A stretch of 64,000 bases of DNA from Squalus acanthias (Eukaryota). The translations under genes were made by a program, and so were the position numbers. The number at the start of each line of letters is the position of its first letter. Position 1 is the stretch's first letter. The notes under the pieces are model-generated. The model ran no database searches. It had not been told where the DNA came from and saw nothing but the letters and a program-made list of their open reading frames with translations. The stretch is taken from the NCBI GenBank assembly GCA_030390025.1, contig JASTWF010000088.1:868001-932000 (forward strand), written 5' to 3'. Below, one piece after another: positions 1 to 64,000 of the stretch.

Positions 1-19
1 CACCGGCATCTCCGCATCA

Positions 20-500
20 GTTATACCGAGACTTGGTCAGACCCCATCTGGAGCACTGTGTTCAGTTCTGGGCACCACACCTCAGGAAGGATAGACTGGC
101 CTTGGAGGGGCTGCAGAGCAGATTGACCAGAATGGTACCGGGGCTTTAAAGGCAGGTTGCTTAAACTTGGCTTGTATTCCCTGGAGTATAGAAAGTTGAG
201 GGGTGATCTAATCGAGATGTTTATAACGTTAACAGGTTTCGATAGGGTAGAAACAGAGAAACTATTTCCCCTGGTTGGGGAAATAAAGAACGAGGGAGAC
301 CTAATCCAAGGCCATTTAGGAGGGAACTCAAGAAGCACATTTTCACTCAAAGGGTAGTAGAAATTTGGAACTATGTCCCCCAAAATACTGTGGCTGTTGG
401 AGCTTTTAAGACTGGGATCGATGATTTTTGTTGGATAACTGTATCGAGGGATATGGAGCAAAGGCGGGCTGAAAGGCCTCCTCCTGTTCCTAATGATCTT
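20..500 (+). mobile_element. CR1 LINE 3' fragment (ORF2 C-terminus and 3' tail)
   Basis: ORF 157-357 LGLYSLEYRKLRGDLIE is the CR1 ORF2 C-terminal motif; boundaries approximate. Confidence 0.85.
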
Positions 501-551
501 CCCTCTGTCATGTTCTGTATCAAACTACTTTCCGTGTCTGGTCTAATTATC

Positions 552-753
552 AAACCTTGTTCAGTTCATCCACCCTGGCAACTGATGTAGCTCACAGTAT
601 TCCTCTGATTGGATAGCTCAATATTTGAAAAGTTTATTTCGACACCGACACAAACTCTCCGGAGACTGATGACTCACAGCCTGTTTTTATTCTGATTGGG
701 CACAAATATACCCATCGTACCAATCAGGCTAAGGTGTCTGAGTAACCAGCAAC
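552..753 (+). promoter_or_regulatory. MHC class I proximal promoter with two X/X2-Y (SXY-like) modules
   Basis: S-like AAACCTT ~552; X-like CCTGGCAACTGATG 574-587 with Y box CTGATTGG 605-612; X/X2-like CCGGAGACTGATGACTCA 659-676 with Y box CTGATTGG 692-699; CCAATCAG ~720; RFX-like GTAACCAGCAAC 742-753; all within ~320 bp of the ATG. Confidence 0.65.
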
Positions 754-868
754 ATCTGCTGGTTTACTACTATCAGTACAGGGCACAGCTCACAGACTAA
801 GACAAGACGGTCCCTTGGAAAAGGATTGCCCACAAACTGCTCATCACAGCCTATCGAGGGAAACAACA

Positions 869-917
869 ATGATTGGACTGATAGTGCTGGCCGTTCTGTG
901 TGGCAGGGTCTCTGCAG
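869..917 (+). CDS. MHC class I heavy chain exon 1 (signal peptide MIGLIVLAVLCGRVSA)
   Basis: ATG at 869, hydrophobic 16-aa leader ending V-S-A, phase-1 donor G|GTGAGT at 917/918; splices in frame to GSHSLRYF. Confidence 0.88.
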
Positions 918-1262
918 GTGAGTAATGGGGTGTGAGAGGGGTCAGTGCCAGGCTGGGTACTGGGCATTAACCCTCGGTCAGTGAGTAATGGGGTGTGAGT
1001 GGGTCAGTGCCAGGCTGGGTACTGGGCATTAACCCTCGGTCAGTGAGTAATGGGGTGTGAGAGGGTCTCCGTGCCAGGCTGTGTACTGGGCATTAACCCT
1101 CGGTCAGTGAGTAATGGGGTCTGAGAGGGTCTCAGTGCCAGGCTGGGTACTGGGCATTAACCCTCGGTCAGTGAGTAATCGGTTGTGAGAGGGGCAGTGC
1201 CAGGCTGGGTACTGGACATTAATCCTCAGTCAGTGAGTAATGGGGTCTGAGAGCCAGACTGT
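918..1262 (+). repeat. 62-64 bp tandem repeat (~5.5 copies) starting at the exon 1 donor
   Basis: GTGAGTAAT recurs at 918, 981, 1043, 1107, 1171 and 1233. Confidence 0.95.
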
Positions 1263-1567
1263 GTACTGGTCCTGGAGAGGGAGAGAGAGAGACCATTGGG
1301 GGCAGTGGGGGGATGGTGGGACTGAAGGACAGCGACACAGGGCTGGAAAGTGAAGAGAAAGAGGAGACCTTGGGTGGGGTGGAGGGGTGGCTGGTCTGAG
1401 GGACATAGGGGTGGAGAGAGAAAGAGAAAGAGAGAGAGAGCATGGGGGGAGGGGGAACTAATGGACAGGGACACATGAGGCTGGAGTGTGGAGAGAGAGA
1501 AAGAGAGTGACCGACCATGGAAGACTGAGCTTTAGGGTCATGAGTCTGGAGAGTAGAGAGGGAGAGA

Positions 1568-4005
1568 GGAACATAGCAGCAGGAGGAAGCTATTCAGCCC
1601 CTCGAGCCTGTTCCGTGAACCAGTTAGATCATGGCTGATCTGCGCCTCAACTCCATTTACCCGCCTTGGCTTGATATTTCCTTCATACCCTTGCCTAACA
1701 AAACACTATCCACAGCCTTTTGGGGAGAGCGTTCCAGATTTCTACTACCCTTCGTGTGAAGAAGTGCTTCCTGATTTCCCTCCTAAATGGTCTCGCTCTA
1801 ATTTGAAGATGATGTCCCCTTGTTCTTGATTGCCCCCCCAGAGGGAGTAGTTTCCCTGTATCTACTCTATCAAACCCTTTTAACATTTTAAACACCTCGA
1901 TCAGGTCACCCTTCAATCTTTGAAACTCGAGAGAATACAAACCAAGTTTATACAACCTGTCCTCATAATTGAACTCTCTAAGCCCCAGAATCATCCTGGT
2001 GAATCTGCCCTGCACCCTCTCTGTGCCCTGAACTGAACACAGTGCTCCAGATGGGGTCTAACCAGAGCTTTGTAGAACTGTAACAGAACTTCACCCCTTT
2101 GTATCCCAGTCCTCGAGACAGGCCAACATTCCATGAGCCTTTTAAATTATTTTTTATCCTTGTCCACTAGCTTTTAGTGATTTCTGTACTTGGAGCCCTA
2201 AATCTCTCTGCTCGTCCACAGTTCCCAGCCTCTCGCCATTTAGAAAATACTCTGATCGATCTTTCTTAGGTCCAAAGTGGATGACCTCACACTTTCTCAC
2301 GTTGAACTCCATCTGCCACAGTTTTACCCACACTTAATCTAACGATGTCAACTTCCTGCTCACATCTACACAACTTACTGTCCCCATAACTTAGTCTCAT
2401 CTGCAAACTTAGATAGACAACTCTCCATTCCTTCATCCAAGTCCTTTATAAATGTGGTGCAAAGTTGAGGCCCCAGAACAGATCCCTGGGGACACCACTA
2501 GTCACATCCCACCAATCAGAATACCTACCCTTTATCCCCACTCTCTGTCTCCTACCTCCCAACCAATTTCCAACACAAGTCTAAAGACCACCTCCAATTC
2601 CATGCACTCTCATTTTTGCTAAGTCTCTTGTGTGGAACCTTATCGAATGCCTTCTGGAAGTTCATATAAATAACATCTATAGACACTCCCCTATCTCTTC
2701 TTCTCTCTTCTCTTAGGCAGTCCCTCGGAACCGAGGATGACTTGCTTCCACATTAAAAATGAGTTTGCAGGTGACTGATGAGTCCAATGCGGGACCTACA
2801 GTCTCTGTCACAGGTGGGGCAGACGGTGGTTGAAGGGGCGGGTGGGTGGGGTGCTTGGGTTGACGTGCGCTCCTTGCGTTGCCTGCGCTTGGCTTCTGCT
2901 TACTCCCGGCGAAGAGACTCGAGGTGTTCGGCGCCTTCCCGGATGCTTCTCCTCCACTTTGTGCGGTCTTGGGCCAGGGATTCCCAGGAGTCGGTGGGGA
3001 TGTTACACTTTTTCAAGGAGGCTTTGAGGGTGTCCTTGAAGCGTTTCCTCTGCCCACCTGGGGATCTCTTGCCATGCCGGAGCTCCGAGTAGAGCACTTG
3101 TTTTGGGAGTCTCGTATCGGGCATGCGGACAATGTGACCCGTCCATCGGAGCTGATCGAGCGTGGTCAAAGCTTCGATGCTGGGGATGTTGGCCTGAGCA
3201 AGAACACTGACGTTGGTGCGCCTATCCTGCCAATGGATTTGCAGGATCTTGTGGAGGCAGCGTTGGTGGTACCTCTCCAGTGCTTTGAGGTGCCTGCTGT
3301 ACATGGTCCATGTCTCTGAGGCATACAGCAGGGCGGGTATCACTGCTGCTCTGTAGACCATGAGCTTAGTGCCGGGTTTGAGGTCCTGGTCTTCAAACAC
3401 TCTCTTCCTCAGGTGACCGAAGGCTGCACTCGCACACTGAAGGCACACTCACCCTCAGTAAGCTCCCCGCTGGAGTGGAGCTAATTTACAGAACAAACGG
3501 GAAACTGTTCAACCTCCAGTCGCCTCCAGTCCAGATCCAAGGTCGTCCCATCCTCTGTTGTCGAATTACAGTATGCAGACGACGCTTGCGTCTGCGCTCA
3601 CTCGGAGGTCGAACTCCAAACCATCATCAACACCTTCACCGAAGCGTACGAGAGCATGGGCCTTACACTAAACATCTGTAAGACAAAGGTCCTCTACCAA
3701 CCTGCCCCCGCCACACAGTACTGCCCCCCGATTATCAAAATCCACGACAAGGCCTTGGACATTGTGGACCACTTTCCATACCTCGGGAGCCTACTGTCAA
3801 CAAGGGCAGACGTCGACGACGAAGTCCCCTATCTACCTTGTTAGTGACCTCCTCAACATAATCAACTAGATGAGTCAGACCTGACTTACCTTTTAACAAA
3901 GCCACTCCTCTCTCTGATCAGCTCGTATTTGTTCAAGTGCTCAGTCACTCTGTCCCTCATGACAGATTCTAGTAGCTTCTCAAACCCAACATTAAACTGA
4001 CTGTC
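1568..4005 (-). mobile_element. CR1 LINE 3' part, interrupted by an RTE insertion
   Basis: ORF 1695-2015 with CR1 C-terminal motifs; the uninterrupted paralogous copy is at ~61841-63090. Confidence 0.85.
2697..3824 (-). mobile_element. RTE-clade LINE, 5'-truncated with 5' inversion
   Basis: Minus ORF 2900-3448 (LLYASETW, LRWTGHIVRM, GGQRKRFKD) and plus-strand RT segment 3450-3824; 10-bp TSD TCCCCTATCT at 2687-2696 and 3825-3834. Confidence 0.9.
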
Positions 4006-4277
4006 TATAACTCCAACCTTTCTGTCCTGCACCTCCCGCCTTGGACTGCCTCCTGCTCCATGGTGCCTTGGTCAACATTATGGCCATCCTTCCCAAAGCC
4101 TTGCTCCTTCTCCCCACAGGCAGCAAGCACATCGTAACTGTTGGACAGGACCAGACTCCGCAGGTCCCTCCTTCCCTGCCTCCACTAGATTCCCCAACCC
4201 TGCTGACGGTCAGTCACACTCCTCCTCCTGAACCTGTACCTCTCTACTTGGTGTGACTAGGTTCTGCAGTAAACTAG

Positions 4278-4485
4278 GTCCTTCTCCCTCAGTCTGTCAG
4301 TGGGTGGGTTATTTCAGGTCCCTCTCCCTCAGTCTGTCAGTGGGCGTGGGGTGGGTTAGCCCAGGCCCCTCTCCCTCAGTCTGTCAGTGAGTGGGTGGGT
4401 TACCCCAGGCCCCCCTCCCTCCGTCTGTCAGTGGGTGGGTTACCCCGGGCCCCTCTCCCTCAGTCCGTCAGTGAGTGGATGGGTT
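4278..4485 (+). repeat. ~40-bp tandem repeat (CCCCTCTCCCTCAGTCTGTCAGTGGGTGGGTTACCC), ~5 copies
   Basis: Direct inspection; homologous array at 63328-63673. Confidence 0.9.
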
Positions 4486-7400
4486 GGCCTGATGTCTGTG
4501 TGTGTAGGGTTGGTGTTTTGGGGTTCATACCCTGATGGCTGTGTGTGTAGGGGGGGTTGGTGTTTTGAGGTTTGTGCCCTGATGTGTGTGTGTGTGTGTG
4601 GGGTTGGTGTTTTGGGGTTCATGCCCTGATGTCTGTGTGTGTGGGGGGGGGGGGGGGTTGGTGTTTTGGGGTTCATGCCCTGATGTCTGTGTGTGTGGGG
4701 GGGGGGGGGGGGTTGGTGTTTTGGGGTTCATGCCCTGATGTCTGTGTGTGTGGGGTTGGGGGTTGGTGTTTTGGGGTTCATGCCCTGATGTCTGTGTGTG
4801 TGTGTGGGGGGTTGATGTTTTGGGGTTCATGCCCTGATGTCTGTGTGTGTGGGGGGGGGGTTGGTGTTTTGGGGTTCATGCCCTGATGTCTGTGTGTGGG
4901 GGGTTGGTGTTTTGGGGTTCATGCCCTGATGTCTGTGTGTGTGTGTGTGTGGTTGGTGTTTTGGGGTTCATGCCCTGATGTCTGTGTGTGTGGGGTTGGT
5001 GTTTTGGGCTTCATGCCCTGATGTCTGTGTGTGTGTGGGGGGTTGGTGTTTTGGGGTTCATGCCCTGATGTCTGTGTGTGTGGGGGGTTGGTGTTTTGGG
5101 GTTCATGTCCTGATGTCTGTGTGTGTGTGGGGGGTTGGTGTTTTGGGGTTCATGCCCTGATGTCTGTGTGTGTGTGGGGGGTTGGTGTTTTGGGGTTCAT
5201 GCCCTGATGTCTGTGTGTGTGGGGGGTTGGTGTTTTGGGGTTCATGTCCTGATGTCTGTGTGTGTGTGGGGGGTTGGTGTTTTGGGGTTCATGCCCTGAT
5301 GTCTGTGTGTGTGTGTGGGGGTTGGTGTTTTGGGGTTCATGCCCTGATGTCTGTGTGTGTGTGTGGGGTTGGTGTTTTGGGGTTCATGCCCTGATGTCTG
5401 TGTGTGTGTGTGGGGTTGGTGTTTTGGGGTTCATGCCCTGATGTCTCTGTGTGTGTGGTTGGTGTTTTGGGGTTCATGCCCTGATGTCTGTGTGTGTGTG
5501 TGTGGTTGATGTTTTGGGGTTCATGCCCTGATGCCTGTGTGTGTGTGTGTGGTTGATGTTTTGGGGTTCATGCCCTGATGTCTGTGTGTGTGTGTGTGGT
5601 TGATGTTTTGGGGTTCATGCCCTGATGTCTGTGTGTGTGTGGGGGGTTGGTGTTTTGGGGTTCATGCCCTGATGTCTGTGTGTGTGTGTGTGTGTGGGGT
5701 TGGTGTTTTGGGGTTCATGTCCTGATGTCTGTGTGTGTGTGTGTGTGGGGGGTTGGTGTTTTGGGGTTCATGCCCTGATGTCTGTGTGTGTGTGTGTGTG
5801 GGGGGTTGGTGTTTTGGGGTTCATGCCCTGATGTCTGTGTGTGTGTGTGTGTGTGTGGGGTTGGTGTTTTGGGGTTCATGCCCTGATGTCTGTGTGTGTG
5901 TGTGTGGGGGGGGTTGGTGTTTTGGGGTTCATGCCCTGATGTCTGTGTGTGTGTGTGTGTGTGGGGTTGGTGTTTTGGGGTTCATGCCCTGATGTCTGTG
6001 TGTGTGTGGGGGGTTGGTGTTTTGGGGTTCATGCCCTGATGTCTCTGTGTGTGGGGGGTTGATGTTTTGGGGTTCATGTCCTGATGTCTGTGTGTGTGTG
6101 TGTGGGGGTTGATGTTTTGGGGTTCATGCCCTGATGTCTGTGTGTGTGTGTGGGGGTTTGGTGTTTTGGGGTTCATGCCCTGATGTCTGTGTGTGTGTGT
6201 GTGGTTGATGTTTTGGGGTTCATGCCCTGATGCCTGTCTGTGTGTGTGGGGGGTTGGTGTTTTGGGGTTCATGTCCTGATGTCTGTGTGTGTGTGTGTGG
6301 GGTTGGTGTTTTGGGGTTCATGCCCTGATGTCTGTGTGTGTGTGTGGGGTTGATGTTTTGGGGTTCATGTCCTGATGTCTGTGTGTGTGTGGGGGGTTGA
6401 TGTTTTGGGGTTCATGCCCTGATGCCTGTCTGTGTGTGTGGGGGGTTGGTGTTTTGGGGTTCATGCCCTGATGTCTGTGTGTGTGTGTGTGGTTGATGTT
6501 TTGGGGTTCATGCCCTGATGTCTGTGTGTGTGGGGGGGTTGGTGTTTTGGGGTTCATGCCCTGATGTCTGTGTGTGTGGGGTTGATGTTTTGGGGTTCAT
6601 GCCCTGATGTGTCTGTGTGTGTGTGTGGGGTTGATGTTTTGGGGTTCATGCCCTGATGTCTGTGTGTGTGTGTGTGGTTGATGTTTTGGGGTTCATGCCC
6701 TGATGTCTGTGTGTGTGTGTGTGTGTGTGTGTGGTGTTGATGTTTTGGGGTTCATGCCCTGATGTCTGTGTGTGTGTGGGGTTGATGTTTTGGGGTTCAT
6801 GCCCTGATGTCTGTGTGTGTGTGTGGTTGATGTTTTGGGGTTCATGCCCTGATGTGTGTGTGTGTGTGGTGTTGATGTTTTGGGGTTCATGCCCTGATGT
6901 TGTAAGCCGTTTTACGCCTCAAATTTAATGATTCGGATGTGACTCCATTTTGGCAACGTTAGAGTTAGATGTTTTATGGTAAACAGTGGAAATCAGTACA
7001 GCCGGCAAAGACTAATATTAACTGACAGTAATTTACAGTTCCGAAGGATATTACCAAATTGGGTCAGTGGACAGTGTAGGGTTCGATGTCTCCGTTGTTG
7101 TCTTACTAGCAAAGAAGAGTGTTAGGCTTTCGCCAGCATGGTTCCACTCCTCAATTCCAGCATACCAGAGAGACATTAAGCGCATTTGGCCAGCGTAAAT
7201 CCGTCTCTACAGATACCGTCGTCCTCCTCTCTACATCTGTACATCTCCGGTCAAACAGTCTCTTTTTATCCCTCTTTGTTGAGGTCAGTTGACTCCTCTT
7301 ATCCAATCACTTGTGGCTGATGCAAGACTTCTCGAAGTTTCCCCATTCTCTTGTCATGGGGACAGTTCCATATCTGGTTAATCCAAAAGAGGTTTCTCTT

Positions 7401-10380
7401 ATGCTGTCTTTGCAGGTTCAATTATTTAACCATTACCTCATCTTCACCTGTGACATTACTTTTACAATAACAGGAAGCAATCATAAGCCTAGCTTCTGCA
7501 AAAGCTCACCGAATCTCATTGTCACTTCTGCAAAAAAGCGTCGTTGCGACTTTCACGGTTTGACCACTTCTGTAAAAACGTGTCTGGACCTTGCACAGTT
7601 GATAACCACCAATAGTAATAGATCATCAGCAGTAAGGGCGATTTTATAAAAAAAAGGATTACTCATAAAGCATGATACATTTTATAATCATGAAGCTTAA
7701 ATCATTTCATAATCTCACAAAAGCAAGGTTCTCAAATCTTAATACATTTCATAATCTCACAATGTCTGTGTGTGTGTGGGGGTTGGTGTTTTGTGGTTCA
7801 TGCCCTGATGTCTGTGTGTGTGTGTGGGGTTGGTGTTTTGGGGTTCATGCCCTGATGTCTGTGTGTGGGGGGGTTGGTGTTTTGGGGTTCATGCCCTGAT
7901 GTCTGTGTGTGTGTGGGGGTTGGTGTTTTGGGGTTCATGTCCTGATGTCTGTGTGTGTGTGGGGTTTGGTGTTTTGGGGTTCATGCCCTGATGTGTGTGT
8001 GTGTGTGTGGTTGGTGTTTTGGGGTTCATGTCCTGATGTCTGTGTGTGTGGGGTTGTTGTTTTGGGGTTCATGCCCTGATGTCTGTGTGTGTGTGTGTGT
8101 GTGGTTGTTGTTTTGGGGTTCATGCTCTGATGTCTGTGTGTGTGTGTGTGGGTTTGGTGTTTTGGGGTTCATGCCCTGATGTCAGTGTGTGTGGGGGGTT
8201 GGTGTTTTGGGGTTCATGTCCTGATGTCTGTGTGTGTGTGTGGTTGTTGTTTTGGGGTTCATGCCCTGATGTCTGTGTGTGTGGTGGGTTGTTGTTTTGG
8301 GGTTCATGCCCTGATGTCTGTGTGTGTGTGGGGGTTTGGTGTTTTGGGGTTCATGCCCTGATGTCTGTGTGTGGGGGTTGTTGTTTTGGGGTTCATGCCC
8401 TGATGTCTGTGTGTGTGTGTGTGTGTGTGGTTGTTGTTTTGGGGTTCATGCTCTGATGTCTGTGTGTGTGTGTGTGGGGTTGGTGTTTTGGGGTTCATGC
8501 CTGATGTCAGTGTGTGTGGTGGGGGGTTGGTGTTTTGGGGTTCATGCCCTGATGTCTGTGTGTGTGTGTGTGGTTGGTGTTTTGGGGTTCATGTCCTGAT
8601 GTCTGTGTGTGTGTGGGGGGGTTGGTGTTTTGGGGTTCATGTCCTGATGTCTGTGTGTGTGGGGGGGTTGGTGTTTTGGGGTTCATGCCCTGATGTCTGT
8701 GTGTGTGTGGGGGGTTGGTGTTTTGGGGTTCATGCCCTGATGTCTGTGTGTGTGTGTGTGTGTGTGGTTGTTGTTTTGGGGTTCATGCCCTGATGTCTGT
8801 GTGTGTGGGGGGGTTGGTGTTTTGGGGTTCATGCCCTGATGTCTGTGTGTGTGTGGGGGTTGGTGTTTTGGGGTTCATGCCCTGATGTCTGTGTGTGTGT
8901 GTGTGTGTGGTTGTTGTTTGGGGTTCATGCTCTGATGTCTGTGTGTGTGTGTGTGTGGTTGTTGTTTTGGGGTTCATGCTCTGATGTCTGTGTGTGTGTG
9001 TGTGGGGTTGGTGTTTTGGGGTTCATGCCCTGATGTCAGTGTGTGTGGTGGGTTGGTGTTTTGGGGTTCATGCCCTGATGTCTGTGTGTGTGTGTGGGGG
9101 GTTGGTGTTTTGGGGTTCATGTCCTGATGTCTGTGTGTGTGTGTGGGGGTTTGGTGTTTTGGGGTTCATGCCCTGATGTCTGTGTGTGTGTGTGGGGTTT
9201 GGTGTTTTGGGGTTCATGCCCTGATGTCTGTGTGTGTGTGTGGGGTTTGGTGTTTTGGGGTTCATGCCCTGATGTCTGTGTGGGGGGTTGGTGTTTTGGG
9301 GTTCATGTCCTGATGTTGTGTGTGGGGGGTTGGTGTTTTGGGGTTCATGTCCTGATGTCTGTGTGTGTGTGTGGGGTTGGTGTTTTGGGGTTCATGCCCT
9401 GATGTCTGTGTGTGTCTGTGTGGTTGTTGTTTTGGGGTTCATGCCCTGATGTCTCTGTGTGTGTGTGGGGTTGGTGTTTTGGGGTTCATGTCCTGATGTC
9501 TGTGTGTGTGTGGGGGGTTGGTGTTTTGGGGTTCATGCCCTGATGTCTGTGTGTGTGGGGGGGGGTTGGTGTTTTGGGGTTCATGTCCTGATGTCTGTGT
9601 GTGTGTGTGGGGGTTGGTGTTTTGGGGTTCATGTCCTGATGTCTGTGTGTGTGGGGGGGTTGATGTTTTGGGGTTCATGTCCTGATGTCTGTGTGTGTGT
9701 GTGGGGGGGTTGGTGTTTTGGGGTTCATGCCCTGATGTCTGTGTGTCTGTGTGGTTGTTGTTTTGGGGTTCATGTCCTGATGTCTGTGTGGGGGGTTGGT
9801 GTTTTGGGGTTCATGTCCTGATGTGTGTGTGTGTGGGGGGGTTGGTGTTTTGGGGTTCATGCCCTGATGTCTGTGTGTGTGTGGGGGTTTGGTGTTTTGG
9901 GGTTCATGCCCTGATGTCTGTGTGTGTGTGTGGGGTTGGTGTTTTGGGGTTCATGCCCTGATGTCTCTGTCTGTGTGGGGGGTTGGTGTTTTGGGGTTCA
10001 TGCCCTGATGTCTGTGTGTGTGGGGGGTTGATGTTTTCGGGTTCATGTCCTGATGTCTGTGTGTGTGTGGGGGGTTGGTGTTTTGGGGTTCATGTCCTGA
10101 TGTGTGTGTGTGTGGGGGGGTTGATGTTTTGGGGTTCATGCCCTGATGTCTGTGTGTGTGTGGGGGGTTGGTGTTTTGGGGTTCATGCCCTGATGTCTGT
10201 GTGTGTGTGGTTGGTGTTTTGGGTTCATGTCCTGATGTGACTCTCTCTCTTTGGGTTTGGTGTTTTGAGGTTCATGTCCTGATGTGACTCTCTCTCTTTG
10301 GGTTTGGTGTTTTGGGGTTCATGCCCTGATGTGACTCTCTCTTTGGGTTTGATGGTTTGGGGTCCATGCCCTGATGTGTC
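4486..10380 (+). repeat. Intron 1 minisatellite GGTTGGTGTTTTGGGGTTCATGCCCTGATGTCT(GT)n(G)n, ~36-50 bp units, roughly 120 copies
   Basis: Direct inspection; interrupted by a solo LTR at 6901-7761; runs up to the exon 2 acceptor. Confidence 0.97.
6901..7761. mobile_element. Solo LTR (861 bp) inserted in the minisatellite
   Basis: TGTAAG...CTCACA termini, 4-bp TSD ATGT (6897-6900 and 7762-7765), no coding capacity. Confidence 0.8.
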
Positions 10381-10392
10381 TTTGTGTTTCAG

Positions 10393-10653
10393 GCTCTCAC
10401 TCTCTCCGATATTTCTACACCTCGATGACCCCGATATCCGGTCTGCCGGAGTTTGTGGCAGTCGGTTATGTGGACGATGCGCAGTTTGTTCAGTATGACA
10501 GCGATCGGAAGCACATGATCCCGCGGCAGCAGTGGATGGCAGAGAGCATGGGCCCCGAGTACTGGGAGCGGGAGACACAGATCGTGCAGGGCTGGGAGCA
10601 GAATGGGAAGTGGAATATTCAAACCATCATGACACGGACCAACCAGACTGGGG
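10393..10653 (+). CDS. MHC class I exon 2 (alpha1 domain), shark UAA-like
   Basis: TTTCAG acceptor; GSHSLRYFYTSMTPISGLPEFVAVGYVDD...EYWERETQ...TRTNQTG; Y7, Y59, R84, N86 glycan site; 261 nt, phase 1/1, GTGAGT donor. Confidence 0.97.
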
Positions 10654-10669
10654 GTGAGTCCACCCCCGC

Positions 10670-13600
10670 CCCCCCCGTGTCTCTCTATTCTCCCCCCCCC
10701 GTGTCTCTCTATTCCCCCCCCCGTGTCTCTCTATTCCCCCCCCCCGTGTCTCTCTATTCCCCCCCCCGTGTCTCTCTATTCCCCCCCCGTGTCTCTCTAT
10801 TCCCCCCCCCGTGTCTCTCTATTCCCCCCCCCGTGTCTCTCTATTCCCCCCCCGTGTCTCACTATTCCCCCCCCGTGTCTCACTATTCCCCCCCGTGTCT
10901 CTCTATTCCCCCACCCCGTGTCTCTCTATTCCCCCACCCTGTGTCCCTCTATTCCCCCCCGTGTCTCTCTATTCCCCCCCCGTATCTCTCTATTCCCCCC
11001 CCGTGTCTCTCTATTCCCCCCCCCCGTGTCTCTCTATTCCCCCCCCGTGTCTCTCTATTCCCCCCCCCCGTGTCTCTCTATTCCCCCCCCGTGTCTCTCT
11101 ATTCCCCCCCCAGTGTCTCTCTATTCCCCCCCGTGTCTCTCTATTCCCCCCCCGTGTCTCTCTATTCCCCCCCCGTGTCTCTCTATTCCCCCCCCGTGTC
11201 TCTCTATTCCCCCCCCGTGTCTCTCTATTCCCCCCCGTGTCTCTCTATTCCCCCCCGTGTCTCTCTATTCCCCCCCCGTGTCTCTCTATTCCCCCCCGTG
11301 TCTCTCTATTCCCCCCCGTGTCTCTCTATTCCCCCCCCCGTGTCTCTCTATTCCCCCCCCGTGTCTCTCTATTCCCCCCCCCCGTGTCTCTCTATTTCCC
11401 CCCCCGTGTCTCTCTATTCCCCCCCCGTGTCTCTCTATTCCCCCCCCGTGTCTCTCTATTCCCCCCCCCGTGTCTCTCTATTCCCCCCCCCGTGTCTCTC
11501 TATTCCCCCCCCGTGTCTCTCTATTCCCCCCCCGTGTCTCTCTATATATTCCCCCCCCCGTGTCTCTTTATTCCCCCCCCCGTGTCCCTCTATTCCCCCC
11601 CCGTGTCTCTCTATTCCTCCCCCGTGTCTCTCTATTCCACCGCCCCGTGTCTCTCTATTCCCCCCCCCGTGTCTCTCTATTCCCCCCCCCGTGTCTCTCT
11701 ATTTATTCCCCCCCGTGTCTCTTTATTCCCCCCCCGTGTCCCTCTATTCCCCCCCCCGTGTCTCTCTATTCCCCCCCCGTGTCTCTCTATTCCACCGCCC
11801 CGTGTCTCTCTATTCCCCCCCCCCCGTTTCTCTCTATTCCCCCCCCCGTGTCTCTCTATTCCCCCCCCCGTGTCTCTCTATTCCCCCCCCGTGTCTCTCT
11901 ATTCCCCCCCTCCGTGTCTCTCTATTCCCCCCCCCGTGTCTCTCTATTTCCCCCCCCCGTGTCTCTCTATTCCCCCCCCGTGTCTCTCTATTCCCCCCCC
12001 CGTGTCTCTCTATTCCCCCCCCGTGTCTCTCTATTCCCCCCCCGTGTCTCTCTATTCCCCCCCCCGTGTCTCTCTATTCCCCCCCCCGTGTCTCTCTATT
12101 TCCCCCCCCCGTGTCTCTCTATTCCCCCCCCCGTGTCTCTCTATTCCCCCCCCCGTTTCTCTCTAGTCCCCCCCCTGTCTCTCTATTCCCCCCCGTGTCT
12201 CTCTATTTCCCCCCCCCCGTGTCTCTCTATTCCCCCCCCGTGTCTCTCTATTCCCCCCCCGTGTCTCTCTATTCCCCCCAGTTCTCTATTCCCCCCCGTG
12301 TCTCTCTATTCCCCCCCGTGTCTCTCCCTATATCCCCCCCCGTGTCTCTCTATTCACCCCCCCGTGCTCTCTATTTATTCCCCCCCCGTGTCTCTCTATT
12401 CCCCCCCGTCTCTCTATTCCCCCTCCCGTGTCTCTCTATTCCCCCCCCGTGTCTCTCTATTCCCCCCCCCGTGTCTCTTATTCCCCCCACCGTGGTCTCT
12501 CTATTCCCCCCCCCCGTGTCTCTCTATTCCCCCCCCCGTGTCTCTCTATTCCCCCCCCCCCGTGTCTCTCTATTCCCCCCCCCCGTGTCTCTCTATTCCC
12601 CCCCCCGTGTCTCTCTATTCCCCCCCCCGTGTCTCTCTATTCCCCCCCCCGTGTCTCTCTATTCCCCCCCCGTGTCTCTCTATTCCCCCCCCGTGTCTCT
12701 CTATTCCCCCCCCGTGTCTCTCTATTCCCCCCCCCCGTGTCTCTCTATTCCCCCCCCCGTGTCTCTCTATTCCCCCCCCCGTGTCTCTCTATTCCCCCCC
12801 CGTGTCTCTCTATTCCCCCCCCGTGTCTCTCTATTCCCCCCCGTGTCTCTCTATTCCCCCCCCGTGTCTCTCTATTCCCCCCCCGTGTCTCTCTATTCCC
12901 CCCCCCGTGTCTCTCTATTCCCCCCGCGTGTCCCTCTATTCCCCCCCCCGTGTCTCTCTATTCCCCCCCCCGTGTCTCTCTATTCCCCCGCCCCGTGTCT
13001 CTCTATTCCCCCCCCCCCGTTTCTCTCTATTCCCCCCCCGTGTCTCTCTATTCCCCCCCCCGTGTCTCTCTATTCCCCCCCCGTGTCTCTCTATTCCCCC
13101 CCCGTGTGTCTCTATTCCGCCCCCCGTGTCTCTCTATTCCCCCCCCGTGTCTCTCTATTCCCCCCCCGTGTCTCTCTATTTCCCCCCCGTGTCTCTATTT
13201 CCCCCCCCGTGTCTCTCTATCCCCCCCACCGTGTCTCTCTATTCCCCCCCCGTGTCTCTCTATTCCCCCCCCGTGTCTCTCTATTCCCCCCCGTGTCTCT
13301 CTATTCCCCCCCCCATGTGTCTCTCTATTCCCCCCCCCCGTGTCTCTCTATTCCCCCCCCCATGTTTCTCTCTATTCCCCCCCCCGTGTCTCTCTATTCC
13401 CCCCCCGTGTCTCTCTATTCCCCCCCCCGTGTCTCTCTATTCCCCCCCCGTGTCTCTCTATTCCCCCCCCCATGTGTCTCTCTATTCCCCCCCCCGTGTC
13501 TCTCTATTCCCCCCCCCCGTGTCTCTCTATTCCCCCCCCCCGTGTCTCTCTATTCCCCCCCCGTGTCTCTCTATTCCCCCCCCCCGTGTCTTTTTCCCCC

Positions 13601-13846
13601 CCCCCATGTGTCTCTCTATTCCCCCCCCCGTGTCTCTCTATTCCCCCCCCGTGTCTCTCTATTCCCCCCCCCCGTGTCTCTCTATTCCCCCCCCGTGTCT
13701 CTCTATTCCCCCCCCCCATGTGTCTCTCTATTCCCCCCCCGTGTCTCTCTATTCCCCCCCGTGTTTCTCCATTCCCCCCGCCGTGTCTCTCTATTCCCCC
13801 CCCCCGTGTCTCTCTATTCCCCCCCCGTGTCTCTCTATTCCCCCCG
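10670..13846 (+). repeat. Intron 2 minisatellite GTGTCTCTCTATT(C)7-11, ~20-22 bp units, roughly 150 copies
   Basis: Direct inspection; fills nearly all of the 3250-bp intron. Confidence 0.97.
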
Positions 13847-13903
13847 GGTGGGCGGGGTCTCTGTGGGCCGGGCTGTGATTGGCTGTATGGTTTTGATTGA
13901 CAG

Positions 13904-14176
13904 GCCTCCACACGCTCCAGGTGATGTACGGCTGTGAGCTGCGGGTTGACGGCTCCACCGCCGGATTCTATCAGTATGGCTGGGATGGGAAGGATTTAAT
14001 CTTCTTCGACATGGATCATCTGGTGTGGGTCACCCCGGTAACATGGGGAGTGGTCAGCAAGAACAAGTGGGACCATGACAGGGCCAGACTCCAGCAGGTG
14101 AAGGTTTACCTGGAGCAGGTGTGCATCGAGTGGCTGAACAAATACCTGAAGGTCGAAGAGAGGGAACGGAGACTTG
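13904..14176 (+). CDS. MHC class I exon 3 (alpha2 domain)
   Basis: GACAG acceptor; GLHTLQVMYGCEL...YGWDGKD...SKNKWD...YLEQVCIEWLNKYL; C101/C164, K146, W147, Y159, Y171; 273 nt, phase 1/1. Confidence 0.97.
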
Positions 14177-16265
14177 GTGAGTGTGAGTGAGGGGGGGTGA
14201 GAGTGAGGTGGGGGGGAGGGCGAGAGTGAGTGGGGCCGACGGCGAGAGTGAGGGGGCCGAGGGCGAGAGTGGGTCGCGAGGGCGAGAGTGAGGGGGGGGC
14301 GAGAGTGAGGGGGGGGCGAGGGTGGGAGTAGCGAGAGTGAGGGGGGCGAGGGCGAGGGGGCCGAGGGCGAGAGTGGGTCGCGAGGGCGAGAGTGAGGGGG
14401 GGGGCCAGAGTGAGGGGGGGGGGCGAGGGTGGGAGTAGCGAGAGTGAGGGGGGCGTGCGCGAGAGTGAGGGGACCGAGGGCGAGAGTGGGTCGCGAGGGC
14501 GAGAGTGAGGGGGGGGCGAGAGTGAGGGGCGGGCGAGGGTGGGAGTAGCGAGAGTGAGGGGGGCGAGGTCGAGGGGGGGCGAGAGTGAGGGGGGCCGAGG
14601 GCGAGAGTGAGGGGGGCCGAGGGCGAGAGTGAGGGGGGCCGAGGGCGAGCGTGAGGAGGGCGAGAGTGAGGGGGCCGAGGGCGAGAGTGAGTGGGTCGCG
14701 AGGGCGAGAGTGAGGGGGGGCGAGGGCGAGAGGGGAGTGGCGAGGGTGGGAGTAGCTAGAGCGAGGGGGTCGAGGGTGGGGAGGGCGAGAGTGAGGGGGG
14801 GCGAGGGCGAGAGTGAGGGGGGGCAAGAGTGAGGGGGGCGAGGGCGAGAGTGAGGGGGGGCGCGGGTGAGGGCGGGGGGGCGAGGGCGAGAGTGAGGGGG
14901 GCGAGGGCGAGAGTGAGGGGGGCGAGGGCGAGACTGAGGGGGCGAGGGCGAGAGTGAGGGGGCGAGGGCGAGAGTGAGGGGGCGAGGGCGAGAGTGGGGG
15001 GGCGAGGGCGTGGGATGGGGAGTGAGGCGGAGGGGGAGTGAGAGAGTGAGGGAGAGAGTGAGAGTGAGAGTGAGGGGGAGAGGGGGAGAGAGTGAGAGTG
15101 AGGGGGAGAGAGAGAGGGGGAGTGAGGGGGGGGAGAGAGAGAGTGAGGGGAGAGAGAGAGTGAGGGGGAGAGAGAGAGTGAGGGAGAGAGAGTGAGAGTG
15201 AGGGGGGAGTGAGAGGGGGAGGGAGAGAGAGGGAGGGGGGGAAGAGTGGGGGGGGAAGAGTGTGAGTGAGGGGGGAAGAGTGTGAGTGAGGGGGAAGAGA
15301 GTGAGTGAGGGGGAGAGAGGAGGGAAGAGGGAGGAGAGCAGTGAGAGTAGGGGGGGTGAGTGAGGGGGAAGAGAGTGAGTGAGGGGGAAGAGAGTGAGTG
15401 GGGGGGAGAGAGGAGGGAAGAGGGAGGAGAGCAGAGAGAGTAGGGGGAGTGAGTGAGGGGGTGGAAGAGTGAGTGAGGGGGGGAAGAGTGAGTGAGGGGG
15501 GGAAGAGTGAGTGAGGGGGGAAGAGTGAGTGAGGGGGGGAAGAGTGAGTGAGGGGGGGGAAGAGTGAGTGAGGGGGGGAAGAGTGAGTGAGGGGGGAAGA
15601 GTGAGTGAGGGGGGGAAGAGTGAGTGAGGGGATGTGAGTGAGGGGGGGAAGAGTGAGTGAGGGGGAAGAGTGTGAGGGGGAAGAGTGTGAGTGAGGGGGG
15701 GAAGAGTGAGTGAGGGGGGATAGGGAGTGGGGAGAGTGAGTGAGGGGGGATAGAGAGTGAGTGAGTGGGGATAGAGAGTGGGGAGAGTGAGTGAGGGGGA
15801 TAACGAGTGAGTGAGGGGGGTAGAGAGTGGGGAGAGTGAGTGAGGGGGATAGAGAGTGAGTGAGGGGGGATAGAGAGTGGGGAGAGTGAGTGAGGGGGGA
15901 TAGAGAGTGAGTGAGTGGGGATAGAGAGTGGGGAGAGTGAGTGAGGGGGGATAGCGAGTGAGTGAGAGGGGTAGAGAGTGGGGAGAGTGAGTGAGGGGGA
16001 TAGAGAGTGAGTGAGGGGGGATAGAGAGTGGGGAGAGTGAGTGAGGGGGATAGAGAGTGAGTGAGGGGGGATAGAGAGTGGGGAGAGTGAGTGAGGGGGA
16101 TAGAGAGTGGGGGGAGGGAGTGAGGGGGATAGAGAGTGGGGGGAGGGAGTGAGAGTGAGGAGGTGGAGGGGAAGCGAGGGAGGGGGTGGAGGGAGAGCGA
16201 GTGTGTGTGTGGAGGGGAGAGGGGGGAGTGTGTGGAGGGGAGAGGGGGGAGAGTGTGGAGGGGGG
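14177..16265 (+). repeat. Purine/G-rich compound minisatellite at start of intron 3
   Basis: Successive unit types GGCGAGAGTGAGGGGG, GAAGAGTGAGTGAGGGGG and GGGGATAGAGAGTGAGTGA. Confidence 0.95.
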
Positions 16266-16269
16266 CTGA

Positions 16270-18390
16270 CTGAGAGTCATTTCTGCAGCTACCAATCTGC
16301 TCAGCCATACCCTCACCACCACCTTTGATGCCCCAGTCTCCACTGAAACCATTACTCTCTCTCACCCTGGCCTTTCCCTCGGTACGGCCCTCATCTTCGC
16401 TCTCGAAGTCCAAGGGGTGCAGACTTGAACGGATGTGGCAGACAACTGGTTTAGCCGTTCACTACCACATCTGGCTGGACCCACAAAAAGAATTATCGGG
16501 TCCCTGCTTTCGTCTGCCAAAACTGCTCACTATTCCAGAATCATCCTGGAATGCAAAGATCACCCCCGGCTTCTTTTCTCTACTGCAAACCGTCTTCTTA
16601 AACCCCTCTTCCCTGTGTCCTGCACCCTCACCTCCAACAACAGGAGCGAGGAGCTCACGGACATCTTTGTCACTAAGATTGATACACTCCGATCATCTGC
16701 CTCTGCCACTTCCCGAACCCCACCGGGCCAAATTGCGTCTAAGGTTCCCCCCGCCCTAGCCCTGAACTTGCATCTTTCTGTAGTATCTCTCCTATCTCCC
16801 CTCATGCCCTCTCTGAGCTCATCTTGTCCATGAGACCTACCTCCTGCTCCCTCAACCCTATTCCCACTAAACTGCTGACCACCCAACTTCCCTTCCTGGC
16901 TCCCATGTTAGCTGATATTGTTAATTGTTTTCTCTCCTTGGGTACTGTCCCCCTCTCCCTCAAATCTGCCGTCATCACCCCTCAAAAAAAAACAACCCTT
17001 GACTCCTCCATCCTTGCAAACTATCGCCCCATCTCCAACCTCCCTTTCCTCAAGTCCTTGAACGTGTTGTCGCCTCCCAAATCTGTGCCCATCTTTCCCG
17101 GAACTCCATGTTTGAATTCCTCCAATCCGGCTTCTGTCCCTGCCACAGTACTGAAACGGCTCTTATCAAGGTCACAGGTGACATCCTATGTGACTGTGAC
17201 AAAGGTAAATTATCCCTTCTCGTCCTTCTCGACCGGTCTGCAGCCCTTGACACGGTTGACTACTCCATCCTCCTCAACGTCTCTCCACTGTCATCCAGCT
17301 GGGTGGGACTGCACTCGCCGGTCACATTCTTATCTATCTAATCATAGCCAGAGAATCAATTGCAATGGCTTCTCTTCCTGCTCCTGCACCGTTACCTCAG
17401 GTGTTCCCCAAGGATCTATCCTTGGCCCCCACCGATTTCTCATCCACTTGCTGCCCCTCGGCGACATCATCCGAAAACACAGCGTTAGTTTCCACATGTA
17501 CGCTGATGACACTCAGCTCTACCTCCACTTCTCTCGACCCCTTCATGTCTCTGAATTGTCAGACTGCTTGTCCGACACCTAGTACTGGATGAACAGAAAT
17601 TTCCTCCAACTAAATATTGGGAAGATCGAAGCCATTGTCTTCGGTCCCCGCCACAAACTCCGATCCCTAGCCACCGGCTCCATCCCTCTCCCTGGCAACT
17701 GTCTGAGGCTGAACCAGACTGTTCGCAACTTTCTCATATTTGACCTCGAGATGAGCATCCGACCACATATCCGCGCCATCGCTAAGACCGCCAGTTTTCA
17801 TCACCGGAACATCGCTCGACTCCACCCCTGCCTCAGCTCCTCTCCTGCTGCACCTCATCAATGCCTTTGTTATCTTTAGACTTGACTATTCCAACCCACT
17901 CCTGGCCGAACTCCCACGTTCCACCCTACTTGAGGTCATCCAAAACTCTGCTGCCCGTGTCCTAACTTGCACCAAATCCTGTTCTCTCATCACCCCTGTG
18001 CTCGCTGACCTACATTGGCTTCCGGTTAAGCAACACCTCCATTATAAAATTCTCCTCCATGTTTTCAAATCCCACCATAGCCTTGCCCCTCGCTATCTCT
18101 GTAATTTCCTTCAGCTCCACAACCCTCCGAGATAGCTGCGCTCCTCTAATTCTAGCCTCTTGAACGTCACTCCACCATTGGTGGCCATGCCTTCACCTGC
18201 AAGGCCCTAGGCTCTGGCATTCCCTCCCTAAATATCTCTCTCTGCCTCTCTACCTCTTTCCTCCTTAAGACACTCCTTAAAACTTACATCTCTGCCCTAA
18301 TATCTCCTTATGCAGCTCGGTGTCAAATTTTGTTTTACAATGCTCCTGTGAAGAGTTTTACTACATTAAAGACGCTATATAAATACAAGT
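16270..18390 (+). mobile_element. L2-clade LINE, degenerate RT region and 3' end
   Basis: [48 protein letters not shown] motifs in frameshifted ORFs. Confidence 0.9.
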
Positions 18391-19315
18391 TGGTATTGAT
18401 GTTGGTTGGTGAAGGGGGTGGGACAACGATGACTGAGAGTCGGTGGTCCAATCCCCAGTTTAAAGGCGTATATACCGTTCCCTGGGGTCGGGGGTCTCAT
18501 AAGAACATAAGAAATAGGAGCAGGAGTCGGCCATTCGGCCCTTCGAGCCTGCTCCGCCATTCAGTAAGATCATGGCTGATCTTCCACCTCAACTCCACTT
18601 TCCTGCACTAACCCATATCCCTTGATTCCCTTAGTATCCAAAAATCTATCAATCTCTGCCTTGAATATACTCAACGACTGAGCCTCCACAGCCCTCTGGG
18701 GTAAAGAATACCAGAGATTTACCACCCTCTGAGTGAAGAAATTTCTCCTCATCTCAGTCCTAAATGGCCGACCCCTTATTCTGAGACTGACCCCTGGTTC
18801 TAGATTCTCCAGCCAGGGGAAACATCGTCCCTGCATCTACCCTGTCGAGCCCTGTAAGAATTTTTTATGTTTCAACGCGATCACCTCTTATTCTTCTAAA
18901 CTCTAGAGAATATAGGCCTAGTCTACTCAATCTCTCTTCATAGGACAATTCCCCCCCCATCCAGGAAGCAGTCTGGCGAACCCTCTATCACAAGTATATC
19001 CTTCCTTAGGTAAGGAGATCAAAACTGTACACAATACTCCAGGTATTTACTCTTATACTCAAATCCACTTGTAATAAAGGCCGACATACTATTTGCTTTT
19101 CTAATTACTTGCTGTACCTGCATGTTAACTTTCAGTGATTCGTGTACAAGGACTCCCAGGTCCCTCTGAACACCAACATTTCTCAATCTCACCGTTTAAA
19201 AAATACCTCCTTGCATCCTCCTCACAACTTACATTCCCACCTGGCTTTGTACCATCAGCAAACTTGGATATATTACATTTGGTCCCCTCATCCAAATCAT
19301 TGATATAGATTATAA

Positions 19316-19395
19316 ATGTGAGAAGTCGCACAACACCAGGTTATAGTCCAACAGCTTTCTTTGAAATCACAAGCTTTCGGAGCGCTGCTCCTTCC
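19316..19395. mobile_element. Penelope-like pLTR fragment
   Basis: Near-identical to the left arm of the hairpin element at 61133-61214. Confidence 0.65.
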
Positions 19396-19963
19396 TGACA
19401 CCTTATCGAATGTCTTCTGAAAATCCAAATACACCACATCCACTGGTTCCCCCTTATCTATCCTGCTAGTTACAACCTCAAAAAACTCTAACAGATTTGT
19501 CAAACACGATTTCCCTTTCATAAATCCGTGTTGACTCTGCCCAATTCTATTATTATTTTCTAAGTGCCCTGTTACCACGTCCTTTAATAATAGATTCTAG
19601 CATTTTTCCCTACTACTGATGTCAGGCTAACTGGTCTGTAGTTCCCAGTTTTCTCTCTCCCTCCTTTCTTAAATAGTGGGGTTACATTTGCTACCTTCCA
19701 ATCCATGGGAACCGTTCTAGAATCTATGGAATTTTGGAAGATGACAACCAATGCATCCACTATCTCTATAGCCATCTCTTTTAAAACCCTAGGATGCAGG
19801 CTATCAGGGCCAGGGGATTTATCGGCTTTCAGTCCCATTAATTTCCACAGTACTATTTCCTTATTAATACTAATTTCTTTCAGTTCCTCATTCTCACTAG
19901 ACCCTTGATTCTCCACTATTTTGGAATGTTTTTTGCGTCTTCTTCCGTGAAGACAGACACAAA

Positions 19964-20711
19964 GGCCTAGAAATTCAGTAGCGCTCCGGGCGTTTTGAGG
20001 CGCTAGCAGTCACGAGCCGGGACTTTCTGCGCCAGGCGCTGAAATTGAGGTTACCGCAACCGACAGGAAGCGAGCTCCGCTTCCTGTCGGGGGAGGCATC
20101 GGGGGAACACGCTAACCTCAATTTCGCAACACTACGCGGTGGGACACCTAGTGCTGGCATGAGGCTTCTGCTATATCTTCGCCTCGATTAAAGGGGAGGG
20201 CGAAGATATAGCAGAGGTGGCCGGAGATCAGCCGCCTCACTACACACCAGGGACCCGGGGCCCTGTTGGCGCAACCCAGCACGCAAGCGCAATGCCGGGC
20301 TGCAAGATGGAGTGACGGCCCCGGCAACAAGTACAGAGGCCGTGGCTGGTAAGTCAGCCATTTAAAAAAAAAAAACTGCCCTCCCCATTAACTAGTGCCC
20401 CGCGATCTCTGCAGTGCTGGGAACGCGCCCTGGGAAGCTGGCACTGTAATTGCCCGGCGCAGCTTCCCGGGGCGCTACTGAATTTCGCCTCCGGGGCGAA
20501 AACGGGTTGCTGCGCACGGTGATGACGTCATCCCTGGCAGCGCAGCAGCCCGGGGCACAACCGGCAGGGGTGCAGCGCTAACGGCTAGCACCCCCGCTGA
20601 ATTTCGTGAGGGTCACTTTTTTCGCCGCGCCCTGGTGTAATCCAGTTTGCTCCCCGTTAACGCCCCCTGGGCATGCTAACGGGAGGCACAAACGACCTGA
20701 ATTTCGCCCTC
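19964..20711. mobile_element. Non-autonomous Harbinger element (MITE, 748 bp)
   Basis: Imperfect TIRs GGCCTAGAAATTCAG / CTGAATTTCGCCCTC, TSD AAA, GCGCTA subterminal motifs; the CR1 sequence rejoins when it is removed. Confidence 0.8.
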
Positions 20712-21551
20712 AAAGTATTTGTTTAATTTCTTTGCCATTTCCTTATTCCCCATTATAATTTCTCCTGTCTCAGCCTGTGAGGGACCCACATTTATTTTCG
20801 CTAATCTTTTCTTTTGTACATACCTATAGAAGCTTATACAGTCTGTTTTTATGTCTCTCGCTAGTTTACTTTCATATTCTATTTTCCATTTCTTTATCAA
20901 TTTCTTGGTCCTCCTTTGCTGAATTCTAAAATCCTCCCAATCCTCAGGCTTACTACTCTTTTTGGCAACATTATAAGCCTCTTCCTTTGATCCAATACTA
21001 TCTTTAACTTCTCTTGTCAGCCACAGGTGAACCATTTTTCCCGTGGTGGTTTTATTCCTTAATGGAATGTATATTCGTTGCGAATTATGAATTATTTCTT
21101 CAAATGTTTGCCATTGCTTTTCTACTGTCATATTTTAATCTAGTTTCCCAATCTTCCTTAGCCAACTCGCCTCTCATACCTACGTAGTTTGCGTTGTTCA
21201 GATTTAGGACCCTAGTTTCAGACTTAACGAAATCACTCAAACGCTACATAAAATTCTATCATATTATGATCACTGCTCCCCAGAGGCTCCTTTACTACAA
21301 GGTTATTAATTAACCCTGTCTCATTGCACAATACTAGATCTAAAATAGCCAATTCCCTGGTAGGTTCCTCGATATACTGATCTAGAAAACGAACTTGAAT
21401 GCATTCCATGAACTCTTCCTCTGCGCTATTACTGCAAATTTGGTTTGCCCAGTCTATGAAAGTTAAAGTCCCCCATCATTACTGTATTACCCCTGTTATA
21501 TGCATCTCTAATTTCCTGATTTATATTCTGCCCGACACTGTAACTACTGTT

Positions 21552-22668
21552 ACATAAGAACATAAGACGTAGGAACAGGAGTAGGTCATTAGGCCCCTCG
21601 AGCCTGCTCCGCCATTCAATAAGATCATGGCTGATCTGATCTTGGCCTCAACTCCACTTCCCTGCCTGCTCCCCATAACCCTTGACTCCCTTATCGTTCA
21701 AAAATCTGTCTATCTCCACCTTAAATATATTCAATGACCCAGCCTCCACAGCTCTCTGGGGAAGAGAATTCCAAAGATTCACGACCCTCTGAGAGAAGAA
21801 ATTCCTCCTCATTTCCGATTTAAAAGGGTGCCCCCTTATTCTGAAATTATGCCCCCTAGTTCTAGATTCCCCCAAGAGGGGAAACATCCTCTCTGCATCT
21901 ACCCTGTCAAGCCCCTTCAGAATCTTCTGTTTCAATAAGATCCCCTCTCATTCTTCTAAACGCCAATGAGTATAGGCCCAACCTGCTCAACCTTTCTTCA
22001 TAAGATAACCCCTTCATCTCCGGAATCAACCTCGTGAACCTTCTCTGAACTGCCTCTAATGCAAGTATATCCTTCCTTAAATAAGGAGACCAAAACTGTA
22101 CGCGGTACTCCAGGTGTGGTCTCACCAACGCCCTGTACAGTTGTAACAGGACTTCCCTACTTTTATACTCCATTCCCTTTGCAATAAAGGCCAACACTCC
22201 ATTTGCCTTCCTAATTACTTGCTGTACCTGCATGCTAACTTTTTGTGATTCATGTACAAGGACCCCCAGATCCCTCTGTACCTCGGCATTTTGTAATCTC
22301 TCCCCATTTAAATAATAATTTGCTTTTTTATTTTTCCTACCAAAGTGGATAACCTCGCATTTTCCCACATTAAACTCTATCTGTCAGATTTTTGGCCACT
22401 CACTTAGCCTATCTATATCCCTTTGGAGATTCTTTGCGTCCTCCACACAATTTGCTTTCCCACCTATCTTTGTATCATCAGCAAATTTGGCTACATTACA
22501 CTCAGTCCCTTCATCCAAATTATTAATATGGATTGTAAATAGTTGAGGTCCCAGCACTGATCCCTGTGGAACCCCACTAGTTACAGTTTGCCAACCTGAA
22601 AATGACCCATTTATCTCGACTCTCTGTTTTCTGTTAGTTAGCCAATCCTCTATCCATGCTAATATATT
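21552..22668 (-). mobile_element. CR1 LINE 3' fragment
   Basis: ORFs 21648-21935 and 21907-22368 (KCEVIHFG, LVRPHLEY, RRMRGDLIE). Confidence 0.9.
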
Positions 22669-23194
22669 AGAGTCATAGGGGTAAAAATTCAGTTGGTTGC
22701 GCCTCCCGTTAGCGCCTTAAGAGGGCGCTAATGGGGCGCAAAGCCGCTAACGCCCGGGCGCAGCGATGTTTGCGCCGCTCGAGAACTTAACTTGAGATTG
22801 TGCGGCGGCGCTAAAACTTACCGCTGCAACCACCTGCGCGCGCAGATTGTGACGTCATTCCATGGTGCAACGCCCTTGTGGCGCCCCGGAGCGGAAATTG
22901 AGTGGCGCCCCCTGCCTTACCGCCTGGCGCTTCCAACGACCGGAAGACTGGAACGCTATCAATCGCTGTGGGGCTGGGGGGGGGGCGCTATTTAAAGGGG
23001 GCCTCTTCCTGTCTTTTTCTGTGGTCGACATTTATGCACCACTCGTTCTGAGAGAGAGAGAGAGATTCGGAGAGAGAGAGAGAGAGAGAGACTTCTACAT
23101 TGACGCAACGCTTTGTGAGGTAGTTTTGCCTATTGATCCTAACTTTGCTGCTACTTTAGTTGCTGTCCCTCATTACTTTGCTTGCAAAGAGAAT

Positions 23195-24355
23195 ATGGGG
23201 GCTGCACTGATTGGGGGCGTCGTCCTGCTCCAGCTGAATCGGAGGATACAGAGACGCAGAGAGAGAGTGGCAATGATGGCCAGACGGAGGAGGGCCATCA
23301 GGCGTATGTACAGGAGAGCTTACCCTCCCAGGGTATATCATGAACAGCTCTCCTACATCCATATGTCCGAGGAGCTGTGTTTGCGAAGGCTGCGATTCAG
23401 CAAGGAGGTGGTCACTGAGCTCTGCCACCTGCTGCAGCCAGATCTGCAGCCTCAACTGAGGTCCACGACGTCTCTGTCGGTGGCAGTGAAGGTCACAGTG
23501 GCTTTGAACTTTTACGCCACTGGCTCATTCCAAGCTGCTGCTGGGGACCTCGCCAATATCTCCCAGTTCGCGGTGCATTGCTGCATCCGGCAGGTCACAA
23601 ATGCCCTCTTCAGAAGGAGACAAGAGTTCATCTCTTTCCCCATGACCCCAGACAAGCAGCGTGACCGCGCTCTGGGCTTTGCGAGGGTAGCGGGCTTCCC
23701 CATGGTGCAGGGCGCCATTGACTGCACGCATGTGGCTTTGCGTGCTCCGCGTGAGAATGCCGAGGAATTCAGGAACAGAAAGGGGTTCTATTCCTTGAAT
23801 GTCCAGTTGGTCTGTGACCACAGACAGCTGATACTCGCTGTCAATGCCCAGTATCCTGGCAGCTGCCACGATGCTTTTATCCTGCGGCAGACTACTGTGG
23901 CAGAACTTTTCGAGGCACCGCATCAGCCAGTTGGTTGGCTTCTCGGGGACAAGGGGTATGCATTGAGCACCTGGCTGATGACACCGCTCCGTACGCCCAA
24001 CACCCCTGCTGAGCTGCGGTACAATGAAAGCCATCAAGCAACCAGGAACATTATTGAGCGCACAATCGGCGTGCTGAAACAACGGTTCCGCTGTCTGGAC
24101 CATTCCGGAGGAGCCCTGCAGTACTCGCCTGAGCGAGTATCGAACTTCGTAGTCGTGTGCTGCATGTTGCATAACATGGCAATCCTCAGGACCCAGCCAA
24201 TGCCACCAGGCCTTGGAGCACCACCAGAGGAGGAGGAGGAAGAGGAGGAAGAGGACGAGGACGATGATCATCAGCAGCACCAAGGCAGGAGGGCGGCCCA
24301 CAATGGTCAAACTGCAAGGGCTGTCCGTCAACGGCTAATAGCAAGCCGCTTCTAG
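23195..24355 (+). CDS. Harbinger DDE transposase (HARBI1-like, ~386 aa), intact
   Basis: GAIDCTHV, LLGDKGY, IERTIGVLKQRF catalytic motifs, acidic C-terminal tail; start at MGAALIGG is inferred (ORF is open from 22862). Confidence 0.93.
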   Translation: MGAALIGGVVLLQLNRRIQRRRERVAMMARRRRAIRRMYRRAYPPRVYHEQLSYIHMSEELCLRRLRFSKEVVTELCHLLQPDLQPQLRSTTSLSVAVKVTVALNFYATGSFQAAAGDLANISQFAVHCCIRQVTNALFRRRQEFISFPMTPDKQRDRALGFARVAGFPMVQGAIDCTHVALRAPRENAEEFRNRKGFYSLNVQLVCDHRQLILAVNAQYPGSCHDAFILRQTTVAELFEAPHQPVGWLLGDKGYALSTWLMTPLRTPNTPAELRYNESHQATRNIIERTIGVLKQRFRCLDHSGGALQYSPERVSNFVVVCCMLHNMAILRTQPMPPGLGAPPEEEEEEEEEDEDDDHQQHQGRRAAHNGQTARAVRQRLIASRF

Positions 24356-24649
24356 GGCCCCTGCCATTGCTACCAACATTAATGAACCCAGCACGCAACC
24401 CCTAAGCCGGCCAAGGCACCAATAATTCCAACCACCAACCATGTATATTTTGAATACAGAAACTTATTTATTTTACAAACTCTGTGTGTGTCAATTCCTC
24501 ATGACAAACTCATAGAAATAAACACAAAAAAACAGTCAATAACATAACTGGTTCTCACAACCTGGAGATAATGTCCAAAACACTAAACAAACGTTGGACC
24601 ATGAACCTCGACCTTTAATAAAAAAATGACCAGCATTTTGTCACACCTC

Positions 24650-26526
24650 CTACTTTTTGCCCTTCGAGGGTGATCTCCTTCCCTTGCGCACTTCCCCCCT
24701 TCTAACCCTACTGCTCCTCCGTAATGGGACCTCAGTGGCTGCAGCAAGGCTGGTGGAAGGCTGCTGCTCGTCAGACCCTGACACTGCAGATGCCCCTGAA
24801 GGACGGCCTCTACCACTTCTGGGCCTGGAGGGCCCGGCTGCAGACTGCACCAACTCTGCATGGGCGGCAGCAGTCTGTCCTACAGGCGGTGGCAAGTGCA
24901 GTGGAGAAGTGACAGTGTTGGCAGCAGGAATGCTGTCATCGTGAGAGAGGACAGCAACTCCCTGCTCGCCCGACACACTGGCACTCCCACGGGGCAGCAC
25001 TTCAGCATCCGGAGCAATCTGCCGGAGAACAGATTGCTGGCCTGCTGCGGCGCGGTGACAGCCCCGGGGACATGTGCACGAACCATCGAGGTTGGCAGCA
25101 GTCTGTGCTCGCGTGGCCTCAATCTGAGTCTGTATGAGAGCAGTCAGAGATGGGATCACGGCAGCCAGTGACTGAATTGCAGCACTAAGCGTTAGTGTGG
25201 CATCCGCCTGTGCTACAGCGAAGTGATCCACACTCCTTGCCAGTGACTCAATGCATTCGGGCACCCTTCCCACTGCACCCATGAGCTCAGTGTGCATGCC
25301 CACCGCCTGGGTGTTCATTTCTGCGATCAGCCGCTCCTCCTCTGCGTCCATTGCAGTAGGAGTGTCTGGCATACTCTCCCTCTGGGGAGAAGGCCCCCGT
25401 TCTTCCCTACCCCCCCCATGGCATTGCTGCTGCCCGCTGGGTCCTGGAGCTTCACCCTCATCAGCCCCTTCCCCCCTGCTCCCCTCCGGGGAAGGCGTGT
25501 TCCCAGTGTGGGCATGGGCTTCCTCGGGAGAGGGTGGCACTGATGCTCTGGCTTCCTCTTCCTCCTCAGCTGCAGCATCACTCCCAGTGGCAGCTTCAGG
25601 GCCCGTCTCCTCAGCTGGTGAATCACCATCTGAAAGCAGGGAGGTACAAGAGTGGCTTTAGCGTGAGGACAGGGTGGCAGTAAGGGAGGAATAAGTGCAG
25701 CGAGTTAGCAAGTTGGATTGAAAGTGTCAAAGGCTGGTGTTGTGAGGGACAAGTGGAAGGACAGAGGACAAAAAGGTGATGACCTTACCATTGCTGTCCA
25801 GAACGAGGTCGGCGTCTCCAGTGGCGACGGGACCGATCACCCGGCTTGCCACAATCCTGTGGACGCGCTCCTCAAGATCGCTGAGGGGTTGCAGCTGAGG
25901 CCGCCCTCCACCTGTCCGTTGCTGCTGTCTCCTATTATGAGCCAGCTTGGCCTGCAAGAAAAAGGACAGCATCTGAGTAAATATACAGCCATGGTCTTGC
26001 CTGATGTGCCTCCCATAGGTGAATAGCCCTTACTGTATGCAGCCATGGTCTTGCCTGATGTGCCTCCCATAGGTGAATAGCCCTTACAATATACAGCCAT
26101 GGTCTTGCCTGATGTGCCTCCCATAGGTGAATAGCCCTTACTGTATGCAAAGTGTGGAATGTGTGTGTGTGTTTGATGAAAGGGCCATAGGTGTTGGATG
26201 AGTGTTGTGCATTGGGGTTTTAAGACCCTCTGGCCATAGAGTGAGGTTGAGATGGAGGGATGGAGAGGTATTGAGAAAAAGCCACTCACCCTGACGACCC
26301 GAGTGAGGTCGTTGAATTTTTTGCGGCATTGAGTATGGGTCCTGGGTACCATGCTCCTGGAGGAGACGCTCTGAGCCACCTCCCTCCACACTCTTCTGAA
26401 CTCGCGTGGCAAAGGCCTCCTGCCACTCTCAGGGAAGAACATACATCGTCTGCGCTCCACTGCGCCAACCAGAGCATCCAAGGCCCGCTCGGTGAAGCGA
26501 TGAGCGCGTTCTCTCACCCTCTCCAT
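24650..26526 (-). CDS. Harbinger Myb/SANT-like DNA-binding protein, 3 exons (26526-26290, 25951-25789, 25629-24650), ~459 aa
   Basis: RFTERALDALV...WREVAQ...RTHTQCRKKFNDL trihelix/Myb motif, RTGGG motif; GT-AG introns of phase 0 and 1 restore one reading frame. Confidence 0.88.
25982..26145 (-). repeat. 54-bp tandem repeat x3 in Myb-gene intron 1
   Basis: Unit TACAGTAAGGGCTATTCACCTATGGGAGGCACATCAGGCAAGACCATGGCTGTA; x2 in copy 2. Confidence 0.9.
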
Positions 26527-26885
26527 GCTTGGCAGCAAAATGGATTCACAGGTCTCTCCAGGCCGAGATTCAAGGCTGCAATGAGCAGGGTGTGGCTGGG
26601 GAGCAAGTGGCCCCCCCTCGCTTTAAGAAGTGGCCGGCGCCAGTGTGTCTGTGTTCCCTCGCTAACTGGCAGCAGCTGCGCTGCGCTCGCGCGCTGAGTT
26701 AGCGCCTCACTCCTTGGCCTTTGCGCCTTAAGACAGGTGTGCAGCACCTGCTTTAGCGCTCCACTCACCTCCCGGGGCGGTAAAAGTGACGTTTCCAGTC
26801 AGTGCCGATAATTAGCGCCAGGCGCTAATATTTGCGTCCAGACGATATTTGCGCCCCAAATGGGGCGCGACCTAATTTCTACCCC

Positions 26886-29800
26886 ATAGAGTCATAGAGT
26901 TATACAGCACAGAAAGAGGCCCTTCGGCCCATCGTGCCCGCACTGGCCATCAAGCCCTGTCTATTCTAATCCCATTTTCCAGCCCTTGGTCCGTAGCCTT
27001 GTATGCTATGGCGTTTCAAGTGCTCATCTAAATGCTTCTTGAATGTTGTGAGGGTTCCTGCCTCTACCACCCTTTCAGGCAGTGAGTTCCAGATTCCAAC
27101 CACCCTCTGGGTTAAAAAGTTTTTCCTCAAATTCCCTCTAAACCTCCTGCCCCTTACCTTGAAACTATGTCCCCTGGTTATTGACCCCTCTACTAAGGGG
27201 AAAAGTTTCTTCTATCTACCCTATCTATGCCCCTCATAATTTTGTACACCTCAATCAGGTCCCTTCTCAGCCTTCTCTGCTCTAAGGAAAACAACCCCGG
27301 CCTGTCCAGTCTCTCTTCATAGCTGAAGCGCTGCAGCCCAGGTAACATCCTGGTGAATCTCCTCTGCACCCTCTCCAATGCAATCACATCCTTCCTATAG
27401 TGTGGCGACCAGAACTGCACACAGTATTCCAGCTGTGGCCTAACTAGCGTTTTGTACAGCTCCATTATAACCTCCCTGCTCTTATATTCTATGCCTCGGC
27501 TAATGAAGGCAAGTGTCCCATATGCCTTTTTAACCACCTTATCTACCTGTCCTGCTGCCTTCAGGGATCTATGTACATGCACACCAAGGTCCCTCTGATC
27601 CTCTGTCCTTCCTAGGGTCCTACCATTCATTGTGTATTCCCTTGCCTTGTTAGTCCTCCCAAAATGCATCACCTCACACTTTTCAGGGTTAAATTCCATT
27701 TGCCAATGTTCTGCCCATCTGACCAACCCATCTATATCATCCTGTAGCCTTAGGCTTCCCTCCTCGCTATTTACCACCCCACCAATTTTCGTGTCATCTG
27801 CGAACTTACTGATCATACCTCCTACATTCATATCTAAATCATTAATGTACACGACAAACAGCAAAGGACCCATCACTGATCCCTGCGGTACACCACTGGA
27901 CACAGGTTTCCAGTCACAAAAACAACCTTCGACCATTACCCTCTGCCTCCTGCCACTAAGCCAATTTTGGATCCAATGTGCCAAGTTGCCCTGGATCCCA
28001 TGGGCTCTTACCTTCTTGACCAGTCTCCCATGCGGGACTTTGTCAAAAGCCTTACTGAAGTCCATGTAGACCACATCAACTGCACTACCCTCATCCACAC
28101 ACCTAGTCACCCCCTCGAAAAATTCAATCAAATTGGTTAGACATGATCTTCCCCTGACAAAGCCATGCTGACTATCCTTGATTAATCTTTGCCTCTCCAA
28201 GTGGAGACTAATTCTGTCCCTCAGAATTTTTTCCAAAAATTTCCCTACAACTGATGTTAGGCTCACTGGCCTGTAATTCCCTGGTTTATCCCTACTACCC
28301 TTCTTGAATAATGGTACTATGTTAGCTGTTCTCCAATCCTCTGGCACCTCCCCTGTGGCCAGAGAGGTTCTGAAAATTTGTGTCAGAGCCCCTGCAATCT
28401 CCTCCCTTGCCTCACATAGCAGCCTGGGATATATCTCGTCTGGGCCTGGGGATTTATCCACTTTTAAGCCCGCTAAAACCGCTAGTACCTCCTCCCTCTC
28501 AATACTAAGTTGTTCAAGTATATCACAATGCCCCTGCCTGATTTCTGTGCCTACATCGTCCTTCTCCATAGTGAACACAGATGCAAAATATTCATTTAAA
28601 ACCCCACCTACATCTTCTGGCTCTACACACAGATTGCCACTTTGGTCCCTAATGGGCCCTACTCTTTCCCTGGTTATCCTCTTGCCCTTAATATACTTAA
28701 AACACCTTGGGATTTTCCTTTATTTTGCCCGCCAGTGTTGTTTCATGCCCCCTCTTCACTCTCCTAATTTCTTTTTTAAGTACCCCCCTGCACTTTCTAT
28801 ACTCCTCTAGGGCTTCCACTGTTTTTAGTCCTTTGTATCTGCCAATAGCCTCCCTTTTTTTCCTAATCCATTCTCGTATATCCCTTGACCTCCAGGGTTC
28901 CCTGGACTTGTTGGTCCCACCCTTGACCTTTACGGGAACATGGTGTCGTTGTACTCTCTCTATTTCCTTTCTGAAAGACTCCCACTGCTCTGATGTGGAT
29001 TTTCCTACAAGTAGCTGATCCCAGTCCACTTTGGCCAGATCCTGCCTTATCATATCAAAATCGGCCTTCCCCCCCAATTTAGAACCTTTATTTCCGGTCC
29101 ATCTTTGTCCTTTTCCATGACTACCTTAAATCTTACTGAATTATGGTCACTGTCACCAAAATGCTCTCCTACTAACACTTCTACCACTTGCCCGGCTACA
29201 TTCTCCAGAATTAGGTCCAGTACCACCCCCTCTCTTGTAGGTCTTTCTACATGCTGGCTCAAAAAGCTCTCCTGGATGCACTTTAAGAATTCCGCACCCT
29301 CTAAGCCTTTCACACTCTGACTATCCCAGTTAATATTGGGGAAGTTGAAATCCCCTACTATTATTTCTACACTTCTCTGAGATTTGCCTACATATCTGTT
29401 CCTCTATCTCCCCCTGATTGTTTGGGGGGCCAATAGTACACTCCCAGCAAAGTGCTTGCCCCTTTTTGTTTTTAAGTTCTACCCATATGGCCTCATTAGA
29501 GGAACCTGCTAAGATATCATCCCTCCTTACAGCAGTAATTGACTCCTTGATTAATATTGCAACACCCCCTCCTCTTTTACACCCTCCTCTGTCTCGCCTG
29601 AAGATTCTATACCCCGGAATATTGAGCTGCCAGTCCTGCCCCTCCCTCAACCATGTCTCTGTGATAGCAACAATATCATACTCCCATGTGTTCATCAACA
29701 CGTTCAATTCATCTGCCTTACTCGCAAGACTCCTTGCATTAAAATAAATGCCATCCAGCCTTGCCATACTCCCTTGTGCCGTTACATATTTGCTCTGCCT

Positions 29801-30970
29801 TCCAGGCTGACTTGATTTTTCTTGTATATTTAGCTGTGCATCACCCCCTACTGTAGCTCCACTCCGTATCCCATCCCCCTGCCAAGTTAGTTTAAACCCC
29901 CCCCCACAACAGCACGAGCAAACCTATCCGCAAGGATGTTGGTCCCGTTCCGGTTCAGGTGCAACCCGTCCGACTTGTACAGGTCCCACCTTCCCCAGAA
30001 GCAGACCCAGTGATCCAGGAAACTAAAGCCCTCCCTCCTGCACCAACTCTTTAGCCACGCATTCATCTGCTCTATCCTCCTATTCCTATACTCACTAGCA
30101 CATGGCACTGGGAGTAATCCAGAGATTACAACCTTTGAGGTCCTGCTTTTTAATCTGCTACCTAGCTCCCTAAATTCTTGTTGCAGGACCTCATCCCTCT
30201 TTCTACCCATGTCGTTGGTACCAATGTGAACCATGACCTCTGACTGTTCGCCCTCCCCTTCAGAATGTCCTGCAGCCGTTCAGTGACATCCTTGACCCTG
30301 GCACCAGGGAGGCAACATACCATCCTGGAGTCACATCTGCGGCCACAGAAACATCTATCTCTTCCCCTTACAATAGAATCCCCTCTCACTATTGCTCTCC
30401 CACTCTTTTTCCTCCCCTCCTGTGCAGCTGAGCCACAAGTAGTGCCACGGATTTGGCTCTTGCTGCATTCCCCTGAGAAACCATCTCCCCCATCAGTATC
30501 CAAAACGGGAGATTGACCCAGGGGACTTCTGCACTACCTTCCTAGTTCTTTTACTCTGTCTGGTGGTCACCCATTCCCTGTCTGCCTGTGCACTCTTTAC
30601 CTGCGGTGCGACCACCTTGTTAAACTTGCTATCCACGATGATCTCAGCTTCGCGGATGCTCCACAGTGACTCCAGCCGCAGCTCCATCTCCGAAACGCGG
30701 ATTTCGAGTAGCTGCAGCTGGAGACACTCCCTGCACATGTGTTTGCCCTGGACACCTAAAGTGTCCCTGACTTCCAACATAACACAGGAGGAGCACTCCA
30801 CGCTGCCGAGCTGCCCTGCCATGTCCTACCCTTAATTTACTCCTTTGAAATTAAAGAATATTAAATACACTAGGGACCTTACTTCCCTTTAAACACTACT
30901 TACTCTAAACTAGAGACCTGACTTTTACTTTAATGACTGGAATGTAGAAATACTGTAGAAATACTCACCA
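26886..30970 (-). mobile_element. Near full-length CR1 LINE (ORF1 Zn-finger plus SGNH esterase; ORF2 APE endonuclease plus RT), frameshifted
   Basis: RT ORF 27193-28578 (FADDTK), endonuclease 29330-29767 (AITETWL), ORF1 pieces 29887-30822 (GDSIVRG, VHIGTND, CxxC). Confidence 0.93.
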
Positions 30971-31779
30971 CTGGTTCTCTGTCCCCTCTATTACCCCCAA
31001 CCCCGTGAGCTCTTATCTTGTGTAGTAACCTTTTATGTGGCACCTTATCGAATGCCTTCTGGAAATCCAATTACACGACATCTACTGGTTCCCCTTTGTC
31101 CAACCTGCTCATTACATCCTCAAAGAACTCCAGCAAATTTGTCAAACATGGTTTCCCTTTCATAAAACCATGCTGACTCTGCTTGACTATATTATGATTT
31201 TCTAAATGTCCTGCTATCACTTCCTTAATGATGGACTCCAGCATTTTCCCAATGACAGATGTTAGGCTAACTGGTCGATAGTTGCCTGCTTTCTGTCTCC
31301 CTCCTTTCTTAAATTTGCGGTTTTTCAGTCCGCTGGGACCTCTCCAGAATCCAGGGAATTTTGGTAGATTACAACCAATGCATCCACTATCTCTGCAGCC
31401 ACCTCTTTTAAGACTCTTGGATGCAGGCCATCGGATCCAGGGGACTTGTCCACCTTTAGTCCCATTAGTTTGCTTAGTACTTTCTCTCTAGTGCTAGTGA
31501 TTGTTTTAAGTTCCCCCCCCCCCAATAACCCCTTGATTATCCATTATTGAGATGCTTTTAGTGTCTTCTACCGTGAAGACCGATACAAAATATTTGTTCA
31601 AGGTCTCCGCCATTTCCCTGTTTCCCATTATTAATTCCCCAGACTCATCCTCTAGGGGACTAACGTTTACTTTAGCTGCTCTCTTCCTTTTTATATACCT
31701 GTAGAAACTCTTACTGTCTGTTTTTATATTTTTTGCTAGCTTACTCTCATAAGCTATCTTCTCTCTCTCTCTATCATTT

Positions 31780-31820
31780 TTGTCCACCCCAGTCCAACTG
31801 GCATCTCCGGATCATGACCA
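31780..31820. mobile_element. Short Penelope-like terminal fragment
   Basis: TTGTCCACCCCAGTCCAACTGGCATCTCCGGATCATG matches 61307-61345; flanked by a CTATCATTTTT duplication. Confidence 0.55.
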
Positions 31821-33969
31821 CTATCATTTTTTTAGTCATCCTTTGCTGCTTTTTAAAAATTTCCCAATCCTCTGGCCTTTCACTATTCTTTGCAACATTG
31901 TATGCTTCTGTTTTCAATTTGATCCCATCCTTTACTTCGTTAGCCACGGATGGTTCATCCTTCTCTTGGAGTCTTTCTTTCTCACTGGAATATATCTTTG
32001 CTGAGAGTTATGAAATATCTCCTCAAATGTTTGCCACTGCTTTTCTACAGTCTTACCCTGTAATATATTTTTCCCAGTCCACATTAACCAAGTCTGCCTT
32101 CATGCCTTTGTAATTACCTTTGTTTAAGTTCAGGACACTAGTTTGAGACCTAGCTTTCTCACCGTCAAGCTGAATTTGAAATTCTACCATGCTATGATCA
32201 CTCTTCCCAAGAGGATCCTTCATTTCGAGATCATTAATTAATCCAGCCTCGTTACACATTACCAGATCTAAAATAGTCTTCTCCCTGGTTGGTTCCACAA
32301 CATATTGTTCCAAGAAACCATCCCGTATACACTCTAAGAACTCTTCCTCAAGTCTACCTTTGCCAATTTGCTTTGTCCAATCAATATGAAGATTAAAATC
32401 TCCCATGATTATAGTCGTACCTTTCGTACAAGCCTCTATTATTTCTTGATTTATTCTCTGTCCTATGGTGTGGCTACTGTTTGGGGGCCTGTAGACCACT
32501 CCCACCTGTGACTTTTTACCCTTATTATTTCTTATCTCCACCCAAACTGATTCTACGTCTTGATCTTCTAGGCCAATATCATTTCTCATTACTGCACTGA
32601 TCTCATCCCTTATTAACAGAGCTACACCACCTCCTTTTCCTTTCTGCCTATCCTTACGAAATGGCAAATACCCCTGAATATTCAGTTCCCAGCCTTGGTC
32701 ACCTTGCAACCACGTCTCTGTTATGGCTATCAGATCATACCCATTTATTTCTATTTGTGCTGTCAACTCATCTATCTTGTTACGAATGCTGCGTGTGTTC
32801 AGATATAGAGCTTTTAATGTTGTCTTTTTACCATTTTTCCCTATTCTGACCCCTCTTTCTGATGCACTCTTGTGTATACGCTCTGTCCCTTCCTGTCACA
32901 CTCTGGTTATCATTACCCCTATCGCTACCCTGCACTTTTGCCTTCTCATTTTTCTTTGACTTTTTACATTTCCACTCAGCGTATCCCTCCCCCCCACTAT
33001 TTAGTTTAAATCCCTATCTACAGCCCTAGTTATTCGATTCGCCAGGACACTGGTCCCAGCCTGGTTCGAATGAAGCCCATCGCGACGGAACAGCTCCCTC
33101 TTATTCCAGTACTGGTGCCAGTGCCCCAGGAATCAAAACCCATTTCTCCCACATCAATCTTTGAGCCACTCGTTCATCTCTCTGATCTTATTTACTCTAT
33201 GCCAATTTGCACGTGGCTCAGGTAGTAATCCAGAGATTATTACCTTTGTGGTTCTGCTTTTTAATTTAGCCCCTAGCTGCTCATACTCCCTCAGCAGAAT
33301 CTCTTTCTTTGTCCTACCTATGTCGTTGGTACCTACATGGACCATGACAACTGAATCTTTCCCCTCCCACTCTAAGTTCCTCTCCAGCCCAGAGATGTTC
33401 CTTTACCCTGGCACCGGGCAGGCAACACAGCCTTCGGGACTCACGCTCTCGGCTGCAGAGAACAGTATCTATCCCCCTAACTATACTGTCCCCTACCACT
33501 ACCACATTTCTTTTTGCTCCCTCCACTTGAATGGCTCCCTGTACCATGATGCTGTGGTCAGTTTGCTCATCCTCACTGCTCTCGCCCACACAGAGAGTAA
33601 GAACCTCATAACTGTTGGACAAGAGCAAGGGCTGAGGCTCCTCCACCACTACCTCCTGGTTCCCCATACCTGCCTCGCTTGTAGTCACACCCACCTGTCC
33701 CTGACCACGGACCAAATTTGAATTAATTAATCTAAATGGTGTGACTGCCTCCTGGAACACCGCGTCCAGGTAACTCTCCCCCTCCCTGATGTGTCGCAGT
33801 GTTTGAAGCTTGGACTCCAGCTCATCAACACGGAGCCGAAGTTCCTCGAGCAACCGACACTTACTGCAAATGTGGTCACCGTGGACCTCAATGGTGTCCA
33901 CCAGCTCCCACATGTTGCAGCAGTAACACATCGCCTGCCCTGCCATCTCTAATGTATTTAATTAACTAA

Positions 33970-34730
33970 GGGGGAAAAATTCAGCTGCTTGCGCCTCCCG
34001 TTAGCGCCTTAAGAGGGCGCTAATGGGGCGTAAAGCAGCTAACGCCCGGGCGCAGCGCCGCCCACGCCTCCCGAAAAATTTAGTGGGAGGTTAGCGGCGG
34101 CGGCAGCCGGTAGCGCCCTGTGGCGCTGCGCCGCCGGCGATGACGTCATCGCCGTGCGCAGCACCCCGCTCGCGCCCCGGCCGTGATCTTCAGTCGCGCC
34201 CCCTGATTTACCGCCAGACGCTATGTCCGACGGGTTCAGGGGGGCGTACGTGCGGCCGGGGCGGCGATATTTAAAGCGGAGGTGGCAGGCGGCCATTTTT
34301 GTTGCTGGCCGCCTGCCAGCACCTGCCCCCGGCCCCCGTGAAGCCCCCCCACCGTGAAGTGCCGGCTGCGCTCCATGAGCCCGGCACTTCTCTTGAGTGC
34401 CGGGCTCTTTTGCCGGCACTCCCGATCCCTGGGGGCCCAGCTGGGCCCCGGTTCGCGCTGCGCAGGGTCCCTCCCCTTTAAGAAGGGGAGGAAGGCCTGC
34501 AATACCACGGCGCGACGTGCCGCAGCGCGTGGCGCTGCGGCACGTAGCGCCAGGACATTCACTCGCAGCGCCCCAAGAGGGATGCGGGCTGCTTCCAGTT
34601 GCGCCCCGCTTCCCTCTTGGGGCGCAACCACTGAAGTTCCGGCGCGGGGCCGCTAATTTTTTCGGGGCGCTAAAAGTCGCGCCCCGGCGAGGTTAGCGCC
34701 CCAAATGGGGCGCCACTCAATTTTTACCCC
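33970..34730. mobile_element. Non-autonomous Harbinger element (MITE, 761 bp)
   Basis: TIRs GGGGGAAAAATT / AATTTTTACCCC, canonical TSD TAA; first ~85 bp nearly identical to the autonomous copies. Confidence 0.9.
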
Positions 34731-35170
34731 TAAGTGTTTAAGTTTTGAATGTTTAGTTTTTAATCCCGGCTCTTAATTTAAACCAATGCCCATAAAAGAG
34801 AGAAATACTGACCAACCAATCAATTCCCTGCTTTCCTGTGACATCACTCCTTGTTTTTGTTGTCAGGTCCGCTGCCTCTGCTCTCGGGCCTTCCTCTGCC
34901 GCGCTGTTTATTTGCTCCGCTCCCACTCAGGTCCTCTGCCTTTTCCCTGTGATGTCACCTTTTATTTTTCCCCGAATGCAGTTGGGGAGTTTCACAGAGC
35001 CGAACTCCTGCTGGTTCTCTGTCCCCTCTCGTGCAGATTTTTAACTCATGCTCTCCTGGAGGCTGACAAAGATAGAAAAAGAAGAAAGGAGCACCTCCCT
35101 CCCCTCCTCTCCGAACTCCCTTACTCACCAAACTCGCACATTTGCACTCTGTTCCAAGCTGCACTTGGGG

Positions 35171-36500
35171 GCCTATAAACTACTCCCACTAGTGTTTTCT
35201 GCCCCTTGTTTCTTAGCTCCACCCAAACTGATTCTACATTTTGTTTTTCTGAGCCAAGATCCTTTCTCTCTCCTATCTTTATCCCCTCCTTTATTATCTG
35301 GGCTACCCCCCCCTCCTCCTTTTCCGTTCTGCCTGTCTCTTCTAAAAGTCAAATATCCTGGAATATTTAGTTCCCAACCTTAGTCACTCTGCAACCACAT
35401 CTCTGTAATGGCTATTAAATCAAACCCATTTATTTCTATCTGTGCTATTAATTCATCTATTTTGTTGTGAATGCTTCGTGCATTCAGATATAGTACCTTT
35501 AGCTTTAACTTTTTTCTATTTTTCCCTGATGTCACTTTAGTCACTGGTGCCCTATGACCTTTATCAATCCCTCTGTCCCTTCCTGACCCACGCTGCTTAT
35601 CTTTACCCAGATCACTACTCTGCTCTACAGCCTTGACATTTCTCTTACTGCTTTTGAATTTACTCTTTTCTGAATCCTCTCACCCCCCTTTCATTAGTTT
35701 ATAGCCCTATCTACAGCCCTAGTTATTCGATTCGCCAGGACACTGGTCCCAGCTCAGTTTAAGTGGAGCTCGTCCCAAAGGAACAGCTCCCTCTTTCCCC
35801 AGTACTGCTGCCAGTGTCCCACGAATCAAAACCCCTTCCTCCCACACCACTCTTTGAGCCACACATTTAACTCTTTAATCTGTCTGTCCCTATGCCAATT
35901 TGCATGTGACTCAGGTAACAATCCAGAGATGATTACCTTTGAGGTTCTGCATTTTAATTTGGCCCCTAGCTGCTCAGACTCCCTCAGCAGAACCTCATTC
36001 GTAGTTCTACCTATGTCGTTGGTTCCTACGTGGACCACGACCACTGGATCCTCCCCCTCCCACTCCAATTTCTTCTCCAGCCGCGAAGAGTTGTCTTTAA
36101 CCCTGGCACCGGGCAGGCAACACAACCTTCGGAACTCCCGGTCGCGGCTGCAGAGAACAGTATCTATCCCCCTGACTATACTGTCCCCTACCACAACTAC
36201 ATTCCTTTTCACTCTCTCTCTCCCCCCACCCCAATTGAATGGCCTCCTGCACCATGGTGCCATGGTCAGTTTGCTCATCCACCTTGCAGTCCTCGTTCTC
36301 ATCCACATAGGTAGCAAGTACCTCATACCTGTTGGTCAAAGACAAGGGCCCAGGCTCCTCCAGCACTACATCCTGGGTCCCCATACCTTCCTGACTCATA
36401 GCCACACCCTCCTGTTCCTGACCATTGACGAACTCTAAAGTACTATTTAACCTAAGGGTGTGACTGCCTCCTGCAACAAAGTGTCCAGGTAACTCTCCCT
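35171..36500 (-). mobile_element. CR1 LINE ORF1/endonuclease fragment
   Basis: ORF 35826-36326 GDSIVRG...VHVGTND esterase motifs. Confidence 0.85.
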
Positions 36501-36620
36501 CCCCAGTTTAAAGAGGTATTTGCCATTCCCTGGGGTCAAGGTCTAATCCCCAGTTTAAAGGGGATGTACCGTTTCCTTCTCACACTGATTTGGCGCTGAT
36601 CTGTTTTACTCTTTTCCCAG

Positions 36621-36896
36621 TTGCTCCGCAAGTATTTCCTTCTGTGGACAAGGCATCAGGTATTAAACCGACCGAATTCTCCTGCCTCGTCACAGGCTTT
36701 TACCCTCGCGATATCAAAGTCACCCTCCTGAGAAATGACGAGCCGATCACGGACACGGAGTCCAGTGGCATCTTGCCCAACCACGATGGCACCTACCAGC
36801 TCACGAGATGGGCTCAGATCGAGTTCAAGGATGGAGCCGCCTATTCCTGTCAGTATGAGCAGAGCAGCAAAGCAGGAGTAGAGATCCGAGACTGGG
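36621..36896 (+). CDS. MHC class I exon 4 (alpha3, C1-set Ig domain)
   Basis: Pyrimidine-rich CCCAG acceptor; VAPQVFP...FSCLVTGFYPRDI...LPNHDGTYQL...YSCQY...RDW; 276 nt, phase 1/1, GTAAGA donor. Confidence 0.96.
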
Positions 36897-36939
36897 GTAA
36901 GAGAAACAGCGGCTGCAGGGGCATTGTCTCTCTGTGAGT

Positions 36940-39900
36940 CTTAAAGATGTTTATAATCACCTCTCCTCATTTTGCCTTCTAAAATGCATCACTTCACACT
37001 TCTCTGCATTAAACTTCATCTGCCATGTGTCTGCCCATTTCACCAGCCTGTCTATGTCCTCCTGAAGTCTGTTACTGGCCTCCTCGTTGTTGTTTACTGC
37101 ACTTCTGAGTTTCGTGTCATCTGCAGACTTTGAAATTATGTCCTGTATACCCAAGTCCAGGTCATGAATATTCATCAAAAAGAGCCGTGATCCTAATACT
37201 GCCCCCTGGGGGACACCACTCCATACTTCCCTCCAGTCTGAGAAACAACCGTTCACCATTACTCTCTGCTTTCTGTCCCTTAGCCAATTTCGTATCCACG
37301 CTGCCACTGTCCCTTAATCCCATGGGCTTCAATTTTACTAGCAAGTCTATTATGTGGCACTTTATCAAACGCCTTTGAAAGTCCATATACACATCAACTG
37401 CACTACCCTCATCAAGTTTGTCAAACACTATTTGCCTTTAACAAATCGATGCTGGCTGTCAATTTATTAACCCATGTTTTTCCAAGTGACAGTTAATTTT
37501 GTCCCAGATTATTACATTAGCAAGAGAGGATATAGGTGATCAGCGGAGACTCTGGTTCAAATTGAGGAATAAGAGAGGACATAAAACTGGAATGGGAGTT
37601 GTCCAAAGGCCTCCTGATAGCAGCAATGAAGTGGCAGAATGTATTAATTCAGAGATTAGAGAGGCTTATAGCAAAAGCAGAGTAGTTTTAATGATTGGGA
37701 AGAGCAGAATAGCTCAAGTCAGAAAGGTAGTGAATTTCTTGAGTGCCTTCAAGATAGTTTTCTGGAACAGTATCTTCTAGAACCAACAAGAGGGCAGGCC
37801 ATCCTAGATTTAATAATGAGTCAGACATAGTTAATCTAACAATAAGGGAACATTTATCTAACAGTGACCATAATACGGTCAAATTCAATGTTAGGTCTGA
37901 AAAGGAGAAACGTAACAGTTACTAAGATTCTAGATTTTGGTACGGCTAACTTTAACGGGATGAGACAGAGACTGACGACAGCAAACTGGTCAAAACTCTT
38001 AGTGGGTGAAACTACAGAAGAACAGTGGGAGGTGTTCAAGAATGAATTCAGCGTGATACAGGACCAGTATATACTCCTAATGGACAAGAGCTCTACTTAC
38101 CAAATGAAACAGCCATGGTCGACAAAAGAGGTGAAAGATAACAAAATTAAAAGAAAGAGCAAAGAATAGTGTAGATCCAGGGGACTGGGAGCAATGTAAA
38201 GAACAGCAAAGGAAGACGAAGAAGATAGTAAGAGCTGCAAAATGGAATATGAAGCGAAACTTGCGCGGGATATCAATCATAGAATGGTTACAGCACAGAA
38301 GGAGGCCAATTGAGCCCGTGCCGGCTCTCTGCAAGAGCACTTCAGCTAGTCCCACTCCCCCGCCCTTTCCCTGTAGCCCTGCAAAAGTTTTTCCTTCAGT
38401 TACTTATCCAAGTCTCTTTTAAAAACCACGATTGAATCTGCCTCCACCACCCTCTCAGGCAGTGCATTCCAGGTCATAACCACTCGCTGCGTAAAAAAGT
38501 TTTTTCTCATGTCGCCTTTGGTTCTTCTGCCAGTCACCTTAAATCTGTGTCCTCTGGTTCTTGACCCTTCCGCCAATAGGAACAGTTTCTCTCTCTCTCT
38601 ACCCCATATGATCAAGATCAACACACAGTTTTTACAATTATATTCGTGAAAAATGGGCCCTTTTTTTTAAAAAGATGCGGGTAATATTGCAAATGAAAAT
38701 AAGAAAATTACAGATTTGTTGAATAATTACTTTGTCAGTTTTCACAGTAGAGGGAGAGCATACCTGATATTCCAGGGAAATTAATAATGAATCAAGGACT
38801 GGAACTCACTAATGTTAACGAAAGCAAGAAAACAGTATTAGAAAAAATAAATGGCACTAAAGGCTGACAAATCCCCGGAACCTGATGGTTTCCACCCCAG
38901 GGTTTTAAAGGAAGTAGGCGAGGAAACGGCAGATGCTTTAGCCATAATCTTCCAAAGCACTCTCGATTCAGGAATTCCCCTACAGATTGGGAAATTACAA
39001 ATTTAACTCCATTATTGAAGAAAGGTGAGTGAGAAACCAGGAAATTGTAGACCTGTTGATCTAAATTTGAGCTGATTAGAGAGCCAGCATGGATTTGTAA
39101 AGGGGACGTCATGTCTAACGAACCTAATTGAATTTATTGAGGAAATAACTAAAGTAGCAGACAGGGGAATGTCTATTGATGTAGTTTGTATGGACTTCCA
39201 GAAGGCATTCGATATGGTTCCACATAAGAGACTTATTAAAGCTCATGGAATTGAAGGCATATTATTGGCCTGGTTAGGAGATTGGTTAGCTGGTCAAACA
39301 CAGAGAGTAGGGATAATGGGTATGTACTCTAATTGGAAGGATGTGACTAGTGGTGTCCCACAAGGATCGATGCTGAGGCTTCAACTGTTCACTGTATTTA
39401 TTAATAACTTCGATAACGCAATAGAGAGCCATATAACTCTGCCTAAGAGAGAGAGATCCAAGTTTATTCCAATGATACAAAGAGCATAAAATTAAAAAGA
39501 GACATTGATAGATAGTGAGTGGGCAAAACCGTGGCAGATGGATTTTAATGCAAGTAAGTGTGAAGTCATCCATTTTGGACCAAAAAAGGATAGATCCTTT
39601 TAAATGGTGAAACATCTTGGTTAGGACCACATCTTGTACAGTTCTGGTTACCGCACCTTCAGAAAGGATATATTGGTCTTGGAAATAATGCAGCGCATAT
39701 TCACCAGAATGTTACCAGGGTTAGATTATGAGGCGAGATTAAATAAACTAGGCTTGTATTCCCTGGAATATAGAAGGTTAAGGGGTGATTTTTTGTGAAT
39801 TTGTTTTTTTAGGATTTTGAACCAAATTGATAGGGCCATAGAGAAACTTTTTGCTGGCGGGGTAGTCTTGGACAAGGGGACATAACCATACAATCAGAGC

Positions 39901-40035
39901 CAGGCCATTCAGGAGAGAAGTTAGGAAACACTTCTTCATGCAGAGGGTGGTAGAAGTGTGCAACTCTCTCCCACAAAAAGCAGTAGATGCTAGTTCAATT
40001 AATTTTAAATCTGAGATTTTTGCTGGCCAAGGGTA
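36940..40035. mobile_element. Cluster of degenerate CR1 fragments (minus 36940-37500, plus 37500-40035 with a minus insert at ~38277-38620)
   Basis: Fragmented CR1 RT and endonuclease motifs (SGVPQG, DFQKAFD, SADDTK). Confidence 0.8.
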
Positions 40036-40186
40036 TGAATTTAAGAAAACTGCGCGTCGTTCGCTTGCGTAGTAACAAAGTCAACCTTTGGTTCTGGTTA
40101 CAATACTTTTTTATTCTTGCTTCAGCGCACAGTAGTTACGCAGACAGAGTACAATTACATGTAGGTATGCATTCCTTACATTGTAC

Positions 40187-43100
40187 TGTTGAGGCTGCCG
40201 CGAAACACGAATGGAGGCTGAATCCATATGTGGAAAACAAGAAGCTTTTATTCACTGCATGGCAAAACAAAATGTCTGAGAAAGCTGCTCCCAGAATTCT
40301 CTGGGTAAACTCCCAGAATTCTCTGGGTAAAACCTGAGGCCCCGCCCCCTTCTGCCTTAAAGGGAAGGGGCTGGAAATTTGTCCACAGACGGAAGAGTGG
40401 ATTATGCCGGTTTTAGGTGGCGATCCGCCACACAGCTCCCCACAGAATCCGCTTAGGAGGTGCGGACGAGACGGTGCGGCGGTCTGATGGGCCGGCCGGA
40501 GCGGCTCTTGTAGGACGCCGGTGGACGTGGGATGGCCGGGCGTGGAGTAGCCGGGTGAACCGGCTTGAGGGCAGGTCGGCCGCGTGGAGGTGGACAAGTT
40601 ACAGGGACCTGCTCCCCGGGCTCCGAGTGTGCTGGCTTGAGTCGGTCCACCGACACTTTTTCGGTCCTGTCGCCCACTTGCAGGGTGAAAAATTTGTCCC
40701 CAGCCTGTAGCACCTTGTAGGACCCGTCGTACGGGGGTTGAAGGGGTCCGCGGTGGGCGTCGTGCCGGACGAAAATGAACCGTGCCTGGTGCAGGCTTAG
40801 TGGGACGTGTGAGGTGGATTCGCCGTGTCGGGCAATGGGCACCGGGGCGAACTGCAGCGCCGGTGAGGCGAAGTTGTGGCGTTACTGGTCGGCTGACCAG
40901 GGTGTCGTGGCGGTGGGCAGGAACTCGCCGGGTACGCGCAGCGGCTGACCGTACACGAGCTCTGCTGCCGATGCGTGAAGGTCTTCTTTAACCGCGGTGC
41001 GCAGGCCAAGGAGGACCCACGGAAGTCGGTCACTCCAGGCGCCATCTTGGAGGCTGGCTCGAAGAGATGCCTTCAAGGATCTGTGGAATCGCTCACACAG
41101 TCCATTGGCTTGGGGGTGGTACGCTGTGGTGCAGTGGATGGTCACCCCGAGATTGCGTGCGACGGCGGTCCAGAGTTCAGAGGTAAATTGCGGACCTCTG
41201 TCCGACGTCATGTCGGAGGGGACGCCGAACCGTGCGACCCAGGTGCTGACGAAGGCTCTGGCGATGTCGGCAGTGGTGGTAGAGGTCAGTGGAATTGCCT
41301 CAGGCCAGCGTGTGGTGCGGTCAACGATGGTCAGCAAGTGCGTGTGGCCTTGCGACGGCGGCAGGGGCCCGACGATGTCCACGTGGATGTGGTCGAATCT
41401 CCGCGAGGGGACGGTAAACTCCTCGAGGGGTGCTTTCGTGTGTTGCTGTACCTTGGCCCGTTGGCAGGATAGGCAGGAGTTGGCCCAAGTACGCACATCC
41501 TTGCAAAGGCCGCGCCAGACAAAGCGGTTGGCTACCAATTTGATGGATGCGCGGGCGCCGGGGTGGGAGAGGTTGTGGAGAATGTCGAATATCCGGCGGC
41601 GCCAGGACGCTGGGACGACGGGCCGAGGTTGACATAGGGGTATGTCGCACTTGACCGTGACTGCGGTCGGGCCACAGGCGACGTCGGCCAGGCGTAGCCC
41701 TGGTAGGTTGGTGGGTGCGGAGAGCAGATCCGGGTCGGTGATCTGGTCTGCTGTAAGTTGAGCGTAGTCGACTGCTAGGTGTGCGGCGTGGATGGCGGGG
41801 CGGAAGAGGCAGTCGGCTACCACATTGTCTCGGCCGGAGACGTGTTGGATGTCCGTGGTGAACTCGGACACTGCCGCGAGCTGGCGCTGCTGCCTGGCGG
41901 ACCAGGGGTCGGTTGTCTTTGCCATTGCGAATGTCAGGGGCTTGTGGTCGACAAACGCAGTGAAGGGGTGGCCCTCAAGCAAAAACCGGAAATGGCGGAC
42001 CGCCAGGAACAGCGCGAGGAGCTTGCGGTCGAAGGTGCTGTACTTGACCTCCAGGGGGCGTAGTTGGCGGCTGAAGAAGGCAAGTGGTTGCCAGGCGCCG
42101 TCGACCCACGGCGCCAACCGCGTGGTCGGAGGCGTCCGTGGTGAGCGCTACCCTGGCATTGGGCCGTGGGTGCGCGAGCAGGGTGGCGTTGGCGAGCGCG
42201 GTCTTGGTGAAATCGAAGGCGGCGGACGCATCTGCCGTCCATTCGACCGCCATCTTGCCGCTCCTGCCCCGGAGGGCTTCATACAGGGGCCTCATGAGGG
42301 ACGCCGCTTTGGGGATGAAGCGGTTATAGAAATTCACCATCCCGAGGAACTCCTGGAGGCCTTTGATGGTGGTGGGGCGGGGAAATTGTTGGACGGCCTG
42401 CACCTTGGTGGGCAGGGAATGGCCCCAGCATGGGTGATGTGGTGGCCGAGGAAGTCGATCTTGTCCAGGCCGAACTGGCATTTGGCTGGGCTGAGGATGA
42501 GCCCGTGGTCGCTGAGGCGCCCGAACAGGATGCGAAGGTGTTCGAGGTGTTCCTGCTTGGAGGAACTGGCTACCAGGATGTCGTCCAGGTAGACGAACAG
42601 GAACTTCAGGTCCCGAAGGACTGAGTCCATGAGCCGTTGGAATGCCTGGGCCGCGTTTTTGAGGCCGAAGGGCATCCGCAGGAACTCGAACAGGCCGAAG
42701 GGGGTGATTACGGCCGTCTTGGGGACATCCGCGGGGTGGACGGGGACTTGGTGGTAGCCGCGCACCAGGTCGACCTTGGAAAAGACTGAGCGGCCAGCCA
42801 GTCTAGCCGAGAAGTTCTGAATGTGCGGCACGGGGTACCGATCAGGGGTGGTGGCGTCATTGAGGCGGCGGTAATCCCCGCAGGGGCGCCAACCCCCGCC
42901 TGGTTTGGGGGCGATGTGGAGTGAGGAGGCCCAGGGACTGTTGGAGTGGCGGATGATGCCGAGCTGTTCCATGGTGGCAAACTCGGTCCGCGCGATCTCC
43001 AGTTTGGCCGGGTCCAGCCTGCGGGCGTGGGCGTACACTGGGGGGCCTGTGGTGGGGATGAAGTGTTCCACCCCGTGTTTGGCGGCCTCCGCGGAGAAGG

Positions 43101-44539
43101 TCGGATTGGTAAGGGCCGGGAATTCGGCCAGGAGTGCCGAGTAGTCATCCGTGGCCCAGGCGTGGCACTGTGACGCCATGTCGGCGGGTTGACGGGGTGC
43201 CATGGCGCCCAGGATGGGGGACATGGTGTTCATGTCCATGAGGCGGTGACGAGGGATGTCTACCAGTAGGCCGTGGGCGCACAGGAAATCTGCACCGATG
43301 AGGGGGGAGAGCACCTTGGCAGTGATGAACTCCCATCAGTAGCGGTGACCAGCGAGGTCGAGGGTGACTGTCCGGGTGCCATACGTCCAGATTTCCGAGC
43401 CGTTAGCAGCAGCCAGCGCCGGTCCTCGTTCGCCCTTTTGGATGTCGAGGGAGGAGGCCGGGATGATGCTGTGCTGAGCCCCAGTGTCGCACAGGAACCG
43501 GCGGCCGGTTTTGTCATCCGTGACGAACAACAGGGAGCCCGCGTGGCCCACGGCCATCGCGGGGGCTGGAACGGGGGCGGACTTGAAAGAGCAAGGAGGT
43601 GTGCACCGTTGTGCCCTGGCGCCGAACTGTGCGTGGTAGTAACAGTGGCCCCGGTTAGTGGGGCGTGAAGGCCCCGTGGGCCTGGTGACAGGCCCTTGTG
43701 GCCGCGGGCTGGATGGTGAGGGGCGCGCCCAGGCATTGGCTGCCAGGTCCGGAGTGACGTCGCGGCTGGAGTGAGCGGACAGCAGCTTGTCGGCCTCATC
43801 GGCCAGGGCTTCCAGGTTCGTGAGGCCGGACGCCACGATCGCTGGGCGAATGCTGAGAGGGAGCTGGCGGATGAACAGCGTGCGGAAGAGGGATCCGGGT
43901 GGGCTCTCGTCGGTGAGGGAGAGCATGTGGGAGAGGAGGTCTGACGGTGAGGCATCACCGAGGCCTGGAAGGTCGAGGAGGTGGCAGTCTCGCTGATATG
44001 CCGAGGCCGTAAATTTTTTAAGGAGCGCTGTTCTGAGATGTGCGTACTTGCCTTCCTCAGGTGGGTTCTGCAGCGTTGTCCAAATCTTGGAAACTGCGAC
44101 GCTACTGAGTGATGTGACGAGATAGTCGTACTTCGTCCCATCTGTGGTGATATTTCGCAGCCGGAAGCGAGATTCAGCTTGGAGAAACCAGGCTTCGGGC
44201 TGCTTTTCCCAAAACTCCGGCAGTTTCACGGAAACTGCGTTCGTGTCCACCATTGCAGTGCTCGGAATACGTTCTGAGCGTCGGGGACACCAATGTTGAG
44301 GCTGCCGCGAAACACGAATGGAGGCTGAATCCATATGTGGAAAACAAGAAGCTTTTATTCACTGCATGGCAAAACAAAATGTCTGAGAAAGCTGCTCCCA
44401 GAATTCTCTGGGTAAACTCCCAGAATTCTCTGGGTAAAACCTGAGGCCCCGCCCCCTTCTGCCTTAAAGGGAAGGGGCTGGAAATTTGTCCACAGACGGA
44501 AGAGTGGATTATGCCCGTTTTAGGTGGCGATCCGCCACA
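40187..44539 (-). mobile_element. Full-length Ty3/Gypsy LTR retrotransposon
   Basis: 246-bp TG..CA LTRs at 40187-40432 and 44294-44539 (one mismatch seen), TSD GTAC, PBS TGGTGTCCCCGACG (tRNA-Trp-like), gag-PR-RT-RH-IN order. Confidence 0.96.
40453..44252 (-). pseudogene. Gypsy gag-pol, disrupted by 2 in-frame stops and 2 frameshifts
   Basis: Gag VKLPEFW, protease FLCDTGA, RT YLDD, RNase H TDAS, integrase HIHVDIVGP/SDRGPQF/ERFHRSLK; stops at ~43336 and ~40882, shifts at ~42420 and ~42120. Confidence 0.92.
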
Positions 44540-46039
44540 GTACCATCTATTGTTAGTGGACATAAGCGATTTATACATTCCCAATGTGGGTGTTGAGGAA
44601 AATCCTTTCTGTCTCCTATTGGTCCTTTTTTATTGCTACAGCACCTTGTATGGGTTTTCTCCCTTCAGTGGTTTTTGACTTGCCAGGACTTGCCTTTTCC
44701 TTTCTGTCCCTGTATCAACATCCCTTACTTTGTTTTTCAACTTCGTGGGCTGCCTCTTAAAGGTTGTTGCACTTCCCTAAAATGGTGGCCACCCCATTCC
44801 CATTACTATTTCATAACATAAGAACATAAGAATTTGGAGCAGGAGTGGGCCATACGGACCCTCGAGCCTGCTCCGCCATTCAATAAGATCATGGCTGATC
44901 TTCAACCTCAACTCCACTTTCCTGCCTGATCTCCGTATCCCTTGATTCCTCAAGAGTTCAAAAATCTATCTATCTTAGCTTTAACTATACTCAACGATTC
45001 AGCATCCACAGCCCTTTTGGGTAGAGAATTCCAAAGATTCACACCCCTCCTGAGTGAAGAAATTCCTCCTCAACTCAGTCTTAAATGGCCGACCCCTTAT
45101 CCTGAGAGTATGCTCCCTCGTTCTAGACTCTCCAGCCAGGGGAAACAACCTCTTAGTATCTACCCTGTCAATCCCCCTCAGAATCTTGTATGTTTCAATG
45201 AGATCACCCCTCTTCTAAACTCCAGAGAGTAAAGGCCCATTCTACCCAATCTCTCCTCATAGGACAGCCCTCTCATCCCAGGAATCAATCTAGTGAGCCT
45301 TTGTTGCACCGTCTCCAAGGCAAGTATATCCTTCCTCAGATAAGGAGACCAAAACTATACACAGTACTCCAATACCATGTGCAATTGTAGCAAGACTTCC
45401 TTACTCTTGTACTTCAACCCCCTTGCAATAAAGGCCAACATGCCATTTGCCTTCCTAATTGCATGCTGTACCTGCATCTTTTACTCTCTGTTTCCTGTAC
45501 AAGGACACCTAAATCTTTCTGAACACCAACATTTAATAGTTTCTCCCGATTTAAAAAATATTCTGTTTTTCTATTCTTCCTACCAAAGTGAATAACCTCA
45601 CATTTCCCCACATTATACTCCATCTGCCACCTTACTCACTTACTCTGTCCATATCCCTTTGCAACCTTTGCAGGCTCTTTGGGGGAAAAATTAGGTCGCG
45701 CCCCGTTTGGGGCGCAAATATCGTCTGGACGCAAATATTAGCGCCTGGCGCTAATTATCGCCACTGACTGGAAACTTCACTTTTACCGCCCCGGGAGGTG
45801 AGTGGAGCGCTAAATCAGGCGCTGCACACCTGTCTTAAGGCGCAAAGGCCGAGCAGTGAGGCGCTAACTCAGCGCGCGAGCGCAGCGCAGGTGCTGCCAG
45901 TTAGCGAGGGAACACAGACACACTGGCGCCGGTCAGTTCTTAAAGCGGGGGGTGCCAACTTGCTCCCCAGCCACACCCTGCTCATTGCAGCCTTGAATCT
46001 CGGCCTGGAGAGACCTGTGAATCTATTTTGCTGCCAAGG

Positions 46040-47859
46040 ATGGAGAGGGTGAGAGAACGAGCTCAGCGCTTCACCGAGCGGGCCTTGGATGCTCTGGTTG
46101 GCGCGGTGGAGCGCAGAAGATGTATACTCTTCCCTGAGAGTGGCAGGAGGCCTTTGCCACGCGAGTACAGAAGAGTGTGGAGGGAGGTGGCTCAGAGCGT
46201 CTCCTCCAGGAGCATGGTGCCCAGGACCCATGTTCAATGCCGCAAAAAGTTCAACGACCTCACTCGGGTCGTCAGGGTGAGTGGCTTTTTCTCAATACCT
46301 CTCCATCCCTCCATCTCAACCTCACTCTATGGCCAGAGGGTCTTAAAACCCCAATGCACAACACTCATCCAACACCTATGGCCCTTTCATGAAACACACA
46401 CACACATTCCACACTTTGCATACAGTAAGGGCTATTCACCTATGGGAGGCACATCAGGCAAGACCATGGCTGTATACAGTAAGGGCTATTCACCTATGGG
46501 AGGCACATCAGGCAAGACCATGGCTGTATATTTACTCAGATGCTGTCCTTTTTCTTGCAGGCCAAGCTGGCGCATAATAGGAGACAGCAGCAACGGACAG
46601 GTGGAGGGCAGCCTCAGCTGCAACCCCTCAGCGATCTTGAGGAGCGCGTCCACAGGATTGTGGCAAGCCGGGTGATCGGTCCCGTCGCCACTGGAGACGC
46701 CGACCCCGTTCTGGACAGCAATGGTAAGGTCATCACCTTTTTGTCCTCTGTCCTTCCACTTGTCCCTCACAACACCAGCCTTTGACACTTTCAATCCAAC
46801 TTGCTAACTCGCTGCACTTATTCCTCCCTTACTGCCACCCTGTCCTCACGCTAAAGCCACTCTTGTACCTCCCTGCTTTCAGATGGTGATTCACCAGCTG
46901 AGGAGACGGGCCCTGAAGCTGCCAGTGGGAGTGAAGCTGCAGCTGAGGAGGAAGAGGAAGCCGGAGCATCAGTGCCACCCTCTCCCGAGGAAGCCCATGC
47001 CCACACTGGGAACACGCCTTCCCTGGAGGGGAGCAGGGGGGAAGGGTCTGATGAGGGTGAAGCTCCAGGACCCAGTGGGCTGCAGCAACGCCATGGGGGT
47101 AGGGAAGAACAGGGGTCTTCTCCCCAGAGGGAGAGTATGCCAGCGACTCCTACTGCAATGGACGCAGAGGAGGAGCGGCTGATCGCAGAAATGAACACCC
47201 AGGCGGTGGGCATGCACACTGAGCTCATGGGTGCAGTGGGAAGGGTGCCCGAATGCATTGAGTCACTGGCAAGGAGTGTGGAGCACTTCGCTGTAGCACA
47301 GGCGGATGCCACACTAACGCTTAGTGCTGCAATTCAGTCACTGACTGCCGTGATCCCATCTCTGACTGCTCTCATGCAGACTCAGATTGAGGCCACGCGA
47401 GCACTGACTGCTGCCAACCTCGATGGTTCGTTCACATGTCCCCGGGGCTCTCACCGCGCCGCAGCAGGCCAGCAATCTGTGCTCCAGCAGATTGCTCCGG
47501 ATGCTGAAGTGCTGCCCCGTGGGAGTGCCAGTGTGTCGGGCGAGCAGGGAGTTGCTGTCCTCTCTCACGATGACAGCATCCCTGCTGCCAACACTGTCAC
47601 TTCTCCACTGCACTTGCCACTGCCTGTAGGACAGACTGCTGCCGCCGATGCAGAGTTGGTGCAGTCTGCAGCCGGGCCCTCCAGGCCCAGAACTGGTCAA
47701 GGCCGTCCTTCAGGGGCATCTGCAGTGTCAGGGTCTAACGATCAGCAGCCTTCCACCAGCCTTGCTGCAGCCACTGAGGTCCCATTACGGAGGAGCAGTA
47801 GGGTTAGAAGGGGGGAAGTGCGCAAGGGAAGGAGATCACCCTCGAAGGGCAAAAAGTAG
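46040..47859 (+). CDS. Harbinger Myb/SANT-like protein, 3 exons (46040-46276, 46561-46723, 46883-47859), 458 aa
   Basis: AGG|GTGAGT, TTGCAG|GCC, AATG|GTAAGG and TTTCAG|AT junctions give one continuous frame. Confidence 0.88.
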
Positions 47860-48186
47860 GAGGTGTGACAAAATGCTGGTCATTTTTTTATTAAAGGCCG
47901 AGGTTCGTGGTCCAACTTTTGTTTAGTGTTTTGGACATTATCTCCAGGTTGTGAGAACCAGTTATGTTAATGACTTTTTTTGTGTTTATTTCTATGAGTT
48001 TGTCATGAGGAAATGACACACACAGAGTTTGTAAAATAAATAAGTTTTTGTATTCAAAATATACATGTTTGGTGTTTGGAATCATTGGTGCCTTGGCCGG
48101 CTTAGGGGTTGCGTGCTGGGTTCATTGATGTTGTTAGCAATGGCAGAAGCCATTTCCACAGCAGGGGCCCTAGAAGCGGCTTGCTA

Positions 48187-49329
48187 TCAGCCGTTGACGG
48201 ACGGCCCTTGCAGTTTCACCATTGTGGGCCGCCCTCCCGCCTTGGTGCTGCTGATGATCATCCTCCTCGTCCTCTTCCTCCTCTTCCTCCTCCTCCTCTG
48301 GTGGTGCTCCAAGGCCTGGTGCCATTTGCTGGGTCTGACGATTGCCATCTTATGCAACATGCAGCACACAACTACGAAGTTGGATACTCGCTCAGGCGAG
48401 TACTGCAGGGCTCCTCCAGAATGGTCGAGACAGCGGAACCGTTGCTTCAGCACGCCGATTGTGCGCTCAATGATGTTCCTGGTAGCTTGATGGCTCTCAT
48501 TGTACCGCAGCTCAGCAGGGGTGTTGGGCGTACGGAGCGGTGTCATCAGCCAGGTGCTCAATGGATACCCCTTGTCCCCGAGAAGCCAACCAACTGGCTG
48601 ATGCGGTGCCTCGAAAAGTTCTGCCACAGTAGTCTGGCGCAGGATGAAAGCATCGTGGCAGCTGCCAGGATAGTGGGCATTGACAGCGAGTATCAGCTGT
48701 CTATGGTCACAGACCAACTGAACATTCAAGGAATGGAACCCCTTTCTGTTCCGGAATTCCTCGGCATTCTCATGTGGAGCACGCAAAGCCACATGCGTGC
48801 AGTCAATGGCGCCCTGCACCATGGGGAAGCCCGCTATCCTCGCAAAGCCCAGAGCGCGGTCACGCTGCTTGTCTGGGGTCATGGGGAAAGAGATGAACTC
48901 TCGTCTCCTTTTAAAGAGGGCATTTGTGACCTGCCGGATGCAGCAATGCACCGCGAACTGGGAGATATTGGCGAGGTCCCCAGCAGCAGCTTGAAATGAG
49001 CCAGTAGCATAGAAGTTGAGAGCCACTGTGACCTTCACTGCCACCGACAGAGACGTCCTGGACCTCAGTTGAGGCTGCAGATCTGGCTGCAGCAGGTGGC
49101 AGAGCTCAGTGACCACCTCCTTGCTGAATCGCAGCCTTCGCAAACACAGCTCCTCAGACATATGAATGTAGGAGAGCTGTTCACGATATACCCTGGGAGG
49201 GTAAGCTCTCCTGTACATACGCCTGTTGGCCCTCCTCCGTCTGGCCATCATTGCCACTCTCTCTCTGCGTCTCTGTGTCCTCCGATTCAGCTGGAGCAGG
49301 ACGACGCCCCCAATCAGTGCAGCCCCCAT
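48187..49329 (-). CDS. Harbinger transposase copy 2 with a 1-bp deletion after the catalytic core
   Basis: Same DDE motifs as copy 1; CAGGACC to CAGACC at ~48338 shifts the acidic tail into a basic one. Confidence 0.85.
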   Translation of the reverse strand: MGAALIGGVVLLQLNRRTQRRRERVAMMARRRRANRRMYRRAYPPRVYREQLSYIHMSEELCLRRLRFSKEVVTELCHLLQPDLQPQLRSRTSLSVAVKVTVALNFYATGSFQAAAGDLANISQFAVHCCIRQVTNALFKRRREFISFPMTPDKQRDRALGFARIAGFPMVQGAIDCTHVALRAPHENAEEFRNRKGFHSLNVQLVCDHRQLILAVNAHYPGSCHDAFILRQTTVAELFEAPHQPVGWLLGDKGYPLSTWLMTPLRTPNTPAELRYNESHQATRNIIERTIGVLKQRFRCLDHSGGALQYSPERVSNFVVVCCMLHKMAIVRPSKWHQALEHHQRRRRKRRKRTRRMIISSTKAGGRPTMVKLQGPSVNG

Positions 49330-51865
49330 AGTCTCTTTGCAAGCAAAGTTATGAAGGACAGCAACCAAAGTACCAGCGAAGTTAGGATCAGTAGGCAAAA
49401 CTACCTCACAAAGCGTTGACTCAATGCAGAAGTCTCACTTTCTCTCTCTCCGAATCTCTCTCTCTCTCTCAGAACGAGTGGTGCAAAAATGTCAACCACA
49501 GAAAAAGACAGGAAGAGGCCCCCTTTAAATAGCGCCCCCCCCAGCCCCACAGCGATTGATAGCGTTCCAGTCTTCCGGTCGTTGGATGCGCCAGGCGGTA
49601 AGGCAGGGGGCGCCACTCAATTTCCGCTCCGGGGCGCCACAAGGGCGTTGCACCATGGAATGACGTCACAATCTGCGCGCGCAGGTGGTCGCAGCGGTAA
49701 GGTTTAGCGCCGCCGCACAATGTCTAGTTAAGTTCCCGAGCGGCGCAAACATCGCTGCGCCCGGGCGCTAGCGGCTTTGCGCCCCATTAGCGCCCTCTTA
49801 AGGCGCTAACGGGAGGCGCAACCAACTGAATTTTTACCCCTTTGTGTCTTCCTCACAGCTTACTTTCCCAGCTAGCTTTGTATTGTCAGCAAACTCGGAT
49901 ACATTGCACTCGGTCCCTTCATCTAAGTCACTAATATAGATTGTAAATAGCTGAGGCCCAAGCACTGATCCTTGCGTCACCTCATGAGTTACTGCCAACT
50001 GGAAATTGACCTGTTTAACCCTACTCTCTGTTTTCTGTCCATTAAGCAATCCTCTATCCATGCTAATATATTATCCCCAACCCCATGAGCCCTTATCTTG
50101 TAGAGCAACCTCTTATATGGCGCCTTATCAAATGCCTTTTGGAAATCCAAATATACTACATCCACTGGTTTCACTTTATCTACCCTGTTAGTTACATCCT
50201 CAAAAAACTCTAATAAATTTGTTAAACATGATTTCCCTTTCATCAAACCATGTTGACTCTGCCTAATCATATTATTATGTTTTTGTAAGTGCCCTGTTGC
50301 CACTTCCTTAATAATGGATTCCAGTATTTTCCCAATGACTGATGTTAGGCTAACTGGCCTGTAGTTCCCTGCGTTCTCTCGCCCTCCTTTCTTGACTAGC
50401 AGGGATACATTTGCTACCTTCCAATCTGCTGGGATTGTTCTAGAATTTTGGAAGATCACAACCAATGCATCCACTATCTCTGCAGCCACCTCTTTTAGAA
50501 CCCTAGGATGTAGGCCATCAGGTCCAAGGGATTTGTCAACTTTTAGTCCCATTAGTTTCTCAAGTACTTTTTCTCTATTGATATTAATTACTTTAAGTTC
50601 TTTACTCTCAATAGCCCCTTGGTTCCCTGCTATTTTTGGTATGCTGTTGCGTCTTCTTCTGTGAAAACAGCTGCAAAATATTTGTTTAATGTCTCAGCTA
50701 TTTCCTTATCCCCCATTATAATATTTCCTGTCTCAGCCTCTAAGGGACCAATGTTTACTTTTGCTACTCTTTTTTACATACTTGTAGAAGTTCTTACAAT
50801 CTTTTTTTTATGTTTTTTGCTAGTTTACTCTCATTCTATTTTCTCCCTTTTTATCAATTTTTTTGGTCATCCTTTGCTGGTTTCTAAAGCTCTCCCAATC
50901 ATCAGGCTTACTATTATTCTTCGCAACATTATAAGCCTCTTTTAATCTAATACTATCCTTAACTTCTTTAGTTAGCCATGGATGGATCACTTTTCCCATG
51001 GAGTTTTTATTTTTCAATGGAATGTATATTCGTTGAGAATTTTGGAATATTTCTCTACCCTTCCTTATATATATCCCGTATCGACTTTCTCACACAGCAT
51101 AATTCAATGATCAGCAACATTTGCACTGTGTGTTTTTGTGAGGTTCTAGTTCTGTGGATTATTTTTTTTATTCGTTCATGGGATGTGGGTGTCGCTGGCA
51201 AGGCCAGCATTTATTGCCCATCCCTAATTTCCCTTGAGAAGGTGGTGGTGAACCGCCTTCTTGAATTGCTGCAATCCCTGTGTGGGGCGTACGAGAGCAT
51301 GGGCCTTACACTAAACACCCGTAAGACAAAGGTCTTCTACCTGTGGTTCCTTTCAAAGTACAACACTCCATGTCTGGTGCAATCCACGTTCAGATAATGC
51401 AGATATCCCTCGTGCATCGGGCCTTCGGCGGAGTCTTCAACCACTCCTGTTGATTTATACCTGGTCACCTTCCAAGGTTGACTCCTGTTCTTTGCTGGTA
51501 GGGGTAGCGCCAATACAACCGGTATGATATCCTTGTCTCCGCCCTCATCTCGGGAGGACCAAAAAATGTCATTCCCATCTGGCGCATCGTATCGTAGTCT
51601 GTATCTATGGTTCCTTCGAACCATTTTCTCAGTTGTTCTTTGATCTTCCCCAACTCCCGCACAAATTCTTCTGTACTCTGATGCTCCCTCAGGTTGTCAT
51701 CCTCTTGTTGATTCATTGTTATCAATAATCCTTCTAGTTGTCTCCTCATAACCTCATCATGTTCCCACACGCTCTCTATATCTGTCCTGTTCATTCCTGC
51801 TAACTCTGCCGTGGCTTCTATTCCTAGCCATTCTGTCAACCCTTGCTTTCTTCGTGATTTAGGTT

Positions 51866-53680
51866 CATAGAATCATAGAATGGTTACAGCACGGAAGAAG
51901 GCCATTCGGCCCATCGAGCCTGTGCCGGCTCTCTGCAAGAGCACTTCAGCTAGTCCTACTGCCCCGCCCTTTCCCCAAAGCATTGCACATTTTTTTCCTT
52001 CAGGTACTTATCCAACTCAATTTTGAAAGCCGTGATTGAGTCTGCCTCCACCACCCTTTCAGGCAGTGCATTCCAGATCCTCACTACTCGCTGAGTAAAA
52101 AAGATTTTTCTTATGTCGCCTTTGGTTCTTTTGCCAATCACCTTAAATCTGTGTCCTCTGGTTCTCGACCCTTCTGCCAATGGGAACAGTTTCTCTCTAT
52201 CTACTCTGTCCAGGCTCTCATCAAATCTCCTCTCAACCTTCTCTGCTCTAAGGAGAACAACCCCAGCTTCTGCAGTCTATCCACATAACTGAAGTCCCTC
52301 ATCCCTGGAATCATTCTCGTAAATCTTTTCTGCACCCTCTCTAAGGCCTTCACATCCTTCCGAAAGTGCTGTGACCAGAATTGGACACAATACTCCACTT
52401 GAGGCTGAACCAGTGTTTTATAAAGGTTCTTCATAATTTCCACGCTTTTGGGGGGGGGAAATTCGGTTGGTTAACGCCTCCCGTTAGTGCCTCCAGGGGC
52501 GCTAACGGAGCGTTAGGAACTTAGCGCCCGAGCGCGGCAATTTTAGCGCCGCTCGCGAAATTGACCAGTCATTTTGCGGCGGCGCTAAACACTACTTCCA
52601 CGATCTCCTGCGCCCGCAGATTGTGACGTCAGTCGAGCGTGCAACACCCTGGTAGCGCTCCAGACCGGATATTGAGTCGCGCCCCCTGCCTTAGCGCCTG
52701 CCGCTAGGAACAACAGGTAGAGGGGAACGTTTTCAAGTCGGGAAGGGCTGGGGGAGCGCTATTTAAAGGCGGGCGCTTCCTGGTTTTTCTTGTCAGCAAA
52801 ATCTTTGGTTTGAACGCTGTCCTCAGGAGTTTTGGTCCTCAGCACCACTTTTGAGGTTCCTAAGTGCCGAGCTCTTTCCGTGGGCCTATCCATTAGTGCT
52901 TCCAACACAATTGCTTTTGAGGTCTCTCCAGGTCGAGATTGAAGGCTGCAATGAGCAGGGAGTGGCTGGCCAGCAAGATGGCCCCTCCACTTTAAGAACT
53001 GGATGGCGCCAGTCTGTCTGTCTGGCTTCCATGGTAATTGGCATCGCCTGAGCTTCGGTAGCGTTCTGAGGTAGCGCCTCGCTCCCTGACGTTTGCGCCT
53101 TGAGAGAGGTGTGTAGCACCTGATTTAACGCTCAAATCACCTCCAGGGGCGATAGAGGCGAATTTTGCAGTCGGAGGCAATAATTAGCTAAACTTTGCGC
53201 ATGGCCGATATTAGCGCCCCAAAATGGGCGATACTGAATTTTTTCCCCCAAGTACTCTATGCCTCTATTCATGAAACCCAGGATCCCTTAAGCTTTTTTA
53301 ACTGCTTTCTCAACCGGCCCTGCCACCTTCAACGATTTGTGCACATATACCCCCAAGTTCATGCACCCCCTTTAGAATTGTACCCTTTAGTTTATATTGC
53401 CTCTCCTCATTCTTCCTAAGAAAATGTATCAATTCACACTTTTCTGTGTTAAATTTCATCTGCCATATGTCCGCCCATTCCACCAGCCTGTCTATGTCCT
53501 CTTGAAATCTATCACTATCCTCCTCACTGTTCACTATACTTCCAAGTTTTGTGTCATCTGCAAACTTTGATATTGTGCCCTGTACACCCACGTCCAAGTC
53601 ATAAATATATATCAAGAAAAGCAGTGGTCCTAGCACCAACCCCTGGGGAACACCACTGTATATCTTCCTCCAGTCCGGCT
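51866..53680 (-). mobile_element. CR1 LINE 3' fragment inserted in the env-like region
   Basis: CATAGAAT tail; ORFs 52201-52443 and 53310-53702 (GVPQG, FADDTK). Confidence 0.87.
52450..53249. mobile_element. Diverged internal-deletion derivative of the Harbinger family (~800 bp)
   Basis: G-run/AAATT TIRs; left part resembles 22678-23020 and right part resembles 26550-26885; TSD not resolved. Confidence 0.8.
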
Positions 53681-55450
53681 GATTCATCTTATTTGTCCCC
53701 ATCCTTCTCAGCCCTCGGCTCCTGTTTCCTATTCTTTCTTTCCTAACAATTCCTTTACTAATTCTCCAAGCATTTCATCTGTAAACTGTGAATTCTACAA
53801 ATCAACTGTACTCCAAATCCTCCTTCCACCTTTACTACATAATTTTCTTCCTGCCCATTATAAATGTAGCATTCGCCTTCTCATTACCCTCCCATCTTAT
53901 TAATGCTGTTACACAGCATGGCATATTCCTTGAGCCCCCATTTTTACGCTGACACACATGTCCCATTCTTTTGTAGCAGACATTTAGTTCCGTTTTGATG
54001 TGACTCTTCATTGACGTCTTCCTTCAGCCAGTTTCCTGTTTCCGTTTCCACCGTATGGAATGTGACATCCTTGGAGTCTGGACAGGCGCATTCAAGACAC
54101 ACCCCCTGGTCTTGCCGACTAAGCGGACCTGTGGTGTGTAATGGCACGGTGTAGTTCCTGAACCGTCAGTGTCTGTAAAGCTGAACGTCTCTCTCCCTCT
54201 ATAGTAATAGTACAATCATTCTGGGACTCGCCTTTAGCATTCATTCCGTATACACTCCCGGACAGGAACAGTAGCAGGATGTACAACATCTTTGTCACTC
54301 CTTCACCTGCAGACACAAGACCAAATGTGTAACATTTAGTCTTTATTCAACATCTGCACCATTCTTTTTATAGGGTTTATACTGATCCCCATGATACCAC
54401 ATGTATTGTATCCTCTTTTCTCGTTTCTGGATGGCCAATTTAATGTTGGATTCTCCCAGTTTGTCCATGATTTCATACGGGCCTTCCCAGGCCCTCCCAC
54501 CCCTTAAAACTTTTTAACATCACTTGATCACCAATTGAGTAGGTGATACGACGAGTAAGGTGGTTATCCTTGGTGGTGTTAAGATGGGTAGCACCCATCT
54601 TCTGCGCTGCATGGTGCAGAGTAGAATCTAAGGATTGTTGGAGGTTCTGTTCATGGGTCTGAGGAGTAGCAATAGGGAGTGGTTCCCCCGTCAGGTGCAT
54701 TTGCATCTGTGGGCCTGTCGTAAGTTTAAATGGGCTTTGAGCCATAGAGCTCACTGGTGTAGCGCATATGGCCATACACTATGATAATTGAAACGTAATG
54801 TTGCCAATTTCCTATTGGAGGAGAATGGTCATCTCCGCCGAGGGGCCTCATCCTCCTACCCCACACAGCTGCAGGCCGTGCCCGCCAGAGGGGAAATCTT
54901 CATGGTAAGTGATGGAACAGGAAGTCCCAGTGTCCACTTAGTTGTCTTGGCGGCCTCTTGCCAAGACTGGAATACAAGGTCTAAACGCCTCATCACATTG
55001 GAGCTGGCTCACCACAGCTATTGAGGCCCATCCCCGTCAATCCTTCTTAAAAGAATTTTTGGGGTCTGTGGCTTTACCAGAATTGCTTATTTCTACCATC
55101 TTCTATAGAGCCTGAAAGGCTTCTAAATATACATTCTGCTCATCTGGGAGAGGCAGGAATGAGCCTCCCTGTTCCCTTATCTGCTTGGGTCCCTGCTTGT
55201 AGGCTCCTCATCCCCTAGCCCAAGACTGTCCTCTAACGTGTCCTGACTTGCCACAGTTACAGCAAGGTCTCTTACTCCCCCACCCCTTTTTGCTTCTTCA
55301 TAGGTCACAGTTGCTACCGCCATTTCATCTTTGGAATTACTGGGGGTCTCTGATCGAGTTGGGATTCGTACCAAGCTAGGAGGGCCGTTTGGATGTCCCT
55401 TCCTATTCCTGCCCGTGGATTAGCTGCCGCTAATTCCATGGTGTACTGAC

Positions 55451-55525
55451 GAAGCATATGCTCACCGGCAGGACTGAAGCATATGCTCACCGGCAGGACT
55501 GAAGCATATGCTCATCGGCAGGACT
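55451..55525 (+). repeat. 25-bp tandem repeat x3 (GAAGCATATGCTCACCGGCAGGACT)
   Basis: Direct inspection; disrupts the gag-like frame. Confidence 0.85.
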
Positions 55526-56955
55526 GAGGAGGGCCTTGTACCTGCTAAGCACCAAGGTCCAAAAAGTGGGATCATTCCAGGTTAACTCCACTTGTTCATA
55601 GCCCCCACGATTTTGATTATACACCTCCACGAAGGCTCTCGGATATTGAGTTGGGTGCTCGTCCCTGGGTTTATGATCCATTATTTTTCCCGTATCTGCC
55701 ACCACCCTATATCCCACAGCTTCACACACCACATCGTCGCGCACATCATGGTTTGGGAATTCTTGTCCCTCTCTAAACCGCTTGGGCGGTGTCAAGCCTG
55801 GAGGTAAGACAGCCTGTAGCAATCGACAACCATCCTTGTTTGCCAATGCTTCTGCCAGCTGTAGCGATCGTATTTTATTTAATAGCTGGGTTGCGTCTGC
55901 TACCCCATCAGATTTAGGCAGTTGGCCACTAAGTTGGCATAATTCCGAGAGAGTTAGGTCCCTACTAACTTGTTGATCCGCATATGTATATTCCATTCGA
56001 CCCTTCCCATGTGTGTGCAGGCGTTTGGTTACTACGGGGGCCACTAAGCGCCCATCTGTACTGCTACCTGCCGCATGGGACCGAGTGTAACTGGCTATAC
56101 TATCTACTGCTAACGATGTACGAGGGAGACTGACTTAAACTGTCGTCGTCCTCCTTGCCACCTCAGTTAACTGCCCGTGGTGAGGAACCGGGAATTAGAG
56201 TGCCGACGGGAGGGCTGGATCATCCTTGCCATCGTCACTATTGGATTTCTCCTCGCAAGTGCCGAAGGACAAGGCAGTCACTCGAACCCTTAATTCTTGA
56301 ATTTTTTTTTCTTGTCCTCCTCCCTTCCACATCTTTCCTCCCTCAATTTCCTTATCATGCATAAGGCTATCACTAACACTACTAGCTGAGCAGCTACCAG
56401 CCCCATCTGGAACAGCATTGCCCATACCCTCCACGGGGGTACTCCTTTATCATCTTTATCCATTTTTACAGCTGCTTTACCTTTGGCCCTCTCCTTCTTG
56501 GACTTGGCCTTTATTGGAGGTGATCAGCCTCCAATATTTCCTCCCTTGCAACAACCTCCCCCTTCTATGATACCTATAGAGATAGAGGACTGTATAACTG
56601 GCACAGTGGTTTCCCGGGCACTGTCACGTTAAAACATCGTACAATTTGATGTCTGCTGTACTCATTAACAAATTGAATACTACTCTCACGTGTATGTGTT
56701 CTTTATCCTGTGTCTTGCGGCGTAGTTTGTCGCTGTGGGTCGTTGACGCTCATCTGGATCGAGTTCTTGATGGTTCAGATTTGGCTTCAGACCGGTGTCG
56801 ACCGTCCCTGGTTTTCAAAAAGCCACGAGTTCAGGTCGGCACTAGCTTGCCAATGTTGAATTTTTAAAAACTGTGTGTCGTTCACTTTAGTAGTAACAAA
56901 GTCAGCTTTTGGTTCTGGTCCCAACACACCTATTCTTGCTTCAGCGCACACAGTA

Positions 56956-57317
56956 CAGGAAACTCTTTATTAACTGGCACCGATGGGACCGGCGTGGTGC
57001 CGGTTAATCAAAAAGTCCGGATAACAGAGAGTTATATCTCCCAACGTACGAGAGCCCCGTACACATTGACATGCGCCTGCATTCGGAGCTCCGTCTCCCC
57101 GGGGACCGCCAGCTGACCATCTGTCGTGTCCGCTGCCTACCCGGGCTGCACATTCCCCTCCCAATCTACACGCTCTGATACAAGGCAAATGCCTCGGGGT
57201 TTTTTTAAGTTAATTTTAAACGAGAGATGAAGGAAAACCCCGGTTACCTACTCAAGAATTTTGCCGGTTAAGAGAGATTTCCGGTTATTTGGGTGCCGGT
57301 TAAAAGAGAGTTTCCTG
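56956..57317. mobile_element. Tc1/mariner (Tigger/pogo-like) MITE, 362 bp
   Basis: TA-CAGGAAACTCT...AGAGTTTCCTG-TA; the empty site CAGTAGTTAC is present in the related LTR at ~40130. Confidence 0.85.
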
Positions 57318-57784
57318 TAGTTACACAGACAGAGTACATTTACATGTAGGTATGCGCCCCTTACATTGTACCATTTATTGTTCGTGGACATGTTATTTAT
57401 ACATTCCCAATGTGGGTGTTGAGGAAAATCCTTTGTTTCCTATTGGTCCGTTTTTATTGCTACAGCACCTTGTATGGCACTCTCCCTTTAGTGATTTCCC
57501 TTCATGTCCAGACTTGCCTGGGGGAAGGGATGTGGAGTTAGAATACAGATCACCCATGATCTCATTGAATGGCGGAACAGACTCGAGGGGCTGAATGGCC
57601 TACTTCTGTTCCTATTGTCTCAAAGTTTCCCCACCCTTCCTTTGACTACCCTTTTACTACTTGTATGTTTATAAAAGAGTTTGGGGTTCCCTTTTATGTT
57701 ACCCACTCATATTTTCTCATACACTCTCTTTTTTGCCCCTTATTTCTGCACTTTCTGTATTCTGCTTGGTTCTCTACTGTATTA

Positions 57785-58184
57785 CAGGAAACTCTTTGGT
57801 ATCCGGCACCGACGGGACCGGCGTGGTGCCAGTTGATCAAAAGTTCTGGATAACGGAGAGTTATATCTACCGAGGCTATTTTTAACAAACAAAAATCAGA
57901 CTCCTGTTACTGCCGTGTTCGGACTTCCGACAGCGCCAGGAGGCCGAGTAGTGGCACTTTGGAGAACTACCCCCACTGACTAACTCGGCGCTCGCGGGAG
58001 ACTCAGACTCGGCAACATTGCCGGTTATTTGAGAGGAGTTTTCGGAGTACTCGCCGTTCGCGGGAGACTCGGACTCAGACTCGGCAACATTGCCGGTTAT
58101 TTGAGAGGAGTTTTCGGAGTATGATTTTTGCCGGTTAAGAGAGAATTCCGGATATTTAGGTGCCGGTTAAACAAGTGTTTCCTG
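57785..58184. mobile_element. Tigger/pogo-like MITE of the same family, 400 bp
   Basis: TA-CAGGAAAC...GTTTCCTG-TA; shared GGCACCGAYGGGACCGGCGTGGTGCC; internal direct duplication. Confidence 0.82.
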
Positions 58185-58507
58185 TATATCTGACATTTAT
58201 CAAAAGCTTCCTTTTTCTGTTTCATTTTAATCTCTATATCTTTAGTCATCCAGGGAGCTCTAGCTTTGGATGCCCTTCCTTTTCCTCTCATGGGAATGTG
58301 TCCAGTCTATACCTGAACGATCTCCTCTTTTGAAGGCCTCCCATTGCTCATTTACTGTTTTACCAGCCAATCTTTGACTCCAATCCACCTGGGCCAGATC
58401 CCTTTTCAACTCCCTGAAATTAGCCCTCCTCCAGTTGAGTATTTTCATACTTGATCGTTCCTTGTCCTTTTCCATAACTACTCTAAACCTGATGATTTTG
58501 TAATCAC

Positions 58508-58922
58508 CAAAGCAAAATACTGCGGATGCTGGAAATCTGAAATAAAAACAGAAAATGCTGGAAATACTCAGCAGGGCAGGCAGCACCTGTGGAGAGAGAA
58601 ACAGAGTTAATGTTTCAGGTCGATGACCCTTCGTCAGAACTGGACAAAGTTAGAGATGGAACAGGCTTTAGGGAGGGAAAGGGGGGAGGGGAGGAAAGAA
58701 CAAAAGGGAAGGTCTGTGAAGGAGTGATTAAATGACAAAAGGCATCATGGTGAAAGACAAAAGGAGATGGTAATGGGACGAGTAAATAAACAAAAGATGT
58801 GTCTAGAGGAGGTGTAAATGGGAATAGCAGAATCATTACCAACAGCTGCTGTCTGGAAAAATGGGGGCGGTGGTTATGATCTGAAATTGTTGAACTCAGT
58901 ATTGAGTCCAGAAGGCTGTAAA
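58508..58922 (-). mobile_element. Penelope-like element 3' region with hammerhead-like motif
   Basis: Minus strand CAGTT-CTGACGA-AGGGTCATCGACCT-GAAA-CATTAACT at ~58604-58642. Confidence 0.6.
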
Positions 58923-61132
58923 GTGAGGGACAGCAACACGGGGCTGGAGAGTGGAGAGAGAGAGCATGGGGAGAACTAAGGGACAGGGAAACATGAGGCT
59001 GGAGAGTGAAGAGACACGGACTGACCATGGGGTACTGAGCGTTAGGGTCATGAGGCTGGAGAGTGGAGAGTCACAGACTGACCATGGGGTACTGAGCGTT
59101 AGGGTCATGGGGCTGGAGAGTGAAGAGGGAGAGAGGAACATAGCAGCAGAAGAAGGCTATTCAGCCCCTTGAGCCTGTTCCGCCAGCCAATTAGATCATG
59201 GCTGATCTGTGCCTCGACTCCATTTAAGAACGTAAGAGCAGGAGTGGGCCATACGGCCCCTCGAGCCTGCTCCTCCATTTAATAAGATCATGGCTGATCA
59301 TCGACCTCAACTCCACTTTCCCGCCCGATCTCCATATCCCTTGATTCCCCTAGAGTCCAAAAATCTATCGATCTCAGCCTTGAATATACTCAAAGATTCA
59401 GCATTCACAGCTCTCTGGGGCAGAGAATTCCAAAGATTCGCAAAGAAAGTCCTGCTCATCTCAGTCTTAAATGGCCTACCCCTTATCCTGAGACTATGCC
59501 CCCAAGTTCTAGACACTCCAGCCAGGGGAAACAACCTCTCAGCGTCTACCCCGTCAATCCCCTTCAGAATCTTGTATGTTTCAATGAGATCACCTCTCAT
59601 TCTTCTAAACTCCAGAGAGTATAGGCCCATTCTACACAATCTCTCATCATAGGACAGCCCTCTCCTCCCAGGAATCAATCTAGTGAACCTTCGTTGTACT
59701 GCCTCCAAGGCAAGTATATCCTTCCTTGGATAAGGAGACCAAAACTGTGCACAGTACTCCAGGTGTGGTCTCACCAAGGCCCTGTACAATTGCAGCAAGA
59801 CTTCCTTACTCTTATACTCCAACCCCCTTGCAATAAAGGCCAACATGCCATTTGCCTTCCTTATTGCTTGCTGTACCTGCATGCTAGCTTTCTGTGTTTC
59901 TTGCACAAGGTCACCCAAATCTCTCTGAACACCAACATTTGAAAGTTTCTCACCATTTAAAAAATATGCTGTTTTTCTATTCTTCCTACCAAAGTGAATA
60001 ACCTCACATTTCCCTACATTATACTCCATCTGCCACCTTACTGCCCACTCACTTAGTCTATCTATATCCCTTTACAGACACTTTGTGTTCTCCTCACAGC
60101 TTACTGTCCCACCTAGCATTGTATCATCAGCAAACTTGGATACATTACATTTGGTCCCTTCATCTCGGTCATTAATATAGATTGTAAATAGCTGAGGCCC
60201 CAACACTGATCCTTGTGGCACCCCACTAGTTACAGCCTACCTACCTGAAAAAGATCCGTTTATCCCTCCTCTGTTTTCTGTCCGTTAACCAATCCTCTAT
60301 CCATGCTACCATATTACCCCGAACCCCATGAGCCCTAATCTTGTGTAATAACCTTTTATGTGGCACCTTATGAAATGCCTTTTGGAAATCCAAATATACT
60401 ACATCCACTGGTTCCCCTTTATCTACCCTGCTAGTTACATCCTCAAAAAACTCTAATAAATTTGTCAAACACGATTTCCCTTTCATAAAACCATGTTGAC
60501 TCTGCCTAATTATGTTATGATTTTCTAAGTGACTTGATACCACTTCCTTAGCAATGGATTCCAGCATTTTCCCGACGACTGATGTCAGGCTAACTGGCCT
60601 GTAGTTCCCTTTTTTTTCTCTTATTAATTTAGACCCTAGCTCCTCAAACTCCCTCAGCAGAACCTCATTCTTAGTTCTACTTATGTCGTTGGTTCCTACA
60701 TGGACCATGACAACTGGATCCTCCCCCTCCCACTCCAAGTTCTTCTCCAGCCACGAGGAGATATCCTTAACCCTGGCACCAGGCAGGCAACACAGCCTTC
60801 AGGGACCCTCTTTCGCGGCTGCAGAGAACAGTATCTATCCCCCTGACTGTACTGTCCCCTACTGCTACCACATTCCTTCCTTCTCCCTCTTGCTTGGATG
60901 GTCCCCTGTACCACGATGCCATAGTCAGTTTTCCCATCCTCCCTGCAGTTGCGACACACCACTTGCCCTGTCATCTCCAACCTTGTTTTATTTATTAATT
61001 AATTAGTTAAAGATTTTATTCAATTGATATTTCAGGTTTATTGTTTGATTATTTTATTTAGTTTGTGATTAATTTAATAAGTATTAGCAAGTTAGTTTCT
61101 CAGCTCTTAATTTAACCCCCTTCCCTAACTTA

Positions 61133-61345
61133 AATGAGAAGTCGCACAACACCAGGTTATAGTCCAACAGTTTTATTTGAAATCACAAGCTTTCGGAGCT
61201 GCTGCTCCTTCGTCGGGTGAAGTGACGAAGGAGCAGCAGCTCCGAAAGCTTGTGATTTCAAATAAAACTGTTGGACTATAACCTGGTGTTGTGCGACTTC
61301 TCATTTTTGTCCACCCCAGTCCAACACCGGCATCTCCGCATCATG
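61133..61345. mobile_element. Penelope-like inverted pLTR pair (83-bp arm hairpin)
   Basis: Arms 61132-61214 and 61224-61306, 9-nt loop; 12-bp TSD TTCCCTAACTTA. Confidence 0.8.
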
Positions 61346-61459
61346 TTCCCTAACTTAGAGAGCAAAAAAGAGCTGTAATACTCATCAACCAATCACCTAC
61401 CTGCTTTCCTGAGACGTCACTCTTTAACGTTGTTTTTGAATCGGAGCCTCACGCTGTCA

Positions 61460-61840
61460 CTGCTTTAATTCAGGTCCGCTCTCGGGCTGCTCTATATCCT
61501 CTCCCCGCTGCCGCTGCTTTAATTCAGGTCCGCTCTCGGGCTGCTCTATATCCTCTCCCCACTGCCGCTGCTTTAATTCAGGTCCGCTCTCGGGTTGCTC
61601 TATATCCTCTCCCCGCTGCCGCTGCTTTAATTCAGGTCCGCTCTCGGGCTGCTCTATATCCTCTCCCCGCTGCCGCTGCTTTAATTCAGGTCCGCTCTCG
61701 GGCTGCTCTATATCCTCTCCCCACTGCCGCTGCTTTAATTCAGGTCCACTCTCGGGCTGCTCTATATCCTCTCCCCGCTGCCGCTGCTTTAATTCAGGTC
61801 CGCTCTTGGGCCGCTCTATATCTTCTCGCTGCTGCCGCTG
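61460..61840 (+). repeat. 54-bp tandem repeat x~7 at the CR1 5' end
   Basis: Unit CTGCTTTAATTCAGGTCCGCTCTCGGGCTGCTCTATATCCTCTCCCCGCTGCCG. Confidence 0.92.
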
Positions 61841-63327
61841 ATTTACCCACCTTTGCTCGATATGTCCCTCATACACTTACCTAACAAAACACTATCTCCA
61901 TTTTGAAAGCTCCAATTGATTCTCAACATCCACAGCCTTTTTGGGAGAGCGTTCCAGATTTCTACTACCCTTCGTGTGAAGAAGTGCTTCCTGATTTCCC
62001 TCCTAAATGGTCTCGCTCTAATTTGAAGATGATGTCCCCTTGCTCTTGATTGCCCCCCAGAGGGAGTAGTTTCCCTGTATCTACTCTATCAAATCCTTTT
62101 AACATTTTAAACACCTCGATCAGGTCACCCTTCAATCTTTGAAACGTGAGAGAATACAAACCAAGTTTATACAACCTGTCCTCATAATTGAACCCTCTAA
62201 GCCCCAGAATCATTCTGGTGAATCTGCTCTGCACCCTCTCTGTGCCCTGAACTGAACGCAGTGCTCCAGATGGGGTCTAACCACAGCTTTATAGAACTGT
62301 AACCGAACTTCCCCACTTTGTATCCCAGTCCTCGAGACAGGCCAACATTCCATAAGCCTTTTTAATTATTTTTTATCCTTGTCCACTAGCTTTTAGTGAT
62401 TTCTGTACTTGGAGCCCTAAATCTCTCTGCACCTCCACAGTTCCCAGCCTCTCGCCATTTAGAAAATACTCTGATCGATCTTTCTTGGGTCTAAAGTGGA
62501 TGACCTCACACTTTCTCACGTTGAACTCCATCTGCCACAGTTTTACCCACACTTAATCTAACGATGTCCCTTTGCAACTTCCTGCTCACATCTACACAAC
62601 TTACTGTCCCCATAACTTAGTCTCATCGACAAACTTAGATAGACAACTCTCCATTCCTTCATCCAAGTCATTTATAAATGTGGTGAAAAGCTGAGGCCCC
62701 AGAACAGATCCCTGGGGACACCACTAGTCACAACCCACCAATCAGAGTACCTACCCTTTATCCCCACTCTCTGTCTCCTACCTCCCAACCAATTTCCAAC
62801 ACAGTCTAAAGACCACCTTCAATTCCATGCACTCTCATTTTTGCTAAGTCTCTTGTGTGGAACCTTATCGAATGCCTTCTGGAAGTTCATATAAATAACA
62901 TCCATAGACACTCCCATAGCTACCTCATTAGTGACCTCCTCAACATAATCAACTAGATGAGTCAGACCTGACTTACCTTAACAAAGCCGTGCCTCTCTCT
63001 GATCAGTTCATATTTGTTCAAGTGCTCAGTCACTCTGTCCCTAATAACAGATTCTAGTAGGTTCTCAAACCCAATGTTAAACTGACTCCCTATAACTCCA
63101 ACCTTTCTGTCCTCCTCCCGCCTTGGACTGCCTCCTACTCCATGGTGCCTTGGTCAACATTGTGGCCATCCTTCCCAAAGCCTTGATCCTTATCTCCACC
63201 GGCAGCAAGCACATCGTACCTGTTGAACCTCCTTCACTAGATTACCCAACCCTGCTGACCATCAGTCACAATCCTCCTCCTGAACCTGTACCTCTCTACT
63301 TGGTGTGACTGAAATCTGCAGTAAACT

Positions 63328-63673
63328 AGGCCCCTCTCCCTCAGTCTGTCAGTGGGTGGGTTACCCCCGGCCCCTCTCCCTCAGTCTGGCAGTGGTTGGG
63401 TTACCCTGGGCCCCTCTCCCTCAGTCTGGCAGTGGGTGGGTTACCCTGGGCCCCTCTCCCTCAGTCTGTCAGTGGGTGGGTTACCCCGGGTCCCTCTCCC
63501 TCAGTCTGTCAGTGGGTGGGTTACCCCGGGCCCCTCTCCCTCAGTCTGTCAGTGGGTGGGTTACCCCGGGCCCCTCTCCCTCAGTCTGGCAGTGGGTGGG
63601 TTACCCCGGGCCCCTCTCCCTCAGTCTGGCAGTGGGTGGGTTACCCTGGGCCCCTCTCCCTCAGTCTGGCAGT
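63328..63673 (+). repeat. 40-bp tandem repeat x~8.5
   Basis: Exact 40-bp period GGCCCCTCTCCCTCAGTCTG(G/T)CAGTGGGTGGGTTACCC(C/T)G. Confidence 0.95.
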
Positions 63674-63747
63674 GATGTTGATGATTGAATTGCAGGGAGC
63701 AATGTTAATTATCTGACCAATGAGATGCTGCATTCAGTCACTCAGCT

Positions 63748-64000
63748 GGTGATGTTTTGGGGTTCATGCCCTGATGTCTCTCTGCATGTGTGGGGTTGAT
63801 GTTTTGGGGTTCATGCCCTGATGTCTCTCTGCATGTGTGGGATTGATGTTTTGGGGTTCATGCCCTGATGTCTGTGTGTGTGTGTGGGGTTGGTGTTTTG
63901 GGGTTCATGCCCTGATGTCTCTGTGCGTGTGGGGGGCTTGGTGTTTTGGGGTTCATGTCCTGATGTGACTCTCTCTCTGTGGGTTTGGTGTTTTGAGGTT
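63748..64000 (+). repeat. Short version of the intron 1 minisatellite in the paralog
   Basis: ~6 units of TGTTTTGGGGTTCATGCCCTGATGTC. Confidence 0.93.

What the first reader, a model, noticed from the sequence alone, without database searches (positions are those of the whole stretch)
36621..64000. Class I gene with no TM exon runs into a leaderless second class I copy: possible tandem (a1a2a3)x2 fusion gene
Seen: after the intact alpha3 exon I can assign nearly all of 36.9-58.9 kb to mobile elements and find no TM/cytoplasmic exon, second leader or second promoter. From ~58923 the sequence duplicates intron 1, and the last bases match 10230-10272, which lies 120 bp upstream of alpha1. Known: class I domain exons are all phase 1. 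Inference: a deletion or unequal crossover joined gene A (L-a1-a2-a3) to gene B (a1...). The alpha3 donor could then splice in frame to the next alpha1, giving a heavy chain with two peptide-binding platforms. Two truncated pseudogenes, or an assembly artefact, are the alternatives.
Basis: partly seen in the sequence, partly recalled or inferred. Interest (0 to 1): 0.78.

Follow-up and report, generated by a model that had tools for sequence, protein, structure and literature searches.

The report
Anchorless, doubled shark MHC-I gene
A shark immune gene has lost its membrane anchor and carries its three antigen-presenting exons twice behind a single promoter, so it likely makes one long message that would encode a secreted protein with two peptide-binding grooves, though the joining splice has not been seen.

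Summary
An intact leader-α1-α2-α3 is followed by 27 kb of mostly mobile DNA with no TM exon, leader or promoter, then a copy of intron 1 from 58926. Past the window lie α1B (64166), α2B and α3B with open frames and canonical splice sites. A and B share one TM-deletion breakpoint, so the anchor was lost before the cassette duplicated. α3B ends 4 nt short, and a class-I-specific 3' element survives 17 kb further on. The join recurs in a second, about 1% diverged copy, so it is not an assembly error; that copy lacks promoter, leader, α1A and α2A. Three RNA-guess runs show α3A spliced at its acceptor at low depth. No α3→α1 junction was seen, and B expression is untested. ORF retention and synonymous bias weakly favour selection. 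Four ray species have database models with the same TM-less tandem layout in a separate clade. Best reading: one gene, likely giving a secreted (α1α2α3)x2 chain (0.45). Rivals: single-cassette soluble forms (0.25), decaying pseudogene (0.25).

The parts
560..868 (+). Class I promoter region (ISRE-like, TGACTCA, ATTGG/CCAAT motifs; motif names recalled)
   Evidence: 73-75% identical to the region before three other leaders on the contig; same motif order as intact gene D
869..917 (+). Leader exon, the only one serving both cassettes
10393..10653 (+). α1 exon, cassette A
   Evidence: PF00129 E 2e-26; best PDB match 6lup_A E 1.7e-37
13904..14176 (+). α2 exon, cassette A
   Evidence: PF00129 E 6e-21
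36621..36896 (+). α3 exon, cassette A; acceptor used in RNA-type contigs; donor GGG|GTAAGA, phase 1
   Evidence: PF07654 E 2e-13
36897..38262 (+). Intron-3 remnant; homology to the TM-bearing paralog D stops at about 38262, about 140 nt before D's TM exon; same break in B at 76608
40187..44539 (-). Young LTR retroelement (LTRs 99.6% alike, target duplication GTAC, pol in several frames), absent from the second genomic copy
45675..49844 (-). DNA transposon with DDE_Tnp_4 transposase; 94.6% copy in intron 2 (22674-26891)
53676..56856 (.). Dispersed repeat, class not determined
   Evidence: 43 genome matches
58926..64000 (+). Duplicated intron 1, joined to a high-copy repeat at 58925/58926; lacks leader and promoter. 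It runs on past the window into cassette B (numbering continued): α1B 64166-64426, α2B 67971-68243, α3B 74956-75227 (4 nt short, donor phase 0), no TM, and a class-I-specific 3' element at 92100-92474 with a candidate acceptor at 92195
   Evidence: join; cassette B; 3' element:

Best explanation
This is one shark MHC class I gene that has no membrane-anchor exon and carries α1-α2-α3 twice behind one promoter and leader; it likely splices straight through both cassettes and would then encode a secreted heavy chain with two peptide-binding platforms. SHOWN: exon layout, absence of TM and cytoplasmic exons, shared TM-deletion breakpoint, sister relation of A and B, in-frame α3A donor and α1B acceptor, use of the α3A acceptor in RNA-type contigs. 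INFERRED HISTORY: (1) a paralog of the TM-bearing gene lost TM at a repeat insertion site; (2) unequal crossover or tandem duplication with one end about 500 nt into intron 1 doubled the cassette; (3) mobile elements filled the new intron; (4) α3B lost 4 nt at its end, which is harmless once no coding exon follows. INFERRED EXPRESSION: L-α1A-α2A-α3A-α1B-α2B-α3B (1665 nt, 555 codons), ending either by read-through of the α3B donor (a 15-residue hydrophilic tail, then a stop) or by splicing to the retained 3' element (stop after 27 codons). PREDICTED FUNCTION: each unit would bind β2m and a peptide, giving a low-abundance bivalent soluble ligand or decoy for T-cell or NK-type receptors. This last step is untested.
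For: All 6 domain exons are open, with the Cys pairs of α2 and α3 kept, and all 13 splice sites from the leader donor to the α3B donor are GT/AG; the α3 and α2B donors equal those of intact gene D. B has no promoter or leader, so any selection on B implies use from A's promoter. Under neutral decay at the intron rate (257 substitutions and 19 frame-shifting indels in 5200 aligned nt), P(no stop) = 0.16 and about 2.9 frameshifts are expected against 1 seen; joint about 0.03 by my arithmetic counting that deletion. Between the two genomic copies introns differ 0.7-1.5%, α1B and α2B are identical, and the α3 exons differ by 7 synonymous and 3 replacement changes (binomial p 0.002). Anchor motif YYYYRFTKW (PMC2846915): A keeps 7 of 9 (L123, S143), B 8 of 9 (S143). 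RNA-guess runs X7, X8, X9 (3 of 3 laid; 2 studies) each hold an A-specific contig starting exactly at the α3A acceptor with 0-1 other letters, while DNA-like X6 runs through both splice sites. The 3' element is better conserved than introns. Models with L-(α1α2α3)x2-3 and no TM exist for 4 ray species.
Against: No α3A→α1B junction was seen: no contig specific to the 3' end of α3A was laid on 36843-36896 in X7, X8 or X9, so the next exon is unknown. No database protein carries α3A: best 80% among 12 hits of 161-2000 aa, none at 50-160 aa. The X7 contig has 177 unlaid upstream letters; if these are α2A they cross two 31-mers shared with α2B without a break, a weak hint that B is absent from that cleaned graph. 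Depth is 4-42 against about 2000-4200 for paralog-type contigs in X7 (contig depths rank poorly). dN/dS of A against B is 0.62, not clearly below 1 (Fisher p 0.064). The second copy lacks promoter, leader, α1A and α2A. One contig in X6 shows a change in the last Trp codon of α3A (36894). The 27-kb intron holds several AATAAA/ATTAAA sites. The predicted α3→α1 linker is only about 3 residues. Synonymous bias could come from gene conversion with paralogs. The ray proteins are automated models and may be fused neighbours.
Confidence: 0.45

Rival explanations
1. The gene is active but makes ordinary-size soluble class I chains: L-A ending by read-through of the α3A donor (stop about 13 codons later) and intronic polyadenylation, and possibly L-B by skipping cassette A. 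The duplication would then work as alternative cassettes or B would be a passenger.
For: Read-through gives a short tail and stop; AATAAA at 38846 and ATTAAA sites follow; only A is shown spliced; salmon ULA and ZBA are TM-less single-unit precedents (PMC2846915).
Against: The α3A donor is identical to that of intact gene D; B looks constrained and the conserved 3' element lies behind B, not A.
Confidence: 0.25
2. It is a transcribed but decaying pseudogene: TM loss killed it, the duplication was neutral, and any tandem mRNA or protein is unstable or without effect.
For: TM, both cytoplasmic exons and the end of α3B are lost; the second copy has no 5' end; neighbouring gene C has an α3 frameshift, so the cluster turns over; low depth; dN/dS near 1 in α3 (0.81-1.32).
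Against: No stop and no internal frameshift in 6 exons after about 5% intron divergence; synonymous bias between copies; intact promoter motifs and splice sites.
Confidence: 0.25
3. The layout is an assembly artefact: two class I genes were mis-joined through repeats and the TM exon was dropped or lies in a gap.
For: The scaffold has N gaps at -69976 and 113769; the region after the second gap repeats β2m and α3A-B, which looks like a second haplotype; no long read was laid across 58.9 kb.
Against: No gap lies in 1-113768; the 58925 join is present in both copies at 98%; the copies differ by about 1% and by an LTR insertion with a clean empty site; the second copy has no gap and no TM between α3B and the next leader; A and B share the TM breakpoint.
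Confidence: 0.05

Closest known systems
Squalus acanthias class I AAN77874 / Q8HWH7 (P0002) and the expanded shark UAA/UBA-type class I genes (naming varies between PMC10751288 and PMC12562908)
   Same: 75-78% aa identity over α1-α3; same exon phases; A+B group with gene D and P0002 (97/91); near β2m as described for the elasmobranch MHC (PMC10751288).
   Different: No TM or cytoplasmic exons; cassette doubled; T143→S in both units; α3B truncated.
TM-less class I of Atlantic salmon, Sasa-ULA and ZBA (PMC2846915); soluble HLA-G isoforms as cited there
   Same: Paralog of a peptide-binding class I that lost its anchor and keeps most anchor residues; presumed secreted.
   Different: Those have one α1-α2-α3 unit; here two units share one leader.
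Automated tandem TM-less class I models in rays: Mobula birostris XP_072115023/24/26/27, M. hypostoma XP_062904366/7, Hypanus sabinus XP_059826596/8, Pristis pectinata XP_051899585
   Same: Leader + (α1α2α3)x2-3, no TM; units within a species are 90-97% alike.
   Different: Separate clade, 53-58% identity to A/B (no formal one-clade test run); they end in the last cytoplasmic exon and mostly carry a 4-10 aa linker; they are predictions, and a TM-bearing Hypanus relative (P0188) sits among them.
Class I structure 6LUP (nurse shark, species recalled; the call names it only 'MHC class I protein')
   Same: Best PDB match for α1A (E 1.7e-37) and α2B (E 7.6e-34).
   Different: Single unit; says nothing on whether a tandem chain folds.

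Membership tests
MHC class I heavy chain | α1-α2 peptide-binding domain (PF00129) | tested here: met
   A; B by 80-85% identity to A and PDB match
MHC class I heavy chain | C1-set α3 with Cys pair and FYP motif | tested here: met
   α3B lacks the last Trp
MHC class I heavy chain | Binds β2-microglobulin | not tested
   No complex job was sent; a textbook pair would pass by likeness
Classical class Ia | Nine peptide-anchor residues YYYYRFTKW | tested here: inconclusive
   A 7 of 9, B 8 of 9; L123 also occurs in P0002 and shark Trsc-UAA
Classical class Ia | Transmembrane and cytoplasmic exons | tested here: not met
Classical class Ia | High expression and allelic polymorphism | tested here: inconclusive
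   Contig depth 4-42 against thousands for paralog-type contigs; α1B/α2B identical in two copies
Classical class Ia | Tight linkage to TAP1/2 and PSMB8/9 | not tested
   No search for these genes was made
Secreted TM-less class Ib (ULA-like) | Leader present, TM absent in the genome | tested here: met
Secreted TM-less class Ib (ULA-like) | Full-length spliced mRNA | tested here: inconclusive
   Only the α3A acceptor is shown in use
Secreted TM-less class Ib (ULA-like) | Protein found outside the cell | not testable with these tools
   Needs proteomics or antibodies
Class I pseudogene | Disabling stops or frameshifts in the domain exons | tested here: inconclusive
   0 stops; one 4-nt deletion at the very end of α3B; second copy lacks the 5' end
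Ray tandem TM-less class I models | Common origin of the duplication | tested here: not met
   A+B nest in a shark clade (100/99) that excludes the ray units

The most novel reading that the evidence does not exclude
Elasmobranchs have more than once built secreted multi-platform class I chains, (α1α2α3)x2-3 without an anchor: natural MHC dimers and trimers on one polypeptide. This locus is a young, independently evolved case caught with its history readable (TM loss first, duplication second), and the ray models are an older lineage of the same design.
Probability: 0.22. Interest if true: 0.85.

Novelty: new variant of a known kind. Interest (0 to 1): 0.58.

Why it matters
Class I heavy chains are treated as one platform per chain, and multivalent class I is known to me only as an engineered reagent (recalled). 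A natural bivalent secreted chain would be a new architecture and would give a direct test of what soluble class I does in fish, which PMC2846915 calls unresolved. It would also mean that some long class I models dismissed as annotation fusions are real genes. One RT-PCR across α3A→α1B decides the first step. If that fails, the locus is an ordinary product of birth-and-death in an MHC cluster.

Tried and rejected
TM hidden further downstream or in the gap: rejected; none before 374144, and the gap-free second copy has none. Second leader or promoter in the spacer: rejected. Hydrophobic hit at 50737: repeat-derived, donor not checked. No RNA holder listed; the runs laid were RNA guesses, and this blank is no evidence. 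Lack of cover on the 3' end of α3A and across its donor in RNA-type contigs is uninformative, since both the tandem and the read-through path would be short low-depth branches beside an abundant paralog. Expression of cassette B was left untested. Protein searches found no product of A; B was not used as a query there. The class II β family search rang nowhere, controls included. The bacterial promoter scan does not apply. A fold of the ray model P0179 as a stand-in for a linkerless α3→α1 junction was submitted and had not returned; nothing rests on it. Earlier scan findings: nothing returned. Ten literature searches listed no paper whose title or abstract start describes a natural tandem class I chain; I saw only the listings for most. 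The Almeida 2020 and 2021 shark class Ib papers were not held and no supplements were read, so a prior description there cannot be excluded. One row (Carcharodon P0210) was left out of the tree, and gene C out of the trees.
Full report
Coordinates. The window is G000:C3751:868001-932000. Numbers above 64000 or below 1 continue the window numbering along stretches fetched. The closest named protein, Squalus acanthias AAN77874 (P0002), has an α3 identical to one on contig C771, so the genome is likely from that species or a close relative.

1. The observation. Leader 869-917, α1A 10393-10653, α2A 13904-14176 and α3A 36621-36896 form one open frame with phase-1, GT/AG boundaries; Pfam assigns PF00129 and C1-set. 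Between α3A and 64165 there is no TM, cytoplasmic, leader or promoter sequence by tblastn, blastn, genome searches or pattern scans with working positive controls. The spacer is mostly mobile DNA: 58% matches other local repeats, and the rest is chiefly an LTR element (40187-44539) and a dispersed repeat (53676-56856). At 58925/58926 a high-copy repeat joins a copy of intron 1 that begins about 500 nt past the leader.

2. Beyond the window. α1B (64166-64426), α2B (67971-68243) and α3B (74956-75227) follow, 80-85% identical to A in protein, open, with canonical sites. There is none: the first TM downstream is at 374144 and belongs to another gene, and the genome holds 4 matches to this TM exon, none here. 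α3B is 4 nt shorter at its 3' end, which removes the last Trp and makes the donor phase 0.

3. Order of events. Intact paralog D (leader 400368 to stop near 433060) has its TM about 1.65 kb after α3. A and B both follow D's intron 3 to about 140 nt before the TM and then diverge at the same point into the same repeat (A 38262, B 76608). The anchor was therefore lost before the duplication (inference from a shared breakpoint). A and B are sisters in trees of α1-α2 (96/93) and of α1-α3 (96/91); the α3-only tree leaves their relation open. Introns differ by 3-6%. B keeps a remnant of the post-TM intron (score 68 against a shuffle maximum of 46), a long CT array, and at 92100-92474 a segment found only downstream of α3 exons of this subfamily (5 of 5 matches), 97.6% identical to D's against 82-88% for intron 3. 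It has a candidate acceptor at 92195; spliced to α3B it would give a stop after 27 codons. Whether it is an exon is not shown, and D's nearby ATTAAA is missing in B.

4. Is the join real? After a 500-N gap at 113769 the scaffold repeats β2m and then α3A-α1B-α2B-α3B. This second copy differs by 0.7-1.5% in introns, lacks the LTR element at a clean empty site, and has the same 58925 join (98%). It is likely the other haplotype, or a recent duplicate. It lacks promoter, leader, α1A and α2A; its homology to copy 1 begins inside a repeat at 160833-165447, which fits a repeat-mediated deletion or a mis-join. No long read was laid across the join.

5. Expression. Of 22 runs listed, none is on record as RNA. 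I laid 4 of the 22. X7, X8 and X9 (RNA guesses, 2 studies) each have a contig that starts at the α3A acceptor, matches A with 0-1 differences over 105-151 nt, and has 177, 29 or 115 upstream letters that are not intron. X6 runs through both splice sites like DNA. So cassette A is spliced at α3, at depth 42, 9.5 and 4 against about 2000-4200 for paralog-type contigs in X7. No contig covered the A-specific 3' end of the exon in the three RNA-type runs, so the next exon is unknown. A weak hint against B in X7: its contig would cross two 31-mers shared by α2A and α2B unbroken, if the upstream letters are α2A. Expression of B remains untested. No database protein carries α3A.

6. Selection. For: no stop and no internal frameshift in six exons, where the intron rate predicts P(no stop) 0.16 and 2.9 frameshifts. 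The 783-nt window of that estimate excludes the α3B end; counting that deletion, the joint chance is about 0.03 (my arithmetic). Between the two copies, α1B and α2B are identical and α3 changes are 7 synonymous to 3 replacement (p 0.002). Anchor residues are 7 of 9 in A and 8 of 9 in B (motif from PMC2846915). Against: A/B dN/dS 0.62 (p 0.064), near or above 1 in α3; possible gene conversion; a 5'-less second copy; a changed Trp codon in one X6 contig; a frameshifted neighbour (gene C).

7. Mechanism. B has no promoter, so if B is used it is used from A's. With no TM acceptor left, the nearest class I acceptor after the α3A donor is α1B, in frame. The default product would be L-(α1α2α3)x2, 555 codons to the end of α3B, with a short hydrophilic tail and no anchor, hence secreted (inference). 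The competing fate is polyadenylation in the 27-kb intron, giving a single-unit soluble chain. The α3→α1 linker would be about 3 residues, so packing with two β2m is uncertain; the stand-in fold did not return. I put the tandem mRNA reading at 0.45, single-cassette forms at 0.25, pseudogene at 0.25 and artefact at 0.05.

8. Comparison. It works like salmon ULA or ZBA, TM-less paralogs presumed secreted (PMC2846915), but doubled. It is a class I gene of the P0002 subfamily and fails the classical test on TM. A search of 1.84 billion representatives with P0002 ranked a 654-aa Mobula model first. Of 26 hits examined for architecture, models from 4 ray species have repeated units and no TM; the full isoforms are L-(α1α2α3)x3 in two Mobula species and x2 in Hypanus and Pristis. 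Five other long elasmobranch models (2 Mustelus, 1 each Pristis, Stegostoma, Scyliorhinus) have a TM between units, as fused neighbours would. Some bony-fish and lizard models also lack an inner TM. The ray units form their own clade (91/89), group by species, and are 53-58% identical to A/B, so the layout here likely arose independently. All are automated models; a TM-bearing Hypanus relative sits among them, and one Hypanus linker looks like a cytoplasmic exon, so annotation fusion is not excluded.

9. Literature seen. PMC10751288: passages, section 4 part 1 of 4, section 9; elasmobranch class Ib genes, multicopy UBA and β2m map to the MHC. PMC2846915: passages and section 16. PMC4364491, PMC12562908, PMC6523485, PMC10707392: passages only. 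Ten searches listed no description of a natural tandem class I chain; two key shark papers were not held and no supplements were read.

10. Verdict. The transcript that would make it remarkable is plausible and unproven. New variant of a known kind; interest 0.58.

Noticed in passing
P0276, P0267, P0266, P0179, P0181 (database proteins): Four ray species have predicted class I chains with 2-3 near-identical α1α2α3 units, no TM, ending in the last cytoplasmic exon; they form one clade with units grouping by species.
   Followed up: partly
G000:C3751:784650-784919 and L006:7393-7662 (minus strand): β2m-like C1 exon occurs twice, identical in protein, beside each copy of the class I locus; a leader candidate lies at 126113 in extended numbering. 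Suggests two haplotypes scaffolded in tandem.
   Followed up: partly
extended 160833-209180 (L010-L015): Second copy of α3A-α1B-α2B-α3B lacks promoter, leader, α1A and α2A; a possible null haplotype made by repeat-mediated deletion.
   Followed up: partly
extended 362937-374269 (L030-L032): Gene C, 98.5-99.6% like intact gene D in its exons, has a 2-nt deletion in α3 and no cytoplasmic exons were found; its nearest leader is 84 kb upstream.
   Followed up: no
L051-L052 (C3487:376.9-385.3 kb): A leader and a P0002-like α1 face an inverted leader, with no α2 or α3 match on that contig: fragmented assembly of the main gene or an inverted duplication.
   Followed up: no
L053-L056 (C3328, C812): A second class I subfamily with a near-identical leader but a different α3 (53-55% to α3A).
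   Followed up: no
window 40187-44539: LTR retroelement with 99.6% identical LTRs, present in one copy and absent in the other: a recent insertion.
   Followed up: yes
window 4485-10387, 10665-13845, 14175-16270: Introns 1 and 2 are swollen by multi-kilobase minisatellite arrays that abut the α1 and α2 exons.
   Followed up: no
window 22674-26891 and 45675-49844: Two inverted, 94.6% identical copies of a 4.2-kb DDE_Tnp_4 transposon flank α3A.
   Followed up: no
P0010 (Heterodontus model): Predicted isoform ends four residues after the last Trp of α3 without a TM: a single-unit soluble form in another shark.
   Followed up: no
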